Position numbers and translations under genes: made by a program. A stretch of DNA of 64,000 nucleotides, taken from sequence record NC_014467.1. The stretch is one strand, 5' to 3'. Positions 1-64,000 of the stretch are shown here, in pieces. The notes beneath the pieces are model-generated. The model saw only the letters and a program-made list of their open reading frames with translations. It ran no database searches and was not told the DNA's origin. The number at the start of each line of letters is the position of its first letter. Positions within the stretch are counted from its first letter, which is position 1. This DNA is from Escherichia phage RB16.

Positions 1-80
1 TTCCGGTCGGGTGTTCGTGTGGCTATAAACACATAGTCTCTCTGCGTGGCTTAGAGGCGTTTTTAAAGGTGGTTGGATAA

Positions 81-473
81 ATGGCTGTTAACCTTCGCTT
101 ACTATACAGCGATATCGATCCGAACCTTACGAAAGATTGGAATAAAGATGTTGCCGCCTCGAAAGGGGCGGCAGCAGTAAAGAACAGTCTGATCGGTATC
201 GTTACTACCCAGAAAGGCACACGTCCTTTCGATAGCAATTTTGGATGTGAGATCGGGGAACAGATATTCGAAAACATGAACCCGCTAACAGCGGAATCAG
301 TACGAACTTCGATTACCTCCGCAATACGAACCTACGAACCCCGCGTTTATAACCTTAATGTTGAAGTGATCCCGCAGTATGACGAAAACGCGATTACTGT
401 TACGATTTACTACAGCATCATTGATGAACCGGAAGAAGTAGAAAAAATCAAACTCCAGCTTTCATCCTCATAA
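81..473 (+). CDS. 25: baseplate wedge protein gp25 (gpW/gp25 family)
   Basis: 130-aa ORF; MAVNLRLLYSDIDP...KIKLQLSSS is near-colinear with T4 gp25 as I recall it; ATG at 81 with upstream GGTGG; followed by hairpin+T-run. Confidence 0.88.
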   Translation: MAVNLRLLYSDIDPNLTKDWNKDVAASKGAAAVKNSLIGIVTTQKGTRPFDSNFGCEIGEQIFENMNPLTAESVRTSITSAIRTYEPRVYNLNVEVIPQYDENAITVTIYYSIIDEPEEVEKIKLQLSSS

Positions 474-475
474 CA

Positions 476-498
476 AAAAGCCCCTTTCGGGGCTTTTC
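476..498. terminator. intrinsic terminator-like hairpin (AGCCCC-TTTC-GGGGCT + T-run), usable on both strands
   Basis: perfect 6-bp GC stem with T-run on plus strand directly after gp25 stop. Confidence 0.6.
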
Positions 499-996
499 TT
501 ATTCCATCACGATCCAGCCCATTAGCTGTTGATATCGCAATTCGAACGGGGTGATGAAAGAGCGGTTATTGATAACCTTCGTCCCGTTGTAGGACTTAAT
601 CACTTCCTCACCACGAAGCACATATTCGTATACTTCGTCCATAGTGTCGTAACGCACTTCTTCGACTTCGAAGCAGAAGTTGGAATACTCAATCATCCCA
701 ATCTTGTTCGCGTAACGGCGTTCGATACAACCCTGTTTTTCAACCAGAGTGATCGCAGTATCAATGAACTGCGCAAGTGCTTGCATGAAATTACCACATT
801 CGACTTCACGCCCCCCGCTTGAGATAGCCAGGTAAACGCGGCTCAATCCATCATTGCCGATGTAACCGATGCAATCACCACCAATGTTAACAGACCACAC
901 TTTGCCAATCGGCCCCATACCCATTCTGTTTTCACTGCGAGAAACACCTTTCAGTAACAGTGCCATGATGCCGCCGCGAACGTAATTCATTTTCAT
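499..996 (-). CDS. hypothetical protein (165 aa)
   Basis: ORF track; first gene of minus-strand array; no motif recognised. Confidence 0.5.
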   Translation of the reverse strand: MKMNYVRGGIMALLLKGVSRSENRMGMGPIGKVWSVNIGGDCIGYIGNDGLSRVYLAISSGGREVECGNFMQALAQFIDTAITLVEKQGCIERRYANKIGMIEYSNFCFEVEEVRYDTMDEVYEYVLRGEEVIKSYNGTKVINNRSFITPFELRYQQLMGWIVME

Positions 997-1006
997 GATA
1001 AGCCCC

Positions 1007-1237
1007 TTATTTTTTCAGGTTGATTAACCAAGACGGTTGGGTTTCTAAACTAACCTCTTTCCAAGCATATGCAACACTATAACCGGAATACGTCTGACAT
1101 ACAACAGCATTTTCATTTAAATATTTCACTTTGTGATCTGCCTCTTGTTCATTCAGGGCAGCACATACGATATTCTTTTCATACACTCCGCCGTTTGGCT
1201 GGATAATTGTTTCTTCAATCAGATAAACGCTGTTCAT
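1007..1237 (-). CDS. hypothetical protein (76 aa)
   Basis: ORF track; co-directional, stop/start abut neighbours. Confidence 0.4.
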   Translation of the reverse strand: MNSVYLIEETIIQPNGGVYEKNIVCAALNEQEADHKVKYLNENAVVCQTYSGYSVAYAWKEVSLETQPSWLINLKK

Positions 1238-1446
1238 GCTAATTCCTTCTCGATTGCTTCGATGATGTGGAGAACATAACCATTCAATCTTTCGGCTTGT
1301 TCAGCGGCTTCGATCATACCGTAACGAGGAACTTCTAAAACGTCGAAACCTTCGATCGGGTTGCTTTCGATATCAACGATGATATAGCTTTCACCGATTA
1401 CCGCACCTTTTCTCCAGTCTTTTACGAATTTCATTTTAGCGTTCAT
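1234..1446 (-). CDS. hypothetical protein (70 aa)
   Basis: ORF track; preceded by promoter cassette at 1485-1518 and SD. Confidence 0.45.
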   Translation of the reverse strand: MNAKMKFVKDWRKGAVIGESYIIVDIESNPIEGFDVLEVPRYGMIEAAEQAERLNGYVLHIIEAIEKELA

Positions 1447-1484
1447 TTTCTCGTTCCTTTTGTCTGTTCCGTTTCAACACCCCT

Positions 1485-1518
1485 AATATACAAAAACCCC
1501 TCGCGATATGCAAGGGGT
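1485..1518 (-). promoter_or_regulatory. terminator-hairpin/promoter cassette (-35 TTGCAT inside hairpin, 17-nt spacer, -10 TATATT)
   Basis: minus strand reads CCCCTTGCAT ATCGCGAGGGG TTTTTG TATATT; -10 rc of 1485-1490, -35 rc of 1508-1513. Confidence 0.5.
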
Positions 1519-1524
1519 TTTCGA

Positions 1525-2169
1525 TTAATTAAACTTATTGTACAGCATGAAGTTTACACCGATTGAACTTAGGGAGGTACAAGCTCGTTCCAGGTCGTCC
1601 GCTTCAATTTCGATAACGAATTTCGTTCGTATTAAAGCTGGCGCGACTTCTTCGACAGAAGGTGTAGTGACTTCTACGACAGGTTTATATACGTTCTTAT
1701 CATGATCAGGAACATCATCGAGATACTTCAACATTTGATTGATGTATCGTTTATCTGAGTATACAAACCGCTTCGCATTCGTCAGAAGAGAACGCATTTT
1801 AGAGCGGGTTGTAACTTTTGTACTTTCTTTGTATCCGCTACTTTCGGTGTTAAGAAAGTTTGGATTGCTATCCAGCATAATGATAGACGCTAGATTGTTT
1901 TTGTGGAAGTATCCCACGAGTTCATTACGAGACTGAGAGAAAACAAGCACATAAGCCTCTTCACCTACCAGATACATTTGTATATGTACTGGCGCTGTAA
2001 ACATTTTGTTTATGATTTTATGGAATCGAGTGTTTTCCGATAAACTGCGTTGTCTTGTATAACTTTTGAAAATGTTATCTTTGACAATGGTCGCCATCGT
2101 TTCGATGTGGTTTAGCGATTTCCCAAGTAACGGGTTCAGAAAAACTTCTTTTTTCGGTACATAAGCCAT
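1525..2169 (-). CDS. hypothetical protein (214 aa)
   Basis: ORF track; no motif recognised. Confidence 0.5.
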   Translation of the reverse strand: MAYVPKKEVFLNPLLGKSLNHIETMATIVKDNIFKSYTRQRSLSENTRFHKIINKMFTAPVHIQMYLVGEEAYVLVFSQSRNELVGYFHKNNLASIIMLDSNPNFLNTESSGYKESTKVTTRSKMRSLLTNAKRFVYSDKRYINQMLKYLDDVPDHDKNVYKPVVEVTTPSVEEVAPALIRTKFVIEIEADDLERACTSLSSIGVNFMLYNKFN

Positions 2170-2185
2170 ATTTCAAATTCTCTTT

Positions 2186-2476
2186 TTAGTGCATGAAAGA
2201 TTTAACGTACTTCAATATTTCTTCACGACATGTGTCAACGCTTGTGTTTTCGGCAATCATAGCATGACAAAGTATCTCACCGTCAAGCCAAAACGTCAGC
2301 ATGTATTGAATATCACGACCTTCTGTTGCTTCCTGATGATACTTGATTTTCGCGAAAGCAGTTTCGATACTTTCGGTTACTGTCAACATTTCGGAATCAC
2401 CATCTACAGCAGCCATTTCCCCAGCTTCTTCGCTGAATTCGCTTTCCAGTTCTTCCCAGTATACTATCGTTATCAT
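2186..2476 (-). CDS. hypothetical acidic protein (96 aa)
   Basis: ORF track. Confidence 0.45.
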   Translation of the reverse strand: MITIVYWEELESEFSEEAGEMAAVDGDSEMLTVTESIETAFAKIKYHQEATEGRDIQYMLTFWLDGEILCHAMIAENTSVDTCREEILKYVKSFMH

Positions 2477-2479
2477 TGA

Positions 2480-2620
2480 TTACCCCAAACATACTTTACA
2501 TTTGCATAAAGGGCATTCAGCCTCTTTGATGCGTAGACGTTTCGTTGTTGTCTTCTTCTCCGTATTGTGATCATATACATGAAGACAACGGAAGCAGATC
2601 ACCCAACGTTTATCCGTCAT
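2480..2620 (-). CDS. possible small Cys-rich protein (46 aa; CxxC...CPLCKCKVC)
   Basis: hand translation MTDKRWVICFRCLHVYDHNTEKKTTTKRLRIKEAECPLCKCKVCLG; below ORF-track size cutoff; overlaps next gene by 11 nt. Confidence 0.2.
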   Translation of the reverse strand: MTDKRWVICFRCLHVYDHNTEKKTTTKRLRIKEAECPLCKCKVCLG

Positions 2621-3077
2621 AACCGCCACCGCACTTAACCTCACCTTCAATGAACAGTTCGCGGTTGTCTCTCAAAAGATTGTATTTCTTTTCGAGTTCC
2701 GGCCCGAATGCGTCAGCGTCTTCATAATAGCTATAATTATAACAACCGCATTCATCATCCCATTCAGGTTCATCACCGCGTTCGTTGAAGTGTACGACTT
2801 TGAGATCGTCAACTCCAGACTCTTTCATTTTATCCCAGATATACCGGATGTCAACGCTATGGTAACTGAATGCTTCAAGGGTGATGTTATCACCATCGAT
2901 TTGAGGGATACCCCATTTAGGACGTTGGTCATCGGTGATGATATCAAGCAAAGATTCTACGTTTTCGTGTCCGTAAATCTTCGCGACCTCTTCCTCTTTA
3001 CCAGGACGAACAAGCCCGATCCCGATAATAAAGCTACTGCTTGAACTGTTACTTACAAAACCAGAACGGATCTTCAT
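2610..3077 (-). CDS. hypothetical protein, paralog family A (shared N-terminus MKIRSGFVSNSSSSSFI)
   Basis: first 17 aa identical to ORF 6488-7000, nucleotide differences synonymous; Cys motif ECGCYNYSYY. Confidence 0.55.
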   Translation of the reverse strand: MKIRSGFVSNSSSSSFIIGIGLVRPGKEEEVAKIYGHENVESLLDIITDDQRPKWGIPQIDGDNITLEAFSYHSVDIRYIWDKMKESGVDDLKVVHFNERGDEPEWDDECGCYNYSYYEDADAFGPELEKKYNLLRDNRELFIEGEVKCGGGYDG

Positions 3078-3265
3078 CGTCTTGCCTCATATTTCGCGTT
3101 CTCAGCGATTTTTTCTTGATAGATGTTATATGACATTACCAGAGGCGCAACCGCCACGATAAGCCCTATAAAGCACACAGAGAACTCACGTTTATTGAAA
3201 GCCAGGAACGCAATTGCGCTCCCGACCACGAACACACCCAGCGCTAATAAGAAGAATAACGTCAT
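3074..3265 (-). CDS. small membrane protein (63 aa, two hydrophobic segments)
   Basis: MTLFFLLALGVFVVGSAIAFLAF...GLIVAVAPLVM hydrophobic stretches. Confidence 0.45.
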   Translation of the reverse strand: MTLFFLLALGVFVVGSAIAFLAFNKREFSVCFIGLIVAVAPLVMSYNIYQEKIAENAKYEARR

Positions 3266-3879
3266 TTTGTGAGGGTGTCCATTTGTTTTGATTTTTCCAA
3301 CAGGGTTTTGATTACCGTATCCATCGCCTGTTCTGTATCACCATCATGATAGATGATCGCGGTTTGATGCAAACCTTTCACCAGACGATTGATAATGTAC
3401 GCCATTTCGGTCGGTAACAGTTTACCCGTTTTGTTGAATTTTTCAAACAGATTGAACAGTTCTTCGTTATTCCCTTTCTTACGGAAATTGAAGTTGTGCA
3501 TCCCAGACAGAAGACTATCCAGATACAGAACTGTTTTGTTATCAGAGCGGAGGTGTCCACCGATTTTGTAGTAGTTGCTGAAAACGTATGGTGCTTCACG
3601 AACATCATCGATGTCGAAACCAGCATCATCGATATTGCCTACGTGGGAGAAGAAATCCGCATCGTTATCGAACAGATTGATCGCGCCTTTCTTGTATGGG
3701 AATCCAGCCAGGTTAATGACTCCCTTTTCATACGCATCATCGTTATCAACGACAACGTATTCAGGAAGCATAGGGGCATATGGTTTGTTTTTGTCGTGGT
3801 TTTCGCGATACGCTAAAGGTTCAGCCAGATAGAGGATATCGCCTTGTTTGACTTCATCCCAAAAGATATTACGTGACAT
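3262..3879 (-). CDS. hypothetical protein (205 aa; start trimmed to MSRNIFWD to avoid overlap with upstream gene)
   Basis: ORF track 3262-4047 trimmed to the Met at 3879. Confidence 0.45.
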   Translation of the reverse strand: MSRNIFWDEVKQGDILYLAEPLAYRENHDKNKPYAPMLPEYVVVDNDDAYEKGVINLAGFPYKKGAINLFDNDADFFSHVGNIDDAGFDIDDVREAPYVFSNYYKIGGHLRSDNKTVLYLDSLLSGMHNFNFRKKGNNEELFNLFEKFNKTGKLLPTEMAYIINRLVKGLHQTAIIYHDGDTEQAMDTVIKTLLEKSKQMDTLTK

Positions 3880-3919
3880 ATTAAATTCCTCAACATGCCC
3901 CCTTTCGGGGGCTATATCA

Positions 3920-6139
3920 TTACAGTTTAACTTCTTTTTCTTCCAGGACGATTTCGCAATCGAATGTTGCACCTTCCCAGAACTTATGCGGGATAATGTC
4001 AGTCGCTTTAACCGATACTTTGGTTTCTTCAAAATCCATATCCGCAAACCAGGCGTGGCCTACAACGATACCGTACATTACACGGCTCAGGCGCTTGTTC
4101 AGTGCGCGTACTTCGTTGATGGTTGCCTTTGTTTCTTTATCAAGGTACTCGATTACCTTATCCTTGTCAAGCGCTGCGAGTTCAGCTTTAACAGCATCGT
4201 AAGCCCACAGGATGATCAGGTCGCCGTTGTTCAGTTTCTTCTTACCTTCGGCACGTTTCGCAACGGTTGCCGCTACAGCAGGAAGGGAGGAAACACCCTT
4301 GATTTTCAGATTCAGTTCTTTCGACATATAAACATCAGTCGAATCGGTACGGGTTACTTTCGGGGAGAATCCATAATCACGAATACCCTGTTCAGATAAC
4401 CATTCACCAGCGGCTTCACCGTATTTCTGTTTCAGACCTTCGGCATTACGTAAACCGATCGCGTCGTCACGGAAGAACTTCATCACCTTCTGGCGACCTT
4501 TCAGGATTTCCAGACGGATAGAGTCGTTTACATACTCTTTACCGGAGATCCCGCGAGTCATCGCACGGTTAACCAGAGGCAGACTTGTAAAGTCAACCAG
4601 AACCGACATACGGTCTTCACCGATTTTTGCCAGCGGCTTGATGGTCAAACCAGAAGCGCGGAGGTTTTTCAGTGTCGGAATATCAGTTTCCAGAGGCAGA
4701 ACTTTAACGTTTACGATACCGTCTTTAACGATGGTAAAGTTACGCACCTGCTTAGTTTCGATCTGTTCAGGCAGTCCCAGTTCTTTCTGTTTGCTTTCTG
4801 GGATAGTTACGTAACCTTGCAGATCCGTGTTAATGGAAATGTTAGGACGTGAACTGTTGCCGACCAGATGTTTAACCGATACTTTGGTTGTTGTCTGGGT
4901 AAATTTCGGTGTCCAGATTTCGTGCGTTACCATTTGTGCGGCTAATGCTTTGCGTTCTTCCGGTGTTTTCGCATTTGCGATCTGTTCTGACAGTTGATCC
5001 AGAGTATCATCTTCTTTCTGTACTGTCTGACGGCCTGTACGGTTGTACGCCCAGTGTTCAGAAGACAGGTCGATCACTGTGTCAGTTTCTGCCAGCAGTT
5101 CTAGAGCATCAACCAGAGTGAATGCGTTTTCGTCTGGAACCATGTTGTAATCAACACCTTCAATCAGACGTTTACCCGCATCAACTACCGCTTCCGCGAT
5201 CAGGTCTTTGGCGTTGGAATAATCCTGCTTAGTAAAGCAGTTATCGTAAGCCTTAATCAGACGAACGTCACCGACTTTTTTCAGCACTTTCCATGCCAGA
5301 TCAGGGTTCATGGTATGAAGTGCATGATACAGAACCACGTACAGAACCTGTTCACCTTCCATCGTAGCTGGATCAAATCCGTCGATATCGTTGATTGCGT
5401 TATCACCCAGCGCCCAGATGTTTTTGATATGCTCAGGAACCAGCACAACACCGTTTGCAGCGTTCAGGACATACACGCGCCCTTCGTCAATGTAGATCGC
5501 ATGGGTAGCATCACCTACTTTAACTTCAATACGCGCTGATGTTTGAGCGGTAATGATTTCAGCAAATGCTGGCTCGTATGCGTCGAAACCTTCAACGAAT
5601 TTATGCAATGCGTTGGTTGCTTCTGCCATTTTTTCCAGCAGAGGACGGTTAACATAGTAACCATATTCCAGGAACGCAATGCTGTTAAACGTCAGAGGGA
5701 GAACCGCACACGCTTTCAGGATGTCATCGGTACGCCAGCAGTTATCATAACCATCCGTCAGGAAGATCAGGCTGTTCAGGTTGCCGTTTTCGGATTGCAG
5801 GTCAGTTGCAATCTCAGCAGCCAGATTCAGAGGTTCGACGAAACCAGTACAACCAGTAGGTTTCAGATAACGGTCGATCGCGGTGCAGATATTGGTCAGA
5901 TCCGATACGTTGCTAACCTTCTCACCACGGAACACAGTACCGTAATCGCCTTTGCTGGAGAAGTACAGGATCGAAACAGTATCATCCTGTTTAACCAGGC
6001 TTGCCAGATTCGCTTTCAGGTGCTTACGAATTTTCGGCAATTCGCTGTACATTGAACCGGAAACGTCGCAAACGAAAACGTGGTTGGTCGGAGTCGGTTT
6101 AGATACTGCATTTTTGAATTCGATATTTGTAATTGACAT
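3920..6139 (-). CDS. von Willebrand factor A (vWA) domain protein, 739 aa
   Basis: N-terminal MIDAS motif VCDVSGSM (DxSxS) and downstream IFLTDGYDN; long C-terminal region of unknown fold. Confidence 0.7.
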   Translation of the reverse strand: MSITNIEFKNAVSKPTPTNHVFVCDVSGSMYSELPKIRKHLKANLASLVKQDDTVSILYFSSKGDYGTVFRGEKVSNVSDLTNICTAIDRYLKPTGCTGFVEPLNLAAEIATDLQSENGNLNSLIFLTDGYDNCWRTDDILKACAVLPLTFNSIAFLEYGYYVNRPLLEKMAEATNALHKFVEGFDAYEPAFAEIITAQTSARIEVKVGDATHAIYIDEGRVYVLNAANGVVLVPEHIKNIWALGDNAINDIDGFDPATMEGEQVLYVVLYHALHTMNPDLAWKVLKKVGDVRLIKAYDNCFTKQDYSNAKDLIAEAVVDAGKRLIEGVDYNMVPDENAFTLVDALELLAETDTVIDLSSEHWAYNRTGRQTVQKEDDTLDQLSEQIANAKTPEERKALAAQMVTHEIWTPKFTQTTTKVSVKHLVGNSSRPNISINTDLQGYVTIPESKQKELGLPEQIETKQVRNFTIVKDGIVNVKVLPLETDIPTLKNLRASGLTIKPLAKIGEDRMSVLVDFTSLPLVNRAMTRGISGKEYVNDSIRLEILKGRQKVMKFFRDDAIGLRNAEGLKQKYGEAAGEWLSEQGIRDYGFSPKVTRTDSTDVYMSKELNLKIKGVSSLPAVAATVAKRAEGKKKLNNGDLIILWAYDAVKAELAALDKDKVIEYLDKETKATINEVRALNKRLSRVMYGIVVGHAWFADMDFEETKVSVKATDIIPHKFWEGATFDCEIVLEEKEVKL

Positions 6140-6149
6140 TTAAATTTTC

Positions 6150-6488
6150 TCAGTATTTGGTTGTTTTATGTGCGTTTAAAATGCTTTGGATTTTTTCGGA
6201 AATCGTTTGCTGGTCTGGTTCACATCCCAACTTACCGCCAATCGCCTTATAAAAATCTTCAACAGAGTTTACGTTAAAATCCTGCATATTGAAACCTAAA
6301 GAGTACATGTGTGGATTTTTGAATTCGTAAACATCTACATCATACTCGTTAAGGTCGAAACGTTCAATATATTTCTTCAAAGAAAATAAATCGAACGGTA
6401 GCGGGAGGTGCTGTTCAATCGTTACAGGTTCCCCCAGCTTATGCGCTTTTAGCGTTGCCGCTTTCGTGTACATCATTTCTTCTTTCAT
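6150..6488 (-). CDS. hypothetical protein (112 aa)
   Basis: ORF track. Confidence 0.45.
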   Translation of the reverse strand: MKEEMMYTKAATLKAHKLGEPVTIEQHLPLPFDLFSLKKYIERFDLNEYDVDVYEFKNPHMYSLGFNMQDFNVNSVEDFYKAIGGKLGCEPDQQTISEKIQSILNAHKTTKY

Positions 6489-7000
6489 CAGTGGTGACTC
6501 TTTGATGTATGTTCAAGGTTGCGGAAAATGTTACCATGTTCCAGTTGGGTTCCAATCGGGCCGCACTCGTCAGAGTACGTAAACTCGTAGATAAACACGC
6601 CGTTTTGATTCCCGTACTTCGTGTTGTATTCTTCATACAGCCACATCTTGATCAGAGCGTCTTTCTCTTCGGTTTCTAAATCGTACCAATCCCGACCATC
6701 ATATGCAAGTGCAATTTGCGGATTTGAACGATAACGGGTTTCCGCGCTGTCTTCGGTTTCCCAATCATAGCGCTTATCATCGTAATACGATTCAAAACTA
6801 TTACCCATATGACCGCCTAAGTCACGGTGAACGTGTTGAACAACTTCTTCGGATGTCAGCGGGGGATTGTAGTAACCGCAATTAGGGGAACATTCACCCA
6901 TCATTTCACGAAGGTTGTTGATATCAGTCGGATCTTTCGGGAACCGGACGATGAAACTACTTGATGAACTATTGCTTACAAAACCAGAACGAATTTTCAT
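6488..7000 (-). CDS. hypothetical protein, paralog family A (shared N-terminus MKIRSGFVSNSSSSSFI)
   Basis: first 17 aa identical to ORF 2610-3077; Cys motif ECSPNCGYYN. Confidence 0.55.
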   Translation of the reverse strand: MKIRSGFVSNSSSSSFIVRFPKDPTDINNLREMMGECSPNCGYYNPPLTSEEVVQHVHRDLGGHMGNSFESYYDDKRYDWETEDSAETRYRSNPQIALAYDGRDWYDLETEEKDALIKMWLYEEYNTKYGNQNGVFIYEFTYSDECGPIGTQLEHGNIFRNLEHTSKSHH

Positions 7001-7242
7001 TTCAACGCCTCGAATTTGATTTCTTTCAGTGATTGTGTGTGATTATAACAAACCACTCCGCGATGTGTTTTCTTTCCGGTAAATCCGTCGAATATGGTGA
7101 CATAATAATGATAGCAACAATCATCAAGAGGATTGTTTCTGATATAGTCTAACACAACGTCTAACGATACGGTAGAGCATACACAGTCAGATTCATTGTC
7201 ACGACCATCATAGAAATCTTTTTCAATACTATAAATTTTCAC
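6997..7242 (-). CDS. hypothetical protein (81 aa)
   Basis: ORF track; ATGA-type overlap with neighbour. Confidence 0.4.
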   Translation of the reverse strand: MKIYSIEKDFYDGRDNESDCVCSTVSLDVVLDYIRNNPLDDCCYHYYVTIFDGFTGKKTHRGVVCYNHTQSLKEIKFEALK

Positions 7243-7481
7243 GATATTTTGCCTTTTCTTTCAGATTTGAGAACGATGTTACTGTAAGGATCCTTTGCTA
7301 CCAGTTCCCACAGGTCGCCAGGATGTTCCCCGCTACGGTAAACAGATGAACGAATGATTTCGTTAAACTTGATCAATGCTTCGTCGATGTCATCATAGCC
7401 ACGTTTCAGAGGCTTACGGTTGCGACGGATGAAGAACATTTCTTTGGTCTTCTCCCAGCGTTCAGAGTTTTTAACCTTCAT
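7239..7481 (-). CDS. hypothetical protein (80 aa)
   Basis: ORF track. Confidence 0.4.
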   Translation of the reverse strand: MKVKNSERWEKTKEMFFIRRNRKPLKRGYDDIDEALIKFNEIIRSSVYRSGEHPGDLWELVAKDPYSNIVLKSERKGKIS

Positions 7482-7770
7482 TGACCTGCCTCATGTTAGC
7501 CATGATTTCTTCAAAAGTCACGGGAATTTCTTTATACTGTTGTGATTCTTCATCCCATACATCGCGATACCCGTATGTTGAACTTTTTGCAATACGTTTT
7601 TCATTTTCCCAAACATCAATAGTAATGTTGTCACCAAGATAAGGAAAATTGTCAACTTTGTTTAAAGCGTCAATACAATTTTGTAACGATTCAGAAACAT
7701 GAACAATTTCAGTGAATTCATAATCGGCACTATAAGAAGAAACGTAAATCATAAAACCCGCACCCACCAA
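7471..7770 (-). CDS. hypothetical protein (99 aa)
   Basis: ORF track. Confidence 0.4.
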   Translation of the reverse strand: MVGAGFMIYVSSYSADYEFTEIVHVSESLQNCIDALNKVDNFPYLGDNITIDVWENEKRIAKSSTYGYRDVWDEESQQYKEIPVTFEEIMANMRQVNEG

Positions 7771-7940
7771 ATAAGGTCAGTAATTACGTCATAGATCATG
7801 AGTGGGAACACTGTAAGAATAATACCCATAACGAACACGGTTCCCCACAACCCCAAACTTTTACGAATAGATAACGCGTATCCAAAAACAACAATCATTC
7901 CTACTACTGCAATGATCAACATAATGATAGATGCAACCAT
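7749..7940 (-). CDS. small membrane protein (63 aa)
   Basis: two hydrophobic helices MVASIIMLIIAVVGMIVVFGYAL / LWGTVFVMGIILTVFPLMI. Confidence 0.4.
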   Translation of the reverse strand: MVASIIMLIIAVVGMIVVFGYALSIRKSLGLWGTVFVMGIILTVFPLMIYDVITDLIWWVRVL

Positions 7941-7955
7941 AATATAACCCTCACG

Positions 7956-7975
7956 AAAAGCCCCTTTCGGGGCTT
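7956..7975 (-). terminator. intrinsic terminator-like hairpin
   Basis: AGCCCC-GAAA-GGGGCT followed by TTTTCG on minus strand. Confidence 0.5.
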
Positions 7976-7981
7976 GATTAA

Positions 7982-8269
7982 TCAGTGTCCGAAGATGTGT
8001 TTAACAGACTCAGCGAAAGCGTAGAACACTGGATTGTTTTCTTTCAACATCGCTTCCGATTTCAGAAGGTAATCGCTTTTGAACTTAGTACCGAACAGGC
8101 AGTAAGAAAACGATTTGTCCCAGTAAAAGCAGTTATAACCACCATCAACAAATCTCACTTCAACCAACAAATAACCCACATCTTCCGGTTTGGTATTTGA
8201 ATAATCTTTCAGAAGGTTAGCACTTGCTACTTTGTATGCGTTACCAGCAACCAAATCGTTATAAGTCAT
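7982..8269 (-). CDS. hypothetical protein (95 aa)
   Basis: ORF track. Confidence 0.4.
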   Translation of the reverse strand: MTYNDLVAGNAYKVASANLLKDYSNTKPEDVGYLLVEVRFVDGGYNCFYWDKSFSYCLFGTKFKSDYLLKSEAMLKENNPVFYAFAESVKHIFGH

Positions 8270-8319
8270 GATGTGTTCCTTTTCAGTTTCGTTTCGATAA
8301 AGCTAAGGTATCACTGTTC

Positions 8320-8751
8320 TTACGAAGATGCAAACACTTTTTTGAAGAATTTTGTTTCCGGTCTTTCTTTGTATGGACGCATGGTCAATTCTTTACCATC
8401 CAACACAATTGGTTCTCCGTTCAGTTCGATCAGGATAAAGTTGCCTTTGCGATACTTCAACACACCCTGGCTTGCCGACCATTCATCATTATCCCAGTGG
8501 TTATAATGCCACTCAACAACGGTATCGATTGGTATTTCTGGTTGATTTCTCATAGCTTTCCTTCGTTCTGATGCTTCTTTCAATTGTCGTATTTGTGGGA
8601 TCAACTGTTGTGGTGGAACAGTATCTGCTTGTTTCAGTGCCTTTCGAGCTTGTTCAACAAACCATTCATATTTCGGACGGTGTTTAAGTTGTTCACGCAG
8701 TCGGGCATTCTCTTGTTCGGCAATACTTGCACGTTTTCTATAATCAGTCAT
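8320..8751 (-). CDS. hypothetical protein (about 144 aa; start trimmed to MTDYRKRAS)
   Basis: ORF track 8320-8814 trimmed to avoid overlap with 8759-9013. Confidence 0.4.
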   Translation of the reverse strand: MTDYRKRASIAEQENARLREQLKHRPKYEWFVEQARKALKQADTVPPQQLIPQIRQLKEASERRKAMRNQPEIPIDTVVEWHYNHWDNDEWSASQGVLKYRKGNFILIELNGEPIVLDGKELTMRPYKERPETKFFKKVFASS

Positions 8752-8758
8752 ATAAACC

Positions 8759-9013
8759 TCAAAAAATATGCGTAAGGTTTCCGGCGTTGTTCGGGTATTC
8801 CACGTAATCGCCACGGAATATGTTTAGATCGGAATCGAACTTAAATCCTTGACCCCTGACATCCTCATGACGGGAAATATAAGAACATCCGTACTTTTGT
8901 AGATCTTCCATGTACATTTCAGTGATGCGTTTTGCTTTGTCCATTCCCCGACCTTCAAATCGGGAACGGCGATAATGTTCCAGCAAAAACGCATATAACT
9001 TTTCGTATGTCAC
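8759..9013 (-). CDS. hypothetical protein (84 aa)
   Basis: ORF track. Confidence 0.4.
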   Translation of the reverse strand: MTYEKLYAFLLEHYRRSRFEGRGMDKAKRITEMYMEDLQKYGCSYISRHEDVRGQGFKFDSDLNIFRGDYVEYPNNAGNLTHIF

Positions 9014-9918
9014 AGAACTTTCCTTATCTGTTTGGCTATTGCCTCGATAACTGGCACGGAAACGGAGTTACCCGCTTGCTTGTATGCTTGTTTTTTACTC
9101 GATGGAATAATAAACGAATCTGGGAAGCCTTGCAAGCGAAAACATTCACGCGGGGTTAATCGTCGTGGGTTCTTCCCGTCCTGCAACACCAGACATTGAA
9201 CGCCGTCCTTGTAATATTGCGCGGTGATGGTTCCTGTGTGCGTAGAATCGGCTGTGACGGCCTGATAACCAAAGCCCTTACCGTTTGCCTTATTTCGTTC
9301 CTTACGCTCTCTAAAGCCTTTCCACGCGTTATCTGATAGAGTGTACGAATCATCAGCATCTTCGAGGATATCACCTACGCGCGTAGGGGTACGCGGGGGA
9401 ACCGGAAACGAAAAGAATACATCATCCAGGAAGCAGACAATGAACACGCGTTCACGTCGCTGGGGTAGTCCGAAATCTTTTGTATTCAGTCGCTGATAGA
9501 ATACGTTGTATCCTTCGGCCTCAAGAAGCCCGTAAATCGTTTTAAACGTCTTTCCCTTGTCATGGGTTAGCAATTCAGGCACGTTCTCAAAGAACAGCAC
9601 ACGGGGCTTTTTAGCGCGTATGATGCGGAGGATTTCAAAGAACACCGTACCGCGAGCATCATCAAATCCCAGTTTCAATCCGGCTTTACTGAATGCCTGA
9701 CACGGGAACCCAGCCAACAGGATATCGTGATCGGGTACTTTGTTTTCATCAATGGCAAACAGATCACCCTGTAGGTTATCGTCGCCCCAGTTTTCAATAT
9801 AGGTTTGCTGTGCGTGTTTGTCGATCTCAGACGTTAAAAGGCATTCGACCCCGCCGAATGCATTATCAAATCCAAATCGAACTCCACCAACGCCAGCGCA
9901 GAGGTCAATTATTTTCAT
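9010..9918 (-). CDS. DNA (cytosine-5)-methyltransferase, Dcm-like
   Basis: C5-MTase motifs in order: LCAGVGG (I), FPCQAFS (IV, catalytic Cys), ENV (VI), QRRERVF (VIII), GNSV (X). Confidence 0.85.
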   Translation of the reverse strand: MKIIDLCAGVGGVRFGFDNAFGGVECLLTSEIDKHAQQTYIENWGDDNLQGDLFAIDENKVPDHDILLAGFPCQAFSKAGLKLGFDDARGTVFFEILRIIRAKKPRVLFFENVPELLTHDKGKTFKTIYGLLEAEGYNVFYQRLNTKDFGLPQRRERVFIVCFLDDVFFSFPVPPRTPTRVGDILEDADDSYTLSDNAWKGFRERKERNKANGKGFGYQAVTADSTHTGTITAQYYKDGVQCLVLQDGKNPRRLTPRECFRLQGFPDSFIIPSSKKQAYKQAGNSVSVPVIEAIAKQIRKVL

Positions 9919-10178
9919 GCGTCGAAATCTATCTCGTCAATTTTGTAAGACTGTTCATCGATATCAGCCCACAGGGTGACTTTAACCGTTTTGCGGTCTT
10001 CGTACATGTCACGACCATCATAGCCGCCTACGTATTCGCTGTGCGTCTGTTCATCCACTTCCAAACGCAGACTATCGCGCATGATTTGGACAACAGCCTG
10101 TTCCATCGTAACAGAATCTGGGTGTTGTTCTGTGCCACCAACTCGAACATCTTTCAGGTGTAAAATAATATCAGACAT
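9915..10178 (-). CDS. hypothetical protein (87 aa)
   Basis: ORF track. Confidence 0.4.
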   Translation of the reverse strand: MSDIILHLKDVRVGGTEQHPDSVTMEQAVVQIMRDSLRLEVDEQTHSEYVGGYDGRDMYEDRKTVKVTLWADIDEQSYKIDEIDFDA

Positions 10179-10447
10179 CAGTTGCTACCCCACGTATAAA
10201 AATCAAATTTTTCGGTTTGCGCTTCTTCAACACGGATCACGTAATCACTGGTATCGTATTTGTCAGCGGTACGGAATTCAACCGAATACACACGAGCAAA
10301 CACAGCATAAAGCGCTTCGCGGATTTTCTCTGCGATCTCTTCATCGGTCTTATCGATATGCAACGTAAGCATATCGGAAACCACATCTTCAACGCGACGA
10401 ACATCACGCTTATCAATGTAACCAGTGTATAAATTTACTTCTTTCAT
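10178..10447 (-). CDS. hypothetical protein (89 aa)
   Basis: ORF track. Confidence 0.4.
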   Translation of the reverse strand: MKEVNLYTGYIDKRDVRRVEDVVSDMLTLHIDKTDEEIAEKIREALYAVFARVYSVEFRTADKYDTSDYVIRVEEAQTEKFDFYTWGSN

Positions 10448-11430
10448 TTGTAATACCTCATAACATGATCTTTGTACACGAGTTCAATGAAGTTATCCCA
10501 GAACTCGCGATCGACTTCTTTCGGATAGGTAGAGATTGCAGCCAGGCGTTCAACTTCACCCATCACTTCCTCCAGTTTTTCCTGTACTTCGGCAAACGGG
10601 ACATTACCAGCTTTAACCGATTTCAACAGGTCACTCTCAGGAAGAGGATAAACGATATCACCGTGCTTGTAAATCTGTACCAACTGCATACCGCCGCGCA
10701 ATGCGTGACTTAATGCTTTCCAATCGATCCCATTGTTGGCTTCTGCTTGTCGTGCGCGTTCGCCATATTCATCCCAGAGCTTATACACGGATTTCTTCAT
10801 TTCCGCTACGGTGATTGTGAACTGGAATTTACGACCCAGAACTTCGTAGAAATTCTGCATACCACCTTTTTCGCTATAATGCAAAATAGAACGACAGAAT
10901 TCATTGGTCGGTAGTTGGTCTTTGATGTCGCCAACTTTGGTATTAACCAACGATGAAGCGTTTTCATCGTAATGTGCATTATCGGTGTCTTGCAACACGT
11001 CATACACTTCACGCAATGCAGCCAGGCGTGAACCCTTAACGCCATATTTCGCGGCTTGCTTACGAACATAACCGAACAGACCAGTTAACTCCGTGGTGTA
11101 GAAACGCCAGCGGTTAGCGCGGATATACTGCCAGATTTCAGAGTTAGCGATCAGCTTGCTATCATCAGCATGAAGCATATCGAGCGCTACGGTATCACCA
11201 TCACACGCAAGGCTGATGAACTTAGGCAGACTATACAACTGACGGTCTACGTCATCAACGGTGTTTTTAGAGTTCTTATCGCCCGTGCTCGTGTCGATGG
11301 TCTTTGGGGCTTTACCCAGTAAGATATCGCGTGGATGCGGGAGAAAGATCCCTTTATAATCTTTGTCGCTTGTCGGGGTGTTCAGTCCGTACAAAAAACT
11401 TCCAAACACCATTTCAACTACGGTTTTCAT
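10444..11430 (-). CDS. nucleotidyltransferase-fold (Pol-beta superfamily) protein, about 328 aa
   Basis: N-terminal VEMVFGSFLYGLNTPTSDKDYKGIF fits hG[GS]x9-13DhD NTase signature; start placed at MKTVVEMVFGSF. Confidence 0.5.
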   Translation of the reverse strand: MKTVVEMVFGSFLYGLNTPTSDKDYKGIFLPHPRDILLGKAPKTIDTSTGDKNSKNTVDDVDRQLYSLPKFISLACDGDTVALDMLHADDSKLIANSEIWQYIRANRWRFYTTELTGLFGYVRKQAAKYGVKGSRLAALREVYDVLQDTDNAHYDENASSLVNTKVGDIKDQLPTNEFCRSILHYSEKGGMQNFYEVLGRKFQFTITVAEMKKSVYKLWDEYGERARQAEANNGIDWKALSHALRGGMQLVQIYKHGDIVYPLPESDLLKSVKAGNVPFAEVQEKLEEVMGEVERLAAISTYPKEVDREFWDNFIELVYKDHVMRYYK

Positions 11431-11947
11431 AAAATTCTCCAAATAATTCTTTCGCTTTCGCTTCGTATACTACACTAGCTTCTTCTGGCGTGGCAAACCT
11501 ACCCAAAAACATATCTTTGCGGTTATGTTTGATTTTAGCTATCCATTTATCACGAGCATTGTCGAAATAGACCCCCTTATAGCCAGATTTATTGGTTTTC
11601 GGAGTTTTTGCTTTCATCGTGTTCTGCTGTTGCGTTACTTCCTGTAGGTTATCTTTGCCATTACCGTTCCCGACCCCGCGTTTATGGTCAACGATAGCGG
11701 GAAGATACCCGTTAGCAACATAGAAAACAATTCGATGAACATAGTACGACTTGCCGTTATATCCTATTGCAGTGTATCCAAATGAATTCGTACTACCCGC
11801 AATACTTCCTACTGTAGCCCTACTACCCCTGTGAACTTTCCAATAACACAACCCTGTGTCAACATCAACCCGAAGAATTTCTAACAATGAATCTATTTCG
11901 CTGCGTTCATCTTCTAGCGTTCTTTTCCACCGTCCGTGGCATTTCAT
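11414..11947 (-). CDS. HNH homing endonuclease with AP2-type DNA-binding domain
   Basis: YVHRIVFYVANGYLP...VDHKRG...DNLQ (HNH_3-like) followed by SGYKGVYF...KWIAKI...LGRF...EEA (AP2-like). Confidence 0.7.
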   Translation of the reverse strand: MKCHGRWKRTLEDERSEIDSLLEILRVDVDTGLCYWKVHRGSRATVGSIAGSTNSFGYTAIGYNGKSYYVHRIVFYVANGYLPAIVDHKRGVGNGNGKDNLQEVTQQQNTMKAKTPKTNKSGYKGVYFDNARDKWIAKIKHNRKDMFLGRFATPEEASVVYEAKAKELFGEFYENRS

Positions 11948-12336
11948 TCTTCAATTCCCAAGATAGCAGCAATTGCTTTCAGGTTTTCGGTAGTGATTTC
12001 GGGAACATTCACAGTGTATGAATTACCGAACATAGGCTGAATTTTAGCACACAATTCTTTACGATACATCATTTCTTTATAATGTTCTTCACTGCGATAG
12101 ACAGTGTACCCCATCCATCCATCGGTTCGTCCAAATGTGCGGTCAATCTTTTCATTGGTGTACGATTTCGGATCGAAGGTTTCAGAAGTTGACGCATAGA
12201 TGTATTTTCTTGCTACTTTATGCACATACAGTGTGCGCGGTTTTCTGTTCTGTCTTGTATCAGAACGAATACCGCAATCATAAAGGGTATCGCCCACTTT
12301 CACATCAGATAAATTTCTCATTTCATTTTCCAACAC
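11944..12336 (-). CDS. hypothetical protein (130 aa)
   Basis: ORF track. Confidence 0.45.
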   Translation of the reverse strand: MLENEMRNLSDVKVGDTLYDCGIRSDTRQNRKPRTLYVHKVARKYIYASTSETFDPKSYTNEKIDRTFGRTDGWMGYTVYRSEEHYKEMMYRKELCAKIQPMFGNSYTVNVPEITTENLKAIAAILGIEE

Positions 12337-12569
12337 TTTTTCTTTTCACAATAAAACACAGGGAGTTTAGACAATACCGGAGTAATGACATTCTCACCAG
12401 TTTTCGTATTATGCACCAGTTCGATAGTAAGTGATTTACCCATCGCAGATTTGACAATATCCAGTTTCAGGATCTCACGATTACCCTTTGTATTGATTTC
12501 CGCAACATAATAATCATTACCGTTGATGTTAATAACATCACCCATCAAAACGCTTCTGGCATGTTTCAT
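12318..12569 (-). CDS. hypothetical protein (83 aa)
   Basis: ORF track. Confidence 0.4.
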   Translation of the reverse strand: MKHARSVLMGDVININGNDYYVAEINTKGNREILKLDIVKSAMGKSLTIELVHNTKTGENVITPVLSKLPVFYCEKKKCWKMK

Positions 12570-13141
12570 TTAAACGTCACCTTCGTATACAGCGAGGACA
12601 TCAAAGAACGGTCAACACCGTCAATAACAATCATACCCTGGTACGCGTCTTTGTCTTTGCGGGAGTACATACGACACAGCAGCGAACCATCTTTTGCGAT
12701 GTATTCAACCTGGTATGTGCGACGTTCTGTTTTCAGAATATCACCAATAGCAACCGGACGTTCTACCTTTTCCCGTTTGTTCAGTGAAAATGACAACACA
12801 TTATTTCCATCTACATCAACCGTTTTATCTTTTGCCGCACAATCACGGCTATCAATGCTATGGATGTTAACTGAATACACGCTATCAGAAAGCAGCCTAT
12901 GATCATCACCTGAACCAATTGTCGCGATGATGGTCGATCCAGTCGTGCTGCGATTGTCAGACACAAACACATACACAGTGAACGGTACACCGAGTTTAAT
13001 ATCTTTCGCAACAGATTGAACAGTGAACGGTTCTTTGAACCCGCGAGATAGTGAGTGATTAATAAAAACGCCATCACCAGGGATCAGAGCGCGACGAACA
13101 ATTTTGGTTTCTTCGGTTTTGATAAATGCAGTTTTGTTCAT
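12566..13141 (-). CDS. hypothetical protein (191 aa)
   Basis: ORF track. Confidence 0.45.
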   Translation of the reverse strand: MNKTAFIKTEETKIVRRALIPGDGVFINHSLSRGFKEPFTVQSVAKDIKLGVPFTVYVFVSDNRSTTGSTIIATIGSGDDHRLLSDSVYSVNIHSIDSRDCAAKDKTVDVDGNNVLSFSLNKREKVERPVAIGDILKTERRTYQVEYIAKDGSLLCRMYSRKDKDAYQGMIVIDGVDRSLMSSLYTKVTFK

Positions 13142-13410
13142 AATGATTTCCTCTCAAATTCTTCATCAGATTTCCAGTACACGTTAAAGTTACGGCAATC
13201 ATGATCAGAAGTCAATGTATATTTTTCACTTGTTTTTTCATCGGTGATAACCATCGTTTCATTTTCGATAGAGTCAACACCATACACAAACACTTTATCA
13301 CCGCGCGTATTCAGGAACGCGTCACCTTCTTCAATCAACTGCCAACAGTTCACTGGTAAACCGCCCGTGCTTATCGGACGGCTAACAAGACAGTAAGGGT
13401 GTTTAATCAT
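13138..13410 (-). CDS. hypothetical protein (90 aa)
   Basis: ORF track. Confidence 0.4.
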   Translation of the reverse strand: MIKHPYCLVSRPISTGGLPVNCWQLIEEGDAFLNTRGDKVFVYGVDSIENETMVITDEKTSEKYTLTSDHDCRNFNVYWKSDEEFERKSL

Positions 13411-13601
13411 TTAAATTCTTCCATTGCATAGGAAGTAAGATCTTTGAAATACCTTGCGGTGTTGCCTTCTGGGTTGTTTGTAATCTCCATCAGGATAACA
13501 GCACTATCAACTCCTGCTTTCTTAGCCATGAATGAAAGGGCTTCGGTAGCAATAATCGTTGCTTTCATAACATCAGCTTTAGAAACGTTGATTGTATTCA
13601 T
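13407..13601 (-). CDS. hypothetical protein (64 aa)
   Basis: ORF track; preceded by promoter cassette. Confidence 0.4.
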   Translation of the reverse strand: MNTINVSKADVMKATIIATEALSFMAKKAGVDSAVILMEITNNPEGNTARYFKDLTSYAMEEFK

Positions 13602-13637
13602 TTTTCTTCCTTTTCATTAATCACTTGGTATGTGTGT

Positions 13638-13675
13638 ATAATACAAAAGCCCTCACGAGAACGCAAGGGCTTTTT
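13638..13675 (-). promoter_or_regulatory. terminator-hairpin/promoter cassette (-35 TTGCGT in hairpin, 17-nt spacer, -10 TATTAT)
   Basis: minus strand AGCCCTTGCGTTCTCGTGAGGGCTTTTG TATTAT; terminates NatV transcript and can start the next. Confidence 0.5.
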
Positions 13676-13774
13676 ATTAAATTCCGTATAAATCTGGATT
13701 CACAATAACCGCACATAAAAGATCATCTATATGTGCGGCTTCTTGTTCTAAGGTTTGTTTAGATGAATGTGCTT

Positions 13775-14836
13775 TCAAGCAACCCCCGTAAAGGCGTTTA
13801 CTATCTGGAAATGATCATCGAAGAATTCCCCTTGTCGTTGTACGACCTCATGTAAGGGCATCCAGAACGCCTCTGCTGCATCGTCAGCGCCTCCCATAAT
13901 GCGGGGCAGACTTCCATCATTGTTAGGTTCTAACTTGATGTATTGCGCTACAGTCGGTTTTGAGAAGTGTACGGAACGCTTCGGATGATCAAACAACATC
14001 GAATTGCGAATTGAACCACGGATAACCTTTTCAGGAACCTTGATCCGAACCTCTTCGAGCAATTCACGGATCGCACAATCCAGGAATGTTTCGTTTGCGT
14101 TTTTGTGTCCACCTGGCAGGGCCAACGCGCCTTTACCCGGTGCAAACTTACGACGAATTACCAGAAGGTGATTGTTACACACAACCACGCTATCACCCGT
14201 ACAACAGTTTAACGCGTCGGGGTATGGGTACGCTTTGAACTTCTCCAGTTCATCTTCCCATTTCTCGAACTCGTAGTACAAGCGCCAGAACGTATCGGTC
14301 ATCATCCATCCGTTAAGAGAACCCACGACAGCAGCAGGAACATAACGGGCGATCTTCTCGTCCCATCCATTTTTATGTAAAAATATGGTTGGACGCAGGT
14401 CGGTAGCAGATAAATCTTTGCCGTCAACCTTAACCGGATCAACCGGAACATGAGTCCATCCGAACGCTTTAAGCCAGTACGAATCAGCATCTTTTTCGTA
14501 ACCGTAGATCGCGATGTTATCGCCTTTAGTTTCGTCGATTGCTGTACGAACAGAGGTTTTCCATTTTTCTTCATTGTAAAGGTAATCTGGAATCGGTTTG
14601 AATTGCACACGGGACACATCTTCATATTTGAACTCAGACAGTAACCAGCTTGTAATCATACGTTCCCGTTCGGTTGCTGTTAGCGGGTTTAAAACGTTAG
14701 GGTAAGCATAAGCGGAACCCAGGAGGATATAAACGGCCTTCGACTCTTCAAGTGCTTTACGCACCATTGCCGCATGACCATTATGGAAGGGTTGGAATCT
14801 GCCAATTACGACAGCTTTATCAAATTTGTATTTCAT
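13775..14836 (-). CDS. natV: bifunctional NMN adenylyltransferase / Nudix hydrolase (NatV-like)
   Basis: N-terminal GRFQPFHNGH (HxGH nucleotidyltransferase motif) and C-terminal Nudix box GGHKNANETFLDCAIRELLEEVRIKV; start set at MKYKFDKAVVIGRF. Confidence 0.8.
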   Translation of the reverse strand: MKYKFDKAVVIGRFQPFHNGHAAMVRKALEESKAVYILLGSAYAYPNVLNPLTATERERMITSWLLSEFKYEDVSRVQFKPIPDYLYNEEKWKTSVRTAIDETKGDNIAIYGYEKDADSYWLKAFGWTHVPVDPVKVDGKDLSATDLRPTIFLHKNGWDEKIARYVPAAVVGSLNGWMMTDTFWRLYYEFEKWEDELEKFKAYPYPDALNCCTGDSVVVCNNHLLVIRRKFAPGKGALALPGGHKNANETFLDCAIRELLEEVRIKVPEKVIRGSIRNSMLFDHPKRSVHFSKPTVAQYIKLEPNNDGSLPRIMGGADDAAEAFWMPLHEVVQRQGEFFDDHFQIVNAFTGVA

Positions 14837-14861
14837 AACGTGCTCCACGTTTAAAGGGTAA

Positions 14862-14960
14862 TCATAAAACAGACGCAATAATCAATACACCAAGCAAACC
14901 GCCAATAAAGCCGAAGAATAGCGAAATGAAGATAGATAAGATGATCTGTTTTATGTTCAT
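14862..14960 (-). CDS. possible single-pass membrane micropeptide (32 aa)
   Basis: hand translation MNIKQIILSIFISLFFGFIGGLLGVLIIASVL; lies between SPFH gene and natV. Confidence 0.25.
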   Translation of the reverse strand: MNIKQIILSIFISLFFGFIGGLLGVLIIASVL

Positions 14961-14985
14961 TATAGTATTCTCGTTTTAAGAATCA

Positions 14986-15006
14986 AGCCCCCAAGGAAAG
15001 GGGGCT
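14986..15006 (-). terminator. stem-loop after SPFH gene
   Basis: AGCCCCC-TTTCCTT-GGGGGCT. Confidence 0.4.
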
Positions 15007-15014
15007 TTAAAATC

Positions 15015-15941
15015 TTATTTACGAGAATCGAAAATCACTTTACCAGCGTAATCTGAACCCATGACAGTCTGAGGCACATCACCTTTATAACGGGTAGAGT
15101 AGTTCATCTGTACATCCAGTTCTTTCCAGCGGATCATTTCTGGTGTGATGGTACGTTGCAACACGGCGTTCGCTTCTGCTTCTTTCTTCGCTGCATACAG
15201 TTTAGCGTCTGCATCACGTTCGTTGGCGATCGCATCGTTTTCACGCGCCTGACGATTTGCTTCCGCTTGTTTTACCTGTTGCTGTGAAGTCTGTTCGACT
15301 TTTGCCAGTTCCGCACGAGCGGCGTTAACCTGTTCTTCACGAATTTTCGTGTTAGTTACCTGTTCCATGATAACATCCGGCAGGGTGATATCCTGCAAGA
15401 ATACCTGTTTCACGGTGTAACCGTAAGGACGCGCATACTCTTCGACTTCCTGTTGAATTGCGGTCTGCAACTGGTTCTGGATCTTAGCATCAAACAGATC
15501 CTGTGCTTTTGGAACCGATTTGCCGAACTCGCGAACGGTTGACAGCAGTTTTTCGGTTACATACTTATCCAGTGCCTGTTCCTGGTCTCCCGCGTTGATG
15601 CGGTTGATAGGCGCTTTGTTACCGTCAAATTGCAGCATAACGGTCATATCAACAGTGGATTTAAACTTATCCTGTGAAGGAACCTGCAATTTATCGAACT
15701 TCTTCGCAATGTCTTTCGTGCTGAAAGTATCGAAATCAGCCAGCGGGTTTACGATATGGAAACCAGGCAGTACAGGTTTCGGAGAAACCTTACCCATGAA
15801 GGTCTGAGTTTTGACCGTGCCGTCCTGTACTACTGTAAAGGAGTTCGGAACCAGCCACAGTGCGGCTACTACGCCCAGAGCGATCAGAGTGGTTTTCTTC
15901 GGGTTGTTCAGGATAGTATTCATATTCATAGTATGTCTCAT
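15015..15941 (-). CDS. SPFH/band-7 (stomatin/prohibitin-like) membrane protein
   Basis: N-terminal TM helix TLIALGVVAALWLV followed by PHB-like region and C-terminal Ala/Gln/Glu-rich coiled coil typical of band-7 proteins. Confidence 0.6.
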   Translation of the reverse strand: MRHTMNMNTILNNPKKTTLIALGVVAALWLVPNSFTVVQDGTVKTQTFMGKVSPKPVLPGFHIVNPLADFDTFSTKDIAKKFDKLQVPSQDKFKSTVDMTVMLQFDGNKAPINRINAGDQEQALDKYVTEKLLSTVREFGKSVPKAQDLFDAKIQNQLQTAIQQEVEEYARPYGYTVKQVFLQDITLPDVIMEQVTNTKIREEQVNAARAELAKVEQTSQQQVKQAEANRQARENDAIANERDADAKLYAAKKEAEANAVLQRTITPEMIRWKELDVQMNYSTRYKGDVPQTVMGSDYAGKVIFDSRK

Positions 15942-16003
15942 TTAAGTTTATGTTTCAATTCGATAGTTATTCTATCATCACCATTCAGCTTGTCAAATAC
16001 TTT

Positions 16004-16387
16004 TTAAGAAAGTTTTGTCAGCTTGTAAATCGTTTGATAGCACAAGCCTTTTATCTCGTCCATGATGTTCTTCAATGAACTATCAACTGCGTCGTAGATT
16101 TCTTCGGCTTCGGTGGCTATTTTACGGAGATACGCTACCGTGTCAAGCACATTTTCAACTTTTAATACGGGTTTGTACCTTCCGGTAATGCCTATATGGA
16201 TTTCGGTGAACTTATCGACCAGATCCTGCATATCTTCGTAAAACCCTTCATATGCTTTATGCTGTGAGTATGAACCAGTCGCGAAGTGTGCGCTGTGCAT
16301 ATACGTAACAGACATTAGGCAAGTGCCGATAAAGGCATCGATCTTACTTGTGGTATCGCGTTCTGTAATTTCGTTAAACGTCTGCAT
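16004..16387 (-). CDS. hypothetical protein (127 aa)
   Basis: ORF track. Confidence 0.45.
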   Translation of the reverse strand: MQTFNEITERDTTSKIDAFIGTCLMSVTYMHSAHFATGSYSQHKAYEGFYEDMQDLVDKFTEIHIGITGRYKPVLKVENVLDTVAYLRKIATEAEEIYDAVDSSLKNIMDEIKGLCYQTIYKLTKLS

Positions 16388-16397
16388 CTTTCATCCC

Positions 16398-16679
16398 TTA
16401 TGAACGATGAATAGAAGCGAATTCAGTTGCTACCCTAAGCCCTAAGCGTTTGCATTCAGGTTCAGATTTACACTGTTTCTGCTGCCATTTTCGTTCCATA
16501 TAATTATAGAAAAGTTCACTTGTATTTACGCTGGGAGGGATGGTGTCTAGATACACCTGTAGCGCTGCATTGATGTAGTAGTCGAATTCTTTCGGTACGA
16601 CTGAATCATCTGCGTGTGATGCTGGAGACAAGATTAACAAACCAAACATCAGCGCTTTGGATATGCGTTTAATGTTCAT
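16398..16679 (-). CDS. secreted/periplasmic small protein (signal peptide MNIKRISKALMFGLLILSPASHA)
   Basis: predicted cleavable signal peptide; start trimmed to Met preceding the hydrophobic core. Confidence 0.45.
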   Translation of the reverse strand: MNIKRISKALMFGLLILSPASHADDSVVPKEFDYYINAALQVYLDTIPPSVNTSELFYNYMERKWQQKQCKSEPECKRLGLRVATEFASIHRS

Positions 16680-16786
16680 AAGCAATTTCTCTACGTGCTT
16701 ACGGATCACCAATAGACCCGTTCCTGTATATATTTATAGCAAAAAAGGGGCAATAAACCCCTTATGTTAAATCAGTATAAAAATAA

Positions 16787-17179
16787 TCAGGTTATGTCAT
16801 ACCAGCATAAGCTACGCTCATATGCGCGGATCTTGTTGGCGTTTTCGATGTTTTCATCCCACCCAATTACACCAGCTTTCATCCGGCGCAATTCCTGACG
16901 CATCTTTTCACGAACTTTTGAATCTATGCGCTTCTTTGCAATTTCGAGCATAACGGAAATGTCACCATGTGCTTTGTTACCGTCGCGGTTCACGTTCTTA
17001 TCAAACCGGATATATGCGCAACCTGATTTGTGTTTCCAATTGGTTGTATACCAACGTAAACCATCAGGGCTTTCCCCGTGTTGTGCATAATACTGTGAAA
17101 ATGTTTTTGTCTCTTCGATCTGTTCGATAGAGGACTTATCACGGGCTGGAACATATTTGTTACGGTAAGTACGGCTCAT
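16787..17179 (-). CDS. hypothetical protein (130 aa)
   Basis: ORF track. Confidence 0.45.
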   Translation of the reverse strand: MSRTYRNKYVPARDKSSIEQIEETKTFSQYYAQHGESPDGLRWYTTNWKHKSGCAYIRFDKNVNRDGNKAHGDISVMLEIAKKRIDSKVREKMRQELRRMKAGVIGWDENIENANKIRAYERSLCWYDIT

Positions 17180-17209
17180 AATGACTCTCCTTTGTTGTCT
17201 GATTACACC

Positions 17210-17794
17210 TTAACAGTTCACACCGACTTTATCAAGCACTTTTTCATGATAATGTTTCCGGCATAACGAAACATATTTGTCTTCGGCTCCGATTTCGACT
17301 TGCGCCCCTTCTGTTACGAAGTTGCATTGTGCGTCGATACGGGCGACCGTAGTTGCTTTACGTCCACAGTGACACATTCCCCGCAGTTCGCGGATCTCGT
17401 CAGCCCATGCAAGCAACCAGTAAGAACCCTCGAACAGATTCAACTGAAAGTCGGTACGCAACCCGTAGCACATCACAGGAATTTCGAGTTCATCGACAAC
17501 ACGACACAGATCGAAAACGTTTTTCTTCGAGAGGAATTGCGCTTCATCAACGAAGATGCAAGAGATATTATTCTGGCGCTGGATATCCCAGAACAGATCC
17601 ATACTTGGTGCAATCAGTTCGCAATTTGCATTTAGCCCTACACGAGAAGAAACGGTGTGCGACGTGCGAGTGTCAAGCATAGGCTTGTAGATCACAACGT
17701 TCATACCGCGTTCTTTGTAGTTGTATGCGTCTGTTAACAGTCGCGCACTTTTACCAGCGTTCATTGATGCGTAGTGATAATACAGTTTAGCCAT
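17210..17794 (-). CDS. tk: thymidine kinase
   Basis: Walker A NAGKSARL, FVDEAQF, zinc-binding C-terminus CHCGRKA...SLCRKH; near-colinear with T4 Tk as I recall it. Confidence 0.9.
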   Translation of the reverse strand: MAKLYYHYASMNAGKSARLLTDAYNYKERGMNVVIYKPMLDTRTSHTVSSRVGLNANCELIAPSMDLFWDIQRQNNISCIFVDEAQFLSKKNVFDLCRVVDELEIPVMCYGLRTDFQLNLFEGSYWLLAWADEIRELRGMCHCGRKATTVARIDAQCNFVTEGAQVEIGAEDKYVSLCRKHYHEKVLDKVGVNC

Positions 17795-17999
17795 GTTTAG
17801 CCCGTTCCTCTGCTACCGCATCAAACACCGCGTCTTCAACTTCTTTTTCGACGAATGAAATGATTTCATCAACCATGCGATCGATGTATAATTGATTGAC
17901 ATTGCGCGAATCTGGATCATCTTCTGCTGCATAATCCTGGTAAAGTTCTCCCAGTTCTTTCAGCTTGTGCTTTAACACTTTTTCTTCTTGAACTCTCAT
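17787..17999 (-). CDS. hypothetical acidic protein (70 aa)
   Basis: ORF track. Confidence 0.4.
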   Translation of the reverse strand: MRVQEEKVLKHKLKELGELYQDYAAEDDPDSRNVNQLYIDRMVDEIISFVEKEVEDAVFDAVAEERAKHG

Positions 18000-18052
18000 T
18001 CTTTATTACCCATTTTATAGCCGATCCCAATGACCAGCCCCATCAAAATAAC

Positions 18053-18071
18053 CGCGCTTATCAAAAGCGCG
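18053..18071 (-). terminator. stem-loop CGCGCTT-ATCA-AAGCGCG
   Basis: 7-bp inverted repeat in intergenic gap. Confidence 0.35.
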
Positions 18072-18230
18072 AATTGTAGACCTATGCTCATTTAAATTGA
18101 TCGTCCCATAGTTGCCACGCTTCCAGTTCATCATTGTATTCAGGGAGTGAACGTTCCCCTGGTTTCTTGACGTAATACCAGATAATGATAGCAACGGCGA
18201 TAACAGTACCGTAAAAGATAATTAATCCCA

Positions 18231-18557
18231 TTAGTATAATCCTATTCCGGCGTTATATTCATCCACCAGATAGGTACGCAGTTTTTCGCAGCGTTCCTTA
18301 TTCGGTGCGCGGGTACAGAGTTTCATCATTGGTTCAGACTGCAAAAACTCACGCTGTTTAACCAGCTTCTGACGCTTATACAGGTGCGCATTTTCTTCGC
18401 CCCACACATAAGCCGCGTCGAGTTGTTCCGCGATCACCTGGTAACATACCGCAGTATCTTTAATGTCTCGATGGTCGCAGAGTTCAGACAGACGGTTGTC
18501 ATCAACAGCGAACACGGAACCAGAAACCAAAGTCAGCAACAGCGCAAGTTTTTTCAT
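18231..18557 (-). CDS. secreted small protein with 4 Cys (signal peptide MKKLALLLTLVSGSVFA)
   Basis: predicted signal peptide; periplasmic, possible superinfection-exclusion-type protein. Confidence 0.45.
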   Translation of the reverse strand: MKKLALLLTLVSGSVFAVDDNRLSELCDHRDIKDTAVCYQVIAEQLDAAYVWGEENAHLYKRQKLVKQREFLQSEPMMKLCTRAPNKERCEKLRTYLVDEYNAGIGLY

Positions 18558-18559
18558 TA

Positions 18560-18961
18560 TTACTCTCCCAGTACGTAAACAAAGCGGTCTTCGATTGAAT
18601 CGTTAACACATTCGTAAATTCCCCCAGCGCGTACAGCTTTACGAATGCCGGATTTTACGATTTCCATGATCTCTTTGTTGCTTCCCCATACATTCAAATT
18701 GAAGTATAGCGCACATTCGATTGGATAGTCTTCTACGTTGCGATACACATCATCACTTTCACATACAAACAGTATGCGCTTTTCTTCTCCATATTCGAAG
18801 TAAATGCTAAACGCGTTCATACTGTTTTTATCAACAGTGATTTGAGTGATTTTAACGTTCGGTTTGCTTTTGAGTTCAGCAAGAACACTCTGAATAATAG
18901 ATAACGCATTCAGTTTAATAAGTCCGCATTTTCCTACAATAACACGATGTGATGTACTCAT
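18560..18961 (-). CDS. hypothetical protein (133 aa)
   Basis: ORF track; preceded by promoter cassette. Confidence 0.45.
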   Translation of the reverse strand: MSTSHRVIVGKCGLIKLNALSIIQSVLAELKSKPNVKITQITVDKNSMNAFSIYFEYGEEKRILFVCESDDVYRNVEDYPIECALYFNLNVWGSNKEIMEIVKSGIRKAVRAGGIYECVNDSIEDRFVYVLGE

Positions 18962-18989
18962 AATTCAATCCTCAATAGTTGGTACACAC

Positions 18990-19024
18990 ATAATAAAAAA
19001 GCCCCTGCAAAAATGCAAGGGCTT
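18990..19024 (-). promoter_or_regulatory. terminator-hairpin/promoter cassette (-35 TTGCAT, 17-nt spacer, -10 TATTAT)
   Basis: minus strand GCCCTTGCATTTTTGCAGGGGC TTTTTT ATTATG. Confidence 0.45.
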
Positions 19025-19028
19025 TCGA

Positions 19029-19677
19029 TTAAATAATTTGCTTTTCTTCTAACAGTTTCGCGGTATGGTTAACCATGCGAGCATAATCACGGGCTTCTTT
19101 CTTCGTATACTTGAAGCCCGCGTTATAGCTTGCCAGCGCCTTTTTCAAGTCGCCTTTGTGGTAATCAAGCCAGTATTCCAGTTCATGAATGGCAAACTTA
19201 GAACCTCCCCGAAGGGATTCGAGCTTATTGATTACTACGCGTTTGGAATATGATTTATCCATCCGTGCGGAAGCACTGTTTACAGTGACTTGCCAACAGC
19301 CATAAGCATGATGACCTTTTTTGCCCTTTCCGGTGTTCTCACATGCGCGAGATTCGATCCAGGCGATAGCCGCTAAATGATATCCCAAACGTTTCGATTT
19401 TTCTTTTTTCAGCAGGTTTTGCAGTCGTTAGATCATAGTCGTTGCCAACTCTGAAAGCATACTCCAAAACCTTTTTCTGCTTTGGTGTAATTTCGTCCAA
19501 TTCCTTGACATATGCAGGGGCATTGGCTGGTGCTTTCTTGATCACTGTTGCCTGTTGAAGCGGAAGTGTTGACTGAACAGCAGGAAGTTTTTCGATGAAT
19601 TCTCCTAGCGGATCTGTCTTTGCGTGACCAGAAAAAGAGCATAAGAAAATGAAAGGTAGTATCCATTTGAATCTCAT
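19029..19677 (-). CDS. soluble lytic transglycosylase (SLT domain) split over two overlapping frames; frameshift or pseudogene
   Basis: ORF 19339-19677 gives signal peptide MRFKWILPFIFLCSFSGHA; ORF 19029-19388 gives catalytic LAAIAWIESR...AYNAG; overlap contains an A6/T6 run at 19404-19409. Confidence 0.5.
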
Positions 19678-20234
19678 GGGCTTTCCTTATTATAAAAAGT
19701 TCCAAAATTTAACAACGCTGATTTTTTATAAGCGTTGCTTGCTTCTTCAGGATCATCAAAAGATCCCAAGTAGGTTGCTTTACCATTAATGGTTATTTGA
19801 GCAATCCACTTTTCATTTATAGTATTCCAAGTAACACCGATAAAACCAGAAGTATTAGTTTTCATCATACTTTTCTTTTGCTGATTTTGAGTATTAGTCA
19901 CTTCTTGCAAGTTGTCAATACCATCACCAAAAGAAACACCTTTCTTATGATCAATCATAACAGGAAGAGTACCTGTAGATACATAATACACGATGCGGTG
20001 TCTTCTAAACTGCTTTCCTTTGAAGTTTATAACGGTATATCCATCTTTCCGCAAGGTTCCTGCAAAAGAACCAACTTTAATTTTTCGGTTAGTTGATTTT
20101 ATCCATACACACGTACCGGAAACAACGTCAACGCTGATATATTCAAGTAATTCATCAATCAGTTGTTTTTCTTCTGATAGTGTACGCTCTCCCCATCCAT
20201 AAGATTTAGTCATGTTTAATACCTTTTGTAACAA
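19674..20234 (-). CDS. HNH homing endonuclease with AP2-type domain (paralog of 11414-11947)
   Basis: FRRHRIVYYVSTGTLP...IDHKKG...DNLQ and SGFIGVTW...KWIAQI...LGSF...EEA. Confidence 0.7.
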   Translation of the reverse strand: MLQKVLNMTKSYGWGERTLSEEKQLIDELLEYISVDVVSGTCVWIKSTNRKIKVGSFAGTLRKDGYTVINFKGKQFRRHRIVYYVSTGTLPVMIDHKKGVSFGDGIDNLQEVTNTQNQQKKSMMKTNTSGFIGVTWNTINEKWIAQITINGKATYLGSFDDPEEASNAYKKSALLNFGTFYNKESP

Positions 20235-20272
20235 GAGAGGGCAATGATACCTTCACCTTATTATTTACGCAA

Positions 20273-20833
20273 CTAAAATTCTGGTTCTTCCGACTCACCC
20301 AGTTTATTGATGATGAATTCAGCAACGTTATAGTTTGAAATCGACTTATTGGGATCGTACAGGGAAACGAGTTCTTCGAAAGATACTTGTACGACTTTCT
20401 TAAAGTGGACACCCCAGTTAGTAAAAAAGATCTCACTATTATCGAAACAACAAACAGGACTGAATAAAGCGCGATACTTATATCCGCTATAACATTCCAG
20501 TCGGCTACTATGGTGTGCGTTACTGGTGATAAGGAAACGCCCCTGATGTGTTTCAACAACATAAAAGAAACCCAGACGTTCTTTATCATCAAATATACTG
20601 ACAAATTTACGATGTGATTCCTCGCGTTCAACACGGGTTTCAATGGCTTTCCATGTTGGTTCGTATTCAGGCCAATCGTGTTCGACAACAACAGCCTTTA
20701 ACGGTTCTTTACCATCACGGGAACGTTGACGTTCAACCCGTCGCGCAATAGCACGTAAACTCAGTTGATCTTCATATTTCAATTTGTCGAAATCAGACAT
20801 TTTGATCACAATATACTTTTGTTCGCGTTCCAT
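20273..20833 (-). CDS. hypothetical protein (186 aa)
   Basis: ORF track. Confidence 0.45.
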   Translation of the reverse strand: MEREQKYIVIKMSDFDKLKYEDQLSLRAIARRVERQRSRDGKEPLKAVVVEHDWPEYEPTWKAIETRVEREESHRKFVSIFDDKERLGFFYVVETHQGRFLITSNAHHSSRLECYSGYKYRALFSPVCCFDNSEIFFTNWGVHFKKVVQVSFEELVSLYDPNKSISNYNVAEFIINKLGESEEPEF

Positions 20834-21009
20834 TATTTCACCACGATTTTATTATGACAGATAGGACAGGTGATCATTCTGTAGGTATCACGACCACCAG
20901 TGTAATCAGTATGCGTTTCTTCGCGAACGTCAGTTGCCACGTAAGAAAGACGCGAATCACATTTACGACAATTTACTTCTTTCGGTTTCATTTCAACAAC
21001 TTGTACCAT
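20833..21009 (-). CDS. small zinc-ribbon protein (58 aa)
   Basis: hand translation MVQVVEMKPKEVNCRKCDSRLSYVATDVREETHTDYTGGRDTYRMITCPICHNKIVVK; CxxC...CxxC; stop overlaps next start (TAATG). Confidence 0.35.
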   Translation of the reverse strand: MVQVVEMKPKEVNCRKCDSRLSYVATDVREETHTDYTGGRDTYRMITCPICHNKIVVK

Positions 21010-21016
21010 AATAACC

Positions 21017-21214
21017 TCAGTTCAGATTTAAGTTGACTTTACTACCGCACTTAGGGCAGGTAATGAACTTCTTCACGATGTAGTCAGCAGGACTATAAAA
21101 CCCGTTGTAAATGGTTACTGTCTTGCTTTGAATGTCTTCCAGTTCGTATTCTAACCCAGTACGACAGGATTCGCAAACAGTAATTAATTTTGGCGAAACG
21201 ATAATTTTGATCAT
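21017..21214 (-). CDS. small zinc-ribbon protein (65 aa)
   Basis: MIKIIVSPKLITVCESC...ITCPKCGSKV; start trimmed from ORF 21017-21289. Confidence 0.4.
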   Translation of the reverse strand: MIKIIVSPKLITVCESCRTGLEYELEDIQSKTVTIYNGFYSPADYIVKKFITCPKCGSKVNLNLN

Positions 21215-21231
21215 GTATACCTCACGAAAAA

Positions 21232-21247
21232 AGGGGCCGAAGCCCCT
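21232..21247 (-). terminator. intrinsic terminator after phoH
   Basis: AGGGGC-TTCG-GCCCCT + TTTTTCG on minus strand. Confidence 0.55.
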
Positions 21248-21251
21248 TTGA

Positions 21252-22601
21252 TTAAAAGTTGTCTTCGACGAATGCTGCCAGGCGTCCACGATACACAGTA
21301 TTCAGGATTATGTGACTAGCATGGTCATATTCTTTAAGTTTTTCAACAGCATAGACAAAACCGTTGTTTACAGCAGTGTTTCGCGGGTTGTCAATCTGCT
21401 TAATATTCCCGCATAGTATCAGAAGTGTGTTCTCTCCGCAACGGGAAATAATGGATTTTATTTCATGGTTGCTCAAGTTTTGACATTCGTCAACAATCAG
21501 CACTGAACCTTTACCAGGATCTGGGTGTCCGATAGAACGCCCACGGAAGTAATACAGGCTGGGGAACTGTACAACACCTTTCTCTAACAGCCCTTCGACG
21601 TACTTATCAACTTCCGGTTGATCCTTAAACAGAATGTTCAGGCTTGTAATACATGGTTCAATAGACGGTCGTAATTTTTCGCCCAGTGTACCAGGTAAGA
21701 ACCCGATTTCTCCCGACAGCGGGCTATCCGATTTTACATACATCACATTGGCAAAATGACCCGCACTTACCAGGTGCATAGCACCAGCAACCGCCAGCAT
21801 TGTTTTACCGGAACCAGCCGCGCCCATAATGGTCACTGCATCAATGTTTTTATCCAGAATGGAATCAACGAAAGACGCTTGCAACGCATCGCGAGGTTGA
21901 ATGGTTTTCATCAGCTTGCGTTTCATCAGGTGTTCGTGTTTCAACGGCAACACTTCAAGCTGAAACTCTCCAGCATCCACCACACGCCCGACAACCTCAC
22001 CACCAGACAGAATGTATTGGTTAGGGTAGAAATCTACCTTATAGTCGGCAAACGACGCATAGCTAATCAATGCAATGTCACCATTGTACCCGACAACATC
22101 AACGATGTTCCAGAAGTCGGTCAGTTCAATATAACCGGAATACAGAACATCACTATCTTTCAGTGTGTCATCGCCCGTGTACTGTTCAACAGGGCAACCC
22201 TTAGACATTGCGATCAGCAGCATATTGATATCGCGGGTTACTAAGGTCGCTTTCTCCTGCAAACAGGTAGCGATAATGCGAGCATCTTGCTTATCAAGCG
22301 GGAACTCTTCACCACCGACATAATCGACGATACGCAGAGTAACGCTATCGGGTAAAGCTGGGTTTGTTTGACCCAACGAAACCCCAGTTTGGGTAATTGC
22401 TTCATACTTCTGTCCCAGGACAATTTTAGACAGAAGTCGGATCACTAAACGTGCTTCGCGGGAAGTGTGTTCCTTTGATTTCAGGTGATCCAGTTCTTCC
22501 ATTGTTGCAGCGGTAATGATGATCTCAGTACCAGGGGCAACATAAGAATAGATTGAATATGGGTTCGAGATTAAAACGTTGGTATCTAGAACATATTTCA
22601 T
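21252..22601 (-). CDS. phoH: PhoH-like ATPase with N-terminal PIN domain
   Basis: N-terminal VLDTNVLIS (PIN-like) and Walker A GAAGSGKT, Walker B LIVDECQN; start set at MKYVLDTNV. Confidence 0.8.
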   Translation of the reverse strand: MKYVLDTNVLISNPYSIYSYVAPGTEIIITAATMEELDHLKSKEHTSREARLVIRLLSKIVLGQKYEAITQTGVSLGQTNPALPDSVTLRIVDYVGGEEFPLDKQDARIIATCLQEKATLVTRDINMLLIAMSKGCPVEQYTGDDTLKDSDVLYSGYIELTDFWNIVDVVGYNGDIALISYASFADYKVDFYPNQYILSGGEVVGRVVDAGEFQLEVLPLKHEHLMKRKLMKTIQPRDALQASFVDSILDKNIDAVTIMGAAGSGKTMLAVAGAMHLVSAGHFANVMYVKSDSPLSGEIGFLPGTLGEKLRPSIEPCITSLNILFKDQPEVDKYVEGLLEKGVVQFPSLYYFRGRSIGHPDPGKGSVLIVDECQNLSNHEIKSIISRCGENTLLILCGNIKQIDNPRNTAVNNGFVYAVEKLKEYDHASHIILNTVYRGRLAAFVEDNF

Positions 22602-22655
22602 AGAAGTTTTCCTGTTAATTGCGAGGTACGCGGATTCGCACCCCGCGTAATGCAA

Positions 22656-23114
22656 TTACATACCCAAACGGATAATGTGAATGTATGGGAAAGGATGCAG
22701 GTTACTATTTCTCATGCAGATCATGAGTGTTTGAACCAGTTCCCAACGGTCATCAAATTTTGTGTTGCATTCATCAAAAATCAGGTTGATAGCCTGATGC
22801 TCGATACGTCTACCACGAAAGATTGTGGTTAAATCCTGTCTGCTAGACAGCAGCATCAGATTTTCACAGTCGGCTTCAAATCGTTGGGCTTCACCTACTG
22901 CAAGTTGCTTTGTCGGGGCAACATAGATGTTCAGTGTACCTTTCGACTGTCTGATAATTTCAAACGCCGCTTTCGTTTTACCAGATCGACGGCCCATATC
23001 AAGCGCCGTTTCAAACACTGCAACGCCCGTTGTATCTGCTTGTCCTTCCATTACGCGCATCAGGTGCATATTGCGCGATTGCTTAACAGCATCAACGTAA
23101 AATTTTGAAAACAT
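22656..23114 (-). CDS. small P-loop NTPase-like protein (152 aa)
   Basis: Walker A MGRRSGKT and Walker B-like LIFDEC. Confidence 0.45.
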   Translation of the reverse strand: MFSKFYVDAVKQSRNMHLMRVMEGQADTTGVAVFETALDMGRRSGKTKAAFEIIRQSKGTLNIYVAPTKQLAVGEAQRFEADCENLMLLSSRQDLTTIFRGRRIEHQAINLIFDECNTKFDDRWELVQTLMICMRNSNLHPFPYIHIIRLGM

Positions 23115-23123
23115 GTTATCGCC

Positions 23124-23519
23124 TTACGCAAGTTCAATATGCGGCGCGTCGATGAACTTAGTTTCAATAGGAAGACGCGGATCATTCTTCCAGTTGATAC
23201 CGAAACGCAGTTTCACGCCCAGTTCATCACCAGCTTTTTTCATTGCGTCAAGGACAGGCAACCACACTTTCGGGTTTTTCTGCCAACCTTCCGGCAGTAC
23301 ACTAGGATACAGATCCACAGCATCGCCAGTGATGTGCTTTGATGCCATTGTCTGAGATACACCCTGGCGCACGTATTCGCGCTGTTGCTCTACGGTACGC
23401 AGACCTTCACGTACACCGAAATCAACGGTTGAGAGTTCAAGAGCACGGGTTACAACCTTAACCAGTTCAGGCTTAACGCCTTTCAGGTTGTTCAGGCTTT
23501 TCTGACTAAATTTAAACAT
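23124..23519 (-). CDS. peptidase M15-type L-alanyl-D-glutamate endopeptidase (candidate endolysin)
   Basis: zinc-ligand signature SKHITGDAVD (SxHxxGxAxD) and C-terminal DAPHIE. Confidence 0.65.
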   Translation of the reverse strand: MFKFSQKSLNNLKGVKPELVKVVTRALELSTVDFGVREGLRTVEQQREYVRQGVSQTMASKHITGDAVDLYPSVLPEGWQKNPKVWLPVLDAMKKAGDELGVKLRFGINWKNDPRLPIETKFIDAPHIELA

Positions 23520-23585
23520 ACATACCTCTTTATGAAAATACCCTATGGGCTACACAGGGTATTTACGGTTTAAGAGGCGCAACAG

Positions 23586-24008
23586 TTACATTTCCCAGAG
23601 AGCATCATCCGCTCTACGGATGGTCCATTCTCTGTGCATTTTACGACTTTCTTCTCTGATTTCGAGAGGCAGATTATCGTTGTTGATTTGGTCAACATAT
23701 TCCCGTGCATCTTTTTCGCTAAGGAAAAAAGCATGGAAATTATAATGATTGCGCCCCAATACATTTCGATCCATCAATGAACATCGACTATGATTTTCCC
23801 AGTCATTGTAAATGGTAATACACTTAACAAACAACCCGATTCCACGATGATTATACGGGAATCCAGTGATGATATGTTTACGACCCATTTCTGCTTTAAC
23901 ACCAGTGATGCTAAACACTTCATACAGAATAGCACCAGGTTTAATGTCTTTCAGTTGAGCACGTTTTTCAAAAGCATTCATAATATACACCTCACAATTA
24001 GTTTTCAT
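23586..24008 (-). CDS. hypothetical protein (140 aa)
   Basis: ORF track. Confidence 0.45.
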   Translation of the reverse strand: MKTNCEVYIMNAFEKRAQLKDIKPGAILYEVFSITGVKAEMGRKHIITGFPYNHRGIGLFVKCITIYNDWENHSRCSLMDRNVLGRNHYNFHAFFLSEKDAREYVDQINNDNLPLEIREESRKMHREWTIRRADDALWEM

Positions 24009-24036
24009 ATACAGATTACCATAGTCAGGTTATCTG

Positions 24037-24357
24037 TCAACAGGGATTATCGTTTTTTGATGGAAAAGTTAACTGGAACAAACGGTCATGCAACGCGTCG
24101 ATACGTTCACACGCTTGCTTGAGTATCACTTTATCCCCCGCGCTGGTTGTCTCAATGCAGCCCAGTTCGTCCGCATCAATCGCGATCACATCATCAATCA
24201 GGGAAGCAAAAACGTTAACGTCAGGATGCGTCAGTTCCTTTATCTCCGCTTCCATTCCGTCATGCTGGGATAACAGTTCGATGATATCTCTTTGCAGATC
24301 TCCCTGGTACGGGAAACCTGTTTGAAGATGGTTGATTATTCTTTCTGCTTTGGTCAT
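24037..24357 (-). CDS. hypothetical protein (106 aa)
   Basis: ORF track. Confidence 0.4.
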   Translation of the reverse strand: MTKAERIINHLQTGFPYQGDLQRDIIELLSQHDGMEAEIKELTHPDVNVFASLIDDVIAIDADELGCIETTSAGDKVILKQACERIDALHDRLFQLTFPSKNDNPC

Positions 24358-24370
24358 ATTTCACCTACAA

Positions 24371-24390
24371 AAAAGCCCCTTTCGGGGCTT
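24371..24390 (-). terminator. intrinsic terminator
   Basis: AGCCCC-GAAA-GGGGCT + TTTTTTG on minus strand. Confidence 0.55.
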
Positions 24391-24395
24391 CTGGA

Positions 24396-24659
24396 TTAAA
24401 GTTCACAGCAACGGCACACACCGTAATTGCTGAAAGGTTCTTCGCCGCTCAAATAAGCCCAGAAGTCGCAAGCCTGTTCAGCGGTTTCGAAGATTGCAGC
24501 CTCGTAGAAACCACGTTCTTCATTACCTGCTTCGTTGATATAAACCGGAGTCCAGAGGCTCGGTTTGAAGCAGTCAGAAACAACTACCCAACCATCTTTC
24601 GCTTTCATTGCTTCTTTATTCGCTTCAACCATTTCCAGAATTTCGTTCAGTAAGCTCAT
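24396..24659 (-). CDS. hypothetical protein (87 aa)
   Basis: ORF track; preceded by sigma70-like promoter. Confidence 0.45.
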   Translation of the reverse strand: MSLLNEILEMVEANKEAMKAKDGWVVVSDCFKPSLWTPVYINEAGNEERGFYEAAIFETAEQACDFWAYLSGEEPFSNYGVCRCCEL

Positions 24660-24699
24660 TTTGAATCCCCTTTAATCCGTTTCGTTGTCTACGAGAGAG

Positions 24700-24727
24700 A
24701 TATTATCATACTGGGGATTCATGTCAA
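24700..24727 (-). promoter_or_regulatory. sigma70-like promoter (TTGACA, 16-nt spacer, TAATAT)
   Basis: minus strand TTGACATGAATCCCCAGTATGATAATAT about 40 nt upstream of ATG at 24659. Confidence 0.5.
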
Positions 24728-24730
24728 CAC

Positions 24731-24994
24731 TTATTCGAAACGAATCGTGCTATTTTTGAAAAACATTCCAGAGCACACAGCACCAGCGATCGGTTTACCG
24801 TTTACGCCCGTAGCCGTAAATCCGGTTGCGTATGTATCCTTTTCAGAACAGGAAAACCAGCTATATCCTGTGAACTGAATATTCGAATACCCTTGCGCTT
24901 CCAGGATACGCTGTGCTTCTCGTTCGTCGGTACAGCTTGATTGCAATAGAACGAGAACCACAACCAGTAAGACACATCCAATAACTTTAAACAT
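24731..24994 (-). CDS. small lipoprotein-like/secreted protein (87 aa)
   Basis: hydrophobic N-terminus MFKVIGCVLLVVVLVLLQSSC with Cys after it. Confidence 0.4.
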   Translation of the reverse strand: MFKVIGCVLLVVVLVLLQSSCTDEREAQRILEAQGYSNIQFTGYSWFSCSEKDTYATGFTATGVNGKPIAGAVCSGMFFKNSTIRFE

Positions 24995-24996
24995 AA

Positions 24997-25473
24997 TTAC
25001 ACTCTTTTTAAGTTGGTTTTACTTGCTTGAACCCAGCTAACACCTAAAGAACCACAACGGAAACCGCTGATAGCACCGAGACATACAGTTGTATGACTGA
25101 AAGTGTTAGGTAAATCGACCTGGTTATCAGGAGAGATACCCAAATCATGTACGCTTACATCAGTTGCATACAGATAACCACCAGACACATACAGGGAATT
25201 GATCGAACCGAACGCGTCATTAGGCCATTTAAAACGGTATTTGTCGCCCCATAGCTCAACTTCATACACCTGATATTCATCGAACAGAGGATCGTTACCC
25301 TTCGTTGCTGTATAAAGAGCACTACGCCATTCATACAGCTTTGCTTCAATGTCACTAACATTGATTTCTTTACCAGCGCTTAAATCATCAAGCACTTGCT
25401 CAAGTTTGCGGATTGCTCCGCTTAATTCACAAGAAAGATTCATACAATACCCTCTTCTTTGAGCACTTCCCAA
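24997..25473 (-). CDS. hypothetical protein (158 aa)
   Basis: ORF track. Confidence 0.45.
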   Translation of the reverse strand: MGSAQRRGYCMNLSCELSGAIRKLEQVLDDLSAGKEINVSDIEAKLYEWRSALYTATKGNDPLFDEYQVYEVELWGDKYRFKWPNDAFGSINSLYVSGGYLYATDVSVHDLGISPDNQVDLPNTFSHTTVCLGAISGFRCGSLGVSWVQASKTNLKRV

Positions 25474-25799
25474 ATAAGTTTATCCAGGTGCATTAGGTTC
25501 CACATAACAGAGTCATACGAACCCAGCGAGCGGGAGTAAATTACACCCCATGAACGATATGCTTTTTGAAACTCTTCCGCGCTGTTTGTATCGCACGGCA
25601 TATCATCACCAGAAGCGATCAGCAGTTTAAACACCATCAGGCTGTTGAGCAGTTTTGAACTTGCGTCCTGTTCTCTCAGCTTAGACCAATACCGTTCGAT
25701 AATCGCTTTTGCTTTCGGTTCAGTAATACGCCCATTACTACAACGTTCACGATACACATACATCAGTTCATCGAGTATTTCTGTCATAACACACCCCAT
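25440..25799 (-). CDS. hypothetical protein (119 aa)
   Basis: ORF track. Confidence 0.4.
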   Translation of the reverse strand: MGCVMTEILDELMYVYRERCSNGRITEPKAKAIIERYWSKLREQDASSKLLNSLMVFKLLIASGDDMPCDTNSAEEFQKAYRSWGVIYSRSLGSYDSVMWNLMHLDKLIWEVLKEEGIV

Positions 25800-26110
25800 T
25801 TACTTTTGATTCTGTTGCATTCTTCCGCACACTCTTTTTCCGCAAGGATTTTACGAACAACCGCGTTTCTGATTTTCCAGAGATAATCAATCATCTGCAT
25901 ATCTTCGGGAGTGTGATAACCTTTCATATCGCATTCAAATACGATAGCATCGCGTTCTGACATTGCCATTATCGCGGTAGCCGAACAAATGGTCATCCCA
26001 CTATATTTTTCAATCAACGATTCCAGTGTACGCGTTTCTGCCGGAATGTCAATAGTTATCGGAACAGGACGGATTCTTGTAGTCGAATCGTCGAAGGATT
26101 GATAAATCAT
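25784..26110 (-). CDS. hypothetical protein (108 aa)
   Basis: ORF track. Confidence 0.4.
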   Translation of the reverse strand: MIYQSFDDSTTRIRPVPITIDIPAETRTLESLIEKYSGMTICSATAIMAMSERDAIVFECDMKGYHTPEDMQMIDYLWKIRNAVVRKILAEKECAEECNRIKSKWGVL

Positions 26111-26406
26111 ATCATCTTACCATATTTGAGAGTATTCATATAACCGATGATGTATTCAACAACAGCATCGCGTTCTTCTTCACATTCATATCCAGCCCAC
26201 GTTATCGACTGATTATGTGCTAAATGAAACTTAATCGCAGGTTTCCATGTTTTGTTAAGACAAGGAATTTTAGCATCAGTCTCAATCCATGAAACGTGCT
26301 CTACGTTAACAGGATAGTTAATACATTCCACCTCTGCATTACTATTGTATACAAAATGGTCTGCATATAAACGTTTATACGATTTAATTTCTGGTACAAT
26401 AATCAT
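26107..26406 (-). CDS. hypothetical protein (99 aa)
   Basis: ORF track. Confidence 0.4.
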   Translation of the reverse strand: MIIVPEIKSYKRLYADHFVYNSNAEVECINYPVNVEHVSWIETDAKIPCLNKTWKPAIKFHLAHNQSITWAGYECEEERDAVVEYIIGYMNTLKYGKMI

Positions 26407-27557
26407 TTTAACTCCACTGCATAAACATCGGTTTCAGTGGCTTTGTGTACGCGCATATCTTTACCGCATACTGCATAAGCCGGACAGTTACGACAACCGT
26501 TATGATCCTTATTACCGATCAGTTCATTACGGAACTGTTTGGTTTTCGGATGTTCCCAGATATCCTTAATGAAATCGTTCGCTTCCAGGACGTTCAAGCC
26601 TTCTTCCCAACCACCTTCAACCCAGCGTTCGGTAAACGAACAAGGGAAGAACTCGCCTTTCTCGTTGATGTACGAGCTAAACATGGTTGCTTCACAATCT
26701 TCGGCATACTGTTTGTACTGTTCGAAGTTTGGGTGTCCTTCCATCGCTTCAACGAAAGCGGGGGCTGAACAGCTATCGAAACCAAATCCTACACCAGAAT
26801 CAAGGCAATATTCAACAAGTTTTTTGTATTGTTCGCGGGTAACAGTATCCCAGTTCTTACCGCGTCCCTTTTGTTTCAGCCCCAGGAACACAATCGCATT
26901 GACTTGTTTCAGTCGCGGATCATTGCGCACAGCATCAACAACGTTAAACGCATCATCATAGGTTTTAGAGCTAACCATGAAGTGAAGGTTAATTTGCTGT
27001 TGTCCTGCTTCTGCCAGGTTCGCTACCGAGTCGAAAGCGACATCGAAGCCAGCATGTTTATAAACCGATACCGCAACAGCCCCAGCAACAGCCGCTAAAC
27101 GCGCTGCAACGTCTTTTGATACATCGGCAATGGTAAGGTTCGGCACAATGCCTTTAGAACGCGCATAGGCCATCATATCGAACATATCAGGGTTTGTTTG
27201 TCCCTGTGCATCAGCACCGAGGGCGCATTGAGTCAACCAGGGCATTTTATCAATGATAGATTTGAATGATTCCAGATCCATATTGTAGCCGTTAGGGTTG
27301 TTGGACTTGTAACAGAAACCGCACAGCTTACCAGCGGGGCCATTACATTTCGTGGTGATCTCGATATCGAGAATTTCAGGGAAAGGCGCGTATGTCGGAT
27401 CGCTTGCAAAGGTTGTACCCCAACGAGAGAATTCGCCAGTGTCAACATTGAAATTGTAGTTGTACCACTTAGAGCGAGCAAAGCGCATATTACCCTGCTG
27501 GTAAATCATCAGCGAAGGGGCTTTCATTACAGTTTGTGCGCGGTCAATAATATCCAT
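26403..27557 (-). CDS. putative Fe-S / radical-SAM-like enzyme with atypical Cys cluster (about 384 aa)
   Basis: LDIEITTKCNGPAGKLCGFCY (Cx7Cx2C preceded by TxxCN as in radical SAM cores) plus C-terminal CRNCPAYAVCG cluster; start set at MDIIDRAQ. Confidence 0.4.
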   Translation of the reverse strand: MDIIDRAQTVMKAPSLMIYQQGNMRFARSKWYNYNFNVDTGEFSRWGTTFASDPTYAPFPEILDIEITTKCNGPAGKLCGFCYKSNNPNGYNMDLESFKSIIDKMPWLTQCALGADAQGQTNPDMFDMMAYARSKGIVPNLTIADVSKDVAARLAAVAGAVAVSVYKHAGFDVAFDSVANLAEAGQQQINLHFMVSSKTYDDAFNVVDAVRNDPRLKQVNAIVFLGLKQKGRGKNWDTVTREQYKKLVEYCLDSGVGFGFDSCSAPAFVEAMEGHPNFEQYKQYAEDCEATMFSSYINEKGEFFPCSFTERWVEGGWEEGLNVLEANDFIKDIWEHPKTKQFRNELIGNKDHNGCRNCPAYAVCGKDMRVHKATETDVYAVELK

Positions 27558-27567
27558 GATATAGTTC

Positions 27568-27774
27568 TCAAAATTTAACGTGGGATTGGAAAACAGCACG
27601 AGCAAGGTTTTCGCTATCGAACGGGATTGATGTTCCCTGGTCTTTGCTGTCAATGTTAACGCGCCAGAACTCACTAGACCCGTTTTTGGTGGAGTAATGC
27701 ATCAGCGTTACCGTCTTATTCTTTTCCAGGAAGATGCGTTTATCAATCTCTGTTTTTATTTCGTGCTGCATCAT
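27568..27774 (-). CDS. hypothetical protein (68 aa)
   Basis: ORF track. Confidence 0.4.
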   Translation of the reverse strand: MMQHEIKTEIDKRIFLEKNKTVTLMHYSTKNGSSEFWRVNIDSKDQGTSIPFDSENLARAVFQSHVKF

Positions 27775-28049
27775 TTTACACTCCGTTTCAGTTTACGTTC
27801 GTCAGCCAGTTCTTTTTTGTACAGTTTAATGTACTTCCCGTTAAGGATGCGAAGCTGTTGGAAAACTTTGTTGCATAAAGCACGTTTCGCTTTGTATTCC
27901 GGCGTATTGCGGATTGATTCGATCGTCATACCCATTTCATTTTTAGGGTAAGCGCTCAATTCCCTGCCGATCTCCCTGTGCCAGTTGCTTAACTGGTCAC
28001 GCTTTGCTTTGTACTCTTCAAAAGTTAACATAACAATCTCCGGTTTCAT
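27771..28049 (-). CDS. hypothetical basic protein (92 aa)
   Basis: ORF track. Confidence 0.4.
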   Translation of the reverse strand: MKPEIVMLTFEEYKAKRDQLSNWHREIGRELSAYPKNEMGMTIESIRNTPEYKAKRALCNKVFQQLRILNGKYIKLYKKELADERKLKRSVK

Positions 28050-28096
28050 TTCTATGGGTGTAAGATAACATCATCCCACACCCAGCGCAAGCGATT

Positions 28097-28297
28097 TTAT
28101 TTTCCGTAAAGAACACAATATTCTTTATATTTTTCACGGGCTTTTTCTTCATTACTAAAGGAAACTCCCATTCCAAAATCAGAACCTTCGAACGTAACAT
28201 CCCACGATTCACACCCATCTTCCGAATAATAGGAAAGTGTTATTTTACGATCTTCAAGAACAAGTTGTTCAACAACAATATCAATTTCAGTAGTCAT
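28097..28297 (-). CDS. hypothetical protein (66 aa)
   Basis: ORF track. Confidence 0.4.
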   Translation of the reverse strand: MTTEIDIVVEQLVLEDRKITLSYYSEDGCESWDVTFEGSDFGMGVSFSNEEKAREKYKEYCVLYGK

Positions 28298-28440
28298 AGT
28301 TCATTTCCATAATCTTTTGCTGCATCTTCGGGGGTTGCGTCCAGTCGATAAAGCTCAACGGCTAACGGACTGGGTTTAATTTCGCGGTTCAGGATCTCAC
28401 TGATACCGCGAAGGAATTCGATATAAGGACGGAATCTCAT
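28294..28440 (-). CDS. possible small protein (48 aa)
   Basis: hand translation MRFRPYIEFLRGISEILNREIKPSPLAVELYRLDATPEDAAKDYGNEL; ATGA coupling to next gene. Confidence 0.25.
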   Translation of the reverse strand: MRFRPYIEFLRGISEILNREIKPSPLAVELYRLDATPEDAAKDYGNEL

Positions 28441-28688
28441 TTGATACGTACCGCGTTAAAAGCCTGGTTGCGCAGTTCATAAGCCTGTTCAAGCTGTTCA
28501 GTAGTGAACAGAGGACTATCGGTGTTAGTGGTGAAACTGCAAATGGTTTTGTTGTCGGCGTTTACTTCTTCAACAACGATTTCGTAACCCCAGATCCCGC
28601 TATACTCACATTTCACGTTCCGGTACTTGATGTAAACTGCTGCAACATCTTCTTTTTTGTAGTTCCGGCTTTTGTAGATGATTTCCAT
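28437..28688 (-). CDS. hypothetical protein (83 aa)
   Basis: ORF track; conserved leader motif upstream. Confidence 0.45.
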   Translation of the reverse strand: MEIIYKSRNYKKEDVAAVYIKYRNVKCEYSGIWGYEIVVEEVNADNKTICSFTTNTDSPLFTTEQLEQAYELRNQAFNAVRIK

Positions 28689-28742
28689 GATATCCTCCTT
28701 CGTTTCGATGTGTGTACAATAACAGATCAGGGTTATCGAGTT

Positions 28743-28916
28743 TTAGCAATTCGTGCTAATTACAGAAGCATTTCCATTTTTAAGCGAACGTTCCAGGGAT
28801 TCGGCGGTAACAGTGAATTCAGGGAACCACTGACCGATATTGTTTGACCACCACCAGACATTTACGCCGTCAGTTTTGAATTTGATGTTCAGGTAGTTAC
28901 TGAAAATGTGTTTCAT
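28743..28916 (-). CDS. hypothetical protein (57 aa; start trimmed)
   Basis: ORF 28743-29012 trimmed at MKHIFSNY to avoid overlap. Confidence 0.35.
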   Translation of the reverse strand: MKHIFSNYLNIKFKTDGVNVWWWSNNIGQWFPEFTVTAESLERSLKNGNASVISTNC

Positions 28917-28926
28917 GTTATTCCCC

Positions 28927-29205
28927 TTATGCCATTTTCTTAGCGATTTTCCACGCGGCTTTGAACTCAGGAACATCTTCAATCTCAACCCAGAAACCAG
29001 ATCCGAAACCATCGTTGTAGCAAGGACAACCGTCGCAGTAGTTTTCCCAGGTCATCACTTCACCACCAACAGAAGCACCAGTTTCCATCGCACGTAATGC
29101 ATCTTCAACCTTTTCCAGTTTTTCGGCGTTGTCGTCGTAAATGATGAAATACCATTTGCCGTTGTATTCGTTACCCAGTTTGATTGCTTCGCGAACAAGT
29201 TTCAT
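28927..29205 (-). CDS. hypothetical Cys-containing protein (92 aa)
   Basis: CDGCPCYNDG motif; start set at MKLVREAIK. Confidence 0.4.
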   Translation of the reverse strand: MKLVREAIKLGNEYNGKWYFIIYDDNAEKLEKVEDALRAMETGASVGGEVMTWENYCDGCPCYNDGFGSGFWVEIEDVPEFKAAWKIAKKMA

Positions 29206-29243
29206 GATGATTTCCTTTTTGTCTGTTTCGTTTCGATGTGTGT

Positions 29244-29272
29244 AATATAACAAAACCACTCACCATAGGCAA
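29244..29272 (-). promoter_or_regulatory. promoter cassette (-35 TTGCCT, 17-nt spacer, -10 TATATT) plus conserved leader
   Basis: minus strand TTGCCTATGGTGAGTGGTTTTGT TATATT ACACACATCGAAACGAAAC. Confidence 0.45.
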
Positions 29273-29298
29273 GGGGTTTCTTTAACAAAAAGTGCTAT

Positions 29299-29901
29299 TT
29301 AATAGTATCCCGGATCTTTGAAGTGTGCTTTCACATATCGCAGAATTTCATGAAGCATCTGAGTTTGCTCATGTCCACGTTGTGAAGCCATATCGATCAT
29401 GACGCGAGTCATTTCGACGTTCTCCAGGCTCGCTATACGCTGTTTTAAGGCTTCGTTTTCCTTTTCCAACTCAACCATACGGTTGTATGCGTTGACTCGC
29501 TCCAGAGGCATATCAGGGCGCTCTTTGAGGACACGGGCGCGGGAAACTTCACATTCATGGTTTGCTTTCCAGTGATCACGTTCACCAGCAAGTTTATCGT
29601 TCTCCTGATGTAGACGCACAATCTCTTTAAGGAGGCGTTCAGTGGTATCAGGATCAAACGAAACCATATACTGCATCAACGATTCCAGCCACATATTCTC
29701 TTGAACTGACTGCACCGCTTTAGGCCCGATAATGGTAAACGCGCGTTTCTTCATGTTGCTACCGCAACCGTAGTTAACGTTACCCGTAATCGAACCTGGT
29801 TGATTCGTACCATCCCACTTGTCACCGATAACAGGTTTTACTTGCTGAATAGCACGATTCAGCATTTCGAATTCTTCATCTAAAATCATTTCATATCCCA
29901 T
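29299..29901 (-). CDS. hypothetical coiled-coil protein (200 aa)
   Basis: long heptad-rich stretch ...LKEIVRLHQENDKLAGERDHWKANHE...LEKENEALKQRIASLE. Confidence 0.45.
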   Translation of the reverse strand: MGYEMILDEEFEMLNRAIQQVKPVIGDKWDGTNQPGSITGNVNYGCGSNMKKRAFTIIGPKAVQSVQENMWLESLMQYMVSFDPDTTERLLKEIVRLHQENDKLAGERDHWKANHECEVSRARVLKERPDMPLERVNAYNRMVELEKENEALKQRIASLENVEMTRVMIDMASQRGHEQTQMLHEILRYVKAHFKDPGYY

Positions 29902-30290
29902 AATTCATATTGTGAGCGAAGGATAGCGTAAAGGCTACCGATATGGATTGTGTCTACCGGACACTGGAAAAGATCCCCGCGCATCATGTTAAACTCGATA
30001 TCGTTACGTTCAACATAGTTACCGATCATTGATGTCCAACCCATCACCAGGTTGTAACCATCTTCTGATAACCCATAAGCCAGCCTAACCATGATACAAC
30101 GCTTATCAGCCAGTTCTACGCGCATATGGGTACTGGTATGAGTGACCTTGTTCGGGAATCTGCGAAACATTTTAGTAAGGAGTTTGGCGGTTTCAATATT
30201 GAACGCCAGTTCTTGATCCTTACTGGTCTGGTTATCATGACGACGATCCAGATATTTCTTCATTTTCGGATTCAGATTCACATGTTGCAT
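29886..30290 (-). CDS. hypothetical protein (134 aa)
   Basis: ORF track. Confidence 0.45.
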   Translation of the reverse strand: MQHVNLNPKMKKYLDRRHDNQTSKDQELAFNIETAKLLTKMFRRFPNKVTHTSTHMRVELADKRCIMVRLAYGLSEDGYNLVMGWTSMIGNYVERNDIEFNMMRGDLFQCPVDTIHIGSLYAILRSQYELWDMK

Positions 30291-30472
30291 AATATATCCC
30301 TCACAGGTTTATAACGTTCTTTTCCAGTGCCGTTGCATGAACTGCATTTTGGCGATCCGTAGTTATCATATCGCCCAGACCCATTACATGCAACACATTT
30401 CCGTAATTTACAGCCATACACGAACCGATTATTACATGCGGTTCGTGCTGCCTTGCGCTCATGGAAGTTCAT
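30278..30472 (-). CDS. small zinc-finger protein (CxxCxGxG repeats)
   Basis: CVACNGSG and CSSCNGTG repeats; ATGA overlap with next gene. Confidence 0.4.
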   Translation of the reverse strand: MNFHERKAARTACNNRFVYGCKLRKCVACNGSGRYDNYGSPKCSSCNGTGKERYKPVRDILCNM

Positions 30473-30672
30473 ACTTTGTTGTACACCTGAACAACCCACA
30501 TTTCGATATTTGGTGAGTAAGTAACGTTCACCATCGGCATAGTGCGGTATTTGTAAGCGGCTTTGTACGCGTCAAGTTCAGTCGGAACACAGAAAGAGAA
30601 ACCGTCGTCATAACGTTCTGCGTTAGAAACTTCACAACCAACTACAGCAGCAATATTTTTGTTCATGTTCAT
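30469..30672 (-). CDS. hypothetical protein (67 aa)
   Basis: ORF track; preceded by promoter cassette. Confidence 0.45.
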   Translation of the reverse strand: MNMNKNIAAVVGCEVSNAERYDDGFSFCVPTELDAYKAAYKYRTMPMVNVTYSPNIEMWVVQVYNKV

Positions 30673-30708
30673 GATGTTTTCCTTTCTGTGTTTCGTTTCG
30701 ATGTGTGT

Positions 30709-30745
30709 AATATAACAAAGCCCTTACAGTAATACAAGGGCTTTT
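30709..30745 (-). promoter_or_regulatory. terminator-hairpin/promoter cassette (-35 TTGTAT, 17-nt spacer, -10 TATATT)
   Basis: minus strand AAAAAGCCCTTGTATTACTGTAAGGGCTTTG TTATATT ACACACATCGAAACGAAAC. Confidence 0.5.
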
Positions 30746-30750
30746 TCAAT

Positions 30751-31059
30751 TTATTCGAATTTTTTTGGCAACTGGTCTACAAGTGTTTGAGTTTGATGAA
30801 GTTCTTCACTCAATTTATCACGATATTGAACCAGTTCGCGGGTTCGTGATGCGGAATAGCTAATGATTTTATCCGCGTTAGCCATGTAACCGTAACCAGC
30901 ACACGCGATTTCCAGTTTTGCGTTATCGCCGTTAGGTACGCGGATATGAGCATACGCCAGCAAGTTTTTAACCGCTTGTAACAGTTCATGATCTTCTTTA
31001 CCGATGATAAACTGGTTTGGTTCTACTGAATCAACATTCAGTTCTTCGTCTTTGTTCAT
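30751..31059 (-). CDS. hypothetical protein (102 aa)
   Basis: ORF track. Confidence 0.45.
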   Translation of the reverse strand: MNKDEELNVDSVEPNQFIIGKEDHELLQAVKNLLAYAHIRVPNGDNAKLEIACAGYGYMANADKIISYSASRTRELVQYRDKLSEELHQTQTLVDQLPKKFE

Positions 31060-31589
31060 TTTGCAGCCTTATACATTTCAATTACGCGTTTCATGTGCTC
31101 TTGTGATTGAGGCACACCAGCGAAATTCAATTTAATGAAGAATTCAAGACGATCCTTTTTATTACATTCATCCAACCCCAGGGCAGGTAATGACAGGTTT
31201 TCAAAGGCGCGTTGTTCGTGTCGCTGCATATCGTCCCAGAACAGACGGGAACCATCCGACATAGGAATCCCTATCTCACCTTCATAAACTTTGATAATCG
31301 TCGTCAGGCGTTGCTTGCCGTCGATTACTTCGACCCAGTGAGATTCGTTAAACTCGCTATCAACAGCGATCGCGATAATACCGCAAGGGAAACCCGTGAT
31401 CAACGTGGTCAGGAATTCATCTTGTTCTTTCTGCGTCCACACATAGGGGCGCTGATATGATGGATTCAGATCCAGATCCTTATTTTTCCACCAGTGGATA
31501 TAACTTCCAACCATGATCGCATGTTCACGACTTCTGAAAGTTATCCGTTCACGAATTCGGTTACGGGCTGGGATATCATCTTTAGACAT
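31056..31589 (-). CDS. DUF262 / ParB-like nuclease-domain protein
   Basis: PSYQRPYVW...VIDGKQRLTT matches the YQRxxxW / DGQQR signature of the ParB/Srx-fold DUF262 domain. Confidence 0.5.
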   Translation of the reverse strand: MSKDDIPARNRIRERITFRSREHAIMVGSYIHWWKNKDLDLNPSYQRPYVWTQKEQDEFLTTLITGFPCGIIAIAVDSEFNESHWVEVIDGKQRLTTIIKVYEGEIGIPMSDGSRLFWDDMQRHEQRAFENLSLPALGLDECNKKDRLEFFIKLNFAGVPQSQEHMKRVIEMYKAAK

Positions 31590-31911
31590 TATGGATCACC
31601 CACAGCAATAAACAAGAATTGATAACCGCGAAAGTGGTACAAATTGCAGCAAAAACACGCGCATTATGAACATCAGTTTTCAGTTCTGCGATCTCTTGAT
31701 CCTTTTCGCTTTCGAATTCGTCGCGGGTTCCGTAATAGCCAGGATCAGCAGGGGTAGAGATACGCACCGCATCTTTTTCTACAATAGTCGCATAACCATT
31801 GTTTACATTTGTTGCACCGTACCAATCACCACGGTCATTGTTAATGATCAGGTGTTGCCCCTTTTCATTGTGCTTTGCTTCACCAGTGACAACTACACGT
31901 TTACCGTTCAT
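31582..31911 (-). CDS. hypothetical protein with C-terminal TM helix (109 aa)
   Basis: C-terminal VFAAICTTFAVINSCLLLWVI. Confidence 0.4.
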   Translation of the reverse strand: MNGKRVVVTGEAKHNEKGQHLIINNDRGDWYGATNVNNGYATIVEKDAVRISTPADPGYYGTRDEFESEKDQEIAELKTDVHNARVFAAICTTFAVINSCLLLWVIHNV

Positions 31912-31914
31912 AAT

Positions 31915-32175
31915 TTATTCCTTCACATGTTGTAACAGGAAGTCTAACAGATTTCCTTCCGCTTGCATAGCATAAACTTTATTAAGTTTTGCGATGTTTT
32001 GAAAATCAGAGGTTTCTGGGTATTCCCAATTACCATCATCAGAAACAATAGCACCCACTGATAAACCAGTTTCGGGGTTGCGAGTCAACGCCAGCCCCAG
32101 CGGGTGCAATATTTCTTTGTTGATTTTCCAGATCAGCCCCATATCGGACAGGGTGTTGAAATCAACAATTTTCAT
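31915..32175 (-). CDS. hypothetical protein (about 86 aa)
   Basis: ORF 31915-32262 trimmed to MKIVDFNT. Confidence 0.4.
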   Translation of the reverse strand: MKIVDFNTLSDMGLIWKINKEILHPLGLALTRNPETGLSVGAIVSDDGNWEYPETSDFQNIAKLNKVYAMQAEGNLLDFLLQHVKE

Positions 32176-32176
32176 G

Positions 32177-32563
32177 TTATGCCTTTGGGACAACACCGAA
32201 TGCCAGAAGACCCATACGATGATCGTTATCTGCCTCTTCACGGAAGAAATAGTATTGTTCATCGGAAATATCGATTACGGTGATACCCTCTTTCAGATAC
32301 GGCAACAGATATAACGGGATCAGCATCAAATCAGATTCACTGCTCCATTTACGGAAACCCAGATTTTCCATTTCTTCCCGCGTCAAATCATTAGGATCTA
32401 CCGGAAAGAAATTAGGCGATTTCATCAGGCGACCAGGAAGGTCACGAATATTGCTGATTGCGAATTCCGTTCCCCATGAAGTGTATTCAATAGGTTCGGC
32501 GGCACGGGTTGCGGTAGCAACGAGAATCATTTGGCACAGTTGAAAAGTATTTGGATTGCTCAT
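32177..32563 (-). CDS. hypothetical protein (128 aa)
   Basis: ORF track. Confidence 0.45.
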   Translation of the reverse strand: MSNPNTFQLCQMILVATATRAAEPIEYTSWGTEFAISNIRDLPGRLMKSPNFFPVDPNDLTREEMENLGFRKWSSESDLMLIPLYLLPYLKEGITVIDISDEQYYFFREEADNDHRMGLLAFGVVPKA

Positions 32564-32973
32564 GATATAGATCCCACAAGTTTAGTCAGAAGGTGTCCCA
32601 TAGTCTTACGCGCATGATCGCGGATCTGGCTATACGGAACATATTTGAAGTCATCCATTTCAGTAATGGTTCGACCGTTTTTAACGAAGGTTGAAGCGCA
32701 AACACATTTTTCTGCTTCGGGGTAATTATTACCCACATATACGAATAACACAAGCTCTTTTTTACTCGTATAATCAATCAGACCCAGGCTCAACAGTTCG
32801 TGTTGTTCAACTACAACGCCCGTTTCCTCGAAGCATTCACGGATAGCAGCATTGATCGGGGATTCGCCTTTTTCGATATGCCCCTTTGGGATGTCCCAAT
32901 GAGGCGTTTCGGTTGCGTGACCCATTAAAACGCTGCCGTTATTCAGAAAGAGAATACCAGCAGACCGTTCCAT
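32560..32973 (-). CDS. nudE: Nudix hydrolase (NudE-like)
   Basis: Nudix box GHIEKGESPINAAIRECFEETGV (Gx5Ex7REUxEExGU). Confidence 0.8.
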   Translation of the reverse strand: MERSAGILFLNNGSVLMGHATETPHWDIPKGHIEKGESPINAAIRECFEETGVVVEQHELLSLGLIDYTSKKELVLFVYVGNNYPEAEKCVCASTFVKNGRTITEMDDFKYVPYSQIRDHARKTMGHLLTKLVGSIS

Positions 32974-33212
32974 TACTGTGCTCCGAACTTGCGATCGTAT
33001 GCTGCCAGCGCTTTATCTGCTGCATCAACAGCCTGTGTGTGCTTGTTGTTTGAACGCTCAGTAAACACTTCGCGGTAAATCGCAGTCCAGAGATTGCGGC
33101 GGGTATGTTCACTTTCTTCGTTGACACGAGAAGCCGCAAAAGCATTATGCTCTTTGATTAGTTGCGCCAGTTGCACATCATGATTGTTTTGTTGAATAGC
33201 TGTAGAAGTCAT
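32973..33212 (-). CDS. hypothetical protein (79 aa)
   Basis: ORF track. Confidence 0.4.
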   Translation of the reverse strand: MTSTAIQQNNHDVQLAQLIKEHNAFAASRVNEESEHTRRNLWTAIYREVFTERSNNKHTQAVDAADKALAAYDRKFGAQ

Positions 33213-33475
33213 AATTCACCTATTTCTTTCAGTTCAGTTTTCAGTTTTTCGAGAGTTGATTGGTACTGAATGCCGTTTTCTGGGTTTGGCAGACGGGCAT
33301 AATACAGCGTACCAGTTTTGTTTATGTCGGACAACACCTCTTGATCGAGGGTAGCCGGATCAATACCGAAAGCCATTTTAAACATGGTTTCCGCGTCTGG
33401 GGCGAATCCGTGAGAGAATGCAAACCCCAGCTTTTTATCAAACTGCATCAGGGATACTTTATTCACTTTTTCCAT
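33209..33475 (-). CDS. hypothetical protein (start uncertain)
   Basis: ORF 33209-33595 trimmed; several candidate starts. Confidence 0.35.
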   Translation of the reverse strand: MEKVNKVSLMQFDKKLGFAFSHGFAPDAETMFKMAFGIDPATLDQEVLSDINKTGTLYYARLPNPENGIQYQSTLEKLKTELKEIGEL

Positions 33476-33761
33476 AATGTTCTTCGTAGTCATCGCATTC
33501 AGGGAGATAAGTTTCGCAGAACATGCACAGCGTGAAGAAAGTAGGCTGGCGAATCCCGATATTATCAGGTAAGTACATCCAGAACGTGTTAGCAAACACG
33601 ATGAACGTTTTCAGGTTTTCAACGGTTACGGTACTGACACCATCATAACCGGATTGAGCAATTGCGCGTTCCAGGGGAACGGGGTATTGTTCGCAGTAAT
33701 CGACGTAATGATCGCTTGTTACAAGCGCATTAGCCGCCTTTACGAGATCGATAATTTTCAT
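33459..33761 (-). CDS. hypothetical protein (100 aa)
   Basis: ORF track. Confidence 0.4.
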   Translation of the reverse strand: MKIIDLVKAANALVTSDHYVDYCEQYPVPLERAIAQSGYDGVSTVTVENLKTFIVFANTFWMYLPDNIGIRQPTFFTLCMFCETYLPECDDYEEHYGKSE

Positions 33762-34096
33762 GCTTTTACATATTCCACTTTAACAGGTTTGGCGATAAGG
33801 TGATCTTTGGTGTAACCTTGTCCGTCGCAAACATCACAAACGATTTTGAAATCTTCCATTTGGTCGACCCATCCAGAATCAGGCAATCCAGAAGGGTACG
33901 TGTTGAAGGTTTTAACACTGTATCCTTTCCCATCACACTTAGGGCATTTATACGGGTATTTCGATTTGATCGCACTATACAATTGACCCAGTGTGGTCGA
34001 ATGATCAAAGTGTATAACAAATGCTTCAATGTCAGCAATACGCAGTTCGTTTGGCTTGATCACAGTAAACACATTTGAAGGTATGTTTGAGCGCAT
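33758..34096 (-). CDS. small zinc-finger protein (CPKCDGKGY ... CDVCDGQGY)
   Basis: two CxxCxGxG motifs; start trimmed to MRSNIPSN. Confidence 0.4.
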   Translation of the reverse strand: MRSNIPSNVFTVIKPNELRIADIEAFVIHFDHSTTLGQLYSAIKSKYPYKCPKCDGKGYSVKTFNTYPSGLPDSGWVDQMEDFKIVCDVCDGQGYTKDHLIAKPVKVEYVKA

Positions 34097-34106
34097 AATA
34101 TATTTC

Positions 34107-34247
34107 TCACTTAAAGAATTTTTTGATGAAAGAGAGGAACAATCCACCACCGAACATGATCCAGTATCCCGCGCCGTCACCGTGAAACAGGACGTAAACC
34201 GCGACACCATAACAAAAGATTTCTGCAATATTCAGTAAGTTTCTCAT
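34107..34247 (-). CDS. possible small membrane protein (46 aa)
   Basis: hand translation MRNLLNIAEIFCYGVAVYVLFHGDGAGYWIMFGGGLFLSFIKKFFK. Confidence 0.25.
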   Translation of the reverse strand: MRNLLNIAEIFCYGVAVYVLFHGDGAGYWIMFGGGLFLSFIKKFFK

Positions 34248-34336
34248 AACTCCCTCCTTTGTCTACACCAGGTATTTTACCAGAAAATAGACTACTGTCA
34301 ACAACAAAGTTTTATCAACCCACTTATCACCAGTCA

Positions 34337-34477
34337 TCAGTAGTCACCCATAGGTTGAGAAGAAGCAACGCTCAATACGCGGAAAGAACATTTGTTCCAT
34401 TCACAATATGCTTTCGCACAGTGAACACTACCTTTCATCACAAACCCGTTTGAGAACACCAACCAGTAAAGTTTCAT
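34337..34477 (-). CDS. small Cys-containing protein (46 aa)
   Basis: MKLYWLVFSNGFVMKGSVHCAKAYCEWNKC...; start follows promoter cassette and SD AGGAGG. Confidence 0.35.
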   Translation of the reverse strand: MKLYWLVFSNGFVMKGSVHCAKAYCEWNKCSFRVLSVASSQPMGDY

Positions 34478-34504
34478 GATTACCTCCTTTGTTTCGACAC
34501 CCCT

Positions 34505-34545
34505 AATATAACAAAAGCCCTTGCACGAATGCAAGGGCTTTTTCA
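34505..34545 (-). promoter_or_regulatory. terminator-hairpin/promoter cassette (-35 TTGCAT in 9-bp stem, 18-nt spacer, -10 TATATT)
   Basis: minus strand AAAAAGCCCTTGCATTCGTGCAAGGGCTTTTGT TATATT. Confidence 0.5.
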
Positions 34546-34712
34546 AATATTTTTCAACATGCGTAGTTGAGGTGGACAATCTGGAGAAGCAATCAAACAA
34601 TCCAGGCGAGACATAACGCGACGGTATCCGTCATACTCAAACTTGATTTTAGGCGGTACGTAGTTCACGTTAATTGCGTTGCGCGTGTTAATGTTCGCTT
34701 CGTACTCAGGGA

Positions 34713-35234
34713 TCACGAACTCTCGCCGCGATGTTCGATGTGCTCCGTGATATCCTCAACAGTCTTATCAAGGTCCAGAGATTCAGCATCTTCCTTGATA
34801 ATAGTCAAATCTACAGGCAGTGTCAACAGTCTTTTCACTCCGCTGATATCTTCGATACGAGAATCATACGCAAGGGTAACATGCGGTTTGTAGTTGTCAA
34901 AATCGTAAGTCGCTCCGGCATCCATCGCATCATTGAAACGGCTATGCAGATAATCAGACTCCAGAACACCGACGATAGTGTTACCGTATTTTGTGTCCCA
35001 CTTCTCTACGTCAACCAGTCGGGCAGGTTCAGAGATACCAGAGGCAGGGAACAAATCAACCGTCTTACGGCTATACACAATCGTTGTATGAAGTTTTTCA
35101 GCAGACACCGGATTCTCTACACCCAGAAGTTTTTGCACTTGTGCAAGCGCTTCACAGGAAGCCTGATCGAACTTCGCACACATATAGATCCCCGAATCAA
35201 CTACGGGTTTCGCAACTTCAATAAAACTTTTCAT
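34713..35234 (-). CDS. acb1: 2H phosphoesterase, Acb1/57B-like (anti-CBASS cyclic-oligonucleotide phosphodiesterase candidate)
   Basis: two HxT motifs (KLHTTIVYS and KPHVTLAYD) about 80 aa apart; sits in the T4 57B position next to 57A-1-3. Confidence 0.65.
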   Translation of the reverse strand: MKSFIEVAKPVVDSGIYMCAKFDQASCEALAQVQKLLGVENPVSAEKLHTTIVYSRKTVDLFPASGISEPARLVDVEKWDTKYGNTIVGVLESDYLHSRFNDAMDAGATYDFDNYKPHVTLAYDSRIEDISGVKRLLTLPVDLTIIKEDAESLDLDKTVEDITEHIEHRGESS

Positions 35235-35252
35235 GTGTACTCCAAATGAAAA

Positions 35253-35268
35253 AGGGGCCGAAGCCCCT
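35253..35268 (-). terminator. intrinsic terminator
   Basis: AGGGGC-TTCG-GCCCCT + TTTTT on minus strand. Confidence 0.5.
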
Positions 35269-35288
35269 AGTGGTTAAACGCCTAAGCG

Positions 35289-35549
35289 TTAAGCATCTTT
35301 TGTTTCTGCGTCATCGGTTTCATCGGCTTCCGGCAGAAGTGCTTTGATAGCACCCAGCAGAGCATCAGGGGTTACACCCTGGGAACCGTCGATTTCCAGC
35401 AGACCGCAAATTTGACCGACGAGTTGGCGATGGCTTTGCAGTTCCTGATCTTTACCCTGAATGATTTCATTCAGATCGAATACACGGGCTTTCAGGATCA
35501 GTACATCGTTTTGCAGTTGCTGGGTTTGGTTTTGGGTTTGTTCAGTCAT
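35289..35549 (-). CDS. 57A: tail fibre assembly chaperone gp57A
   Basis: 86-aa coiled-coil protein with acidic C-terminus, resembling T4 gp57A as I recall it; synteny. Confidence 0.7.
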   Translation of the reverse strand: MTEQTQNQTQQLQNDVLILKARVFDLNEIIQGKDQELQSHRQLVGQICGLLEIDGSQGVTPDALLGAIKALLPEADETDDAETKDA

Positions 35550-35560
35550 TGTTTACACTC

Positions 35561-36220
35561 TTAAAAGTTAAATACATTCAGTACGTTAGTTTTCAATTCA
35601 CCAAGCGTACCATTATTTAGGATGATAATATCAGTGGGTTGCGGTTTCAAGCCTTTCTCAGTTGAATGACTATCATCTTCCCCCGTATCACGTTCGATGA
35701 ATACAAATTTAGTCCCGAACTTGCTCAGGTATTTATATTCATGTTTTTGTCGAACGTCTGTAATGATAAAGTGATCTTTATCGGATTTCAAGATTTTCTT
35801 CAATACAATGTCAGTCCATACAGAATCGTTCTCATTGCAAACGATGTCAGTACCGAAAACCTGCATCAAACGGCGTATTGTCCAGGGATGTTTGTTTGTT
35901 TGGCAAATTTCATACGCGATGATATCAGCATTATTAAGCCAGTACCCGCGTTTAGTCAACGATTCAATGCCATTAGCAAACACCATACGCGCACATTCGT
36001 TAGACATCAACAGGGGTGCTTCCCGATCCCCTGAATAGAATGGGTTTGTTTTAGAGAGTTCTCGCAGATAGCGATTCCCTGATGCAGACATTCCATTTCT
36101 CAGGATACTCTTTATTTCATCAGCAAGCGCGATTGCTTCAACGTTCTGATAGTTATCCAAAACGAATTGAGAAACGGTGTCTTTACCTGTTCTCTTTTTT
36201 CCGCAAATACCATAAATCAT
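35561..36220 (-). CDS. 1: deoxynucleoside monophosphate kinase gp1
   Basis: P-loop GKKRTGKDT at N-terminus; T4 gene 1 synteny. Confidence 0.85.
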   Translation of the reverse strand: MIYGICGKKRTGKDTVSQFVLDNYQNVEAIALADEIKSILRNGMSASGNRYLRELSKTNPFYSGDREAPLLMSNECARMVFANGIESLTKRGYWLNNADIIAYEICQTNKHPWTIRRLMQVFGTDIVCNENDSVWTDIVLKKILKSDKDHFIITDVRQKHEYKYLSKFGTKFVFIERDTGEDDSHSTEKGLKPQPTDIIILNNGTLGELKTNVLNVFNF

Positions 36221-36756
36221 GATTCTTTTTTCCGTGGAGTCGGCACGAGTACCTTTCCGTCTATCTCAATTTCCATATGTGCGAAGTTGAACATAGCCAT
36301 ACAGGAAACGGCTTCATCCGAGTCATTAGTGTACATAAGCTCAAGCTCTCCCAGGTTGGAGGGCCAAGCACCATAAAAGCGAAATGTCGCCACAGTTTTT
36401 GATTGCGAGTTATCCAGGATGTGTAAAGCCATTGCCTGTTGTGGTTCACTCCATCGAATTGAATCGAAGGTGTTAAAATCACAGGTTCCAAGCATCCACA
36501 GGTAAACACCCAGATACGAACGCAATTCTTCATCAACAGCAAAACGGATAGTCAACGGATCGAACTCCATTGCAGATCCAGGGATTTTCCCACGGATCAT
36601 AGGGTTCAATGGTACTTCCGTAATTGGAATGTTGACAGAAGGTAGTGTAACACCCTGAATTTGTAGTTTCAACCCTTTCATATAATCATTATCAGGAATA
36701 TCTAACATAAAGTTAGTTGGTGAAATCTGGTTCAGGATCATAGCAGTAGTGTTCAT
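36217..36756 (-). CDS. 3: tail completion / sheath stabiliser protein gp3
   Basis: 179 aa, position and size match T4 gp3; late-promoter-like box upstream. Confidence 0.7.
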   Translation of the reverse strand: MNTTAMILNQISPTNFMLDIPDNDYMKGLKLQIQGVTLPSVNIPITEVPLNPMIRGKIPGSAMEFDPLTIRFAVDEELRSYLGVYLWMLGTCDFNTFDSIRWSEPQQAMALHILDNSQSKTVATFRFYGAWPSNLGELELMYTNDSDEAVSCMAMFNFAHMEIEIDGKVLVPTPRKKES

Positions 36757-36777
36757 TAATGATCTCCATTTTGTAGA

Positions 36778-36785
36778 TATTTATG
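36778..36785 (-). promoter_or_regulatory. late-promoter-like box CATAAATA
   Basis: minus strand CATAAATA 22 nt upstream of gp3 ATG (T4 late consensus TATAAATA). Confidence 0.4.
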
Positions 36786-36790
36786 TAGAC

Positions 36791-36958
36791 CGTGAGCGAA
36801 GCGAACACACGAACGAAGTGAGTGTTTTTTAACTCAACTACATAATTATATATTTATATTTTATATATAGAGAAAAATGTAGTTTTTGGTATAGTTTTTA
36901 ACCAACTGTAAACTATCCGTCTTCGCTTCGCTTGACGGAACTCGCTTCGCTCGTGATC
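36791..36958. repeat. inverted repeat (GAGCGAAGCGA / TCGCTTCGCTC) flanking an approximately 100-nt AT-rich core
   Basis: 11-bp arms at 36794-36804 and 36941-36951 plus additional CGAAG/CTTCG matches; central A+T tract TATATATTTATATTTTATATATAG. Confidence 0.6.
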
Positions 36959-36970
36959 TTGAAAAACTAT

Positions 36971-36999
36971 TTGACCCTTTCAATAAATAGGTATATCAT
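36971..36999 (+). promoter_or_regulatory. possible early (TTGACC...TATCAT) and late-like (AATAAATA) promoter elements upstream of the CTS-protein gene
   Basis: TTGACC at 36971-36976; AATAAATA at 36982-36989; ATG at 37028. Confidence 0.35.
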
Positions 37000-37027
37000 A
37001 CCTATACTTTCAAAAGAGATTGAAAAC

Positions 37028-37813
37028 ATGAAATCATTCAAAGAACTACTGTCTGAATCTGTTCAGACCAAAAAATTTGCTAAAACTGTTGATCTGGTTG
37101 ACCGTGGTAATGCTTCAAAAGGTCAGATCGGTTTCCTGCACTTTGCACACGGTGCTGATTACGATGTGTATGCGCCGGACTCTCACGATCTCGCCTACTT
37201 CGGTAAAGGTGTTGTTCGCCTGAAAGGTAAAACCACTGGTAAAACTCAGGCTGCATATGTTGACTGGGCGAAAGGTACGGTTTCTTTCTATAGCGGCGAT
37301 CCGGCAGATGACCTGAAATTCGACAAGCCAGCGAAATTCAAAGGCGCTTCCCTGTACAAAGAAGCCGAAGAAAATCTGGATCTGTATAATCAGTTAGCGG
37401 AAGACTTCGAAATTGATGTACCGATGGATGAAGCACTGGTGAAAGGTAAGGTGTACAAGCTCCCAAGCAACGATATGCGCTTGCTGTATACCGGACGTAC
37501 CAAAAACAAGCCTACAGGTGAATACGCTGTGTTTACGGTTGTAGATGCCTCCGGTAAGCCTCGTCTGGTATCGGGTAAACGATTTACCCAGGAATACAAA
37601 GGCGATATGCTGTCTAAACTGGTTCTCGCTGAATCGGAAGATCTGAACGAGGCCGCTAAAGGCATTCGCGAAAAAGTTATTGCGGTGTTGGTGAAGCGCG
37701 GGTTTAACGAAAAAGATGCAGAAAAGATGGTTGATAAAAACCTAAAAGATGCGATGAAAGTTCGCCCTGGTGCAACTCCAGGAAAACTAGCGGAAATCGT
37801 GAGCACCTTGTAA
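37028..37813 (+). CDS. internal head protein-like, with T4-type capsid targeting sequence
   Basis: N-terminus MKSFKELLSE parallels T4 IP CTS MKTYQEFIAE with LxE protease site; Lys-rich 261-aa protein; start reset from ORF-track 36932. Confidence 0.55.
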   Translation: MKSFKELLSESVQTKKFAKTVDLVDRGNASKGQIGFLHFAHGADYDVYAPDSHDLAYFGKGVVRLKGKTTGKTQAAYVDWAKGTVSFYSGDPADDLKFDKPAKFKGASLYKEAEENLDLYNQLAEDFEIDVPMDEALVKGKVYKLPSNDMRLLYTGRTKNKPTGEYAVFTVVDASGKPRLVSGKRFTQEYKGDMLSKLVLAESEDLNEAAKGIREKVIAVLVKRGFNEKDAEKMVDKNLKDAMKVRPGATPGKLAEIVSTL

Positions 37814-37818
37814 AAATA

Positions 37819-37849
37819 AAGCCCCTTCCTTTCGGTTGGGGCTTTTTTT
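37819..37849. terminator. bidirectional intrinsic terminator
   Basis: AGCCCC-TTCCTTTCGGTT-GGGGCT + T7; between convergent genes. Confidence 0.65.
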
Positions 37850-38702
37850 AATATCGGTTCCAAACTTTTTTCGCGCTGTATGGTTTTCCTTTCGACTGGA
37901 AAGCCTGTGTAGGCAACCAAACTGCTTTCGCCCAGTCTTTTGGGGCTATCTCTGCAAGAGGTGATCGCAGGTGCGCAGGTAAGTATGCTTTGATCATTTG
38001 ATCTGCACCGCGCATCCCTTTCACGTTGTTCCAGTTGATTTTCAATCTGGTTTTGTTTGAAAGGCGATCTGTTGATCCGTATCCACGTTTCAAAAGTTCT
38101 TCTAAAAACTCTTGACGGGCTTTAGGTGGCGCATAGTGCAAGTTCAAACCGTACAGAACTAAATTACCCGCTTTAGAACGTCCTGAACCCAGGAAGATGA
38201 TTAGCGGGAACCGATCCCAGTATGGTAGGGTATCTTTGTATTTCGCGTCATACACGAACGTATACAATCGCCCTGTTGCTGGTTTCGCTACCCTGTGCGT
38301 TTTGATGCTGGTTTTGATGAAGTCACCAAACCAATCGGTTGAATCCTTTTGACGTTTCGCAGCAGAAACACCCACTGTAATTTTCCGTAAACTATTTCGG
38401 AAGTCGTTGATGATGTCAACTGTATGTTTTTTGCGATAGTCATTGCGTTTTCGTCGGGCTTCGGTTTCTGCTGTACGTCGCGAGATTTCATCATCAATCT
38501 GCTGTTTATAGCGGTGCATAGACTTTGTGAACGTTGCGTATGCAATCCCGTTTTCGTCCGCGAATTTTTTGGCTGTCATGCCTTTTAATTTTGCGCGTCT
38601 GAATTTAACACCCAGTTCAACCCATTCACCAAGTTTTCGCTTCGGTGGCGGTTTCGGCTTATCTTCTTCTGCGATGATCTCAAACTCAAATATAAAACTC
38701 AT
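37848..38702 (-). CDS. 2: DNA end protector protein gp2
   Basis: 284 aa basic protein in T4 gene 2 position between 3 and 4. Confidence 0.7.
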   Translation of the reverse strand: MSFIFEFEIIAEEDKPKPPPKRKLGEWVELGVKFRRAKLKGMTAKKFADENGIAYATFTKSMHRYKQQIDDEISRRTAETEARRKRNDYRKKHTVDIINDFRNSLRKITVGVSAAKRQKDSTDWFGDFIKTSIKTHRVAKPATGRLYTFVYDAKYKDTLPYWDRFPLIIFLGSGRSKAGNLVLYGLNLHYAPPKARQEFLEELLKRGYGSTDRLSNKTRLKINWNNVKGMRGADQMIKAYLPAHLRSPLAEIAPKDWAKAVWLPTQAFQSKGKPYSAKKVWNRY

Positions 38703-39388
38703 AATTCCCTCCGTTTACACTTATCACCATGCCAACGTTTAAACATACCCGGCCTGAAACTATTACCGCAGTATTGGCATTCCATTTTCTCTATATTTGA
38801 AACTGCTTCCCTTATGCGTATCTTTTGTTCTTCTGTTCGGGGTTTCCCCTTTCTAGCATCTGCTGATTTTTTTACTGCATCAGGGGGCATAGTTTTTCCT
38901 GAACATGAGATAGAAATTTTTTGTTTATGTTCTTCTGATAGAGATCTCCCTACCTTAGCGTTTCTCATCTTTTCTATAGACTGTTCGTTGAATAGCCCTG
39001 GTCGAGTTTTACCTTTCAATGGATTGACCCACCCATCTTTCATTTTGCGAGATTTACCTATTTTTGCTTTACTCATTTTCTCTCGCGTTTCGCTGGATGC
39101 TGTTGTGTATGATACCCCACCCTCCCCACCAATTTTTAAATTGTATGTGTGTTCCGATAGCACGAACTCGCGATTGACAAGTTCCTTTTCTTTATCATAC
39201 ATTTCAGAAGGGGTGTCAAACACATACAATATACTTTTTGTGAAGTTGTGTATGCCATATTTGGTTTGTGCTTTCAATAAAAGTTTACCAGACCCCATAT
39301 ACGAATCATTCACATCTGTGGTTGCATGTGCGCCGATATAAATTTTATCGTTGATATTGTTTTTAATCTGATAGACTAAATATTTCAT
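38699..39388 (-). CDS. GIY-YIG homing endonuclease (Seg-like)
   Basis: MKYLVYQIKNNINDKIYIGAH (GIY...YIG), conserved R/E/N downstream, NUMOD3-like EKMSKAKIGK / EKMRNAKVGR repeats; inserted between genes 2 and 4. Confidence 0.75.
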   Translation of the reverse strand: MKYLVYQIKNNINDKIYIGAHATTDVNDSYMGSGKLLLKAQTKYGIHNFTKSILYVFDTPSEMYDKEKELVNREFVLSEHTYNLKIGGEGGVSYTTASSETREKMSKAKIGKSRKMKDGWVNPLKGKTRPGLFNEQSIEKMRNAKVGRSLSEEHKQKISISCSGKTMPPDAVKKSADARKGKPRTEEQKIRIREAVSNIEKMECQYCGNSFRPGMFKRWHGDKCKRREL

Positions 39389-39858
39389 TTCTCGTACCCT
39401 TTCCATCCAAAAACACGTTTGAGGGTGTCTTCGGTTATGATCTTGAACTCCCATCCTTTTGCTTTACATGCAGCATTGGCGGCTTTCCATTTGTCTATAT
39501 TTATGGAGTAAACATAGAGAGCATCAACAAATTTCTTTTTGTTGTGAACGTTGTTGTTCGCTGGCTTAGGTGGGGGCAATGTTTCTTTCATCGGTTTGAC
39601 TTCCCATAGGTAGGTCACACCGTTATCCATCTCAACATAAAAATCCATGAAGTAACGCCGTCTTTTACCGTCTGCGTTGCTGAAATAAGGTATCACAACC
39701 TCTTCACTGTTCCAGCGTTTCACATGCGGATTCCTGTCAAGCCAGTTCATTATATATTTTTCCCAGCTTGACCGATACGTTATCTTTCGAGGATCGCCTT
39801 TATATTTTGTTATGTTCTGGGGCATAAAAGACCCCTTGTACGTCTGTCTTCCAGCCAT
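39385..39858 (-). CDS. 4: head completion protein gp4
   Basis: 157 aa, T4 gene 4 position. Confidence 0.7.
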   Translation of the reverse strand: MAGRQTYKGSFMPQNITKYKGDPRKITYRSSWEKYIMNWLDRNPHVKRWNSEEVVIPYFSNADGKRRRYFMDFYVEMDNGVTYLWEVKPMKETLPPPKPANNNVHNKKKFVDALYVYSINIDKWKAANAACKAKGWEFKIITEDTLKRVFGWKGYEK

Positions 39859-39902
39859 TATAGATCCTAAATATAGTAAACATTAGATAGGGGAAATTAC
39901 AA

Positions 39903-40457
39903 ATGTTATTCTCGTTCTTTCCACCAGTTGATTACAAAGGCACACCGACTACTGATATTTTTCGGGATTATCGTTTTTACTTTAATCGCGTTATCAGAAA
40001 TTATAAGCCACGTACTTATCAACTGACCGGATCACTAAGACCCGAACAATTAGCTGAAACGCTATACGGAAACCAACAATATTATTGGGTTATCCTGATG
40101 CTCAATGATAACTATGACCCGTTTTACGGATGGATTACAGATCAGGAAACCGCTTATCAATGCGCGGTGCAGCGTTATTCAAAAGTAGGTGGTGAACAGG
40201 TTCTTTATCATATGGATGGGAAAAACAACCGATATTACAATCTGGTTGAAGATCCTAACAACCCTGGTCATTGGTATGACAAAGGTGATAAAGATATGCG
40301 GTATTTGCAATATCAAGGAACATTAGTCCCTATTGATATTTATGAAGATGCAGTGTTGAAAAATGAATCAATGCGAACCATCAAAATTATTAACCCTTCG
40401 GATATTCAATCGTTTGTAAGCGATTATATCAAGGAAATGGAAAAGGCGAATCTATGA
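39903..40457 (+). CDS. 53: baseplate wedge protein gp53
   Basis: MLFSFFPPVDY...NDNYDPFYGWIT...WYDKGDK near-colinear with T4 gp53 as I recall it. Confidence 0.9.
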   Translation: MLFSFFPPVDYKGTPTTDIFRDYRFYFNRVIRNYKPRTYQLTGSLRPEQLAETLYGNQQYYWVILMLNDNYDPFYGWITDQETAYQCAVQRYSKVGGEQVLYHMDGKNNRYYNLVEDPNNPGHWYDKGDKDMRYLQYQGTLVPIDIYEDAVLKNESMRTIKIINPSDIQSFVSDYIKEMEKANL

Positions 40458-42220
40458 AATTCGGTGGAAATATGCATTCCCCTTTCTTTGAGGGGGTGGT
40501 CGAAAACGTTGATGATCCTCGTCTACTGGGGCGTGTTCAGGTGCGTGTATTTGGTGAGCATCCGGCACAGAAACAAAAATCTGAAACTATCGGTATTCCG
40601 GTTGAGGAATTGCCGTGGATGATGCCTATTCAGGATATTCGCAGCGCCGCTATTTCCGGTGTTGGTTTTTCTCCGACTGGTATTACGCGCGGTAGTTTCG
40701 TTATCGGTTACTGGCGCGATAAATGGCACCAGGACGGCGTTATACTGGGAACCTTTGCTGGTGAGTACCGAGAGAAACCGGACACCCAGAAAGGCTTCTG
40801 TGACCCGTTTGGTGAGTATCCTCGTTATGTAGGTAACGATGTCAACGTACTGGCTCGCGGTGGTGCAGAAGGACGCGGTTCTTCAAGCGTGATTATTCGT
40901 GATGCTAACAGTTCGTTAGCTGTCAATCCAGATGATCGCCCACTTGATGAGATTCCAGAAGATAACCGACCTGATACTGGTGGGTTTACGATAGAAAAAA
41001 TGATCCGTGGTGATGAAGGTATTAGATTGACGTGGTATTATGATGTTAAAGGTTATACCATCGGGATCGGACACTTTTTCTTAACCGCACCACAAGGAAC
41101 AGACCCAGCAGTTGTTAACGCGGCGTTATCTAGACAAATTGGCAGAACGGTTACTGGTGTTCCTGGATCAATCACTGCTGATGAAGCGAGTGTTTTATTT
41201 CAGCAGGATTTAGCTAAAGTTCATAACGATATTCAGAATAATAGCAAAGTTCGGGAAGTGTATGTGACGTTAAACCGTCCTCGTCAAATGGCTATTGAAA
41301 ATATGTGCTTCCAAATGGGCGTTGGCGGTGTCGCCAAATTTACTAATGCTCTGGCTGCTATGAAGCGTCAGGACTGGAAAACCGCTTACAACGAACTGCG
41401 AAACTCTACATGGGCTAACCAGACGCCAGGACGTTCTTCACGCGTATCTAAAATCGTGCTGACGGGCAACCTTGAATCATACGGTGTTCAGGTTCCAGAT
41501 CCAGAAGGACGTTCATTGAGTGCTGCTTATAATGCGGTGGTTCTGCAAACAAGCAACCCAGAAGATCCTTTTGTTCCTGGTGATACCCGCGTAATGTTCG
41601 AGGAACCTAAATCGGCATACGCTGCTGAATATCCATACAACATGGTATTCGAATCCCGTTCTGGACACATTCAGGAATTCGACGACACCCCAGGCTTTGA
41701 GCGTTACAACCGCGTTCACCCAGCAGGATCATACGAAGAAATTCGTCCTGATGGAACCCGTGTTGTTAAAATCGTTGGTGATGATTATCTGATTGTTCAA
41801 CAGGGAAGAAAGGTAAACATCAAAGGTAATTTACAAGTAGTGATCGAAGGTGATGCGTTCATTTACAATATGGGTAACGTTCAACAGACTGTCGATGGAA
41901 ACGTAACTGAGTTCGTGCGCGGTAACGTAAACCAGACTGTCGAGGGTGAATATGTTGGGCGTATCAAAGGTAACGCAGAATTAACCGTCGAAAAAGATGC
42001 TACTGTAAACGTGGATCAGAATTTAATGGCTAACGTTAAACAGAATGCAACTGTTAACGTAACCGAAGATGCAACTGTTACCGCAAAAAATGCGATGATG
42101 GATATTGAACAAGACTTCGATTTAAACGCGAACAATATCACAATGGTTGCCCGACAAAATACACTAATCGATTCCGGTTCTCTGACTAAGATTACTGGCG
42201 GGACAGTCCAGGTAGGTTAA
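40454..42220 (+). CDS. 5: baseplate hub / tail-associated lysozyme gp5
   Basis: OB-fold N-terminus, lysozyme domain GYTIGIGHFF, C-terminal beta-helix VxGxxxxxV repeats; high similarity to T4 gp5 as I recall it. Confidence 0.95.
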   Translation: MKFGGNMHSPFFEGVVENVDDPRLLGRVQVRVFGEHPAQKQKSETIGIPVEELPWMMPIQDIRSAAISGVGFSPTGITRGSFVIGYWRDKWHQDGVILGTFAGEYREKPDTQKGFCDPFGEYPRYVGNDVNVLARGGAEGRGSSSVIIRDANSSLAVNPDDRPLDEIPEDNRPDTGGFTIEKMIRGDEGIRLTWYYDVKGYTIGIGHFFLTAPQGTDPAVVNAALSRQIGRTVTGVPGSITADEASVLFQQDLAKVHNDIQNNSKVREVYVTLNRPRQMAIENMCFQMGVGGVAKFTNALAAMKRQDWKTAYNELRNSTWANQTPGRSSRVSKIVLTGNLESYGVQVPDPEGRSLSAAYNAVVLQTSNPEDPFVPGDTRVMFEEPKSAYAAEYPYNMVFESRSGHIQEFDDTPGFERYNRVHPAGSYEEIRPDGTRVVKIVGDDYLIVQQGRKVNIKGNLQVVIEGDAFIYNMGNVQQTVDGNVTEFVRGNVNQTVEGEYVGRIKGNAELTVEKDATVNVDQNLMANVKQNATVNVTEDATVTAKNAMMDIEQDFDLNANNITMVARQNTLIDSGSLTKITGGTVQVG

Positions 42221-42222
42221 TC

Positions 42223-44295
42223 ATGATCATGGATTATGAATCCATCATTGATGGAATTATGCAAGATTTTCAGCATCCATGTGATGCTGAAATACCTGCT
42301 GGATCGTACAGACGTATTATCTGGCAGGGACATACAGAAGACTACCCCGCTGTCGGGGTAGAATGGGATACTGAAATAATTCCGATCGGGGCGCATCTTT
42401 ACACACAATCCCCTTTCGGACAGAAAAGCGATCCGCTTCCGGTAGTTAACTCCCCTGGAACCGATCCAGGAACTGGGGAAGCAACTGGGATTCTTGTAGA
42501 AAAGATAGGTTATTATTTCGCCACACAACAGGAGATTGATGACTATATCACTTCTATCGGGGCAACAAAACTAACTGGTAATGATTGGTACGGCGCGGAT
42601 CTGACAAAAGCAAACCTGTATAAAAACCCTGGGGAACTCGCGATGTATAAGGTCGAGAACTCTGGAGGTTATTTGCTTACTTCTGGCCCACGTTGCGATC
42701 AACGCATCAGACAGGCATATAATGAGGACACAGGCGCGTTTACAAGCATTGATTACTATTGGAATGGTAATCGTATTGCCTACATGAAACACGACGACAC
42801 AGGGGCGCACAATTGCAAATACGTGGGTATGGTGGTTAACACCAACGCCGACACAAGCATTCCCCCTGTACCTCCGGCTATGCCGTCAATTTACGGGGCA
42901 TTGCCTAGCGAAATTTCAATGATGCGCTCCGGTTTGGGTTGTCTTCCTGCAACGGTAGGTTTTGCGTACACGAATATCAGTGATGCAATGCTATCCGCAT
43001 GGAACGAAACGCGCAAGTCGTTTAAGCTCGTGTTTGATATGCTTACGGGTATCACTAAAACGGGTTCCGGTGGTATCTCCACGATGTACGATGGTTTGTC
43101 TATCGCAATGGAGGAAATCACAGCAGGTGCTCTTGCGTTGTCACAGCAAGCATGGCAAGCCGCAATTAAGGTGTTCAAAGATATTATGTCTTCTGCGTTA
43201 AACATCGTAGGTGGTGCGTGGAACATGATAAAGAGTTTTTTACCGACTGTTACGATTCTGGGTGTTTCAATAAACATCTATGATTTGATTTTTGGTGATA
43301 ACTCAGTACAGACACTGAAAGATTCATTCCAAGCGATCATTGATGCTGGTACAGAAACCTATGAGAACGTCATAAACGCAATATACAGCGCTATAGGCAG
43401 TGCATACAATTATACCGTTGAATATGTCAAGGCTGGCGCTCGCGACCTCGTGGATGCTTGCAGTACGCTTTTTGACTGGTGTATTACCATGTTTCAGAAT
43501 GGTTGTGTTGCTCTGGTGGATCTGTACGGACGAATAATGCAAATCTGGGCTATGCCTCCAACGGTTCCAAACCCTTTATGGGCTGCTGTTCTGGCTATCC
43601 GTAACATTATGATGCAAATCAAACCGCTTGATGTGATCCTGGGTGGAAACTTCCCTGGGTTTACGGCAATGGATTTGTACCAAATGGCACAGGAGAAGGT
43701 GAAAGAGTTTATCGATCAGTCGTATGCGCAAATACGCGTGTATTATGATCAGGTTAAGGATCTGTATAACACACTGACTACACAGACACAAGAAAGGGAT
43801 GCGATTAAACGCAAGTTCGATCAATACCTAAACTGGATGTGGGAACCTGTAAAGGAAGCAACGACTGCTGCTTATCAGGCTGCACTTGATGCCGCTAACG
43901 CTGCTGTGAATGCGACTAAGGCCGCATATGAGGGAATCAAAGCACAGATTGCTAATCTGCAAAATGGGATGAAAGACACCTACAGCATGGCAATGGCTGA
44001 ACTCAAGAAACTGCCTGTAATGGCTCAGATTAACCAGTTCTTAGGTTACTGTGGGGTTGCATTCGATGACCTGTTAAAAACGTATGAGAACGCGCTGACG
44101 GGCGCACAATCGCTATATAAAAACTTTGTTGACAGTTCCCGCTCGTTTAAGGACACATGCAAGGTGATTTATAACCAGATTTGTACGCTTGCTCTAAGTA
44201 AGGTAACTCAATACGTAAACAAATTATTGTCATTAATCGGACTCGCGATCACATTCGGTTCAATTAGTGTTTGCGTCCCTATGGTTCAATACTAA
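42223..44295 (+). CDS. large hypothetical protein (690 aa) in the gp5-gp6 interval
   Basis: uninterrupted 2073-nt ORF starting 2 nt after gp5 stop; Pro-rich linker PPVPPAMPS; long Ala/Ile/Leu-rich C-terminal region; hydrophobic C-terminus. Confidence 0.7.
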   Translation: MIMDYESIIDGIMQDFQHPCDAEIPAGSYRRIIWQGHTEDYPAVGVEWDTEIIPIGAHLYTQSPFGQKSDPLPVVNSPGTDPGTGEATGILVEKIGYYFATQQEIDDYITSIGATKLTGNDWYGADLTKANLYKNPGELAMYKVENSGGYLLTSGPRCDQRIRQAYNEDTGAFTSIDYYWNGNRIAYMKHDDTGAHNCKYVGMVVNTNADTSIPPVPPAMPSIYGALPSEISMMRSGLGCLPATVGFAYTNISDAMLSAWNETRKSFKLVFDMLTGITKTGSGGISTMYDGLSIAMEEITAGALALSQQAWQAAIKVFKDIMSSALNIVGGAWNMIKSFLPTVTILGVSINIYDLIFGDNSVQTLKDSFQAIIDAGTETYENVINAIYSAIGSAYNYTVEYVKAGARDLVDACSTLFDWCITMFQNGCVALVDLYGRIMQIWAMPPTVPNPLWAAVLAIRNIMMQIKPLDVILGGNFPGFTAMDLYQMAQEKVKEFIDQSYAQIRVYYDQVKDLYNTLTTQTQERDAIKRKFDQYLNWMWEPVKEATTAAYQAALDAANAAVNATKAAYEGIKAQIANLQNGMKDTYSMAMAELKKLPVMAQINQFLGYCGVAFDDLLKTYENALTGAQSLYKNFVDSSRSFKDTCKVIYNQICTLALSKVTQYVNKLLSLIGLAITFGSISVCVPMVQY

Positions 44296-44318
44296 ATACC
44301 CGATAACGAGGGGTAATA

Positions 44319-44996
44319 ATGAATTACGATAGGATATATAAAGCTCTTATAGATAAGCGGAGGAAAACTCCGCTTAAAGACGGATATAAGGAACATCATC
44401 ACATCATTCCTAAATCTATGGGCGGTAGTGATGATTTTGATAATATGGTGTATTTGACAGCGAGAGAACATTTCGTTGCGCATCTTTTACTCGCTCGTAT
44501 ACATGGTGGTAAGATGTGGTTTGCTGTTGCTATGATGTGTGGGCGTGGATCAAGTAGCGCGAAAGGCGTTGTCCCTACTTCTCGAATATATGAGTTAGCC
44601 AAAAAACGGGTAGCCAATGAAAGAAGTATATTGTTTTCTGGGAAATTACATCCATTATACGGAAAGCCTTGTACAGAACAACGAAGAAAACGCATAGCTG
44701 AAGGACGTAAAGGGAAAACGCATACTCAGGAAACGAAACAGAAAATGTCTGAATCGAAGAAAGGATATAAACATACTCAGGAGACGAAACAGAAAATGTC
44801 TGAGTCACGGAAGAGACAAACACCTCCTACTCTGGGTAAAAAGTTACCTTCTCCATCAATCGAAAAAAGAAAGAAACTTAGTGAGGCTATTAAAAATCAG
44901 CCAATCATCAAATGTCCATATTGCGGGTTAGAAAGTAACAGCAAAGGAAATATGGTGAGGTTTCATTTCGACAACTGCAAATATAGGAAACCATGA
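44319..44996 (+). CDS. HNH homing endonuclease (Mob-like)
   Basis: HNH core EHHHIIPKSMGGSDDFDNMVYLTAREHFVAH; internal duplicated HTQETKQKMSES motif. Confidence 0.8.
   Translation: MNYDRIYKALIDKRRKTPLKDGYKEHHHIIPKSMGGSDDFDNMVYLTAREHFVAHLLLARIHGGKMWFAVAMMCGRGSSSAKGVVPTSRIYELAKKRVANERSILFSGKLHPLYGKPCTEQRRKRIAEGRKGKTHTQETKQKMSESKKGYKHTQETKQKMSESRKRQTPPTLGKKLPSPSIEKRKKLSEAIKNQPIIKCPYCGLESNSKGNMVRFHFDNCKYRKP
44721..44807 (+). repeat. 35-nt near-perfect tandem duplication inside HNH gene
   Basis: CATACTCAGGA(A/G)ACGAAACAGAAAATGTCTGA(A/G)TC at 44721-44755 and 44773-44807. Confidence 0.8.
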
Positions 44997-46909
44997 TGGC
45001 TACAACTCGTAAGCAAATTAATCAGATCCCCGATATCTTTGTCGGGGCTACTTTTGACGAAATCAAATCTGACTTAATCAACTGGCTCCGAGGTCAGGAC
45101 GAATTCAAGGATTATGATTTCTCCGGCTCGCGCATGAACGTACTTGTGGATCTGTTATCATACTGTACACTGTACATTCAGCAAATGAGTAACACCGCAC
45201 TGTTCGAATCGTTTATTCGTACCGCTGCATTGCGTAGTTCTGTTGTCCAACAGGCTCAGGATTTGGGCTATATGCCGGACTCCCGTACCGCTGCAAATAC
45301 TGCGATCCTGATCACTGCGAAGAACCCACTGAACCCGACATCGATCCGTATTCCACGCGGTACGAAATTCATTGGTACAGTGAAAGAAACAAACAGTTTC
45401 CCGTTCGTCGTATCCGATGACGTGGTGATTGTTCGTGATAAAGACAATAACTATGTTTCGATGTTGAACATCGTACAGGGGCGTTTAGTCCGTACCGAAG
45501 TCATCTTTGATGGTTCTACGATCCTGATTCGAGATCCTAACATCGACCGTAGTCAGGTTCGCGTTACTGTCAACGGCGCTCAATGGGATGACTGGACAAA
45601 CGAAAGTATCGTAAACGCAACGGGCGCATCAACAATTTTCTACATGCGTGAAACTGTGGATGGACATACCGAAGTTTACTTTGGTGAAGGTGAAACCAGC
45701 CAACAGGTCGCAGGTGGTGCTCTGACTGCGGATTACATCGGTGGCTTGAAACCTGCAAACGGTTCAACCGTTGTTATTGAATATATTTCAACCAACGGCG
45801 AAGAAGCAAACGGTGCTGAAAACTTTGTCTACGTGGATACGTTGACAAACATTAGCATTACGAATATTGTTGAGAACCCGACTGATTCAGCGGACTATGT
45901 AGGCGCTGATGGTGGTGGTGAACCGGAAGATATCGAACGTATTCGTGAACTCGCGCCTATTATGCGTGAGACACAGCGCCGTTGTGTTACTGCATCGGAT
46001 TATGAATCGTTCCTGTCTCACCGTTTCGGTTCTGTTATTCAGGCGGTTCAGTGCTTTACTGATAAAGAAAAACCTGGCTATGCGTTCATCGCTGTTAAAC
46101 CGAAATCAGGGTTGCGCTTAACCTCTGTTCAAAAAGAGGACATGCAAAACTATCTGGCGAAGTATAACCTGGCGACTATTACGCCGTCTATCCTTGACCC
46201 GAACTACCTGTATATTGTACAAAGCGTTAAAGTAACGTATGATATCAGTAAGTTGATCGAGTCTGAGGAATGGTTGCGTGGTCAAGTAATCAATGAAATT
46301 GACAGATACTACACAGATAACGTTGAAATTTTCAACAAATCTTTCAGTAAATCCAAGATGTTGACTTATGTTGATAACGCGGACGTGTCGATCATTGGTT
46401 CTTCTGCGACTATTCAGCTATTGCGTGAACTGGATAACTATTACAGCGCCCCGATGTCTGGTATTCACTTCTTAAACCAGGTGAAATCACGTTCTGTTGT
46501 TTCGAATGGGTTCAAGTACACAAATGCTGCTGGTGATTCGTATGATGTGCGCTATGCGTCAACAGATATGAACACCACGACCGGACTCGCGAAAATGGTT
46601 ATCGGGCCATTCAAAAACGGTGATATCGGTATCGCAGCCTATACAGGAAACGATTTTGATAAATATCCTGGAGTAACCGATCGTGATAAATATTACGAAG
46701 TCGGCTATGTGGAACATTTTAATGATTTCATTAGTTTCGATCTTGGTGTCCTGAACGTTCCATCCGAGCGATTCAGCGCTGCTTACATCGAACTGACTGG
46801 TACACCTCTGGAAGAGAACATTTTCACCCGTGATGGTTCTCTGATTGTATTTGAAAACGATCTACGTCCTCAATATACAACGTTGACGATGAATCCAATC
46901 AGTCAATAA
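44993..46909 (+). CDS. 6: baseplate wedge protein gp6
   Basis: near-colinear with T4 gp6 as I recall it (IFVGATFDEIK...TRDGSLIVFENDLRPQY...PISQ). Confidence 0.95.
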   Translation: MMATTRKQINQIPDIFVGATFDEIKSDLINWLRGQDEFKDYDFSGSRMNVLVDLLSYCTLYIQQMSNTALFESFIRTAALRSSVVQQAQDLGYMPDSRTAANTAILITAKNPLNPTSIRIPRGTKFIGTVKETNSFPFVVSDDVVIVRDKDNNYVSMLNIVQGRLVRTEVIFDGSTILIRDPNIDRSQVRVTVNGAQWDDWTNESIVNATGASTIFYMRETVDGHTEVYFGEGETSQQVAGGALTADYIGGLKPANGSTVVIEYISTNGEEANGAENFVYVDTLTNISITNIVENPTDSADYVGADGGGEPEDIERIRELAPIMRETQRRCVTASDYESFLSHRFGSVIQAVQCFTDKEKPGYAFIAVKPKSGLRLTSVQKEDMQNYLAKYNLATITPSILDPNYLYIVQSVKVTYDISKLIESEEWLRGQVINEIDRYYTDNVEIFNKSFSKSKMLTYVDNADVSIIGSSATIQLLRELDNYYSAPMSGIHFLNQVKSRSVVSNGFKYTNAAGDSYDVRYASTDMNTTTGLAKMVIGPFKNGDIGIAAYTGNDFDKYPGVTDRDKYYEVGYVEHFNDFISFDLGVLNVPSERFSAAYIELTGTPLEENIFTRDGSLIVFENDLRPQYTTLTMNPISQ

Positions 46910-46916
46910 TTTACAA

Positions 46917-46942
46917 CCCCTGTCATTTGGCAGGGGTTTTTT
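46917..46942 (+). terminator. intrinsic terminator between genes 6 and 7
   Basis: CCCCTG-TCATTTGG-CAGGGG + T6. Confidence 0.6.
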
Positions 46943-46989
46943 GTTTGCTAAATATGGGATATAAGTAAAACGCAAATTTGGAGAAACAT

Positions 46990-49900
46990 ATGATTAAAGC
47001 GCCGTCAATTACCAGTTTGCGCGTTGATAAACTGGCTGCTAACTTCGTTTATTTGAAGTGGGATAGCGTCGGCATGGATTTTTACTATGTCGTGGAAATG
47101 GCTGAAACTCGCGGTGCGGGTGGTGCTGTGATTCCAGATGCGGATCTAACATGGTTCCAGTTGGGCTATGCGTATGTGAACGAATGGTTCTCTACTGCTG
47201 TGCAACCGGATAGCTTTTACAAATTCCGTATTAAGGTTACACATCAGGGATTTGAACCGTCTGATTGGGTTTACAGTGATGAACTCTGGACATTCACCCT
47301 TAACGCCTACGCATATTCAACCATGCGCGAATTTACACCAAGTGACGCATTTATAAACGAAAAATTCGCAAAGAACAATCAGAATTACGTGAATTTTAAT
47401 ACAGATGTGGTAATGGCAGCGTTGATGAAAGAAGACTTTGTGTTTTCTCCACTGTACACTGACGTATCCCAGATTAGTGATAAGATTCTTACACAGGAAA
47501 ACTATCACGAGATCCAGGATCACATTGAACACGTTTGTAATGACATTAACAGAACTTTTCTGGTAGCGTCAAACGGTTTGTTATATCTGTTTGAACGTTT
47601 TCAGAACATGGCTAAGGTATCCAATGACAAGGGGCAAACATGGCATTACTACAAGGCGTTTAACGACCGCGTAGGAAACCCCGTATCGCGTTCTGTCGCG
47701 TACCAAAGCACAAACACAACATATGTACTGGGTTACGACCGGATCTTCTACGGGCGCACCTCAACGGATATTCGCTGGTCTGCTGACGATGTGCGATTCT
47801 CTGCTGACGATATCATCTTTGCAAAACTGGGGAACCAGACAGGGTTAGATTTTGATGTTGACTCATACAATACCTTTGCAAAACTTCCTGGTGATGTATC
47901 GAAATATGCAGAAGCAATGGCATGTTCCGACGATTGGCTTTATGTTGCAGCGAAAAACATAGTTCGTCGTATTGCTCTGAAACAAACACCGATCGACACC
48001 GATCCGAGTTCTCCAACTTTTGGGGAAAAGATTTTCGACGAAACAAGCTATACCATTGTTCCAGGCAATGATAAAATTGTTGTTAAGAAAATGGATGTGA
48101 TGGACAGCAAACTTTACGTGCTCGTTACAGGCGAAGTTAAAGTTGCTCTGCAAGATCCAACAAAACCGGAAAACGTAGTTCCTTCTGTTGATTCTGGTGT
48201 GTATCAGTGGCAAGAAGACACTAAAACCTTTGTGCGCCTGTATGGGAACACTGAGGAAGAACGTTTCTTCATTGAACATGAATACACCAATATGTCAACA
48301 AACGGAAAAGAAATTTATATTTCTGTTGCCAACTACAAATACCCAGGAACTTTGCCAGATCCTGAACTGCTGATAACTAATCCTGAATTGGTTGCTGCTG
48401 TTAAGTATGATTTGCGTCCTGGCTATACTGCTAGTCTGTCTATCAACTTTGCTACTATTCGAGCAAATATTGATGATCCGACCGTGTGGAAATTCGGCGC
48501 ACAGGAATACTACAACGAGGCAAATTATAGCTGGTTCTTCCGTGATTCTGTTCGTACATGGATCACGAATGATAACCGTCCGTTGGTTGTGTATCCGAAA
48601 ATTGTATATGAAATGGTAACTGATACCGCTGGACCTTCTTCTACGTTGCGCGTCAACAAAGAGGTGTGGGATCGTGGACATGTTACAATTTACATTAACA
48701 ACATTAAATTTACCGGATTTACCAAATACACTAACGGTGTGTTGTTGTATAAAAGTTCTGGTGAAATTATCGGGTTCTTTGAACTGAGTTACCGCGCTCG
48801 TGATAGCCTTACGATTTTCTGGAAACCAGATAACACATTACTGATTGCGGATCTTATTCAGCAGGAAAGGGAACAACCTTATGTACCGGATTTGTCGCCC
48901 GGTTTGATTGATCCTGATTTAAGCCATATGATTACTCGCTTTGCACCACAAAGCTATCTGGATCAGGAATATTTCGAGAAGTTTGGTGAATATTATTTGC
49001 AGTTCGTTTCGTTGGGTGAAAACACCTACTATAACAAATTGCTGAACCTTATCAGGAACAAATATCCACGCGAGAAGAACTGTGTTGAATATTTGTGGTC
49101 GGAAGTAAACCGACGCAATATCTATCTGGATAAAACGAAGCGTGATCAAGTTGTGCGATTCTTTGAATCCCGTGCGAGTGATTTTTACTCCACGAAAGGT
49201 ATCGAGGCAAGTTATAAATTCCTGTTCAAACTGCTGTACAACGAAGACGTATCCGTAGAAATCGAGAGTTCAAACACTCTGGAATATGATATACTGGTTT
49301 CTTCGACTAACATCAGTCAGGACATTGTAGGGCGCACGATTTATACACCAACAGCAAGAGCAAACGTGACATATATCGAACGTGATTATGAAGACGGGCA
49401 ATTGCGATGGTCTATGACTCTGCATAACGTGATCGGTAACTTCCTTGAAGGACAGGTTGTTAAGTCAGAAAAGACTAATTTCACGGGTAGTATTCTGCGT
49501 GGTGTTCGTGGTAAGCAAATGGCGAACAACTCGATCGACTATTTCAACCGTGGGCGTTCATACTACGTGATGAAAATCCGTTCAAACCTTCCGGCTTCTC
49601 GTTATAAAGATGACGTGTTGCGGTTTGTGCATCCGGTAGGTTTTGGCTTTATCGGGATCACTATGCTGACGGTGTTCATTAACTCCGGTTTGTCGATGAC
49701 CCATAGTGAAACAATCATTGATATCCTCCGAAACTATCGCTTTGATAGCGGATATCCTAAGTATTGGCCCGATCGTGTTGCACGTCTTGACGGTAACGGA
49801 AACCAGACATTTGACCTTGTAACAGGTGAAGCATTATATGAACCACACCCTAAAGCGGGGCAACCGTTCGATGTTCCACCACAATATGACATTGATGAAC

Positions 49901-50073
49901 AACCGTTAAACGGTGTTTTGCCGTCTGCGCGTCGATTCGATCAAAGTCCTCTGTTCGATAGTTCAGCGGTTAAATACTCTCAGTTCCGTAACTTAGTGGA
50001 AAAACGATTGAAAGACGATGCGGGTAATCCTCGTGATCCGAATCCACCGACTCAGAGAAAGGTAGGAAAATAA
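46990..50073 (+). CDS. 7: baseplate wedge protein gp7
   Basis: 1027 aa (T4 gp7 1032 aa), synteny; ATG at 46990 with GGAGA SD. Confidence 0.9.
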   Translation: MIKAPSITSLRVDKLAANFVYLKWDSVGMDFYYVVEMAETRGAGGAVIPDADLTWFQLGYAYVNEWFSTAVQPDSFYKFRIKVTHQGFEPSDWVYSDELWTFTLNAYAYSTMREFTPSDAFINEKFAKNNQNYVNFNTDVVMAALMKEDFVFSPLYTDVSQISDKILTQENYHEIQDHIEHVCNDINRTFLVASNGLLYLFERFQNMAKVSNDKGQTWHYYKAFNDRVGNPVSRSVAYQSTNTTYVLGYDRIFYGRTSTDIRWSADDVRFSADDIIFAKLGNQTGLDFDVDSYNTFAKLPGDVSKYAEAMACSDDWLYVAAKNIVRRIALKQTPIDTDPSSPTFGEKIFDETSYTIVPGNDKIVVKKMDVMDSKLYVLVTGEVKVALQDPTKPENVVPSVDSGVYQWQEDTKTFVRLYGNTEEERFFIEHEYTNMSTNGKEIYISVANYKYPGTLPDPELLITNPELVAAVKYDLRPGYTASLSINFATIRANIDDPTVWKFGAQEYYNEANYSWFFRDSVRTWITNDNRPLVVYPKIVYEMVTDTAGPSSTLRVNKEVWDRGHVTIYINNIKFTGFTKYTNGVLLYKSSGEIIGFFELSYRARDSLTIFWKPDNTLLIADLIQQEREQPYVPDLSPGLIDPDLSHMITRFAPQSYLDQEYFEKFGEYYLQFVSLGENTYYNKLLNLIRNKYPREKNCVEYLWSEVNRRNIYLDKTKRDQVVRFFESRASDFYSTKGIEASYKFLFKLLYNEDVSVEIESSNTLEYDILVSSTNISQDIVGRTIYTPTARANVTYIERDYEDGQLRWSMTLHNVIGNFLEGQVVKSEKTNFTGSILRGVRGKQMANNSIDYFNRGRSYYVMKIRSNLPASRYKDDVLRFVHPVGFGFIGITMLTVFINSGLSMTHSETIIDILRNYRFDSGYPKYWPDRVARLDGNGNQTFDLVTGEALYEPHPKAGQPFDVPPQYDIDEQPLNGVLPSARRFDQSPLFDSSAVKYSQFRNLVEKRLKDDAGNPRDPNPPTQRKVGK

Positions 50074-51065
50074 TGGCTCAACAAAACATCTACCGTGCGG
50101 TTGTAACAGGAAAATTCCGCACGGAAAACATGATGAACTTTCGTGATATGATCGGGGATGACCCCGATCACAACTCGATTTATATGTCAATAGGGAGAAC
50201 TGAACAATGGGCTGATAACGAATCAGATCCTGAATTCGCTCCCCCGTATCCAAACGATGATACAGATGGTATTGTTGATATGTGGACGCATATGATCGGG
50301 GCGACAAAAGTTCCTGGCGAAATGATTGATGCAATCGTTCCGCGTAAAGATTGGGGCGACACTCGCTATCCAAACCCTAAAATATTCTATGTGAATGATA
50401 TCGTGGTTGTCAACTCCGCACCTTACAACCGTACTGACTACGGGAAAGGATGGATGATTTACCGCGTTGTAGACGTTCCTGATATTGGTTCTTGTTCTAT
50501 TTCCAGTATCACAGGTAAAGTCGAATGTGTGCGCATTGGTGGTATCTGGACACCGACCCATGAATCTGTTGAACCTCCACGCGGAGAAGCAAACGGAATT
50601 GATATGGGCGACGGGTACAAGTGGGAATATCTTTATACGATCCCGCCTGATGTCGTTATCAACCGATGCACAAACGAACATATCGTTGTTCCGTTCCCTG
50701 ATGAACTGGAAGAAGATCCGGTACGCTGGGGTTATGACAACGTGATCAAATGGTATCCAGATATGTATGATCTGGTGTTCCGTATGAAAGTTCATTCAAT
50801 GCGATTCCGTGCGTATATGGATTCTCTATTTTTCCCACAAGCCTCGCTACCTGGCAACCGTGGATTCCGTCAAATCAGCGTGATTGTTAACCCGCTGTTG
50901 AAAAAGGCGCAACCAACAGACCCAGAAGTGAAAGCAACCGGACAATTCTATACAAAGGATCAATTCGAACTGGATTCTGGACAGATGATCTATATGGAAA
51001 ACAGACAACCGATTATTCGATCCCCAGATCAGACCGAAGAAGTCAGTATTATTTTCGAATTCTAA
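50073..51065 (+). CDS. 8: baseplate wedge protein gp8
   Basis: 330 aa; start overlaps gp7 stop (TAATG); T4 synteny. Confidence 0.85.
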   Translation: MAQQNIYRAVVTGKFRTENMMNFRDMIGDDPDHNSIYMSIGRTEQWADNESDPEFAPPYPNDDTDGIVDMWTHMIGATKVPGEMIDAIVPRKDWGDTRYPNPKIFYVNDIVVVNSAPYNRTDYGKGWMIYRVVDVPDIGSCSISSITGKVECVRIGGIWTPTHESVEPPRGEANGIDMGDGYKWEYLYTIPPDVVINRCTNEHIVVPFPDELEEDPVRWGYDNVIKWYPDMYDLVFRMKVHSMRFRAYMDSLFFPQASLPGNRGFRQISVIVNPLLKKAQPTDPEVKATGQFYTKDQFELDSGQMIYMENRQPIIRSPDQTEEVSIIFEF

Positions 51066-51075
51066 GGAAACCATA

Positions 51076-51939
51076 ATGGCATATCAAACAGGTAAAAAAT
51101 TAATTGACGTGGGGCAGATCGGCAACCCGTCAACTGGTGACCCGCTGTATGACGGCGGTGTTAAACTTAACGAAATCATCACCAACGTGTATAATGCGTT
51201 CGGTGATGTGCGTTTGCTGACTGCAAATGATGGTGTTGGTACAATGCTGCTTCATGCAACTGGATATTTCCAGAAGTTGCCAAGAACGTATTATTCAGCA
51301 AACCCGATCGAACTGGGTTCATTGCATGATATGGATACAGCAACAGGGCCAATTACGGTTGTTCTTCCGTCTGGTAAGGCTGGCGAAGGGTGCTATTTCA
51401 TAAATAGTAACGGTAGTATTTCTGTTGATCGTCCTGTTGTATTTCGTCCTCAAGTTGGCGATAACATCAAAGGGGTTCAGGATCAGCTTTATATCACTTC
51501 TCCTTACACCCAGATTAAATTATGGTGTGTGAAGAAAGAAGGTTCAGTAACCACATGGGATTATTCAGTCGAATCTATGTTCGGATCTAAAACAATGCCC
51601 GTGGATACTACCAAACTAATTTTGAAAGCATCACCGACCGCAATTCCTTTATTCGGTTACAGTGAATTCAGCGGGGCTAAGTTGCTCGTATATGCTGAAA
51701 ATATGACAGGTACAGTCAACAAAATGGCTGAACTTCTCCTGTCTGTGGATCGTATCGCAAGGGGCGTATATTCTACGGAATATGCTGTACTGAAAAATAG
51801 CGATGATGACATGTATTCACTTACTTTCACTGTCGGTGCTGGTGACATTGTATATGCAAACGTCCAATCGGTACTCGAAGATCGAATTAAGTTCTCGATT
51901 AAAGCGGTTGACACCATTAAATCAGGGATCGCAGCATGA
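51076..51939 (+). CDS. 9: baseplate wedge / long tail fibre attachment protein gp9
   Basis: 287 aa; T4 synteny. Confidence 0.85.
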   Translation: MAYQTGKKLIDVGQIGNPSTGDPLYDGGVKLNEIITNVYNAFGDVRLLTANDGVGTMLLHATGYFQKLPRTYYSANPIELGSLHDMDTATGPITVVLPSGKAGEGCYFINSNGSISVDRPVVFRPQVGDNIKGVQDQLYITSPYTQIKLWCVKKEGSVTTWDYSVESMFGSKTMPVDTTKLILKASPTAIPLFGYSEFSGAKLLVYAENMTGTVNKMAELLLSVDRIARGVYSTEYAVLKNSDDDMYSLTFTVGAGDIVYANVQSVLEDRIKFSIKAVDTIKSGIAA

Positions 51940-53753
51940 AACAAGAAATTATTATTGGTAACGTGGTTGATGATGGCGCTGGCGATTACTTACGCCGTGG
52001 TGGTCAGAAAACAAACGCTAACTTTACCGAACTATACGAAAAGCTGGGTGATGGGGAGATCCCACACCCAGCGGGTGCATGGAAAACACATTCAGCACCG
52101 ACTCTGAACCCGATTTTCGGTGATTCATGGGCGCTGAATACCAGCAACAACCGTATTACTGTAAACCTCCCTAAAGGCGGCGTAGGCGATTATAACAAGG
52201 TTATTCGTCTGCGTGACGTATGGAGTAAATGGGCTGTAAACAACGTCCGTATTGTTCCTGCAACTGGTGATACCATCAAAGGATCACCAACTTACAAAGA
52301 ACTGTACAAAGATTTCATGGATGTTGAGTTAGTTTATTGTGCGCCTGGTCGTTGGGAATATGTCGAAAACAAACAGGTTGACAAAATCACAACTTCCGAT
52401 CTGGCTACTGTAGCAAAAGAAACATATATTGCTACACAAGGACAGACAGATTTCCCGAATGTGTTTGGCCCTGGTAACTCGTACAACGTCCGTGCTCTGG
52501 AAGTTTACTATCGTGGTAACTTGCTGTACATCGACGACAAAAACGGATTTGTTGAAGCAAACAGCGATTATGGTTCACCTGGTACAAACCCTGGAGAATT
52601 GATTGACCTTGATGGTACTAACATACGCCTTAAACGTCCGTGTAACGCTGGAGACACGCTTCAATTCGTAACCTATATGGATGGTATAGCGACATGGCGA
52701 TCGACGTATGAGGCGCATACTATGCGCGTATACAACACGGGTGATACTGAACTGGTAAGCGTACCTGGTGAAATCTGGGTTGGCAACCTTGCAACCAAAA
52801 AAGAATTTACCACTGCTGAATTCGGGATCAGTTCTCGTGTATTGATTAATCCGAACTCTTTCGAACTGCTGTTGAACGGTCGCCAACTTGTTAAAGCAGG
52901 TGACGCGGATCTTCCTACATTCGTGTGTGAAGGGGCAGAAGGTTATGATGAAGATAGCTGTTTAGCTAACTCCGGTGCGTGGGTTCCTTCTGGACAGGAC
53001 TACAGTTTGATCTTTGTTGATTCCATTGTAACAGGTATCAAATTCAGTCAACCTCTTGAAAGTCGCGATGTTGTTACGATCCGTTGGTTCAATAACGATA
53101 TCGGAACTGTAATGGAATGGGAAGGTGTTGGCGGTATTAAAGAGCATACCGATAAAATCTATCTGAACAACGAAGAAGAGTTAACCCTAGTTGGACGGAT
53201 TGAATATACCGACTATAACAACCCGTCGCAGAAAACGATGCGTAAAATTACGGAACCTTTCAGCGGTCGATTGCTGGATCTGCAAGCGTTTTTTGATGTG
53301 ATTCATCCGATCGGGACGATCTACGAAAACGCGCATAACGACGCAAACCCAGGCGAATACATGGGCTTCGGTATCTGGAAACGGTACGCAGAAGGTCAAT
53401 TTATCGCTGGTTGGACAACTGATGCAGCAGATAGCGATTTTGGTTTAAACAACAACGATTTGGATGGTTCTGGACAGCCTACACACACAGCAGGTGGTTC
53501 TGGTGGTGAACGTGGTTATGAAATTCATCCGATCAACGTTCCACAAATTGAATCAACCGATAAAGTTCTGATTAAGGACGACAACGGGATCATTATCATT
53601 GGTGGCTGTCAGGTTGACCCAGATGCAACAGGGCCAGGATACACTAAATACCGTGAGGATGTATTGAAAGTAAATCAGGGTAACACTACCCCAGATAAAC
53701 TTAAAACGCTCCCTCCGTATATTACTGCACATCGCTGGATAAGGGTAGCATAA
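51936..53753 (+). CDS. 10: baseplate wedge protein gp10
   Basis: 605 aa; T4 synteny. Confidence 0.85.
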   Translation: MKQEIIIGNVVDDGAGDYLRRGGQKTNANFTELYEKLGDGEIPHPAGAWKTHSAPTLNPIFGDSWALNTSNNRITVNLPKGGVGDYNKVIRLRDVWSKWAVNNVRIVPATGDTIKGSPTYKELYKDFMDVELVYCAPGRWEYVENKQVDKITTSDLATVAKETYIATQGQTDFPNVFGPGNSYNVRALEVYYRGNLLYIDDKNGFVEANSDYGSPGTNPGELIDLDGTNIRLKRPCNAGDTLQFVTYMDGIATWRSTYEAHTMRVYNTGDTELVSVPGEIWVGNLATKKEFTTAEFGISSRVLINPNSFELLLNGRQLVKAGDADLPTFVCEGAEGYDEDSCLANSGAWVPSGQDYSLIFVDSIVTGIKFSQPLESRDVVTIRWFNNDIGTVMEWEGVGGIKEHTDKIYLNNEEELTLVGRIEYTDYNNPSQKTMRKITEPFSGRLLDLQAFFDVIHPIGTIYENAHNDANPGEYMGFGIWKRYAEGQFIAGWTTDAADSDFGLNNNDLDGSGQPTHTAGGSGGERGYEIHPINVPQIESTDKVLIKDDNGIIIIGGCQVDPDATGPGYTKYREDVLKVNQGNTTPDKLKTLPPYITAHRWIRVA

Positions 53754-54415
53754 TGACACAATTTATTTCAAAGACAAGGGAGGGGGCGAAAGTCCCTTCC
53801 CGTGAAGCAGACTTTTTGCAATATGAAATGGGTACTAAAGACCCTCTTATCGGTGGTAAACGTACTATCGGTGGTGCAAACGTCGATCAGCTTCGTAAAG
53901 GGGTAGATTATCCCAACGTGCAATCAGCAATCGATGACCTGTATACTCTGTCTCAACAGATCCCGATCAACGGGGTTATCATGATGACAGAAGACAGTCC
54001 TCCGACCGCTGTTCAGCAGGTAGAGACTATAACTTTTGATGGTACTGTACAAAACACAGATCCAGACCAGACAAAAGCAACAATTCATGTTTATGGATTC
54101 CCGTTCGTGTTCGATAACACAACGAACGCATCAACCGTATGCGAAACAGTCTACAACAAGTTTACTGAATTTGTCAATGACGAAAAATATTTCGATCTGG
54201 TAACTCGCAAGGGCTTGAACGGTGAAATTCTGGAAGTTCGGTTTATTGATTGTGTTCCGCATCCGGTAACAAATACTACTGAAAACGGAATATCTATGGT
54301 AGGAACAATCGATGTACAGGCACGATCTGGTTACGGTACGTGGTCGAAACTGGGTGAGGTGGATCTTGCTGTAACTCCGGCAGTTCCAATTTTCTACTTT
54401 AAACGTATTGCGTAA
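53753..54415 (+). CDS. 11: baseplate wedge / short tail fibre attachment protein gp11
   Basis: 220 aa; T4 synteny. Confidence 0.85.
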   Translation: MTQFISKTREGAKVPSREADFLQYEMGTKDPLIGGKRTIGGANVDQLRKGVDYPNVQSAIDDLYTLSQQIPINGVIMMTEDSPPTAVQQVETITFDGTVQNTDPDQTKATIHVYGFPFVFDNTTNASTVCETVYNKFTEFVNDEKYFDLVTRKGLNGEILEVRFIDCVPHPVTNTTENGISMVGTIDVQARSGYGTWSKLGEVDLAVTPAVPIFYFKRIA

Positions 54416-54424
54416 GGATAACCA

Positions 54425-55816
54425 ATGAGTAACAACACAATTAACCACGTAAGCGATGCGTCCGTTTACGTGACTTTTGATCCGGCAGGTACGCAATGGC
54501 CCTCGACTTTCGTCAACGTACAGCAAGCATTAGCCTCTATAGGCCCGTGGGCGCGTACTGATGTTGGTTTGCCTAACGCGGCTCCTGGTATGCGTGGTAT
54601 TGCTGCTATTGCTACCGAGGCGATGATTGACGCAGGGACAGACAACGAAACGATCGTTACTCCTGCATTGCTGGCATATCGTTTACAAAATCCTCATGCG
54701 TCACAAACCGTTTGGGGATATACCAAATACGCAACTGATGCGGAAGCGGTTGATGTCGCAAACGATCTGGTTTCATTAACTCCGCGTTCGATCAATGTGG
54801 TTTTCAATACCAGACACGCATCAGAAACCGTGTGGGGTTCTTCTAAACTGTCAACGACAGCACAGGCAACAGCGGGTACTGATGATACAACCTCAATGAC
54901 ACCATTGAAGGTAAAACAAGCAATCTCTGCTCTGGTTCCGGTACAATCCAACGCAACAGAAAGCGCGTTCGGTTTGGTTCAGTTGGCTACGGTTTCAGAA
55001 GTCCGCGCGGGTACTATTCGCGACGGTTTCGCAATTTCACCGTATACGTTTATTCGTCTGAATGCAACAGAAAGCGATCTGGGTATTGTTCGCCTAGCAA
55101 GTCAGGCAGAAGTAAACGCAGGAACTGATGATACCAAAGCCGTTACCCCGTTAAAACTGGCTAACCTTAAAGGCTCCGGTGGTTCTTTCGGTTTGGTTAA
55201 ATTATCAACAGAAGTAAACGCAGGGCTGGCTAACACTGCTCTTTCTGCGGGTGCTAACGTAGTACCGAGCAACCGTGACAGCGCTATCACTGGTGGTGCA
55301 TTGTATCAGGGTTCAGTTGCTGCTGCTAATAAATACCAGACACATAGCGATATCGAAGCATCGTTACCGATTGGCTGTATGATGATGGCTGCATTTAACT
55401 CCGATTACGGAAACCTGTGTATTGCCAACGGTCGCGGGATGTATACATACGAATACCCAGAACTGTTTGCACGTATAGGCTATACGTATGGCGGTAGTGG
55501 TAACATCTTTAATCTTCCTGATATGCGCGGCGTAGTTGCTCGCGGATTTGATGCGGGACGTGGTTTAGACCCAGGTCGTGGATTTGGTACATACCAGCAT
55601 CACGAAGTACAGTCTCATGAGCATCCATTGCAGATGATCTATCAGTCTGGTGGTAACTTACCATCATGGCAGTGTGTTTATGAACTGCGTACTGCTGAGA
55701 AGAATGACCAGAAATTATACTGGCCTGATCCATCACTCAGTAAAGCAATGGCTGTAGGCGGTAACGAAACGCGAATGAAGAACCTTGCGGTCAACTATGT
55801 AATTCGAGTACGATAA
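54425..55816 (+). CDS. 12: short tail fibre protein gp12
   Basis: N-terminus MSNNTINHVSDASVYVTFDP... parallels T4 gp12; repeated TDDT..MTPLK motifs. Confidence 0.9.
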   Translation: MSNNTINHVSDASVYVTFDPAGTQWPSTFVNVQQALASIGPWARTDVGLPNAAPGMRGIAAIATEAMIDAGTDNETIVTPALLAYRLQNPHASQTVWGYTKYATDAEAVDVANDLVSLTPRSINVVFNTRHASETVWGSSKLSTTAQATAGTDDTTSMTPLKVKQAISALVPVQSNATESAFGLVQLATVSEVRAGTIRDGFAISPYTFIRLNATESDLGIVRLASQAEVNAGTDDTKAVTPLKLANLKGSGGSFGLVKLSTEVNAGLANTALSAGANVVPSNRDSAITGGALYQGSVAAANKYQTHSDIEASLPIGCMMMAAFNSDYGNLCIANGRGMYTYEYPELFARIGYTYGGSGNIFNLPDMRGVVARGFDAGRGLDPGRGFGTYQHHEVQSHEHPLQMIYQSGGNLPSWQCVYELRTAEKNDQKLYWPDPSLSKAMAVGGNETRMKNLAVNYVIRVR

Positions 55817-55828
55817 AGGGGTTAATCC

Positions 55829-58117
55829 ATGATTTCAAAACTTAACCCGTTACCAAAGATCCCGTTTGTTGATGGTGTCCCTTCGGACACCACACAAACC
55901 CCGATCAACTGGATAATTAACGGCGAAACTCTCGATGGTGCTAAAACCAAAGTCACTAACGAGGGTTCTTTAAACAGGTGCGGTGTTCTGGTACAAAAGA
56001 ACGCGGTGCAATTAGAAACCAACACCATTACACAGACTGCAAAAATCAACGAAGTTATCGATCAGGTTAACCTCATTAGTGAAAACCTCGCGGCTATTTC
56101 TGATGAAAGCGTGATTGACAAACTGGATCAGGTTGTTGCTGATGTAGAAGTGTTGAAAGTTGATATGACTGCGGTTCAAGGTTCTACTGCAAGCAATACC
56201 CTGAAAATCCAGGATCTCGATAAAGAGATCGGGACGTGGGACGCTTCAACAGATCCTAAACACCGTACCATTCGAAAAGATATTATTTTCCTGAAAGGGG
56301 AAATGGGTGCGTACCCTGGGTTTAACGAAAACGGCGACGTAGATCCGACATCAACGGGTTCCGGCATGAAATACAAAATCATGACGAACGCGCAAGCGAT
56401 TTCGATTCATGAAGGACGTATTACGCGCCTTGAAGATGATTGGGCTAACTCAGACGTAGGTCATTTAACTGATGAAGTAACCGATCTGCGTAACGAAATG
56501 GGGCCAAAACATTTAGCGACGTTTGAATCTGTATATGTTCGTCTAAACATTATCGGTACTGAGATCACTGGTATCAATTCCGAACTAACCAGCATCAACC
56601 AATATATCGGTCGTACTGGCACGGGTGGAACTGGTAGTATTTCTGCGCGTATGACTACAGCAGAATCGAATATCGCAACCCTGCAAACACAGATGAATGA
56701 TTCTGCTACTGGTGTATTACCTCGCGTAATTTCTTTGGAAAATGCTGTCGGTAACTCTCAGATCCCTGGTAGTATTCGTTACGACATCAGCGCAATCAAA
56801 CGTGACATCGGTGATATCAACATGATCGTCGGTGAATCAAGCGATGATGGTCTTCGTGGGGAAATGGCTCAGGTTATGACCGATATCGGTACTGATTCAC
56901 AGCCTACGAGCATCAAAGGCCGTTTGCTGAACGTTGAGAACACCCAACGTGACGATCACCAGAAACTGATTGACGTTGAATCTGTTGTTGGTAATACTTC
57001 AAGTGGACTCGTTGCGGCTAATATCGCGATGGGTAAAGCTGTTTACGGTGATGCAACGAGTTCTGATCCATTCCTGAAAGACGGTATTCAGAAAACAGCG
57101 CGTGACAGTAAAGCGGCTATCGGTGTAAACACAACCGGATCGGAAACAGGGATCTATAAACTGATTTCAGATTTGACTGCTCGTGTTGCTGCACTTGAAA
57201 GCGGTACTGGTGGCGAACTTGAACAACGTGTTTCTGATTTGGAAACCAATAAAGCATCGCATCAGGACGTTGCAAACGCATTGGTTCCGTATATTACCGA
57301 AGCGGAAGCAGATGTTAAGTACGAACCGAAGAAAATTCCGTTATCGTTTACGCAAAACCTTGTTAGGCGTGGCGATTATATCGAAGGTGATGACATTTCT
57401 TTCATGGTTACGGTAACAGGTGGTAAACTGCCTTATGTCTACCAGTGGAAGAAAGGAACCGCTGATGTAGGTACTAACGCATCGAGCATTCTGATCCAAA
57501 GCATTACCTCTGCCGACGCTGGCGTGTATAAAGTTGTTGTTACCGATGCAGACAACACCGTAATTACTTCTGACGAAGTGACGGTTGCTGTTTATCCGGT
57601 TCCTCAGTTTGATACTAACCTGGCTGACAAATCGGTGGTTGACGGTGATCCTCTGACTCTGGAAGTTGTATACAGCGGTGGTAAACCTCCGTACACTTAC
57701 GAATGGTTCAAAGATAACTCTGTTATCTCTGGGGAAACATCAGCAACATTTACCAAATCTGCTGTTACAAGCGCTGATGCTGGTGAATACTATGTTTCTG
57801 TAACTGACGCAATGAACAACCAAAACGATTCAGTGAAAGCAACCGTGACTGTAACACCTCGTCCGGCTCTTGCATTCACTACGGATCTGAGTGCTACTAA
57901 ATCATACAGCACAGGTGCTAACATGGATCTTGCTGTTGTCGTGACTGGTGGTAAAACACCATATACGTATAAATGGTTTAAAGACACTGCGGAAATTTCC
58001 GGTCAGACAGGCGCAAGCCTTACCACTGTAGCAGAAGATGGGGTGTATAAAGTCGAAGTGACGGATGCACTAACGACTAAAATAACATCAACTGAATGCA
58101 CGGTAACTGTGGCATAA
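55829..58117 (+). CDS. wac: fibritin (whisker/neck fibre, wac) with three C-terminal Ig-like repeats
   Basis: N-terminal LPKIPFVDGVP and coiled-coil segments as in T4 fibritin; C-terminus has three about 90-aa repeats. Confidence 0.85.
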   Translation: MISKLNPLPKIPFVDGVPSDTTQTPINWIINGETLDGAKTKVTNEGSLNRCGVLVQKNAVQLETNTITQTAKINEVIDQVNLISENLAAISDESVIDKLDQVVADVEVLKVDMTAVQGSTASNTLKIQDLDKEIGTWDASTDPKHRTIRKDIIFLKGEMGAYPGFNENGDVDPTSTGSGMKYKIMTNAQAISIHEGRITRLEDDWANSDVGHLTDEVTDLRNEMGPKHLATFESVYVRLNIIGTEITGINSELTSINQYIGRTGTGGTGSISARMTTAESNIATLQTQMNDSATGVLPRVISLENAVGNSQIPGSIRYDISAIKRDIGDINMIVGESSDDGLRGEMAQVMTDIGTDSQPTSIKGRLLNVENTQRDDHQKLIDVESVVGNTSSGLVAANIAMGKAVYGDATSSDPFLKDGIQKTARDSKAAIGVNTTGSETGIYKLISDLTARVAALESGTGGELEQRVSDLETNKASHQDVANALVPYITEAEADVKYEPKKIPLSFTQNLVRRGDYIEGDDISFMVTVTGGKLPYVYQWKKGTADVGTNASSILIQSITSADAGVYKVVVTDADNTVITSDEVTVAVYPVPQFDTNLADKSVVDGDPLTLEVVYSGGKPPYTYEWFKDNSVISGETSATFTKSAVTSADAGEYYVSVTDAMNNQNDSVKATVTVTPRPALAFTTDLSATKSYSTGANMDLAVVVTGGKTPYTYKWFKDTAEISGQTGASLTTVAEDGVYKVEVTDALTTKITSTECTVTVA

Positions 58118-58123
58118 TTTAAC

Positions 58124-58143
58124 AAGGGGCGCAAGCCCCTTTT
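58124..58143 (+). terminator. intrinsic terminator after wac
   Basis: AGGGGC-GCAA-GCCCCT + TTT. Confidence 0.6.
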
Positions 58144-58152
58144 GAGGATCAT

Positions 58153-59076
58153 ATGATTACGAACAATCCTGAACAATTGAAGGATGAAATTCTTCGTCGT
58201 CTGGGCGCACCAATCATCAAAATCGAAATCACACAAGACCAGATTTACGATTGCATTCAACGCGCACTGGATCTGTATGCGGAATATCACTACAACGGAA
58301 CAAACAAAAGTTACATTATCCTTACGTTAGGCGAAGACAACCCGCGAAACGTATTTGATTTGAGTAAAGAACATATTTTCGCGGTTACAAAAGTATTGCG
58401 TACAAATATCGGTTCATTGGTTTCTATGGACGGTACAGCGGTTTATCCGTGGTTTACTGATTTCCTGATGGGGCTTACTGGTGGTTCTCTGGGCGGTCGC
58501 TGTGCATCAAGCGTGTACGGTATGAATGCATATGGCGCGGATCTGGGGTATTTTACACAGATGATGTCATATCAACGTTCAATGCAAGAGTTGCTGGCTC
58601 CATTACCTGATTACTGGTACAACGACGACACTGGTCAGTTTTGTGTATGGGGTAAAGTCAACAACGGTGATATTATTGTCATTGAAGTGATGGTAAGATC
58701 CTTTGTCGATGTTCCTAGTGCCGTAGGAAGCGTTGCAGGATACGCTACAGCGGGTTCTAACGCAGTAGAAGACCAATCCATAGCCGACATCTACGATAAC
58801 CCGTATAACGCGGTTGTGGGCGGTGTACGAGCGGGACAGGGTACAACTGTTACTGGTGGAACCTCTGCATATAACAACCGTTGGGTAAAAGACTACTCAA
58901 CCGCGCTGGTAAAAGAAATCAACGGGCAAATTCTGGCTAAGTTTCAGGGTATGCAATTGCCTGGTGGTGTTGCTCCAGATGGAACACGACTGATTCAGGA
59001 AGCGGAAACCAAATTACAAGGATTGCGCGACGAACTGATTTCTATGTCTGACGCAGTTCCTATTATTATGGTGTAG
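58153..59076 (+). CDS. 13: neck protein gp13
   Basis: 307 aa; T4 synteny. Confidence 0.85.
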   Translation: MITNNPEQLKDEILRRLGAPIIKIEITQDQIYDCIQRALDLYAEYHYNGTNKSYIILTLGEDNPRNVFDLSKEHIFAVTKVLRTNIGSLVSMDGTAVYPWFTDFLMGLTGGSLGGRCASSVYGMNAYGADLGYFTQMMSYQRSMQELLAPLPDYWYNDDTGQFCVWGKVNNGDIIVIEVMVRSFVDVPSAVGSVAGYATAGSNAVEDQSIADIYDNPYNAVVGGVRAGQGTTVTGGTSAYNNRWVKDYSTALVKEINGQILAKFQGMQLPGGVAPDGTRLIQEAETKLQGLRDELISMSDAVPIIMV

Positions 59077-59084
59077 GGGGAATA

Positions 59085-59831
59085 ATGCAAAACTGGGATG
59101 AAAGTTTATTCGCTCAGTTGTCAACGGGGGAGGGAGTCGATCGCAACTTAAAGGATCAAGTCACTAACCCGTATGTAAACTGGTACAAATATAACCCAAC
59201 ACAACAGCTACATGATTCACTTACAGCAGAATCAATCCAGATGAAATCACCTGATATGTATTATGTCAGACGTGAATTTGTGAATATAGATAAAATTCTG
59301 GGTGAAGACCGAGAGTCTAAATTCACGAAATCGTGGAAGATCGCTGCATATATTGAATCATATGCTAACTATGAAGGACAGCGGGACTTCTTTAGAAAAT
59401 TCGGGTTGAGTTCTAACGACGAAATGACGCTGGTACTAAATCCGCGTTTATTTGCACATCAAACTGATGGTGGTATTCCGGTGCTGGGGGATTTGGTTTA
59501 TTTCCCAATGGATAACAGCTTGTTTGAAATTACATGGGTGGAAGCAGATCCGTTCTATCAGTTCGGTGATCGTCCTCAACGTAAAATCAACCTGGCTAAA
59601 TTCATCTACACGGGCGAAGAATTGGCTCCTGAATTGCAGCGAAACGAAGGAATCCATATCGAACCTGATGCAGAACTGGATCTTGAACCTATTCGAAATC
59701 TTGACGGGCTGGCAGATATTAACATTGAACAGTACGAAGAAGACAAAGAATTTGAAAGAGAAGGTGACGAGTTTATCGAATCTTTTGATGTTGTCAACGG
59801 TCGCGGTTCTCCGTTTGCAAGTCTACCATAA
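59085..59831 (+). CDS. 14: neck protein gp14
   Basis: 248 aa; T4 synteny. Confidence 0.85.
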   Translation: MQNWDESLFAQLSTGEGVDRNLKDQVTNPYVNWYKYNPTQQLHDSLTAESIQMKSPDMYYVRREFVNIDKILGEDRESKFTKSWKIAAYIESYANYEGQRDFFRKFGLSSNDEMTLVLNPRLFAHQTDGGIPVLGDLVYFPMDNSLFEITWVEADPFYQFGDRPQRKINLAKFIYTGEELAPELQRNEGIHIEPDAELDLEPIRNLDGLADINIEQYEEDKEFEREGDEFIESFDVVNGRGSPFASLP

Positions 59832-59835
59832 ATAA
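59828..59835 (+). promoter_or_regulatory. late-promoter-like box CATAAATAA
   Basis: ATAAATAA overlapping gp14 stop, upstream of hairpin pair. Confidence 0.35.
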
Positions 59836-59842
59836 GTTAAAT

Positions 59843-59880
59843 GGGTATAGGCGGAAGTCTATACCCTCTTCAAAGAGGGG
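59843..59880 (+). promoter_or_regulatory. two alternative hairpins, the second sequestering the SD of the downstream T5orf172-like gene
   Basis: GGGTATAG-GCGGAAGT-CTATACCC (59843-59866) and CCCTCTT-CAA-AGAGGG (59864-59880); SD AGAGGGG lies in the 3' arm. Confidence 0.5.
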
Positions 59881-59888
59881 TTTATGAT

Positions 59889-60614
59889 ATGGTTGCAAAA
59901 ATCTCTATAGAACAACGAGAACATCAATTAAAAGAACGTTGTGCGGAATTAGAACTATCTTTTGATGGATGGGTAGACCAATCAGCGATCACAAAATATT
60001 CAAAGTTTTATGTTGTTTGCAGTAAAGGACATAGAACAGAAAAACAGATCAAACCATTTGTCAACAAAAGTCGTCCAAACGGATGTTATTTGTGTTCTCC
60101 TAAGATGAAAATATCAAAGGAAAACAGAATCGAGGAAATCAAAACTCTTGCAGATTCAATTGGATATACATTCATAGATTTCGTTGGGGTGTATAAAGAT
60201 GCTCACACAAAAATATCAATGGTTTGCGATAAAGGCCATAATTGGGATGTAAGTATAGTTGCTTTTCTCAATCAAGGTCATCGCTGTAAAAAATGCGCAA
60301 CGTCTGGGTTCAATACGAACAAACCAGCATACGTATACGTACAATCACTATCTGGAAAATTTCTGAAATTTGGGATAACCAACAGAACACCAAAGAAAAG
60401 AATGTGTGCGCAATCAAATAAATCCGTTTATAAACACGAACTGGTTTATCAAAAATTATTCGATAAAGGTATTGATGCAATGAGTATTGAACAGAAGATC
60501 AAACAATCTCTTGTTTGTGGCGTAGTTGATAAATCAGATATGATGGATGGATATACAGAAACAACAGATATATCCAATTACGATAAACTGTTGAATATTA
60601 TAGAAGGAGTATAA
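59889..60614 (+). CDS. T5orf172/GIY-YIG-like domain protein with duplicated zinc-finger modules (free-standing homing-endonuclease-like)
   Basis: two CxKGH...CxxC modules then YVYVQSLSGKFLKFGITNRTPKKR (T5orf172-type GxxKxGxT...R); inserted between genes 14 and 15. Confidence 0.5.
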   Translation: MVAKISIEQREHQLKERCAELELSFDGWVDQSAITKYSKFYVVCSKGHRTEKQIKPFVNKSRPNGCYLCSPKMKISKENRIEEIKTLADSIGYTFIDFVGVYKDAHTKISMVCDKGHNWDVSIVAFLNQGHRCKKCATSGFNTNKPAYVYVQSLSGKFLKFGITNRTPKKRMCAQSNKSVYKHELVYQKLFDKGIDAMSIEQKIKQSLVCGVVDKSDMMDGYTETTDISNYDKLLNIIEGV

Positions 60615-60616
60615 AA

Positions 60617-61434
60617 TTGTTTGGATACTGGTATAATAGTTCGCTGCGTAACTACATTGTTCTTATGGGACAATTGTTTAACCATGTTCAGGTTAAAAGA
60701 GTACGCGGCGATCAAGAAAAATTTATTAAGGTTCCAATTACCTACGCATCGAAAGAGAAATTTCTTGCTTCCATGAATAAACTCAACTATGCGTATAGTC
60801 AGGAAAACGTAGCAAAGACGGAAACCATTTTACCGCGAATGAACCTATCACTGGTCGATCTGCAATATAACGCAATTCGTAAAACCAGCATAGCGGTCAA
60901 CCAAAAAATGACGCAATTGCAATCACCCCGCAAGACGATCACACAGTTTAACCCTGTGCCTTATCGTTTAATTTTTGAACTGGGTGTGTATACGCGATAT
61001 GAAGACGACATGTTTCAGATCGCAGAACAGATTTTACCGTATTTTCAACCACATTTCAACTGCAAGATTACCGAACTGCATAAGAACGAAATCACAGTTG
61101 ACCGAGACATCAAAATCAGTCTCCAGTCGGTTGCACCAGATACAACGTTTGAGGGCGAAGCATCACAGCGCCGACATGTTGAATGGTCTTTCATGTTCGA
61201 ATTGCAGGGTTATCTGTACCCGCCTGTTACTGACGTTAAGGGCGAAATCAGAACAGTATACACGGATTTCTTTGCCAATATGAACCCATTGGATAAAGAT
61301 AACTTTGAATCCGTTGATAGTCAAGCCGATCCGGTAGATCTGCCTTTGCAGGATTACACGGGCGAAGAATATATTCAGACGTATTCGCACGATAAGCCGA
61401 TCCCGTCTGGTGATGAACCTCCTAAGCCGAGGGA

Positions 61435-61438
<4 letters not shown>
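60617..61438 (+). CDS. 15: tail sheath stabiliser / connector protein gp15
   Basis: MFGYWYNSSLRNY... parallels T4 gp15 MFGYFYNSSFRRY...; apparent TTG start at 60617 after AGGAGT. Confidence 0.9.
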
Positions 61439-63781
<2,343 letters not shown>

Positions 63782-63796
63782 AGAGGAAATTCTATA

Positions 63797-64000
63797 ATGG
63801 CTTTACAATCTCCAGGTATTGAAACAAAAGAAACATCGGTACAATCTACCGTTGTTCGAAATTCAACTGGTCGCGCTGCCATTGTTGGTAAATTTTCATG
63901 GGGGCCAGCTTATCAGATCCGTCAGATTTCTAACGAAGTCGAACTGGTAAACTATTTTGGTTCCCCAGACAACCTAACCGCTGATTATTTCATGAGTGCT
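63797..64000 (+). CDS. 18: tail sheath protein gp18 (5' partial, runs off window)
   Basis: MALQSPGIETKETSVQSTVV... parallels T4 gp18 N-terminus. Confidence 0.9.
   Translation, partial: MALQSPGIETKETSVQSTVVRNSTGRAAIVGKFSWGPAYQIRQISNEVELVNYFGSPDNLTADYFMSA

What the first reader, a model, noticed from the sequence alone, without database searches (positions are those of the whole stretch)
1485..34545. Recurrent compact cassette in which the terminator hairpin contains the -35 element of the next promoter
At least six intergenic sites on the minus strand (around 1485-1518, 13638-13675, 18990-19024, 29244-29272, 30709-30745 and 34505-34545) share the architecture GC-rich hairpin (AGCCCTTGCAT...AGGGCT), T-run, 17-18 nt spacer counted from a TTG(C/T)(A/G)T hexamer lying in the hairpin, then TATATT/TATTAT, then a roughly 30-nt leader with SD. 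The same sequence therefore terminates the upstream transcript and supplies the -35/-10 for the downstream gene. Hairpin formation could modulate promoter strength.
Basis: seen in the sequence. Interest (0 to 1): 0.55.

Follow-up and report, generated by a model that had tools for sequence, protein, structure and literature searches.

The report
Known T4-like phage terminator-promoter cassettes (PeSLs)
Six intergenic sites in this RB43-like T4-type phage really do pack a terminator hairpin and the next gene's early promoter into one ~90-nt unit, with the promoter's -35 inside the hairpin, but this is the already published "PeSL" cassette, so it is an ordinary feature of these phages.

Summary
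Six minus-strand intergenic sites share one architecture: A-run, GC-rich hairpin, T-run, TATATT/TATTAT, leader, SD and ATG. A TTGNNT hexamer in the 5' arm lies 17 nt (18 at one site) upstream of the -10. A family-independent structural scan finds 5 such sites against 0.03 expected by chance.

The window is a Pseudotevenvirus (RB43 group). All six sites are orthologous in RB43, Miller and Lw1. Comparative data support a dual function. The stem shows compensatory changes. The hairpin is more stable in the sense RNA. The TTG is invariant in 32 of 32 distinct copies while its pairing partners drift.

The feature is not new. Arbiol et al. 2010 and Comeau et al. 2014 defined PeSLs (promoter-early stem-loops). 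Their definition includes a subclass whose stem-loop overlaps the -35, and they showed promoter and terminator activity in phi1/RB49. Nolan et al. 2006 predicted all six RB43 orthologues as early promoters, four with a terminator nested inside.

Cassette-mediated recombination is only suggested here: one clear mosaic cassette in Lw1, and breakpoint enrichment at p = 0.07. Novelty: already known. Interest: low.

The parts
1444..1527 (-). Cassette s1. Hairpin 1491-1523, -35 TTGCAT 1508-1513, -10 TATATT 1485-1490, predicted start near 1478, SD AAGGAA 1454-1459, ATG 1444-1446 (70-aa ORF). The upstream stop TAA lies 4 nt before the A-run.
   Evidence: (dG -21.6 kcal/mol, z -7.9). Orthologous to RB43 Pe:67362 with terminator 67332-67352.
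13599..13680 (-). Cassette s2. Hairpin 13645-13674, -35 TTGCGT 13661-13666, -10 TATTAT 13638-13643, ATG 13599-13601 (64-aa ORF). The downstream gene differs from the one in RB43, Miller and Lw1.
   Evidence: (dG -19.4 kcal/mol). RB43 Pe:79242.
18959..19032 (-). Cassette s3. Hairpin 18997-19026, -35 TTGCAT 19013-19018, -10 TATTAT 18990-18995, SD GAGG, ATG 18959-18961 (133-aa ORF). It lies downstream of the vs.1-like gene.
   Evidence: (dG -21.2 kcal/mol). RB43 Pe:85900 with terminator 85869-85890.
29203..29286 (-). Cassette s4. Hairpin 29252-29280 with one internal mismatch, -35 TTGCCT 29267-29272, TGn-extended -10 TATATT 29244-29249, ATG 29203-29205 (frd.1-like gene, 92 aa).
   Evidence: (dG -11.5 kcal/mol). 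RB43 Pe:95419 with terminator 95389-95409.
30670..30750 (-). Cassette s5. Hairpin 30717-30744, -35 TTGTAT 30732-30737, TGn-extended -10 TATATT 30709-30714, ATG 30670-30672 (67-aa ORF).
   Evidence: (dG -13.1 kcal/mol). RB43 Pe:96875.
34475..34548 (-). Cassette s6. Perfect 13-bp hairpin 34513-34542, -35 TTGCAT 34529-34534, 18-nt spacer, TGn-extended -10 TATATT 34505-34510, SD AAGGAGG, ATG 34475-34477 (46-aa ORF). The upstream stop TGA overlaps the A-run.
   Evidence: (dG -20.5 kcal/mol). RB43 Pe:100921 with terminator 100890-100911.
28047..28099 (-). Degraded copy. It keeps TTGCGC, a 17-nt spacer, TATCTT and the ACACCCAT leader start, but has no stem.
   Evidence: (6.2 bits)
28686..28724 (-). 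Degraded half copy. TGTTATTGTACACACATCGAAACGAAGGAGG plus ATG. The -10 is spoiled (TATTGT) and there is no hairpin or -35.
   Evidence: (5.6 bits)
8267..8322 (-). Leader-only remnant: ATCGAAACGAAAC...AAAGGAACACATCATG, with no hairpin or promoter.

Best explanation
These are PeSLs (promoter-early stem-loops), the composite terminator/early-promoter cassettes of T4-like phages. Here they take the form typical of the RB43/KP15 lineage, where the stem-loop overlaps the -35.

Proposed mechanism:
1. A transcript arriving from the upstream early gene, whose stop codon lies 0-20 nt before the hairpin, folds a 10-14 bp GC-rich hairpin followed by a U-rich tract (UUUUGUUAUAUU). Host RNA polymerase then terminates or attenuates within the next promoter's -10 region.
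2. On the duplex DNA the same sequence is read by sigma70 holoenzyme. The elements are the TTG of the 5' arm as the -35, a 17 +/- 1 nt spacer, TATATT/TATTAT as the -10, usually a TGn extension, and an A-run at about -40 to -44 that probably acts as an UP-like element and also pairs with the U-tract.
3. Transcription restarts about 7 nt downstream of the -10. It produces a 21-32 nt leader with an SD for a small early gene, so each gene or small gene group is transcriptionally insulated.
4. Because the ~90-nt unit is repeated, it also offers short homology for recombination between copies.

Shown here: the anatomy, non-randomness, orthology, stem covariation, sense-strand bias, TTG invariance and one mosaic cassette. 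Inferred: actual termination, actual initiation and start sites, and the UP-element role.
For: - Anatomy and spacing.
- Non-random occurrence: (5 observed against 0.03 expected).
- Stable hairpins.
- Taxonomy: the window is a Pseudotevenvirus, 90-96% identical to RB43, Miller, Lw1 and CfP1.
- Orthology: six cassettes at orthologous positions in RB43, Miller and Lw1, and three of three in further relatives.
- Covariation, from 32 distinct copies: G-C/C-G at stem position -4 (20/10) and A-T/C-G/G-C at +4. TTG is invariant in 32 of 32, while its partners vary (TA 19/TG 13, TA 19/TG 10, GC 21/GT 11).
- Strand bias: the sense hairpin is on average 3.6 kcal/mol more stable than the antisense one and never less stable. 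A TGn extension is present in 23 of 32 copies.
- Nolan et al. 2006 supplements: all six RB43 orthologues were predicted as early promoters, including that genome's top scores of 31.2, 29 and 27.4. Four have TransTerm terminators nested inside. The paper also notes an A-rich -40 to -44 UP-like region.
- Arbiol et al. 2010 (PMC2839356): defines PeSLs, with subclasses in which the stem-loop overlaps the -35 or the -10, and gives lacZ evidence for promoter and terminator activity.
- Comeau et al. 2014 (PMC4122927): extends PeSLs across T4-like phages and describes degraded "half" PeSLs. Three such remnants are seen here.
- Recombination: the Lw1 site-1 cassette is a mosaic of a site-4-type 5' half and a site-1-type 3' half. 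At s4 and s5 the upstream flank is about 60% identical while the downstream part is 85-100% identical. At s2 the cassette is kept while both flanks are replaced.
- Distribution: about 12 copies in a complete genome. The core is present in 178 phage records, and several annotate it as a terminator.
Against: - No transcript ends have been mapped for this phage or its close relatives, so termination efficiency and the start sites are predictions.
- The -35 hexamers match TTGACA at only 3-4 of 6 positions (TTGCAT, TTGCCT, TTGCGT, TTGTAT). Many copies carry a TGn extended -10, so the -35 may contribute little.
- In a related lineage the orthologous site has a short hairpin with no TTG plus a TGn-extended -10. 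An embedded -35 is therefore not required for the site to persist.
- The copies are orthologues and paralogues that may homogenise one another, so the counts are not independent events.
- Breakpoint enrichment at cassette junctions is not significant (5/6 against 32/74, p = 0.07).
Confidence: 0.88

Rival explanations
1. The inverted repeat is a DNA operator. A dimeric phage or host protein binds the palindrome that overlaps the -35 and represses these early promoters, for example at the early-to-middle switch. On this view RNA-level termination is incidental.
For: The repeat is a near-perfect palindrome centred over the -35 to -20 region, which is a typical operator position. The CCC...GGG core is nearly invariant. 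Arbiol et al. speculated that the conserved GGGG...CCCC stem might be the target of a DNA-binding protein.
Against: - About a third of the pairs opposite the TTG are G.U wobbles. These break DNA dyad symmetry but keep RNA pairing.
- Stability is biased towards the sense transcript in every copy.
- G-C to C-G swaps and variable loop lengths of 3-5 nt (one of 8) change the half-site sequence and spacing.
- A U-rich tract always follows the stem.
- Plain hairpins of the same style occur without any promoter.
- No candidate binding protein was identified or sought.
Confidence: 0.05
2. The elements are terminators or 3'-end stabilising hairpins only. The TTG-N17-TATATT match is not a working promoter, and the downstream genes are expressed by readthrough from distant promoters.
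For: The -35 hexamers are weak (3-4 of 6). Generic sigma70 consensus scans in this AT-rich genome find as many promoter-like sites as shuffles do. Public records annotate these sites only as terminators.
Against: - TTG is invariant in 32 of 32 copies while its partners vary. T-to-C would strengthen pairing in the 10-13 copies that have a G partner, yet it is never seen.
- The spacer is fixed at 17 +/- 1 nt despite varying loop and T-run lengths.
- The -10 is conserved as TAnnnT, with TGn in 23 of 32 copies.
- The conserved leader and SD follow at a fixed distance.
- RB43 orthologues scored highest among that genome's predicted early promoters.
- PeSLs cloned from phi1 were strong promoters.
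- Plain terminators in the same region (GCCCCGAAAGGGGC) lack all these promoter features.
Confidence: 0.05
3. The hairpin acts at the DNA level. A cruciform, or a hairpin on a transiently single strand, forms under supercoiling or replication and switches the promoter off.
For: The -35 lies inside an inverted repeat of 10-14 bp with a short loop, which is geometrically able to extrude.
Against: Wobble positions would be T.G and C.A mismatches in the two cruciform arms, so selection is acting on RNA pairing rather than DNA symmetry. The region from -45 to -14 stays duplex in an open complex (established knowledge of sigma70 open complexes). No data indicate extrusion.
Confidence: 0.02

Closest known systems
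PeSLs (promoter-early stem-loops) of T4-like phages: Arbiol et al. 2010, Genome Biol Evol 2:140 (PMC2839356); Comeau et al. 2014, Genome Biol Evol 6:1611 (PMC4122927)
   Same: - Composite intergenic cassette: an AT-rich or A-rich stretch, a sigma70-type -35/-10 with about 17 nt spacing, a GC-rich stem-loop, then the SD and start codon of a small early ORF.
- Repeated many times in hyperplastic regions.
- A described subclass has the stem-loop overlapping the -35.
- Degraded half copies occur.
- Copies lie near indels and gene replacements.
   Different: The published detailed catalogues cover RB49/phi1, T4/PST and KVP40/nt-1. For RB43 only "PeSL-like sequences" near g43 were mentioned. In RB49/phi1 the commonest placement is between the -35 and -10, or over the -10, with a near-perfect TTGACA. 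Here one homogeneous family uses TTGCAT inside the 5' arm, usually with a TGn extended -10. Mini-circle formation was not tested here.
Predicted early promoters and TransTerm terminators of RB43: Nolan et al. 2006, Virol J 3:30 (PMC1524935), Additional files 3 and 6
   Same: The six orthologous RB43 positions are listed as early promoters: Pe:67362, 79242, 85900, 95419, 96875 and 100921. Four have a terminator nested inside the promoter coordinates.
   Different: The parts of the paper read here list the two feature sets separately and do not comment on the overlap. It covers a different isolate, which is 91-95% identical to this window.
Morons of lambdoid phages (Hendrix et al. 2000, as discussed in PMC2839356)
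   Same: Small accessory genes are bracketed by their own promoter and terminator, which insulates them from neighbouring transcription.
   Different: In morons the promoter and terminator are separate elements flanking one gene, they are not a repeated conserved cassette, and they are not proposed to be recombination substrates.
Ordinary intrinsic terminators in the same window (GCCCC-GAAA-GGGGC and GGGGC-UUCG-GCCCC tetraloop hairpins)
   Same: They have a GC-rich stem and a U-tract, sit immediately after a stop codon, and are on the same strand.
   Different: They have no TTG in the stem, no -10 and no conserved leader. The SD and ATG follow directly. They serve as an internal control, showing that the promoter features of the six cassettes are not a by-product of terminators.

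Membership tests
PeSL (promoter-early stem-loop cassette) | Sigma70-like early promoter: -35 and -10 hexamers about 17 nt apart | tested here: met
   TTGNNT, then 17 nt (18 at s6), then TATATT/TATTAT at all six sites. Among 32 distinct copies the spacer is 17 nt in 22, 18 nt in 9 and 16 nt in 1, and TTG is invariant. This is a sequence-level test only.
PeSL (promoter-early stem-loop cassette) | Stable stem-loop adjacent to or overlapping the promoter (five placements are described, including overlap with the -35) | tested here: met
   Hairpins of 10-14 bp, dG -11.5 to -21.6 kcal/mol, z -4.1 to -7.9. The 5' arm contains the -35. Compensatory changes occur at two stem positions.
PeSL (promoter-early stem-loop cassette) | [quoted passage not shown] | tested here: met
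   AAA is invariant at 5-7 nt upstream of the TTG (about -40 to -42), and the neighbouring positions are A in 26-28 of 32 copies.
PeSL (promoter-early stem-loop cassette) | Shine-Dalgarno and start codon of the downstream ORF at the 3' end, with the upstream gene's stop codon at the 5' end | tested here: met
   An SD and ATG lie 21-32 nt after the predicted start site. The upstream stop codon lies 0-20 nt before the hairpin.
PeSL (promoter-early stem-loop cassette) | Repeated copies concentrated in hyperplastic early regions, mostly upstream of small ORFs of unknown function | tested here: met
   Six copies lie in the minus-strand early region (1-36 kb) and none in the late structural block at 40-64 kb. 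The downstream ORFs are 46-133 aa. EcL22g has about 12 copies genome-wide.
PeSL (promoter-early stem-loop cassette) | Association with insertions, deletions or replacements between close relatives (recombination between copies) | tested here: inconclusive
   There is a mosaic cassette in Lw1, and discordant or replaced flanks in 14 of 30 cassette-by-relative comparisons. Enrichment over ordinary gene junctions is 5/6 against 32/74, Fisher p = 0.07.
PeSL (promoter-early stem-loop cassette) | Demonstrated promoter and terminator activity; mini-circle formation | not testable with these tools
   This was shown only for phi1/RB49 PeSLs by lacZ reporters and PCR.
Intrinsic (Rho-independent) terminator | GC-rich stem, short loop and U-rich tract, functional in the direction of transcription | tested here: met
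   The stem has 4-7 G-C pairs, the loop is 3-5 nt (8 at s5), and the tract after the GC stem is UUUUGUUAUAUU-like. The sense fold is more stable than the antisense fold. TransTerm called four RB43 orthologues at confidence 100. Activity was not measured.
Rfam RNA families | Match to any curated covariance model at its gathering score | tested here: not met
   There are no matches in the whole window on either strand.

The most novel reading that the evidence does not exclude
Termination would release the RNA while polymerase sits on the next promoter's -10, with the -35 only about 20 bp behind it. The overlap may therefore have been selected to hand the same polymerase straight to re-initiation. 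Post-termination retention and sliding of E. coli RNAP on DNA is documented (PMC6978380, PMC10372574). On this reading each cassette is a reset point that converts variable upstream readthrough into a fixed downstream initiation rate. The lineage-specific register of stem against promoter would then tune that coupling. Nothing here tests this, and it goes beyond the published PeSL model.
Probability: 0.08. Interest if true: 0.55.

Novelty: already known. Interest (0 to 1): 0.15.

Why it matters
It matters mainly for annotation and for engineering. These cassettes mark the transcription-unit boundaries of the early accessory genes of RB43/KP15-type phages, many of which are candidate Klebsiella, Enterobacter and Cronobacter therapy phages. 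They are also natural, compact insulator-plus-promoter parts. The one modest addition here is the asymmetry in the RB43-group family: the TTG in the 5' arm is frozen while its 3'-arm partners drift through G.U pairs. That is a clean comparative signature of one sequence serving two functions. The concept itself, its experimental basis and the RB43 orthologues are already published.

Tried and rejected
- Generic sigma70 and terminator consensus scans were uninformative overall, because counts equalled those in shuffles. They did flag s3, s5 and s6 as the longest terminator-like stems.
- A single dot-bracket on the MAFFT alignment was abandoned. Loop lengths of 3-5 nt shift the register of the 3' arm, so each copy was folded separately and pairs were tabulated relative to the TTG.
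- The first breakpoint script failed because one file holds several loci. It was redone.
- The profile search found no cassette in the more distant loci L011-L021. Direct reading showed different stem/promoter registers there.
- Rfam returned no family.
- A literature search for PeSL work after 2014 found nothing relevant beyond the two founding papers.
- The DNA operator and cruciform readings were rejected on the wobble and strand-bias evidence.
- A strong claim of recombination hot-spots was rejected because p = 0.07.
- I did not build a covariance model or run protein searches, because the question did not need them.


Full report

Yes. On the minus strand, each of the six stated sites reads as follows: upstream stop codon, A-run, GC-rich hairpin, T-run, TATATT or TATTAT, a short leader, an SD and an ATG. 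The exact coordinates are in the parts list.

A TTGNNT hexamer lies in the 5' arm of every hairpin. It is TTGCAT at three sites, and TTGCGT, TTGCCT and TTGTAT at one site each. It sits 17 nt upstream of the -10 at five sites and 18 nt upstream at s6.

As RNA the hairpins fold at -11.5 to -21.6 kcal/mol, and none of 200 shuffles per site folds as well. Site s4 is the weakest, with one internal mismatch.

A profile built from the six copies recovers exactly those six at 44-47 bits, all on the minus strand. The next minus-strand hit scores 6 bits. A scan that ignores the family's sequence and asks only for the architecture finds 5 sites, against a mean of 0.03 in 100 dinucleotide-preserving shuffles. 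That scan required TTG inside a stem of at least 7 bp, a 16-18 nt spacer, a -10 matching at least 5 of 6 and a T-run. The pattern is therefore far beyond chance.

**2. What genome is this, and what surrounds the sites?**

The window is a T4-like myovirus of the genus Pseudotevenvirus. It is 90-96% identical to RB43, Citrobacter phage Miller, Lw1, CfP1 and IME-CF2.

Positions 1-37 kb form a minus-strand block of small, mostly uncharacterised early genes. Among them are recognisable T4 early genes: tk, vs.1, frd.1, nudE, 57B, nrdC.11 and rI. Positions 40-64 kb hold plus-strand baseplate, tail and head genes.

An intergenic map shows that the six cassettes are one of several regulatory layouts in this block:
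- Plain tetraloop terminators, GCCCC-GAAA-GGGGC and GGGGC-UUCG-GCCCC, followed directly by an SD and ATG.
- Hairpin-free promoters with a perfect TTGACA, in the intergenic gaps 15942-16003, 24660-24730 and 34211-34336.
- A terminator followed by a separate promoter (14837-15014).
- Three degraded relatives of the cassette that have lost the hairpin (28047-28099, 28686-28724 and 8267-8322).

**3. Comparative evidence for two functions in one sequence**

All six cassettes sit at orthologous positions in RB43, Miller and Lw1. The three cassettes covered by further IMG/VR loci, which include CfP1 and KP15, are also present there.

From these I collected 32 distinct sequences, folded each one, and tabulated the pairs by position relative to the TTG. 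Two results matter.

- **The stem covaries.** Position -4 is G-C in 20 copies and C-G in 10. Position +4 is A-T in 16, C-G in 6 and G-C in 3.
- **The three stem positions that make up the TTG behave asymmetrically.** The 5'-arm bases are T, T and G in 32 of 32 copies. Their 3'-arm partners vary freely: A or G (19/13), A or G (19/10) and C or T (21/11). A T-to-C change would strengthen pairing wherever the partner is G, yet it never occurs.

That asymmetry is the signature expected if the 5' arm is constrained both as a stem and as a -35.

The many G.U pairs also make the hairpin more stable in the sense RNA than in the antisense RNA. The mean difference is 3.6 kcal/mol, and the sense fold is never the less stable one. 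This points to an RNA structure read in the direction of transcription. It argues against a symmetric DNA operator, a cruciform or a bidirectional terminator.

A TGn extended -10 is present in 23 of 32 copies, including s4, s5 and s6 in the window. AAA at about -40 to -42 is invariant. This matches the UP-like A-rich tract that Nolan et al. noted for T4-like early promoters.

These copies are related to one another by descent and probably by conversion, so the counts are not independent events.

**4. How it most likely works**

1. Upstream early transcripts fold the hairpin and terminate or attenuate in the U-rich tract, which runs into the next -10.
2. Sigma70 holoenzyme reads the same duplex as the -35 (the TTG in the 5' arm), the spacer (loop, 3' arm and T-run) and the -10.
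3. Transcription restarts about 7 nt downstream of the -10, giving a 21-32 nt leader.
4. The promoter's own RNA does not contain the hairpin.

Steps 1-3 are inferred from sequence and from experiments on the same class of element in other phages. The anatomy, conservation and covariation are shown here.

**5. Comparison with what is known**

This is the published PeSL. Arbiol et al. 2010 (PMC2839356) defined promoter-early stem-loops in RB49 and phi1 as an AT-rich stretch, a sigma70-type promoter, a stem-loop, and the SD and start codon of a small ORF. They distinguished five placements of the stem-loop, explicitly including overlap with the -35 or the -10. They also showed, with lacZ reporters, that the stem-loop terminates about as well as rrnB T1 and that whole PeSLs are very strong promoters.

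They proposed that the repeated cassettes serve as linkers for modular shuffling, and they detected mini-circles. Comeau et al. 2014 (PMC4122927) extended PeSLs to T4/PST and KVP40/nt-1 and described degraded half PeSLs.

For RB43 itself, the supplements of Nolan et al. 2006 (PMC1524935) list all six orthologous sites as predicted early promoters. These include that genome's highest scores. Four have a TransTerm terminator nested inside the promoter coordinates. Public records for Miller, Margaery, CfP1 and KP15 annotate these hairpins as terminators.

The membership test is met on every sequence-level criterion. It is inconclusive for recombination association and untestable for measured activity.

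**6. Recombination**

There is qualitative support.
- The Lw1 cassette at site 1 is a clean mosaic. Its hairpin, -10 and early leader match the site-4 type, and the rest matches site 1. The crossover lies in the shared CGAAACG leader motif.
- At s4 and s5, most relatives keep the leader and downstream gene at 85-100% identity, while the upstream flank falls to about 60%. Unrelated 200-nt pairs score 41.5 +/- 15% on this measure, with a maximum of 63.5%.
- At s2 the cassette is retained at 83-88% identity while both flanks are replaced.

However, this whole region is riddled with breakpoints, about 17 per pairwise comparison. Cassette junctions are hit in 5 of 6 cases, against 32 of 74 for ordinary gene junctions (Fisher p = 0.07). 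That is suggestive only.

**7. Distribution**

A complete Pseudotevenvirus genome, EcL22g (177,652 bp), has about 12 intact copies. Six lie in the region homologous to this window.

The 56-nt core alone matches 178 phage records at 812 places. All are RB43-type or KP15-type T4-like phages of Klebsiella, Enterobacter, Cronobacter, Citrobacter, Escherichia and related hosts.

In more distant T4-like relatives, the orthologous site upstream of frd.1 still combines a stem-loop with an early promoter, but in other registers:
- One group has a short hairpin with no TTG and a TGn-extended -10.
- Another has a T4-type GTTTAC -35, with the stem spanning the spacer and the -10.

The superposition of stem-loop and promoter is therefore conserved, while the register is specific to each lineage.

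**8.

The suggestion that hairpin formation could modulate promoter strength has no support. The hairpin is not part of the promoter's own transcript. The G.U wobbles argue against a DNA-level hairpin.

A different coupling remains possible but untested. RNA polymerase released from the RNA at the -10 could re-initiate at the overlapping promoter, given documented post-termination sliding and re-initiation.

**9. Verdict**

The dual-function reading is well supported by comparative sequence evidence and by published experiments on the same class of element. The feature is already known, as PeSLs and as the predicted RB43 early promoters and terminators. Interest is low.

Noticed in passing
window 471-498, 3886-3912, 7950-7975, 24366-24390 (GCCCC-GAAA-GGGGC); 21222-21246, 35250-35270 (GGGGC-TTCG-GCCCC); all minus strand: This is a second recurrent hairpin family. 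It has 5-6 bp GC stems closed by GAAA or UUCG tetraloops, then a T-run, and the SD and ATG of the next gene follow directly with no promoter. They look like attenuators or 3'-end stabilisers inside early operons.
   Followed up: partly
window 37812-37849, both strands: The hairpin AAAAAAAGCCCCAACCGAAAGGAAGGGGCTTTATTTTT lies between convergent genes (the gp2-like gene on the minus strand and a plus-strand ORF). It has an A-run on one side and a T-run on the other, so it looks like a bidirectional terminator. It is conserved in RB43, Miller and Lw1, and Miller annotates it on both strands.
   Followed up: partly
window 28047-28099, 28686-28724, 8267-8322 (minus strand): These are degraded cassette remnants. 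The first keeps TTGCGC-N17-TATCTT without a stem. The second keeps only a spoiled -10 plus the ACACACATCGAAACGAA leader. The third keeps only the leader. They resemble the half PeSLs of Comeau et al. 2014.
   Followed up: partly
leaders of s1 and s6 (AGGGGTGT(T/C)GAAAC) versus s4 and s5 (ACACACATCGAAACGAAACA); window 1460-1484, 34480-34504, 29215-29243, 30680-30708: Two alternative initial-transcribed or discriminator sequences, one G-rich and one ACAC-rich, are shared between non-orthologous cassettes. Both are followed by a common CGAAAC motif. That motif is where the Lw1 mosaic cassette crosses over. Whether it has any role beyond providing recombination homology, for example in translation or RNase processing, is unknown.
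   Followed up: no
L011-L013, L017 and L014-L021, about 130 nt upstream of the frd.1-like gene: More distant T4-like relatives have other stem/promoter registers at the orthologous site. One type has GTTTAC-N17/18-TACTAT, with the stem AGGGCTAT/ATAGCCCT spanning the spacer and the -10. The other has the short hairpin GCCC-CGCG-TGGGC plus TGCTATTAT and no -35.
   Followed up: partly
window 13404-13803 and 19651-20210: Two segments differ from the relatives. At site s2, the 64-aa gene downstream (13407-13601) and the sequence upstream of the cassette differ from RB43, Miller and Lw1. Separately, a 558-nt segment at 19651-20210 is absent from all three relatives.
   Followed up: no
window 36757-37079 (minus-strand gap): This is a 323-nt AT-rich intergenic region between divergent transcription units. 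It contains repeated GCGAAGCGA/TCGCTTCGC motifs and TATATA runs. It is possibly a divergent promoter or origin-like region. It was not examined.
   Followed up: no
RB43 record, plus strand at 67321, 85858 and 100879 (Nolan et al. 2006, Additional file 3): The 2006 HMM also called weak early promoters on the opposite strand at three cassettes, with scores of 6-14. These are most likely artefacts of the palindromic stem. My profile shows the same mirror hits at 13-25 bits.
   Followed up: partly

Follow-up and report, generated by a model that had tools for sequence, protein, structure and literature searches.

A near-invariant N-terminal tag on diverse small phage proteins as the probable recognition and modification site of a radical-SAM/SPASM enzyme

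Two small proteins encoded in the window, i.e. the whole 64,000-nucleotide stretch of Escherichia phage RB16 DNA analysed here, begin with the same short peptide and belong to a very large and unannotated family of small proteins from phages, one that is defined by this N-terminal tag alone. The tag is conserved at the peptide level on bodies that are highly diverse, and its genes are linked, whether loci are collected via the tag or via the enzyme, with the gene for an enzyme of the radical-SAM/SPASM class. Since the genes carrying this near-invariant tag almost always lie beside one radical-SAM gene, the tag is most likely a handle for modification by that enzyme. On this reading, to which we assign a probability of about two in three, the tag would be both the recognition and the modification site of a predicted maturase, with the tagged proteins as its substrates.

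Two tagged genes and the block between them

The tagged genes, here termed ORF A and ORF B, are placed within a leftward block of small genes.

2610-3077, minus strand: ORF A, tagged protein of 155 aa (RB43ORF116c)
3027-3077, minus strand: N-terminal tag of ORF A, codons 1-17, MKIRSGFVSNSSSSSFI
6488-7000, minus strand: ORF B, tagged protein of 170 aa (RB43ORF121c, phrog_7397)
6950-7000, minus strand: N-terminal tag of ORF B, codons 1-17, MKIRSGFVSNSSSSSFI

The original prediction of an identical 17-residue start is borne out, both proteins beginning MKIRSGFVSNSSSSSFI and BLASTP aligning their N termini with 17 of 18 residues identical; a peptide form of the tag is MKIRSGFVSNSSSSSFIVRF. Each gene has a GAGG Shine-Dalgarno sequence 7-8 nt 5' of its start codon. 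The 51 nt encoding the two tags are 80% identical, with 10 differences spread over eight codons, all 10 of which are synonymous, as had also been proposed; one of the codon differences is an AGC/TCA serine switch. The 102 nt downstream of the tag are just 31% identical, i.e. at the random level, and this fall, together with the wholly synonymous differences, points to selection on the peptide and not to recent gene conversion. The suggested recombination origin of the leader fails on the same figures and on the switch between serine codon classes; a gene conversion or recombination border at A and B was likewise rejected, the 51 nt being imperfectly matched and having no flanking similarity.

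Beyond the tag the proteins belong to different body families, that of ORF A being characterized by GDEPE.DE..YNYD...G.G(R/Y)(N/D)G-COOH and that of ORF B by a conserved C-terminal YSDExG...EHGNIFRN..H...SHH. A cysteine motif had been thought common to the two, but CGYYN (residues 41-45 of B) and CGCYN (residues 110-114 of A) differ in relative position, the BLASTP E-value is 1.2, the motif is unconserved in B homologs and the A/B profile-profile alignment spans columns 1-36 only; the resemblance was set aside as chance. Neither protein has a significant Pfam, NCBIfam or PADLOC family. The PHROGs matches comprise phrog_7397, via the tag, and a partial match of ORF A to phrog_132 'head-tail adaptor'; a role of ORF A as a phage head-tail adaptor was rejected, as its model does not show an adaptor/connector fold and fold searches lend no support.

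The AlphaFold model of ORF A (pLDDT 87.9, pTM 0.80; strand 1 at residues 13-23) finds no significant match in the PDB or BFVD. In both A and B, tag residues 1-11 have a pLDDT below 50 with a confident fold beyond, in which the first β-strand of the core comprises residues 13-20. The low pLDDT at residues 1-11 is consistent with a flexible and exposed end, such as an accessible linear motif.

These predictions bear on the proposal that the leader is a targeting or proteolytic-processing signal, removed after delivery, either for capsid targeting of the type seen with T4 internal proteins IPI-III or for secretion. The host genome is that of a T4-like phage, and the T4 internal proteins provide the textbook example of one short N-terminal leader on divergent bodies. 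However, no (L/I)xE prohead-protease site is found within residues 1-20 of A or B, and the tag does not resemble MKTYQEFIAE and has no twin-arginine motif, lipobox or hydrophobic h-region of a Sec, Tat or lipoprotein signal, residues 9-15 being S-N-S-S-S-S-S followed by the hydrophobic core strand, which cutting after the tag would take away. The genes, moreover, lie in a leftward small-gene block with no late-promoter motif near; promoter, terminator and late-promoter scans over positions 2000-8500 gave nothing above chance.

The interval between A and B holds four genes, co-oriented with them, as originally described.

3074-6488, minus strand: intervening block of four genes, co-oriented with A and B
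3074-3265, minus strand: hydrophobic (membrane) protein of 63 aa
3262-3879, minus strand: protein of 205 aa
3920-6139, minus strand: vWA protein of 739 aa (Pfam VWA at residues 21-176)
6150-6488, minus strand: protein of 112 aa

Residues 21-176 of the 739-aa protein match Pfam VWA, VWA_2 and VWA_3 and include a MIDAS-like DVSGS; the remaining ~560 residues gave no domain match, and the protein has no sequence relative in the PDB. The paralogs and this block might be considered one functional or recombination-generated cassette, with the repeated 5' ends as its borders or the vWA protein as a co-worker. The order B-112aa-vWA-205aa-TM-A is indeed conserved throughout the RB43/Slopekvirus clade; in one jumbo-phage contig, two tag genes have a vWA homolog, distant at 27% identity, ~3 kb away, and five other tag loci contain short vWA genes. 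In some bacterial conflict systems vWA proteins are tied to radical-SAM-modified peptides (PMC7159879), with an architecture that differs from that of the tag/enzyme system.

The phyletic patterns nevertheless largely refute a cassette, judged on gene distribution, and we consider it highly improbable. The vWA family is present in 488 isolate phage records vs ~172 for A, B and the enzyme; most of its carriers, including more than 300 records outside the RB43 group, e.g. ViI-like phages, lack the two paralogs and the enzyme alike. The block is missing from more than 200 tag loci, and tag-gene arrays in other phages do without the intervening genes. In another T4-like phage only one gene, of 113 aa, lies between a B-like and an A-like gene. 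In Slopekvirus phage KLB3 a deletion has removed most of the vWA and 205-aa genes, yet A and B are retained. As borders, the repeats have only the partial identity and dissimilar flanks given above. Co-occurrence of the paralogs with the intervening genes in related phages thus holds inside the RB43/Slopekvirus clade, but not outside it, and the idea of a 3.4-kb functional unit is not sustained. The block is a lineage-specific insert between two array members, outside the tag/enzyme system; the vWA protein as a partner of the tagged proteins was ruled out on its phyletic distribution.

The tag across public sequence data

The tag consensus is M-K-[IVT]-R-x-G-F-V-S-N-S-S-S-[ST]-S-[FY], followed by h-h. 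Proteins headed by it form 13,348 clusters (50% identity) in public data, counted as representative clusters at E<=1e-3 from a searched set of 1.84 billion, and the DNA pattern matches at least 119 IMG/VR stretches and at least 93 GTDB stretches. In essentially every member the tag is at the extreme N terminus, as a targeting signal would be; however, it occurs in bacterial operons and in widely differing phages, on contigs of 7-548 kb, a range that one capsid or secretion machine could not serve.

Conservation of the tag was assessed with 227 ORFs from enzyme-seeded loci, which were picked without reference to the tag; scans with the leader pattern are ascertainment-biased, and the enzyme-seeded set reduces this bias without removing it. 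In this set R4, G6, N10, S11 and S12 are 100% conserved, F7 and S9 99% and V8 96%. Both AGY and TCN codons are in use at all serine positions of the tag (469 genes).

The bodies that follow are confidently folded and varied, with a median length of 133 aa for the tagged proteins and a range from 70 to over 300 aa. A set of 394 unique bodies falls into 129 BLAST clusters, and among the 20 largest just 3/190 hhalign pairs exceed 90% probability; zinc ribbons are among the families. By these comparisons the tag is a portable module, joined at the N terminus to more than 100 body families without detectable mutual similarity. The genes are arranged in tandem, as many as 13 to an array, all in one orientation. 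The tag family lies outside every Pfam and NCBIfam model and every functional PHROG, PADLOC was also empty for 150 tagged proteins plus A and B, and literature on the tag motif and on phage radical-SAM/SPASM systems yielded no description of it.

Some features raise the question of whether the tag is instead an intrinsic structural or functional element, e.g. for oligomerization, strand exchange or as a ligand- or phosphate-binding serine loop, with the enzyme linked in some other way; the tagged proteins might then be accessory or regulatory partners of the enzyme, or binders of its small-molecule product. Part of the tag region (residues 13-20) is a core strand in both predicted folds. Besides the tag, several body families share an acidic motif, hhhh[SG]D[ED]xG, and several have fixed short C-terminal tails (RNG, YDG, SHH, GGY), which hint at a site built from both termini. 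Against this, the bodies show no detectable homology, differ widely in length (70 to over 300 aa) and have zinc ribbons among them, which makes a shared active site unlikely, and AlphaFold gives residues 1-11 no confident contacts.

Genetic linkage to a radical-SAM/SPASM enzyme

Among the neighbours of tag loci the top family is a radical-SAM protein of ~350 aa, present at 92 loci, with the next non-tag family at 13. Counted within short stored flanks, the enzyme gene is inside the stored sequence of 87/214 tag-seeded loci, and the nearest tag-enzyme pairs are on the same strand in 88 of 88 cases and are mostly adjacent. The reverse search, starting from the enzyme, found 1-13 tag genes at 67/80 loci, all 240 of them co-oriented with the enzyme gene; seven of the 13 negative loci are from RB43-like phages with tag genes ~20 kb off, and six of the 80 have no strict tag gene within 10 kb. 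No third conserved gene was found, no other family occurring in more than 11/73 loci, and the tagged genes have no protease or exporter with them. The pair also occurs inside bacterial operons encoding a trypsin-NACHT (NLR-like) protein; the operon from Veillonella parvula or Acetatifactor muris comprises genes for MBL, trypsin-NACHT, a 140-aa protein, the tagged protein, the radical-SAM enzyme and an M1E1E6-like protein.

The window itself encodes the enzyme, which was located by tblastn with all 85 members of the neighbour family.

26403-27557, minus strand: radical-SAM/SPASM (twitch-like) enzyme of 384 aa, predicted maturase

Its gene is on the same strand as A and B, 19-23 kb away (19.4 kb from ORF B). 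Since it is not adjacent to them, what ties tag to enzyme in the window is their shared phyletic distribution, together with the evidence of other genomes. The same ~172 of 50,697 isolate phage records contain A, B and the enzyme, and beyond these one other named isolate has the enzyme: Vibrio phage D479, with five tag genes upstream of the enzyme gene. Most of the enzyme gene is missing from phage KLB27.

The class of the enzyme is clear. The radical-SAM cysteine triad is present as C71-x7-C79-x2-C82, all three cysteines being invariant in the family, and the C-terminal SPASM/twitch cysteine-rich domain has four further conserved cysteines (C263, C288, C306 and C358). The window enzyme scores 26 bits against Pfam SPASM (cut-off 21.5) and also matches NCBIfam SPASM/twitch models; its relatives contain both Pfam Radical_SAM and SPASM, and the phage Miller counterpart is annotated as 'radical SAM protein'. 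In profile searches of the PDB the closest matches are the peptide maturases SuiB (E=3.7e-11) and SkfB (5e-9), and also the dehydrogenase BtrN; no NCBIfam maturase model reaches its cut-off with the enzyme. The alignment to SuiB begins at SuiB residue 134, and the N-terminal extension of the phage enzyme, at ~50 aa, is not long enough to hold a classical RiPP recognition element (RRE).

That there is no RRE-sized domain favours an intrinsic role for the tag. The presence of 1-13 different partners per enzyme gene, by contrast, suits substrates better than subunits, and with the diversity of the bodies leads us to regard an intrinsic element as unlikely. A targeting signal, which leaves the enzyme linkage unexplained, is less probable again. 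Of the original reading of the leader as a targeting or processing signal, what survives is a portable module linked to a type of enzyme that modifies proteins or peptides; a known cleavable targeting peptide it is not. Overall, the original prediction was confirmed in part as an observation and supported in part as an interpretation.

Proposed role of the tag and comparison with known systems

In the proposed mechanism, the first ~11 residues of the tag, flexible and exposed, would be bound by the enzyme as a short linear motif and modified by use of a 5'-deoxyadenosyl radical, much as the anaerobic sulfatase-maturating enzyme (anSME) treats its motif or a RiPP maturase treats many precursors with a common recognition sequence. 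The reaction might be the oxidation of a serine to formylglycine, the formation of a C-C or C-O cross-link of F7/F16 with S/N residues, or epimerization. In this way a single enzyme would process an entire set of diversified, effector-like proteins, which would probably act in host takeover or phage-host conflict. Counting against a modification handle, the tag lacks cysteine and corresponds to none of the known radical-SAM target motifs, and the tagged proteins are folded and of 70-300 aa, unlike RiPP precursors, with no protease or exporter. The C termini of the tagged proteins are oddly skewed toward G/H/D/Y/W/C, so the modified site might lie elsewhere in the proteins, with the tag serving for recognition only.

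Should the tag prove to be a handle for radical-SAM modification, it would define a large class of phage proteins that are altered after translation, which no database names at present and some of which annotation pipelines wrongly label 'head-tail adaptor'. The orphan 'radical SAM protein' of RB43-, KP15- and Miller-type phages would gain a substrate family; some such Klebsiella and Enterobacter phages are under study as therapy candidates. New radical chemistry on a serine-rich motif may emerge, and a portable tag of 16 residues might serve in enzymatic protein modification. Given the occurrence of the tag in bacterial NLR-like operons, the isolates already available (RB43, Miller, KP15, Vibrio phage D479) would allow a role in phage-host conflict to be tested directly. 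The most far-reaching version of the proposal is a virosphere-wide, previously undescribed system in which one phage radical-SAM/SPASM enzyme modifies a universal 16-residue tag on hundreds of unrelated effectors, the modified tag being a conflict currency for phage and host; we hold the odds on this version to be even.

The T4 internal proteins IPI, IPII and IPIII carry a short N-terminal leader on unrelated small proteins, are encoded at variable loci and are thought to be anti-host effectors. The present proteins are similar in that a T4-type phage has a short leader common to otherwise unrelated small proteins; by contrast with the T4 leader, which is of ~10 aa, ends in a gp21 site, (L/I)-x-E, and is confined to T4-type phages, the tag has another sequence, runs into a core strand, ranges far beyond T4-like phages and is linked to a radical-SAM enzyme rather than to the prohead protease.

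In the glycyl-radical enzymes, a radical-SAM activase acts on an exposed motif, R-V-x-G-[FY], of a folded protein. The tag is reminiscent of this in its invariant R, G and F (R-x-G-F), but the spacing from R to G is one residue shorter, and the motif of those enzymes is in a C-terminal domain whereas the tag is N-terminal. The C-terminal fingerprint R-[IVT]-[CSA]-G-[YF] is not present, and the enzyme here has a SPASM domain, which glycyl-radical activases are not known to have.

The RiPP radical-SAM/SPASM systems (streptide SuiB/SuiA, sactipeptides SkfB/AlbA, triceptides including the FxSxx/FxsB type) are alike in enzyme class, SuiB and SkfB being the best PDB relatives, and in gene organization, with one enzyme gene by one or many co-oriented small genes that encode a common short segment and a variable remainder, here the 129 body clusters. 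This adjacency is seen at other loci and is replaced in the window by the 19-23 kb spacing. The tag also contains an F-x-S triplet (F7-V8-S9), which may resemble the FxSxx/FxsB triceptide motif. The differences are that the conserved segment here is of ~16 residues at the extreme N terminus, that what varies is a folded protein of 70-300 aa where those systems have a short core peptide, and that the system is carried mainly by phages. Neither a short precursor with a removable leader, nor an RRE-sized domain in the enzyme, nor a protease or transporter was found.

A radical-SAM/SPASM or twitch enzyme that does without an RRE is known in anSME/AtsB, and the related dehydrogenase BtrN is among the PDB matches. 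Sequence similarity of the phage enzyme to anSME was not detected above threshold, and the tag (MKIRxGFVSNSSSSSF) does not contain the sulfatase motif, (C/S)-x-(P/A)-x-R. anSME directly targets a short linear motif within a full-length sulfatase, in which a serine can be oxidized to formylglycine. The substrates of anSME, however, belong to one enzyme family, whereas those proposed here are many unrelated small proteins.

ORFs A and B and the spread of their leader

The phage is an RB43-like T4-type phage, with 95-98% DNA identity to RB43, IME-CF2 and Miller, and its minus strand carries every gene from ~499 to 10178.

Features of the window considered here
2610-3077, minus strand: ORF A, 155 aa, equivalent to RB43ORF116c; N-terminus MKIRSGFVSNSSSSSFI
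3074-6488, minus strand: block of four genes (63-aa membrane protein, 205-aa protein, 739-aa vWA protein, 112-aa protein)
6488-7000, minus strand: ORF B, 170 aa, equivalent to RB43ORF121c; N-terminus MKIRSGFVSNSSSSSFI
26403-27557, minus strand: radical-SAM/SPASM enzyme, 384 aa; 'radical SAM protein' in the phage Miller annotation

As originally noted, ORFs A and B begin with an identical peptide, and the four genes between them match their earlier description. Within the 51 nt encoding the leader, 10 positions in 8 codons differ and all 10 differences are synonymous, including an AGC/TCA serine switch; over the following 102 nt identity is 31%, i.e. the random level, and upstream of the two genes a GAGG ribosome-binding site is the sole common element. 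Because the leader differences are exclusively synonymous and identity beyond them is random, the shared leader is kept identical by selection on the peptide, as had been proposed, rather than of recent recombination, which had been offered as another origin. The Cys motif thought to be common to both proteins is statistically not significant and is unconserved in the A family and in the B family.

In the 2005 RB43 record (L001:7128-7610, RB43ORF121c) ORF B has 160 residues and ends ...EHGNIFP, a form for which a frameshift or an error of sequencing is likely to blame; in the window and in re-sequenced RB43 (HE858210) it has 170 residues, ends ...EHGNIFRNLEHTSKSHH and contains the conserved C-terminal family motif. 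ORF A orthologs are auto-labelled 'head-tail adaptor' in other records (source phrog_132), a label without support in fold or domain evidence.

Profile searching, suggested as a check on the leader, located it far beyond ORFs A and B, as an N-terminal module (the tag) on largely unrelated bodies. In whole-protein searches, A and B homologs down to ~30% identity keep the same 16-18 starting residues, and other T4-like contigs have tandem runs of two to four tag genes. Scans with a degenerate DNA pattern of the leader matched at least 119 stretches in IMG/VR, on contigs of 7-548 kb where, among the matches listed, one stored stretch can have as many as 6 copies, and 93 stretches from many phyla in GTDB genomes. 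A HMMER profile of the A and B families, run against 1.84 billion proteins, matched 13,348 representative clusters (50% identity level) at E <= 1e-3; only 359 of these reach E <= 1e-30, the B-like full-length class, and most of the remainder (E > 1e-30) probably match chiefly via the leader, the clusters listed being the best 150 of the 13,348. No Pfam or NCBIfam model matched any of 150 tagged members, the sole PHROGs match was to the RB43-derived phrog_7397, through the leader, and no description of the motif was found in the literature, coverage of which was incomplete. Scanning for further tagged genes of this phage covered the window.

The consensus derived from 227 ORFs at enzyme-seeded loci, i.e. 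loci found via enzyme similarity, is M K [I/T/V] R x G F V S N S S S [S/T] S [F/Y] h h, in which R4, G6, N10, S11 and S12 are 100% conserved, F7 and S9 99% and V8 96%, with position 5 unconstrained. Pattern scans presuppose the motif, a bias mitigated by use of the enzyme-seeded set, with which conservation in a larger, biased ORF set agrees. Both serine codon classes are in use at each tag serine position.

BLAST clustering of 394 unique proteins stripped of the tag, whose median length is 133 aa, gave 129 clusters, of which 92 have a single member, and profile-profile comparison of the 20 largest clusters gave >90% probability in 3 of 190 cases. Alignment of the A and B family profiles is confined to columns 1-36, and the tag is therefore a portable module on largely unrelated bodies. 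An acidic motif, hhhh[SG]D[ED]xG, recurs across several body families. Tagged proteins (loci L006-L217) show a strong bias in their last residue, which is G in 17%, H in 11%, D in 10%, Y in 8%, W in 5% and C in 5%, and the tails RNG, RDG, YDG, SHH, GGY and GGW recur; neighbouring non-tag proteins mostly terminate in K, L or E. The C terminus could participate in modification.

The intervening vWA block

In the 739-aa protein (3920-6139) the vWA domain, which contains a MIDAS-like DVSGS motif, is N-terminal, and the remaining ~560 residues gave no match. The proposal that the block forms a unit with the paralogs was not upheld. The vWA family occurs in 488 isolate phage records, compared with 172-173 for A and B, and more than 300 of the 488 lie outside the A/B/enzyme set (ViI-like Salmonella, Escherichia, Dickeya and Klebsiella phages, Rhizobium phages and others); more than 200 tag loci are without the block. 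Comparison of the interval across genomes gave a divided outcome, in that the association is retained in three RB43-like contigs and absent from another T4-like phage, where a single 113-aa gene separates B-like and A-like genes and the enzyme gene comes next. The only other tag locus with the vWA protein is on a jumbo-phage contig, which encodes a homolog of 27% identity ~3 kb away from two tag genes; unrelated short vWA genes are present in five tag loci. The block is thus read as an insert, specific to the lineage, in an array of two tag genes, and it is highly improbable that a vWA cassette, or recombination, accounts for the shared leader.

In the Slopekvirus KLB3 (Klebsiella phage vB_KM5a1-KLB3, PP444687.1 105012-106932, L005), only 151 aa of the vWA gene remain and the 205-aa gene has been lost, with A and B intact. 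KLB3 is a natural deletion variant and, together with its sister KLB27, in which only 10% of the radical-SAM gene was matched, is ready-made genetic material.

Across many isolate phages the vWA family (about 730 aa, the first 180 assignable) keeps 44-49% identity, its carriers including ViI-like (Ackermannviridae-type) phages of Salmonella/Escherichia as well as phages of Dickeya, Erwinia and Vibrio; no solved relative was found, and the family is a worthwhile target in its own right. Its labels 'minor tail protein', 'proximal thread matrix protein 1' and 'marine proteobacterial sortase target protein' are without fold or domain support. A 'Flagellimonas marina' contig (L134, NZ_JBHSCL010000010.1, 178,077 bp) encodes A, B and the vWA, 205-aa and 63-aa proteins, with amino-acid identities to the window of ~90% for vWA and 34-91% for the others; almost certainly, this is a phage genome present in a bacterial assembly as a contaminant or through co-assembly.

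Linkage of tag genes to a radical-SAM/SPASM enzyme

Clustering of ORFs at tag-seeded loci (those found via the tag) gave one dominant non-tag family, a ~350-aa protein at 92 loci, the runner-up occurring at 13. The enzyme lies within the short stored flanks of 87 of 214 tag-seeded loci (69 of 148 for loci of at least 6 kb), and in 88/88 cases the closest tag gene shares its strand, usually lying directly beside it. In the reverse direction, 67 of 80 IMG/VR loci selected by enzyme similarity alone (±10 kb) have 1-13 strict tag genes, all 240 of which run in the enzyme's direction. Among the 13 negatives, seven are genomes of RB43/KP15 type with tag genes ~20 kb off, and another (L294) has a variant leader, MKVRQSFVANSSSSSF. 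No third gene family was near the enzyme in more than 11 of 73 loci.

In the window, where the enzyme gene is likewise distant from A and B, 85 of 85 enzyme-family members match 26451-27533 (minus strand) by tblastn. A search of 50,697 isolate phage records placed A (172 records), B (173) and the enzyme (172) in the same RB43/Slopekvirus-type set; one other named enzyme carrier, Vibrio phage D479, has, as predicted, five same-strand tag genes 1.4-10.5 kb upstream.

Homing-endonuclease genes lie directly beside the radical-SAM gene in two unrelated T4-like phages (L002:10500-11264, L218:21100-21828), the former GIY-YIG-like by motif and positioned between the enzyme gene and an A-like tagged gene; in Vibrio phage D479 the gene carries the annotation 'homing endonuclease'.

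Enzyme relatives match Pfam Radical_SAM and SPASM; the window enzyme itself scores above the gathering threshold of Pfam SPASM and below the cut-offs of the NCBIfam SPASM/twitch models that it matches. The cluster cysteines C71, C79 and C82 are invariant and four C-terminal cysteines are conserved. Spacing in the window enzyme is CX7CX2C (residues 71-82, CNGPAGKLCGFC), a non-canonical arrangement of the T4-like subgroup; about half of the family has canonical CX3CX2C. The best profile match is SuiB (5V1Q, E = 3.7e-11, covering core and SPASM), followed by SkfB, BtrN and PqqE, with sub-threshold NCBIfam similarity to MftC, WgkB, PqqE and other SPASM maturases. From the lengths, and since the alignment begins at SuiB residue 134, the N-terminal extension before the cluster is probably ~50 residues, below the size of a classical RiPP recognition element.

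Predicted modification of the tag and its setting

A single SPASM-type radical-SAM gene with 1-13 adjacent, co-oriented small genes and no other conserved neighbour, where the sole feature common to the small genes is a short, exposed, near-invariant peptide, has the signature of an enzyme with its substrates. We thus predict, with a probability of roughly two in three, that the tagged proteins are substrates of a radical-SAM maturase. The main alternative, in which the tag is a structural or binding element intrinsic to the proteins and its linkage to the enzyme has another cause, is considered unlikely. The suggestion of a T4- or Sec-type targeting or processing signal fares worse, and is improbable, in that the tag lacks the motifs such signals require and the enzyme linkage and tag distribution would be left unexplained.

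With respect to the proposed maturase, the strict demand for Ser rather than Thr at positions 9, 11 and 12, along with the invariance of G6, F7 and N10, suggests modification of the tag itself, beyond mere binding. Candidate chemistries would include Ser-to-formylglycine oxidation (anSME/BtrN-like), an F-x-S type cyclophane or Ser-O ether cross-link (SuiB/Fxs/Tqq-like) and epimerisation. An effector or host-takeover role is plausible for the tagged proteins, their genes being small, diversified and arrayed in a leftward small-gene block, near which no late-promoter motif was found.

At 13 bacterial genome loci (L158:503-7520, L125, L141, L166, L181, L188, L132, L153, L172, L173, L180, L143, L214), a single tagged protein (MKIRNGFVTNSSSTSF...) and a radical-SAM/SPASM enzyme are encoded in one operon; carriers include Veillonella parvula, Acetatifactor muris, Lachnobacterium bovis, other Lachnospiraceae and Clostridia, Verrucomicrobia and Sulfuricurvum. 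Where the stored sequence extends far enough, the order is MBL-fold (metallo-beta-lactamase fold) protein, ~950-aa protein (trypsin-like peptidase and NACHT/STAND NTPase, both Pfam matches below the gathering cut-off), 140-aa protein, tagged protein, enzyme and, last, a 310-aa protein carrying an M1E1E6-like integron-cassette domain. No PADLOC model covers this operon, which looks like an NLR-type conflict system using the same tag and enzyme pair, an appearance that supports a role for the pair in phage-host conflict.

Within the libraries and the (incompletely covered) literature searched, the tag itself, the scale on which it occurs, its attachment to folded proteins and its carriage by phages appear undescribed; the general logic, that of an rSAM/SPASM maturase with tagged substrates, is already known.

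Follow-up and report, generated by a model that had tools for sequence, protein, structure and literature searches.

A portable serine-rich N-terminal tag of large-phage proteins and its candidate modifying radical-SAM enzyme in Escherichia phage RB16

The window, meaning the whole stretch of 64,000 nucleotides of Escherichia phage RB16 (NC_014467.1) that was analysed, carries two genes whose proteins begin with the same 17 residues, four genes lying between them, and the gene of a radical-SAM enzyme. The features are as follows.

2610..3077, minus strand: tag protein of 155 aa, class c3, the widespread '...YGAGRNG-COOH' type, C-terminus ...G-G-G-Y-D-G
3027..3077, minus strand: N-terminal tag, codons 1-17 (MKIRSGFVSNSSSSSFI), of the 155-aa protein
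3074..3265, minus strand: 63-aa protein with two hydrophobic segments, RB43 group only, outside the tag system
3262..3879, minus strand: 205-aa protein, phrog_7309, RB43 group only
3920..6139, minus strand: 739-aa protein, N-terminal vWA domain followed by about 560 aa without recognised fold
6150..6488, minus strand: 112-aa protein, phrog_7677, RB43 group only
6488..7000, minus strand: tag protein of 170 aa, phrog_7397, class c1, body ...YSD-x-DG...LEHG-x-IF-x-L-x-H...SHH-COOH
6950..7000, minus strand: N-terminal tag, codons 1-17 (MKIRSGFVSNSSSSSFI), of the 170-aa protein
26403..27557, minus strand: proposed tag modifier, a 384-aa radical-SAM enzyme whose C-terminal domain is Cys-rich and of the SPASM/twitch type

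An earlier sequence-only reading had noticed that two ORFs on the minus strand, 2610-3077 with 155 aa and 6488-7000 with 170 aa, open with the same MKIRSGFVSNSSSSSFI, and this is correct. The two leaders differ at 10 of 51 nucleotides, spread over eight codons, and every difference is synonymous as had been claimed; one of them is an AGC/TCA serine switch. The proposed selection on the leader peptide is upheld by this synonymous divergence together with the presence of the same peptide at low nucleotide identity across many loci. A GAGG ribosome-binding site precedes each start by 8-12 nt, and the tag motif occurs exactly twice in the complete genome of 176,788 bp. The four intervening genes are also as described, on the same strand (proteins of 63 aa with two hydrophobic segments, 205 aa, 739 aa with an N-terminal vWA domain, and 112 aa).

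The two tag genes had been called paralogous, which did not hold: BLASTP of the 155-aa against the 170-aa protein aligned the leader only, and profile-profile comparison of the two body classes gave a probability below 1%. Nor is the supposed shared Cys motif above chance. CSPNCGYYN is found at residues 37-45 of the 170-aa protein and ECGCYNYSYY at residues 109-118 of the 155-aa protein, which are different positions, and in the class alignments the cysteines vary even among orthologues at 75-80% identity. The 155-aa body belongs to class c3, with 24 members in 23 loci, and the 170-aa body to class c1, with 36 members in 35 loci, including an orthologue of 42% identity in another phage locus (L002). 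A word-based search for homologues of the 170-aa body, with the leader removed, returned close relatives only. Searches of Pfam, NCBIfam and PADLOC gave no match for either tag protein, and the ESM Atlas returned for the 155-aa protein only unnamed viral clusters (at 0.87), which serves as a lead only. Residues 64-147 of the 155-aa protein match the 'head-tail adaptor' profile phrog_132 over profile positions 48-123 only (E 3e-10); its gene is set among small non-structural ORFs, and there is no adaptor structure among its fold matches, although it may still be an adaptor.

The AlphaFold2 (AF2) model of the 155-aa protein is an alpha/beta sandwich with pLDDT of 89, in which residues 1-10 have a mean pLDDT of 43. 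The model of the 170-aa protein has pLDDT of 76, again with low confidence in residues 1-10, and in both models the first strand starts at residue 13. Such low-confidence residues in front of the first strand are consistent with an accessible tail. Structure prediction had been suggested as a check, and for both proteins it yielded no significant match to a known fold: Foldseek against the PDB found nothing significant with either model (E>0.2), and the best VIA-align Z was 5.5 for the 155-aa and 3.5 for the 170-aa model, with generic alpha/beta sandwiches throughout. A DHH- or HAD-like catalytic role of the tag motif was also considered and abandoned, the 170-aa model having given only insignificant RecJ matches (E ~3).

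The profile search with the leader, another of the suggested checks, showed that it is the N-terminal tag of thousands of small proteins of large phages, with 8,378 representative proteins (clusters) matched at E<=1e-3. The consensus is M-K-[IVT]-R-x-G-F-V-S-N-S-S-S-S-S-F, then a hydrophobic strand, and it includes no conserved cysteine. Among 338 unique tag proteins, M1 is conserved in 94%, K2 in 98%, R4 in 100%, G6 in 97% and F7 in 99%, percentages that are given only for the positions left free by the search pattern. The tag stands at the exact N-terminus in every case. These 338 proteins come from 127 phage loci, where the tag genes form same-strand arrays of 1-13 genes, and their bodies fall into about 97 unrelated classes. 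BLAST clustering of 336 bodies gave 97 clusters, 66 of them singletons, and hhalign among the 16 largest body classes linked only three to one another. There was no Pfam match for any of 102 body representatives and no Pfam or NCBIfam family for the tag system, and most body classes are also without a PHROG family. Substrate candidates are 50-280 aa overall, and the shortest bodies have about 35-60 residues after the tag. Several body classes keep exact C-termini, which a model based on the tag only does not explain. Where leaders encode identical peptides (n=380), their DNA is 73% identical within loci and 65% between loci; with 80% in the window, it means that the leaders are not homogenised.

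The enzyme of the window is annotated in phage Miller as 'radical SAM protein'. Against a profile of the array-associated family it scored E 6e-139 in hmmsearch. It passed the Pfam SPASM model PF13186 (26.0 bits, cut-off 21.5) and stayed just under the cut-off of TIGR04085 (25.1 bits, cut-off 27). With Pfam PF04055, homologues reached E 7e-6 to 2e-5, under the gathering score, and the window enzyme only 0.04. Residues C71, C79 and C82 are invariant across 19 homologues and fit the three-Cys motif which binds the SAM-cleaving [4Fe-4S] cluster; the spacing is CX7CX2C in the window enzyme and CX3CX2C in many homologues. In the C-terminal domain, C263, C288, C306 and C358 are invariant. On these features the enzyme can be assigned to the radical-SAM superfamily, SPASM/twitch subgroup. 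Its conserved N-terminal extension of 50-60 residues had no Pfam or NCBIfam match, no PqqD-like RiPP-recognition-element (RRE) domain was detected in the enzyme, and PADLOC had no match for it. A predicted model of the enzyme in complex with the 155-aa protein, SAM and two 4Fe-4S clusters scored 0.14 against a mark of 0.32, and weighs neither way. A co-decay of the enzyme and the 170-aa gene, suggested by frameshifts in the original RB43 record, was rejected. Both genes are intact in the re-sequenced RB43-GVA, so the frameshifts were probably sequencing errors.

The tag and this enzyme accompany each other in both search directions. When all ORFs of 37 non-redundant tag-centred loci were compared, a radical-SAM/SPASM protein of about 350 aa was found on the same strand within 10 kb in 23 of them, and it was the sole non-tag family exceeding 6 of the 37 loci. 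Starting from the enzyme, 67 of 80 loci had tag ORFs at a distance of up to 10 kb, always on the strand of the enzyme. In 69 of 75 non-duplicate loci the nearest tag gene lies downstream of the enzyme, at a median of 603 nt, and the number of tag genes per enzyme locus has a median of 4 and a maximum of 13. Tag-bearing records that are 95-97% complete and have no enzyme nearby carry it elsewhere in the record; enzyme-bearing records that are 86-97% complete and have no tags nearby carry three tag matches each elsewhere, with 0 in reversed-pattern controls. Both tag and enzyme were present in all near-complete records that were checked. Among cultured phages the enzyme is in 172 records and the 155-aa protein in 172, with near-identical genus tallies, and Vibrio phage D479 has the enzyme and at least three tag genes. 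The RB16 genome has one enzyme and exactly two tag genes about 20 kb apart from it, so a local operon logic is absent there. A portable tag in such tight co-occurrence with one enzyme suggests that this enzyme recognises or processes the tag. In the libraries and literature searched, there was no description of the tag motif or of a phage pairing of radical-SAM enzyme and leader.

SPASM/twitch radical-SAM enzymes are modifiers of peptides or proteins, guided by conserved substrate sequences. From the genomic evidence we consider it somewhat probable that the phage radical-SAM enzyme recognises the tag and modifies it, following a RiPP-like logic on folded proteins. The tag, its conservation as a peptide, its portability and its two-way link to the enzyme family are shown; that the enzyme binds and modifies it, by which chemistry and to what biological end, is inferred from co-occurrence and synteny. 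The flexible residues 1-10 or 1-12 would stick out from an otherwise folded small protein and enter the active site, where the 5'-deoxyadenosyl radical would take hydrogen from a residue in the invariant V-S-N-S-S-S-x-S-F stretch. One enzyme would thus serve many substrates sharing the tag, the 'cores' being folded proteins of about 100 unrelated families. RB16 would be the minimal version, with one enzyme and two substrates, whose body classes are the two that are conserved most widely among those in single copy. In large phages the arrays of tag genes are found in non-structural regions, and tag proteins are probably effectors of host takeover or counter-defence. We hold more tentatively, as a quite possible extension, that large phages have a dedicated system of post-translational tagging in which one virus-specific radical-SAM enzyme modifies the invariant serine-rich tag and so licenses some 100 or more fast-diversifying effector families for host takeover or counter-defence; in virology this would be a new protein modification.

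For the chemistry, our leading guess is that a serine side chain would be oxidised to a formylglycine-like carbonyl; an epimerisation or a cross-link would be alternatives. The anaerobic sulfatase-maturating enzyme (anSME) converts Ser or Cys into formylglycine in sulfatases, the serine that it targets being part of a short conserved protein motif. The only solved relative found by sequence (PDB match) is BtrN, an alcohol-oxidising radical-SAM dehydrogenase, at E 3e-5; the match is weak and mostly covers generic cluster-binding segments. Like the phage enzyme, anSME and BtrN are SPASM or twitch radical-SAM enzymes, and both oxidise a hydroxyl-bearing carbon. However, the tag lacks the (C/S)-x-P/A-x-R sulfatase motif of anSME substrates, and no anSME model was among the NCBIfam matches at E<=0.1 or the PDB matches at E<=10.

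Among the nearest parallels are the radical-SAM/SPASM RiPP systems (sactipeptides, ranthipeptides and the like), where several precursors have a leader in common and one enzyme serves many substrates, as also with prochlorosins. As in these, the phage enzyme has a C-terminal auxiliary-cluster domain, and directly downstream lie one to many genes with a shared N-terminus and variable remainder. Substrate genes stand beside the maturase in RiPP systems, and this is also the arrangement in 67 of the 80 enzyme loci, the distance in RB16 being about 20 kb. Unlike RiPP systems, the phage substrates are folded proteins of about 97 unrelated classes and not short peptides. The conserved part is just 16 residues and varies far less than leaders generally do; neither an RRE domain nor a protease or exporter was detected as a conserved companion; and the system is virus-restricted, both in the tag proteins and in the enzyme family. 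Unlike usual RiPP leaders, the tag itself is probably the modified part. A precedent for a SPASM enzyme modifying a whole protein encoded next to it is CrpC of Methanococcus voltae, a SPASM radical-SAM enzyme which forms thioethers on the protein-sized substrate CrpA (PMC13692751). In contrast, CrpA is Cys-rich with thioether cross-links whereas the phage tag is without conserved cysteine, and CrpC has a predicted RRE (PMC13692751).

Should the enzyme modify the tag, phages would have a radical-SAM protein modification system of their own, and thousands of small uncharacterised phage proteins would share a common functional handle. Searching for the tag sequence is an easy way to pick out such proteins in any large-phage genome. 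The arrays resemble arsenals of diversifying effectors, and their members are thus candidates for new functions in counter-defence or host takeover. Possibly the enzyme carries out new radical chemistry on serine-rich peptides, and a 16-residue tag with one enzyme could serve as a site-specific protein modification tool. In RB43, Miller and KP15-type phages, which infect E. coli, Citrobacter and Klebsiella, the set is minimal, with one enzyme and two substrates, and this makes the idea testable by ordinary genetics and mass spectrometry.

Two other explanations deserve weight, and we consider each of them unlikely. In one, the tag is a docking peptide only, and the tag proteins are interchangeable adaptors or specificity subunits bringing the enzyme to different targets, such as host proteins, nucleic acids or metabolites, or the variable bodies are modified instead. 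The same co-occurrence data apply to it, many diverse bodies on one constant element resemble adaptor families, and in classical RiPPs it is the leader that is bound and the core that is modified. But 16 near-invariant residues including a run of 5-6 serines exceed the constraint of known leader-docking motifs, the bodies have no common residue as shared target, and some of them offer only about 35-60 residues after the tag.

In the other, the tag signals targeting, assembly or stability to a factor other than the enzyme, which would be a mere syntenic neighbour sharing the accessory-gene region; capsid targeting like that of T4 internal proteins, docking to a host chaperone or protease, or a self-association zipper would be candidates. 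T4 internal proteins (IPI-III, Alt) have a short conserved N-terminal capsid-targeting sequence, of about 10 residues, on divergent bodies, and the phage tag is likewise a short conserved N-terminus on otherwise divergent small proteins. The exposed and flexible tag in the AF2 models and the distance of 20 kb from the enzyme in RB16 would also agree with such a signal. However, the enzyme alone tracks the tag, in both search directions and in whole records, and this link has no counterpart in the T4 capsid-targeting system. The tag differs in sequence from the T4 one, with no Glu and no (L/I)-x-E prohead-protease site; the 170-aa protein has an L-R-E downstream of the tag, but its class does not conserve it. 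Tag genes are set among small non-structural ORFs, and the closest TATAAATA late-promoter match is more than 9 kb off. For secretion, the tag is too weakly hydrophobic, as judged from its sequence.

It is very improbable that the enzyme is an activase installing a glycyl radical on Gly6 (R-x-G-F) of the tag, which would make the tag proteins small glycyl-radical carriers. Glycyl-radical enzymes have the fingerprint R-V-x-G-Y / R-V-x-G-[YF] with an obligatory Gly, and the tag, with an invariant Arg4 and a Gly6 conserved in 97% and followed by an aromatic and a hydrophobic residue, recalls it loosely. But the spacing is off by one residue, and about 3% of the proteins (11 of 338) have Ser, Cys, Arg, Tyr or Lys in place of Gly6. 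The enzyme has a SPASM/twitch domain and not the activase architecture, and no activase family matched it. An exposed N-terminal tail would leave the radical unprotected, and the invariant serine run would go unexplained.

The sequence-only reading had offered two explanations for the leader. The part that calls it a targeting or processing signal is borne out so far as a portable, peptide-conserved tag of about 97 classes tracks one radical-SAM/SPASM enzyme; the recombination-made cassette is not. That the leaders are short direct repeats for recombination making or moving the vWA cassette, with an incidental peptide, is extremely unlikely: two copies do bracket an RB43-group-specific gene block, but the leader DNA is just 80% identical in the window and not homogenised, the longest exact match between the copies spans 17 nt and every difference is synonymous, the peptide is kept in thousands of proteins in unrelated DNA contexts, and the block is stable in all 172 related cultured phages.

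The vWA domain of the 739-aa protein covers residues 21-176 (PF13768 VWA_3, 29.7 bits, cut-off 27; PF00092 VWA, 26.1 bits, cut-off 23.8), and the MIDAS motif D-x-S-x-S is present as D25-V-S27-G-S29. PADLOC had no match for the cassette genes. Public 'RNA' runs containing the stretch come from wastewater metagenomes and are stored as contigs, so expression cannot be read from them. The vWA gene occurs in 502 phage records, with about 47% identity in Ackermannviridae, and its neighbours are not shared; it is an independently conserved gene of large myoviruses. The intervening genes had been taken as a cassette bracketed by the tag genes, and in the comparison of the interval across related phages the block accompanies both tag genes in the RB43 group and is absent at other tag loci. 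As a functional unit the cassette is not supported, as the four genes adjoin tag genes in the RB43 group only and the vWA gene has different neighbours elsewhere (Ackermannviridae and other phages). A gene between the two tag genes of locus L002 was considered as a homologue of the 112-aa protein and is not homologous. In other phages (L002, L057), the two tag classes adjoin each other or adjoin the enzyme. In the RB43 group, a lineage-specific insertion including the vWA gene separates the two tag genes.

The window comes from an RB43/Miller-type T4-like phage (Pseudotevenvirus), and its positions 2000-7500 show 97.6% identity with Citrobacter phage Miller. After the homologue of baseplate gene 25 there is a long series of small minus-strand ORFs, every one annotated as hypothetical. 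Two of them encode proteins with the same N-terminal residues (the tag, or leader), followed by different bodies.

2610-3077, minus strand: tag protein of 155 aa, N-terminus MKIRSGFVSNSSSSSFI, body class c3
6488-7000, minus strand: tag protein of 170 aa, N-terminus MKIRSGFVSNSSSSSFI, body class c1

The identical N-terminus reported in the sequence-only reading was found in both genes. Their leader DNA differs at 10 positions in 51 nt, affecting 8 codons, and all differences are synonymous, including an AGC/TCA serine switch, which indicates that selection acts on the peptide. Both genes are preceded by a GAGG ribosome-binding site at the right spacing, and the tag motif occurs only twice in the entire 176,788-bp genome. 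The same reading had called the genes paralogous and given them a common Cys motif. Neither was borne out: past residue 18 the proteins have nothing in common, BLASTP aligns the leader alone, and profile-profile comparison of the two body classes gave a probability below 1%; the Cys positions differ between the two proteins, and the motif is not conserved in orthologues.

Even relatives of the 155-aa protein with an identity of only about 30% have an unaltered stretch of residues 1-17, and they share the exact C-terminus ...YGAGRNG. A profile search against 1.84 billion representative proteins gave 8,378 matches at E<=1e-3, and the tag starts nearly all of the best 150 of these. In a scan of IMG/VR, 465 stretches matched GFVSNSSS. 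In the loci fetched, the tag is always at the extreme N-terminus, and 1-13 tag ORFs per 20 kb are arranged in tandem on the same strand. Among 338 unique complete tag proteins (19-279 aa, median 134), conservation at positions left free by the search pattern was 94% for M1, 98% for K2, 100% for R4, 97% for G6 and 99% for F7. For identical tag peptides, DNA identity is only 73% within a locus vs 65% between loci, so the tags are not homogenised by gene conversion. Neither the tag nor the proteins that bear it are covered by a model in Pfam, NCBIfam or PADLOC, and the literature searched had no mention of the tag motif or of a phage radical-SAM/leader system.

The motif is rare in prokaryote genomes (136 pattern matches in 185,579 species genomes), where confirmed matches resemble phage contigs inside assemblies. 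A 178-kb contig of a Flagellimonas marina assembly (NZ_JBHSCL010000010.1) is a whole KP15/RB43-type phage genome with both tag genes, the 155-aa protein having 77% identity; contamination or mis-binning most likely explains its presence in the assembly of a marine flavobacterium. A metagenomic 123-aa protein from the profile search (P0164) has two tag copies in one ORF, at residues 1-17 and about 32-48, the sole internal copy seen in a called protein.

The bodies fell into 97 BLAST clusters, including 66 singletons, and by hhalign only three of the 16 largest classes were mutually related. None of 102 tag-protein representatives matched Pfam, and PHROGs covers just two classes. Of the three most widespread classes, which are essentially single-copy, the window has two (c1 in 35 loci, c3 in 23). 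AlphaFold2 models of the bodies of the two window proteins were confident (pLDDT 89 for the 155-aa and 76 for the 170-aa protein), and fold searches with them gave no significant match in PDB for either body. Residues 1-10 were modelled with low confidence (mean pLDDT 43 and 46), ahead of a first strand starting at Ser13, and the tag is on these grounds predicted to form an exposed tail that the folded body holds in place. In both models the strand after the tag opens the fold and the last strand closes it, which may place the C-terminus beside the tag. Exact C-terminal residues are conserved in several classes (...YGAGRNG, ...[IM]S[HNK]H, ...WY[ND]G, ...GGGY and ...DNDNH), for example at 2610-2630 and 6488-6502 in the window and in the alignments of relatives of both proteins.

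The suggestion that the leader is a targeting or processing signal could be taken further, and the tag was paired with one radical-SAM family. Clustering of all ORFs from 37 non-redundant tag-centred loci brought out one non-tag family, found in 23 loci and without exception on the same strand; the next commonest was in 6. The members of the leading family are about 350 aa long. They have a radical-SAM cluster motif and, at the C-terminus, a Cys-rich SPASM/twitch domain (PF13186, above cut-off), and in NCBIfam they weakly match maturases of peptides and metalloenzymes. The window has a clear orthologue, which is annotated as "radical SAM protein" in phage Miller.

26403-27557, minus strand: radical-SAM enzyme orthologue (partner-family match, E 6e-139)

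In the reverse search, tag ORFs lay no more than 10 kb away, and exclusively on the same strand, in 67 of 80 viral loci centred on enzyme homologues; of the 13 exceptions, seven were RB43-group phages with tag genes about 20 kb away. Among 75 non-duplicate loci (median 4 tag genes), 69 had their nearest tag gene downstream of the enzyme, a median of 603 nt beyond the enzyme stop. Where tag-bearing records had no enzyme nearby, it was elsewhere in the near-complete ones (97% and 95%) and in a 67% one, and those without any enzyme match were fragments of 4-51% completeness. Two large enzyme-bearing records (86% and 97% complete) had no tags close by but three tag matches each elsewhere; a reversed control pattern produced none. 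Among cultured phages, 172 records contain the enzyme and 172 the 155-aa protein, spread over genera in nearly the same numbers, and Vibrio phage D479 carries at least three tag genes besides the enzyme. ESM Atlas clusters nearest the enzyme were 83-98% viral. In a 262-kb viral record, a homologue (G003:C1:87418-88458) has one in-frame TAA in an otherwise full-length match (E 1e-149); this could be due to recoding, gene breakage or an error in sequencing.

The functions of tag and enzyme proposed here are those we infer. SPASM/twitch radical-SAM enzymes are known to modify peptides or proteins by recognising a conserved substrate stretch, and their substrates are often encoded just downstream. 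In the phage loci one SPASM/twitch enzyme is followed by gene arrays with a constant N-terminal sequence and a variable remainder; this arrangement is that of RiPP systems, but the variable parts are folded proteins. Action of such an enzyme on a protein-sized substrate has been demonstrated (PMC13692751). Leader-guided radical-SAM maturation is already known, and its application to phage proteins would be new. That the serine run is so extremely invariant suggests chemistry at the tag, and not docking alone. BtrN is the only solved radical-SAM relative of the enzyme detectable by sequence (E 3e-5), and it oxidises an alcohol to a ketone. Because of this relatedness and the invariant S-N-S-S-S-x-S, our leading but tentative guess is that a tag serine might be oxidised to a formylglycine-like aldehyde; epimerisation and a cross-link are possible alternatives. 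From context alone, the tag proteins likely serve host takeover or counter-defence, since their genes are small, diversifying and non-structural, occur in large phages and have no late-promoter consensus nearby.

Four genes lie between the two tag genes, for proteins of 63, 205, 739 (vWA) and 112 aa, just as first described.

3920-6139, minus strand: 739-aa vWA protein (MIDAS motif D25-x-S-x-S; Pfam VWA)

They had been regarded as a cassette bracketed by the two tag genes. Compared across phages, they adjoin tag genes in the RB43 group only, and elsewhere two tag classes are one gene apart (locus L002) or flank the enzyme (L057), which makes the vWA block an insertion specific to this lineage, placed in what was once a tag-gene cluster, and not a purposely bracketed unit. 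The vWA protein is widely conserved along its entire length, with different neighbours; in Ackermannviridae its identity is about 47%, as it is in Limestonevirus and Vi1-like Salmonella phages. It also occurs in Aeromonas, Alishewanella and Rhizobium phages and in 502 phage records in all, as a gene of large myoviruses; for its approximately 560 residues after the vWA domain, there was a match neither to a family nor to a solved structure. A GC-rich hairpin (3898-3915, GCCCCC-TTTC-GGGGGC) in the 40 nt that separate the vWA gene from the 205-aa gene is annotated in phage Miller as a terminator on the opposite strand. From translations and the Miller annotation, five upstream genes have the same transcription direction.

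9010-9918, 10444-11442, 11414-11947, 13775-14878 and 15015-15941, minus strand: products, as listed, C5 cytosine DNA methyltransferase; NrdC.11-like protein with nucleotidyltransferase-like N-terminus; HNH/AP2-like endonuclease; NMN-adenylyltransferase plus Nudix-like protein; SPFH/band-7-like protein with N-terminal membrane segment

The match of the 155-aa protein to the phrog_132 profile ("head-tail adaptor") is confined to the C-terminal half (residues 64-147, E 3e-10), and the profile also matches Lactococcus lactis among control genomes. Recent annotations of several Klebsiella phage genomes are passing this label on to the non-structural 155-aa gene.

In the original RB43 record, the 170-aa tag gene (L005:6069-6551) is frameshifted at its 3' end by two 1-nt insertions in T and A runs, leaving an ORF of 160 aa, and the radical-SAM gene (L054:9995-11029) is likewise frameshifted, stopping at 344 aa with loss of the last Cys pair. 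Co-decay of the two genes was considered, but both are intact in the re-sequenced RB43-GVA (HE858210.2), so the frameshifts are probably sequencing errors.
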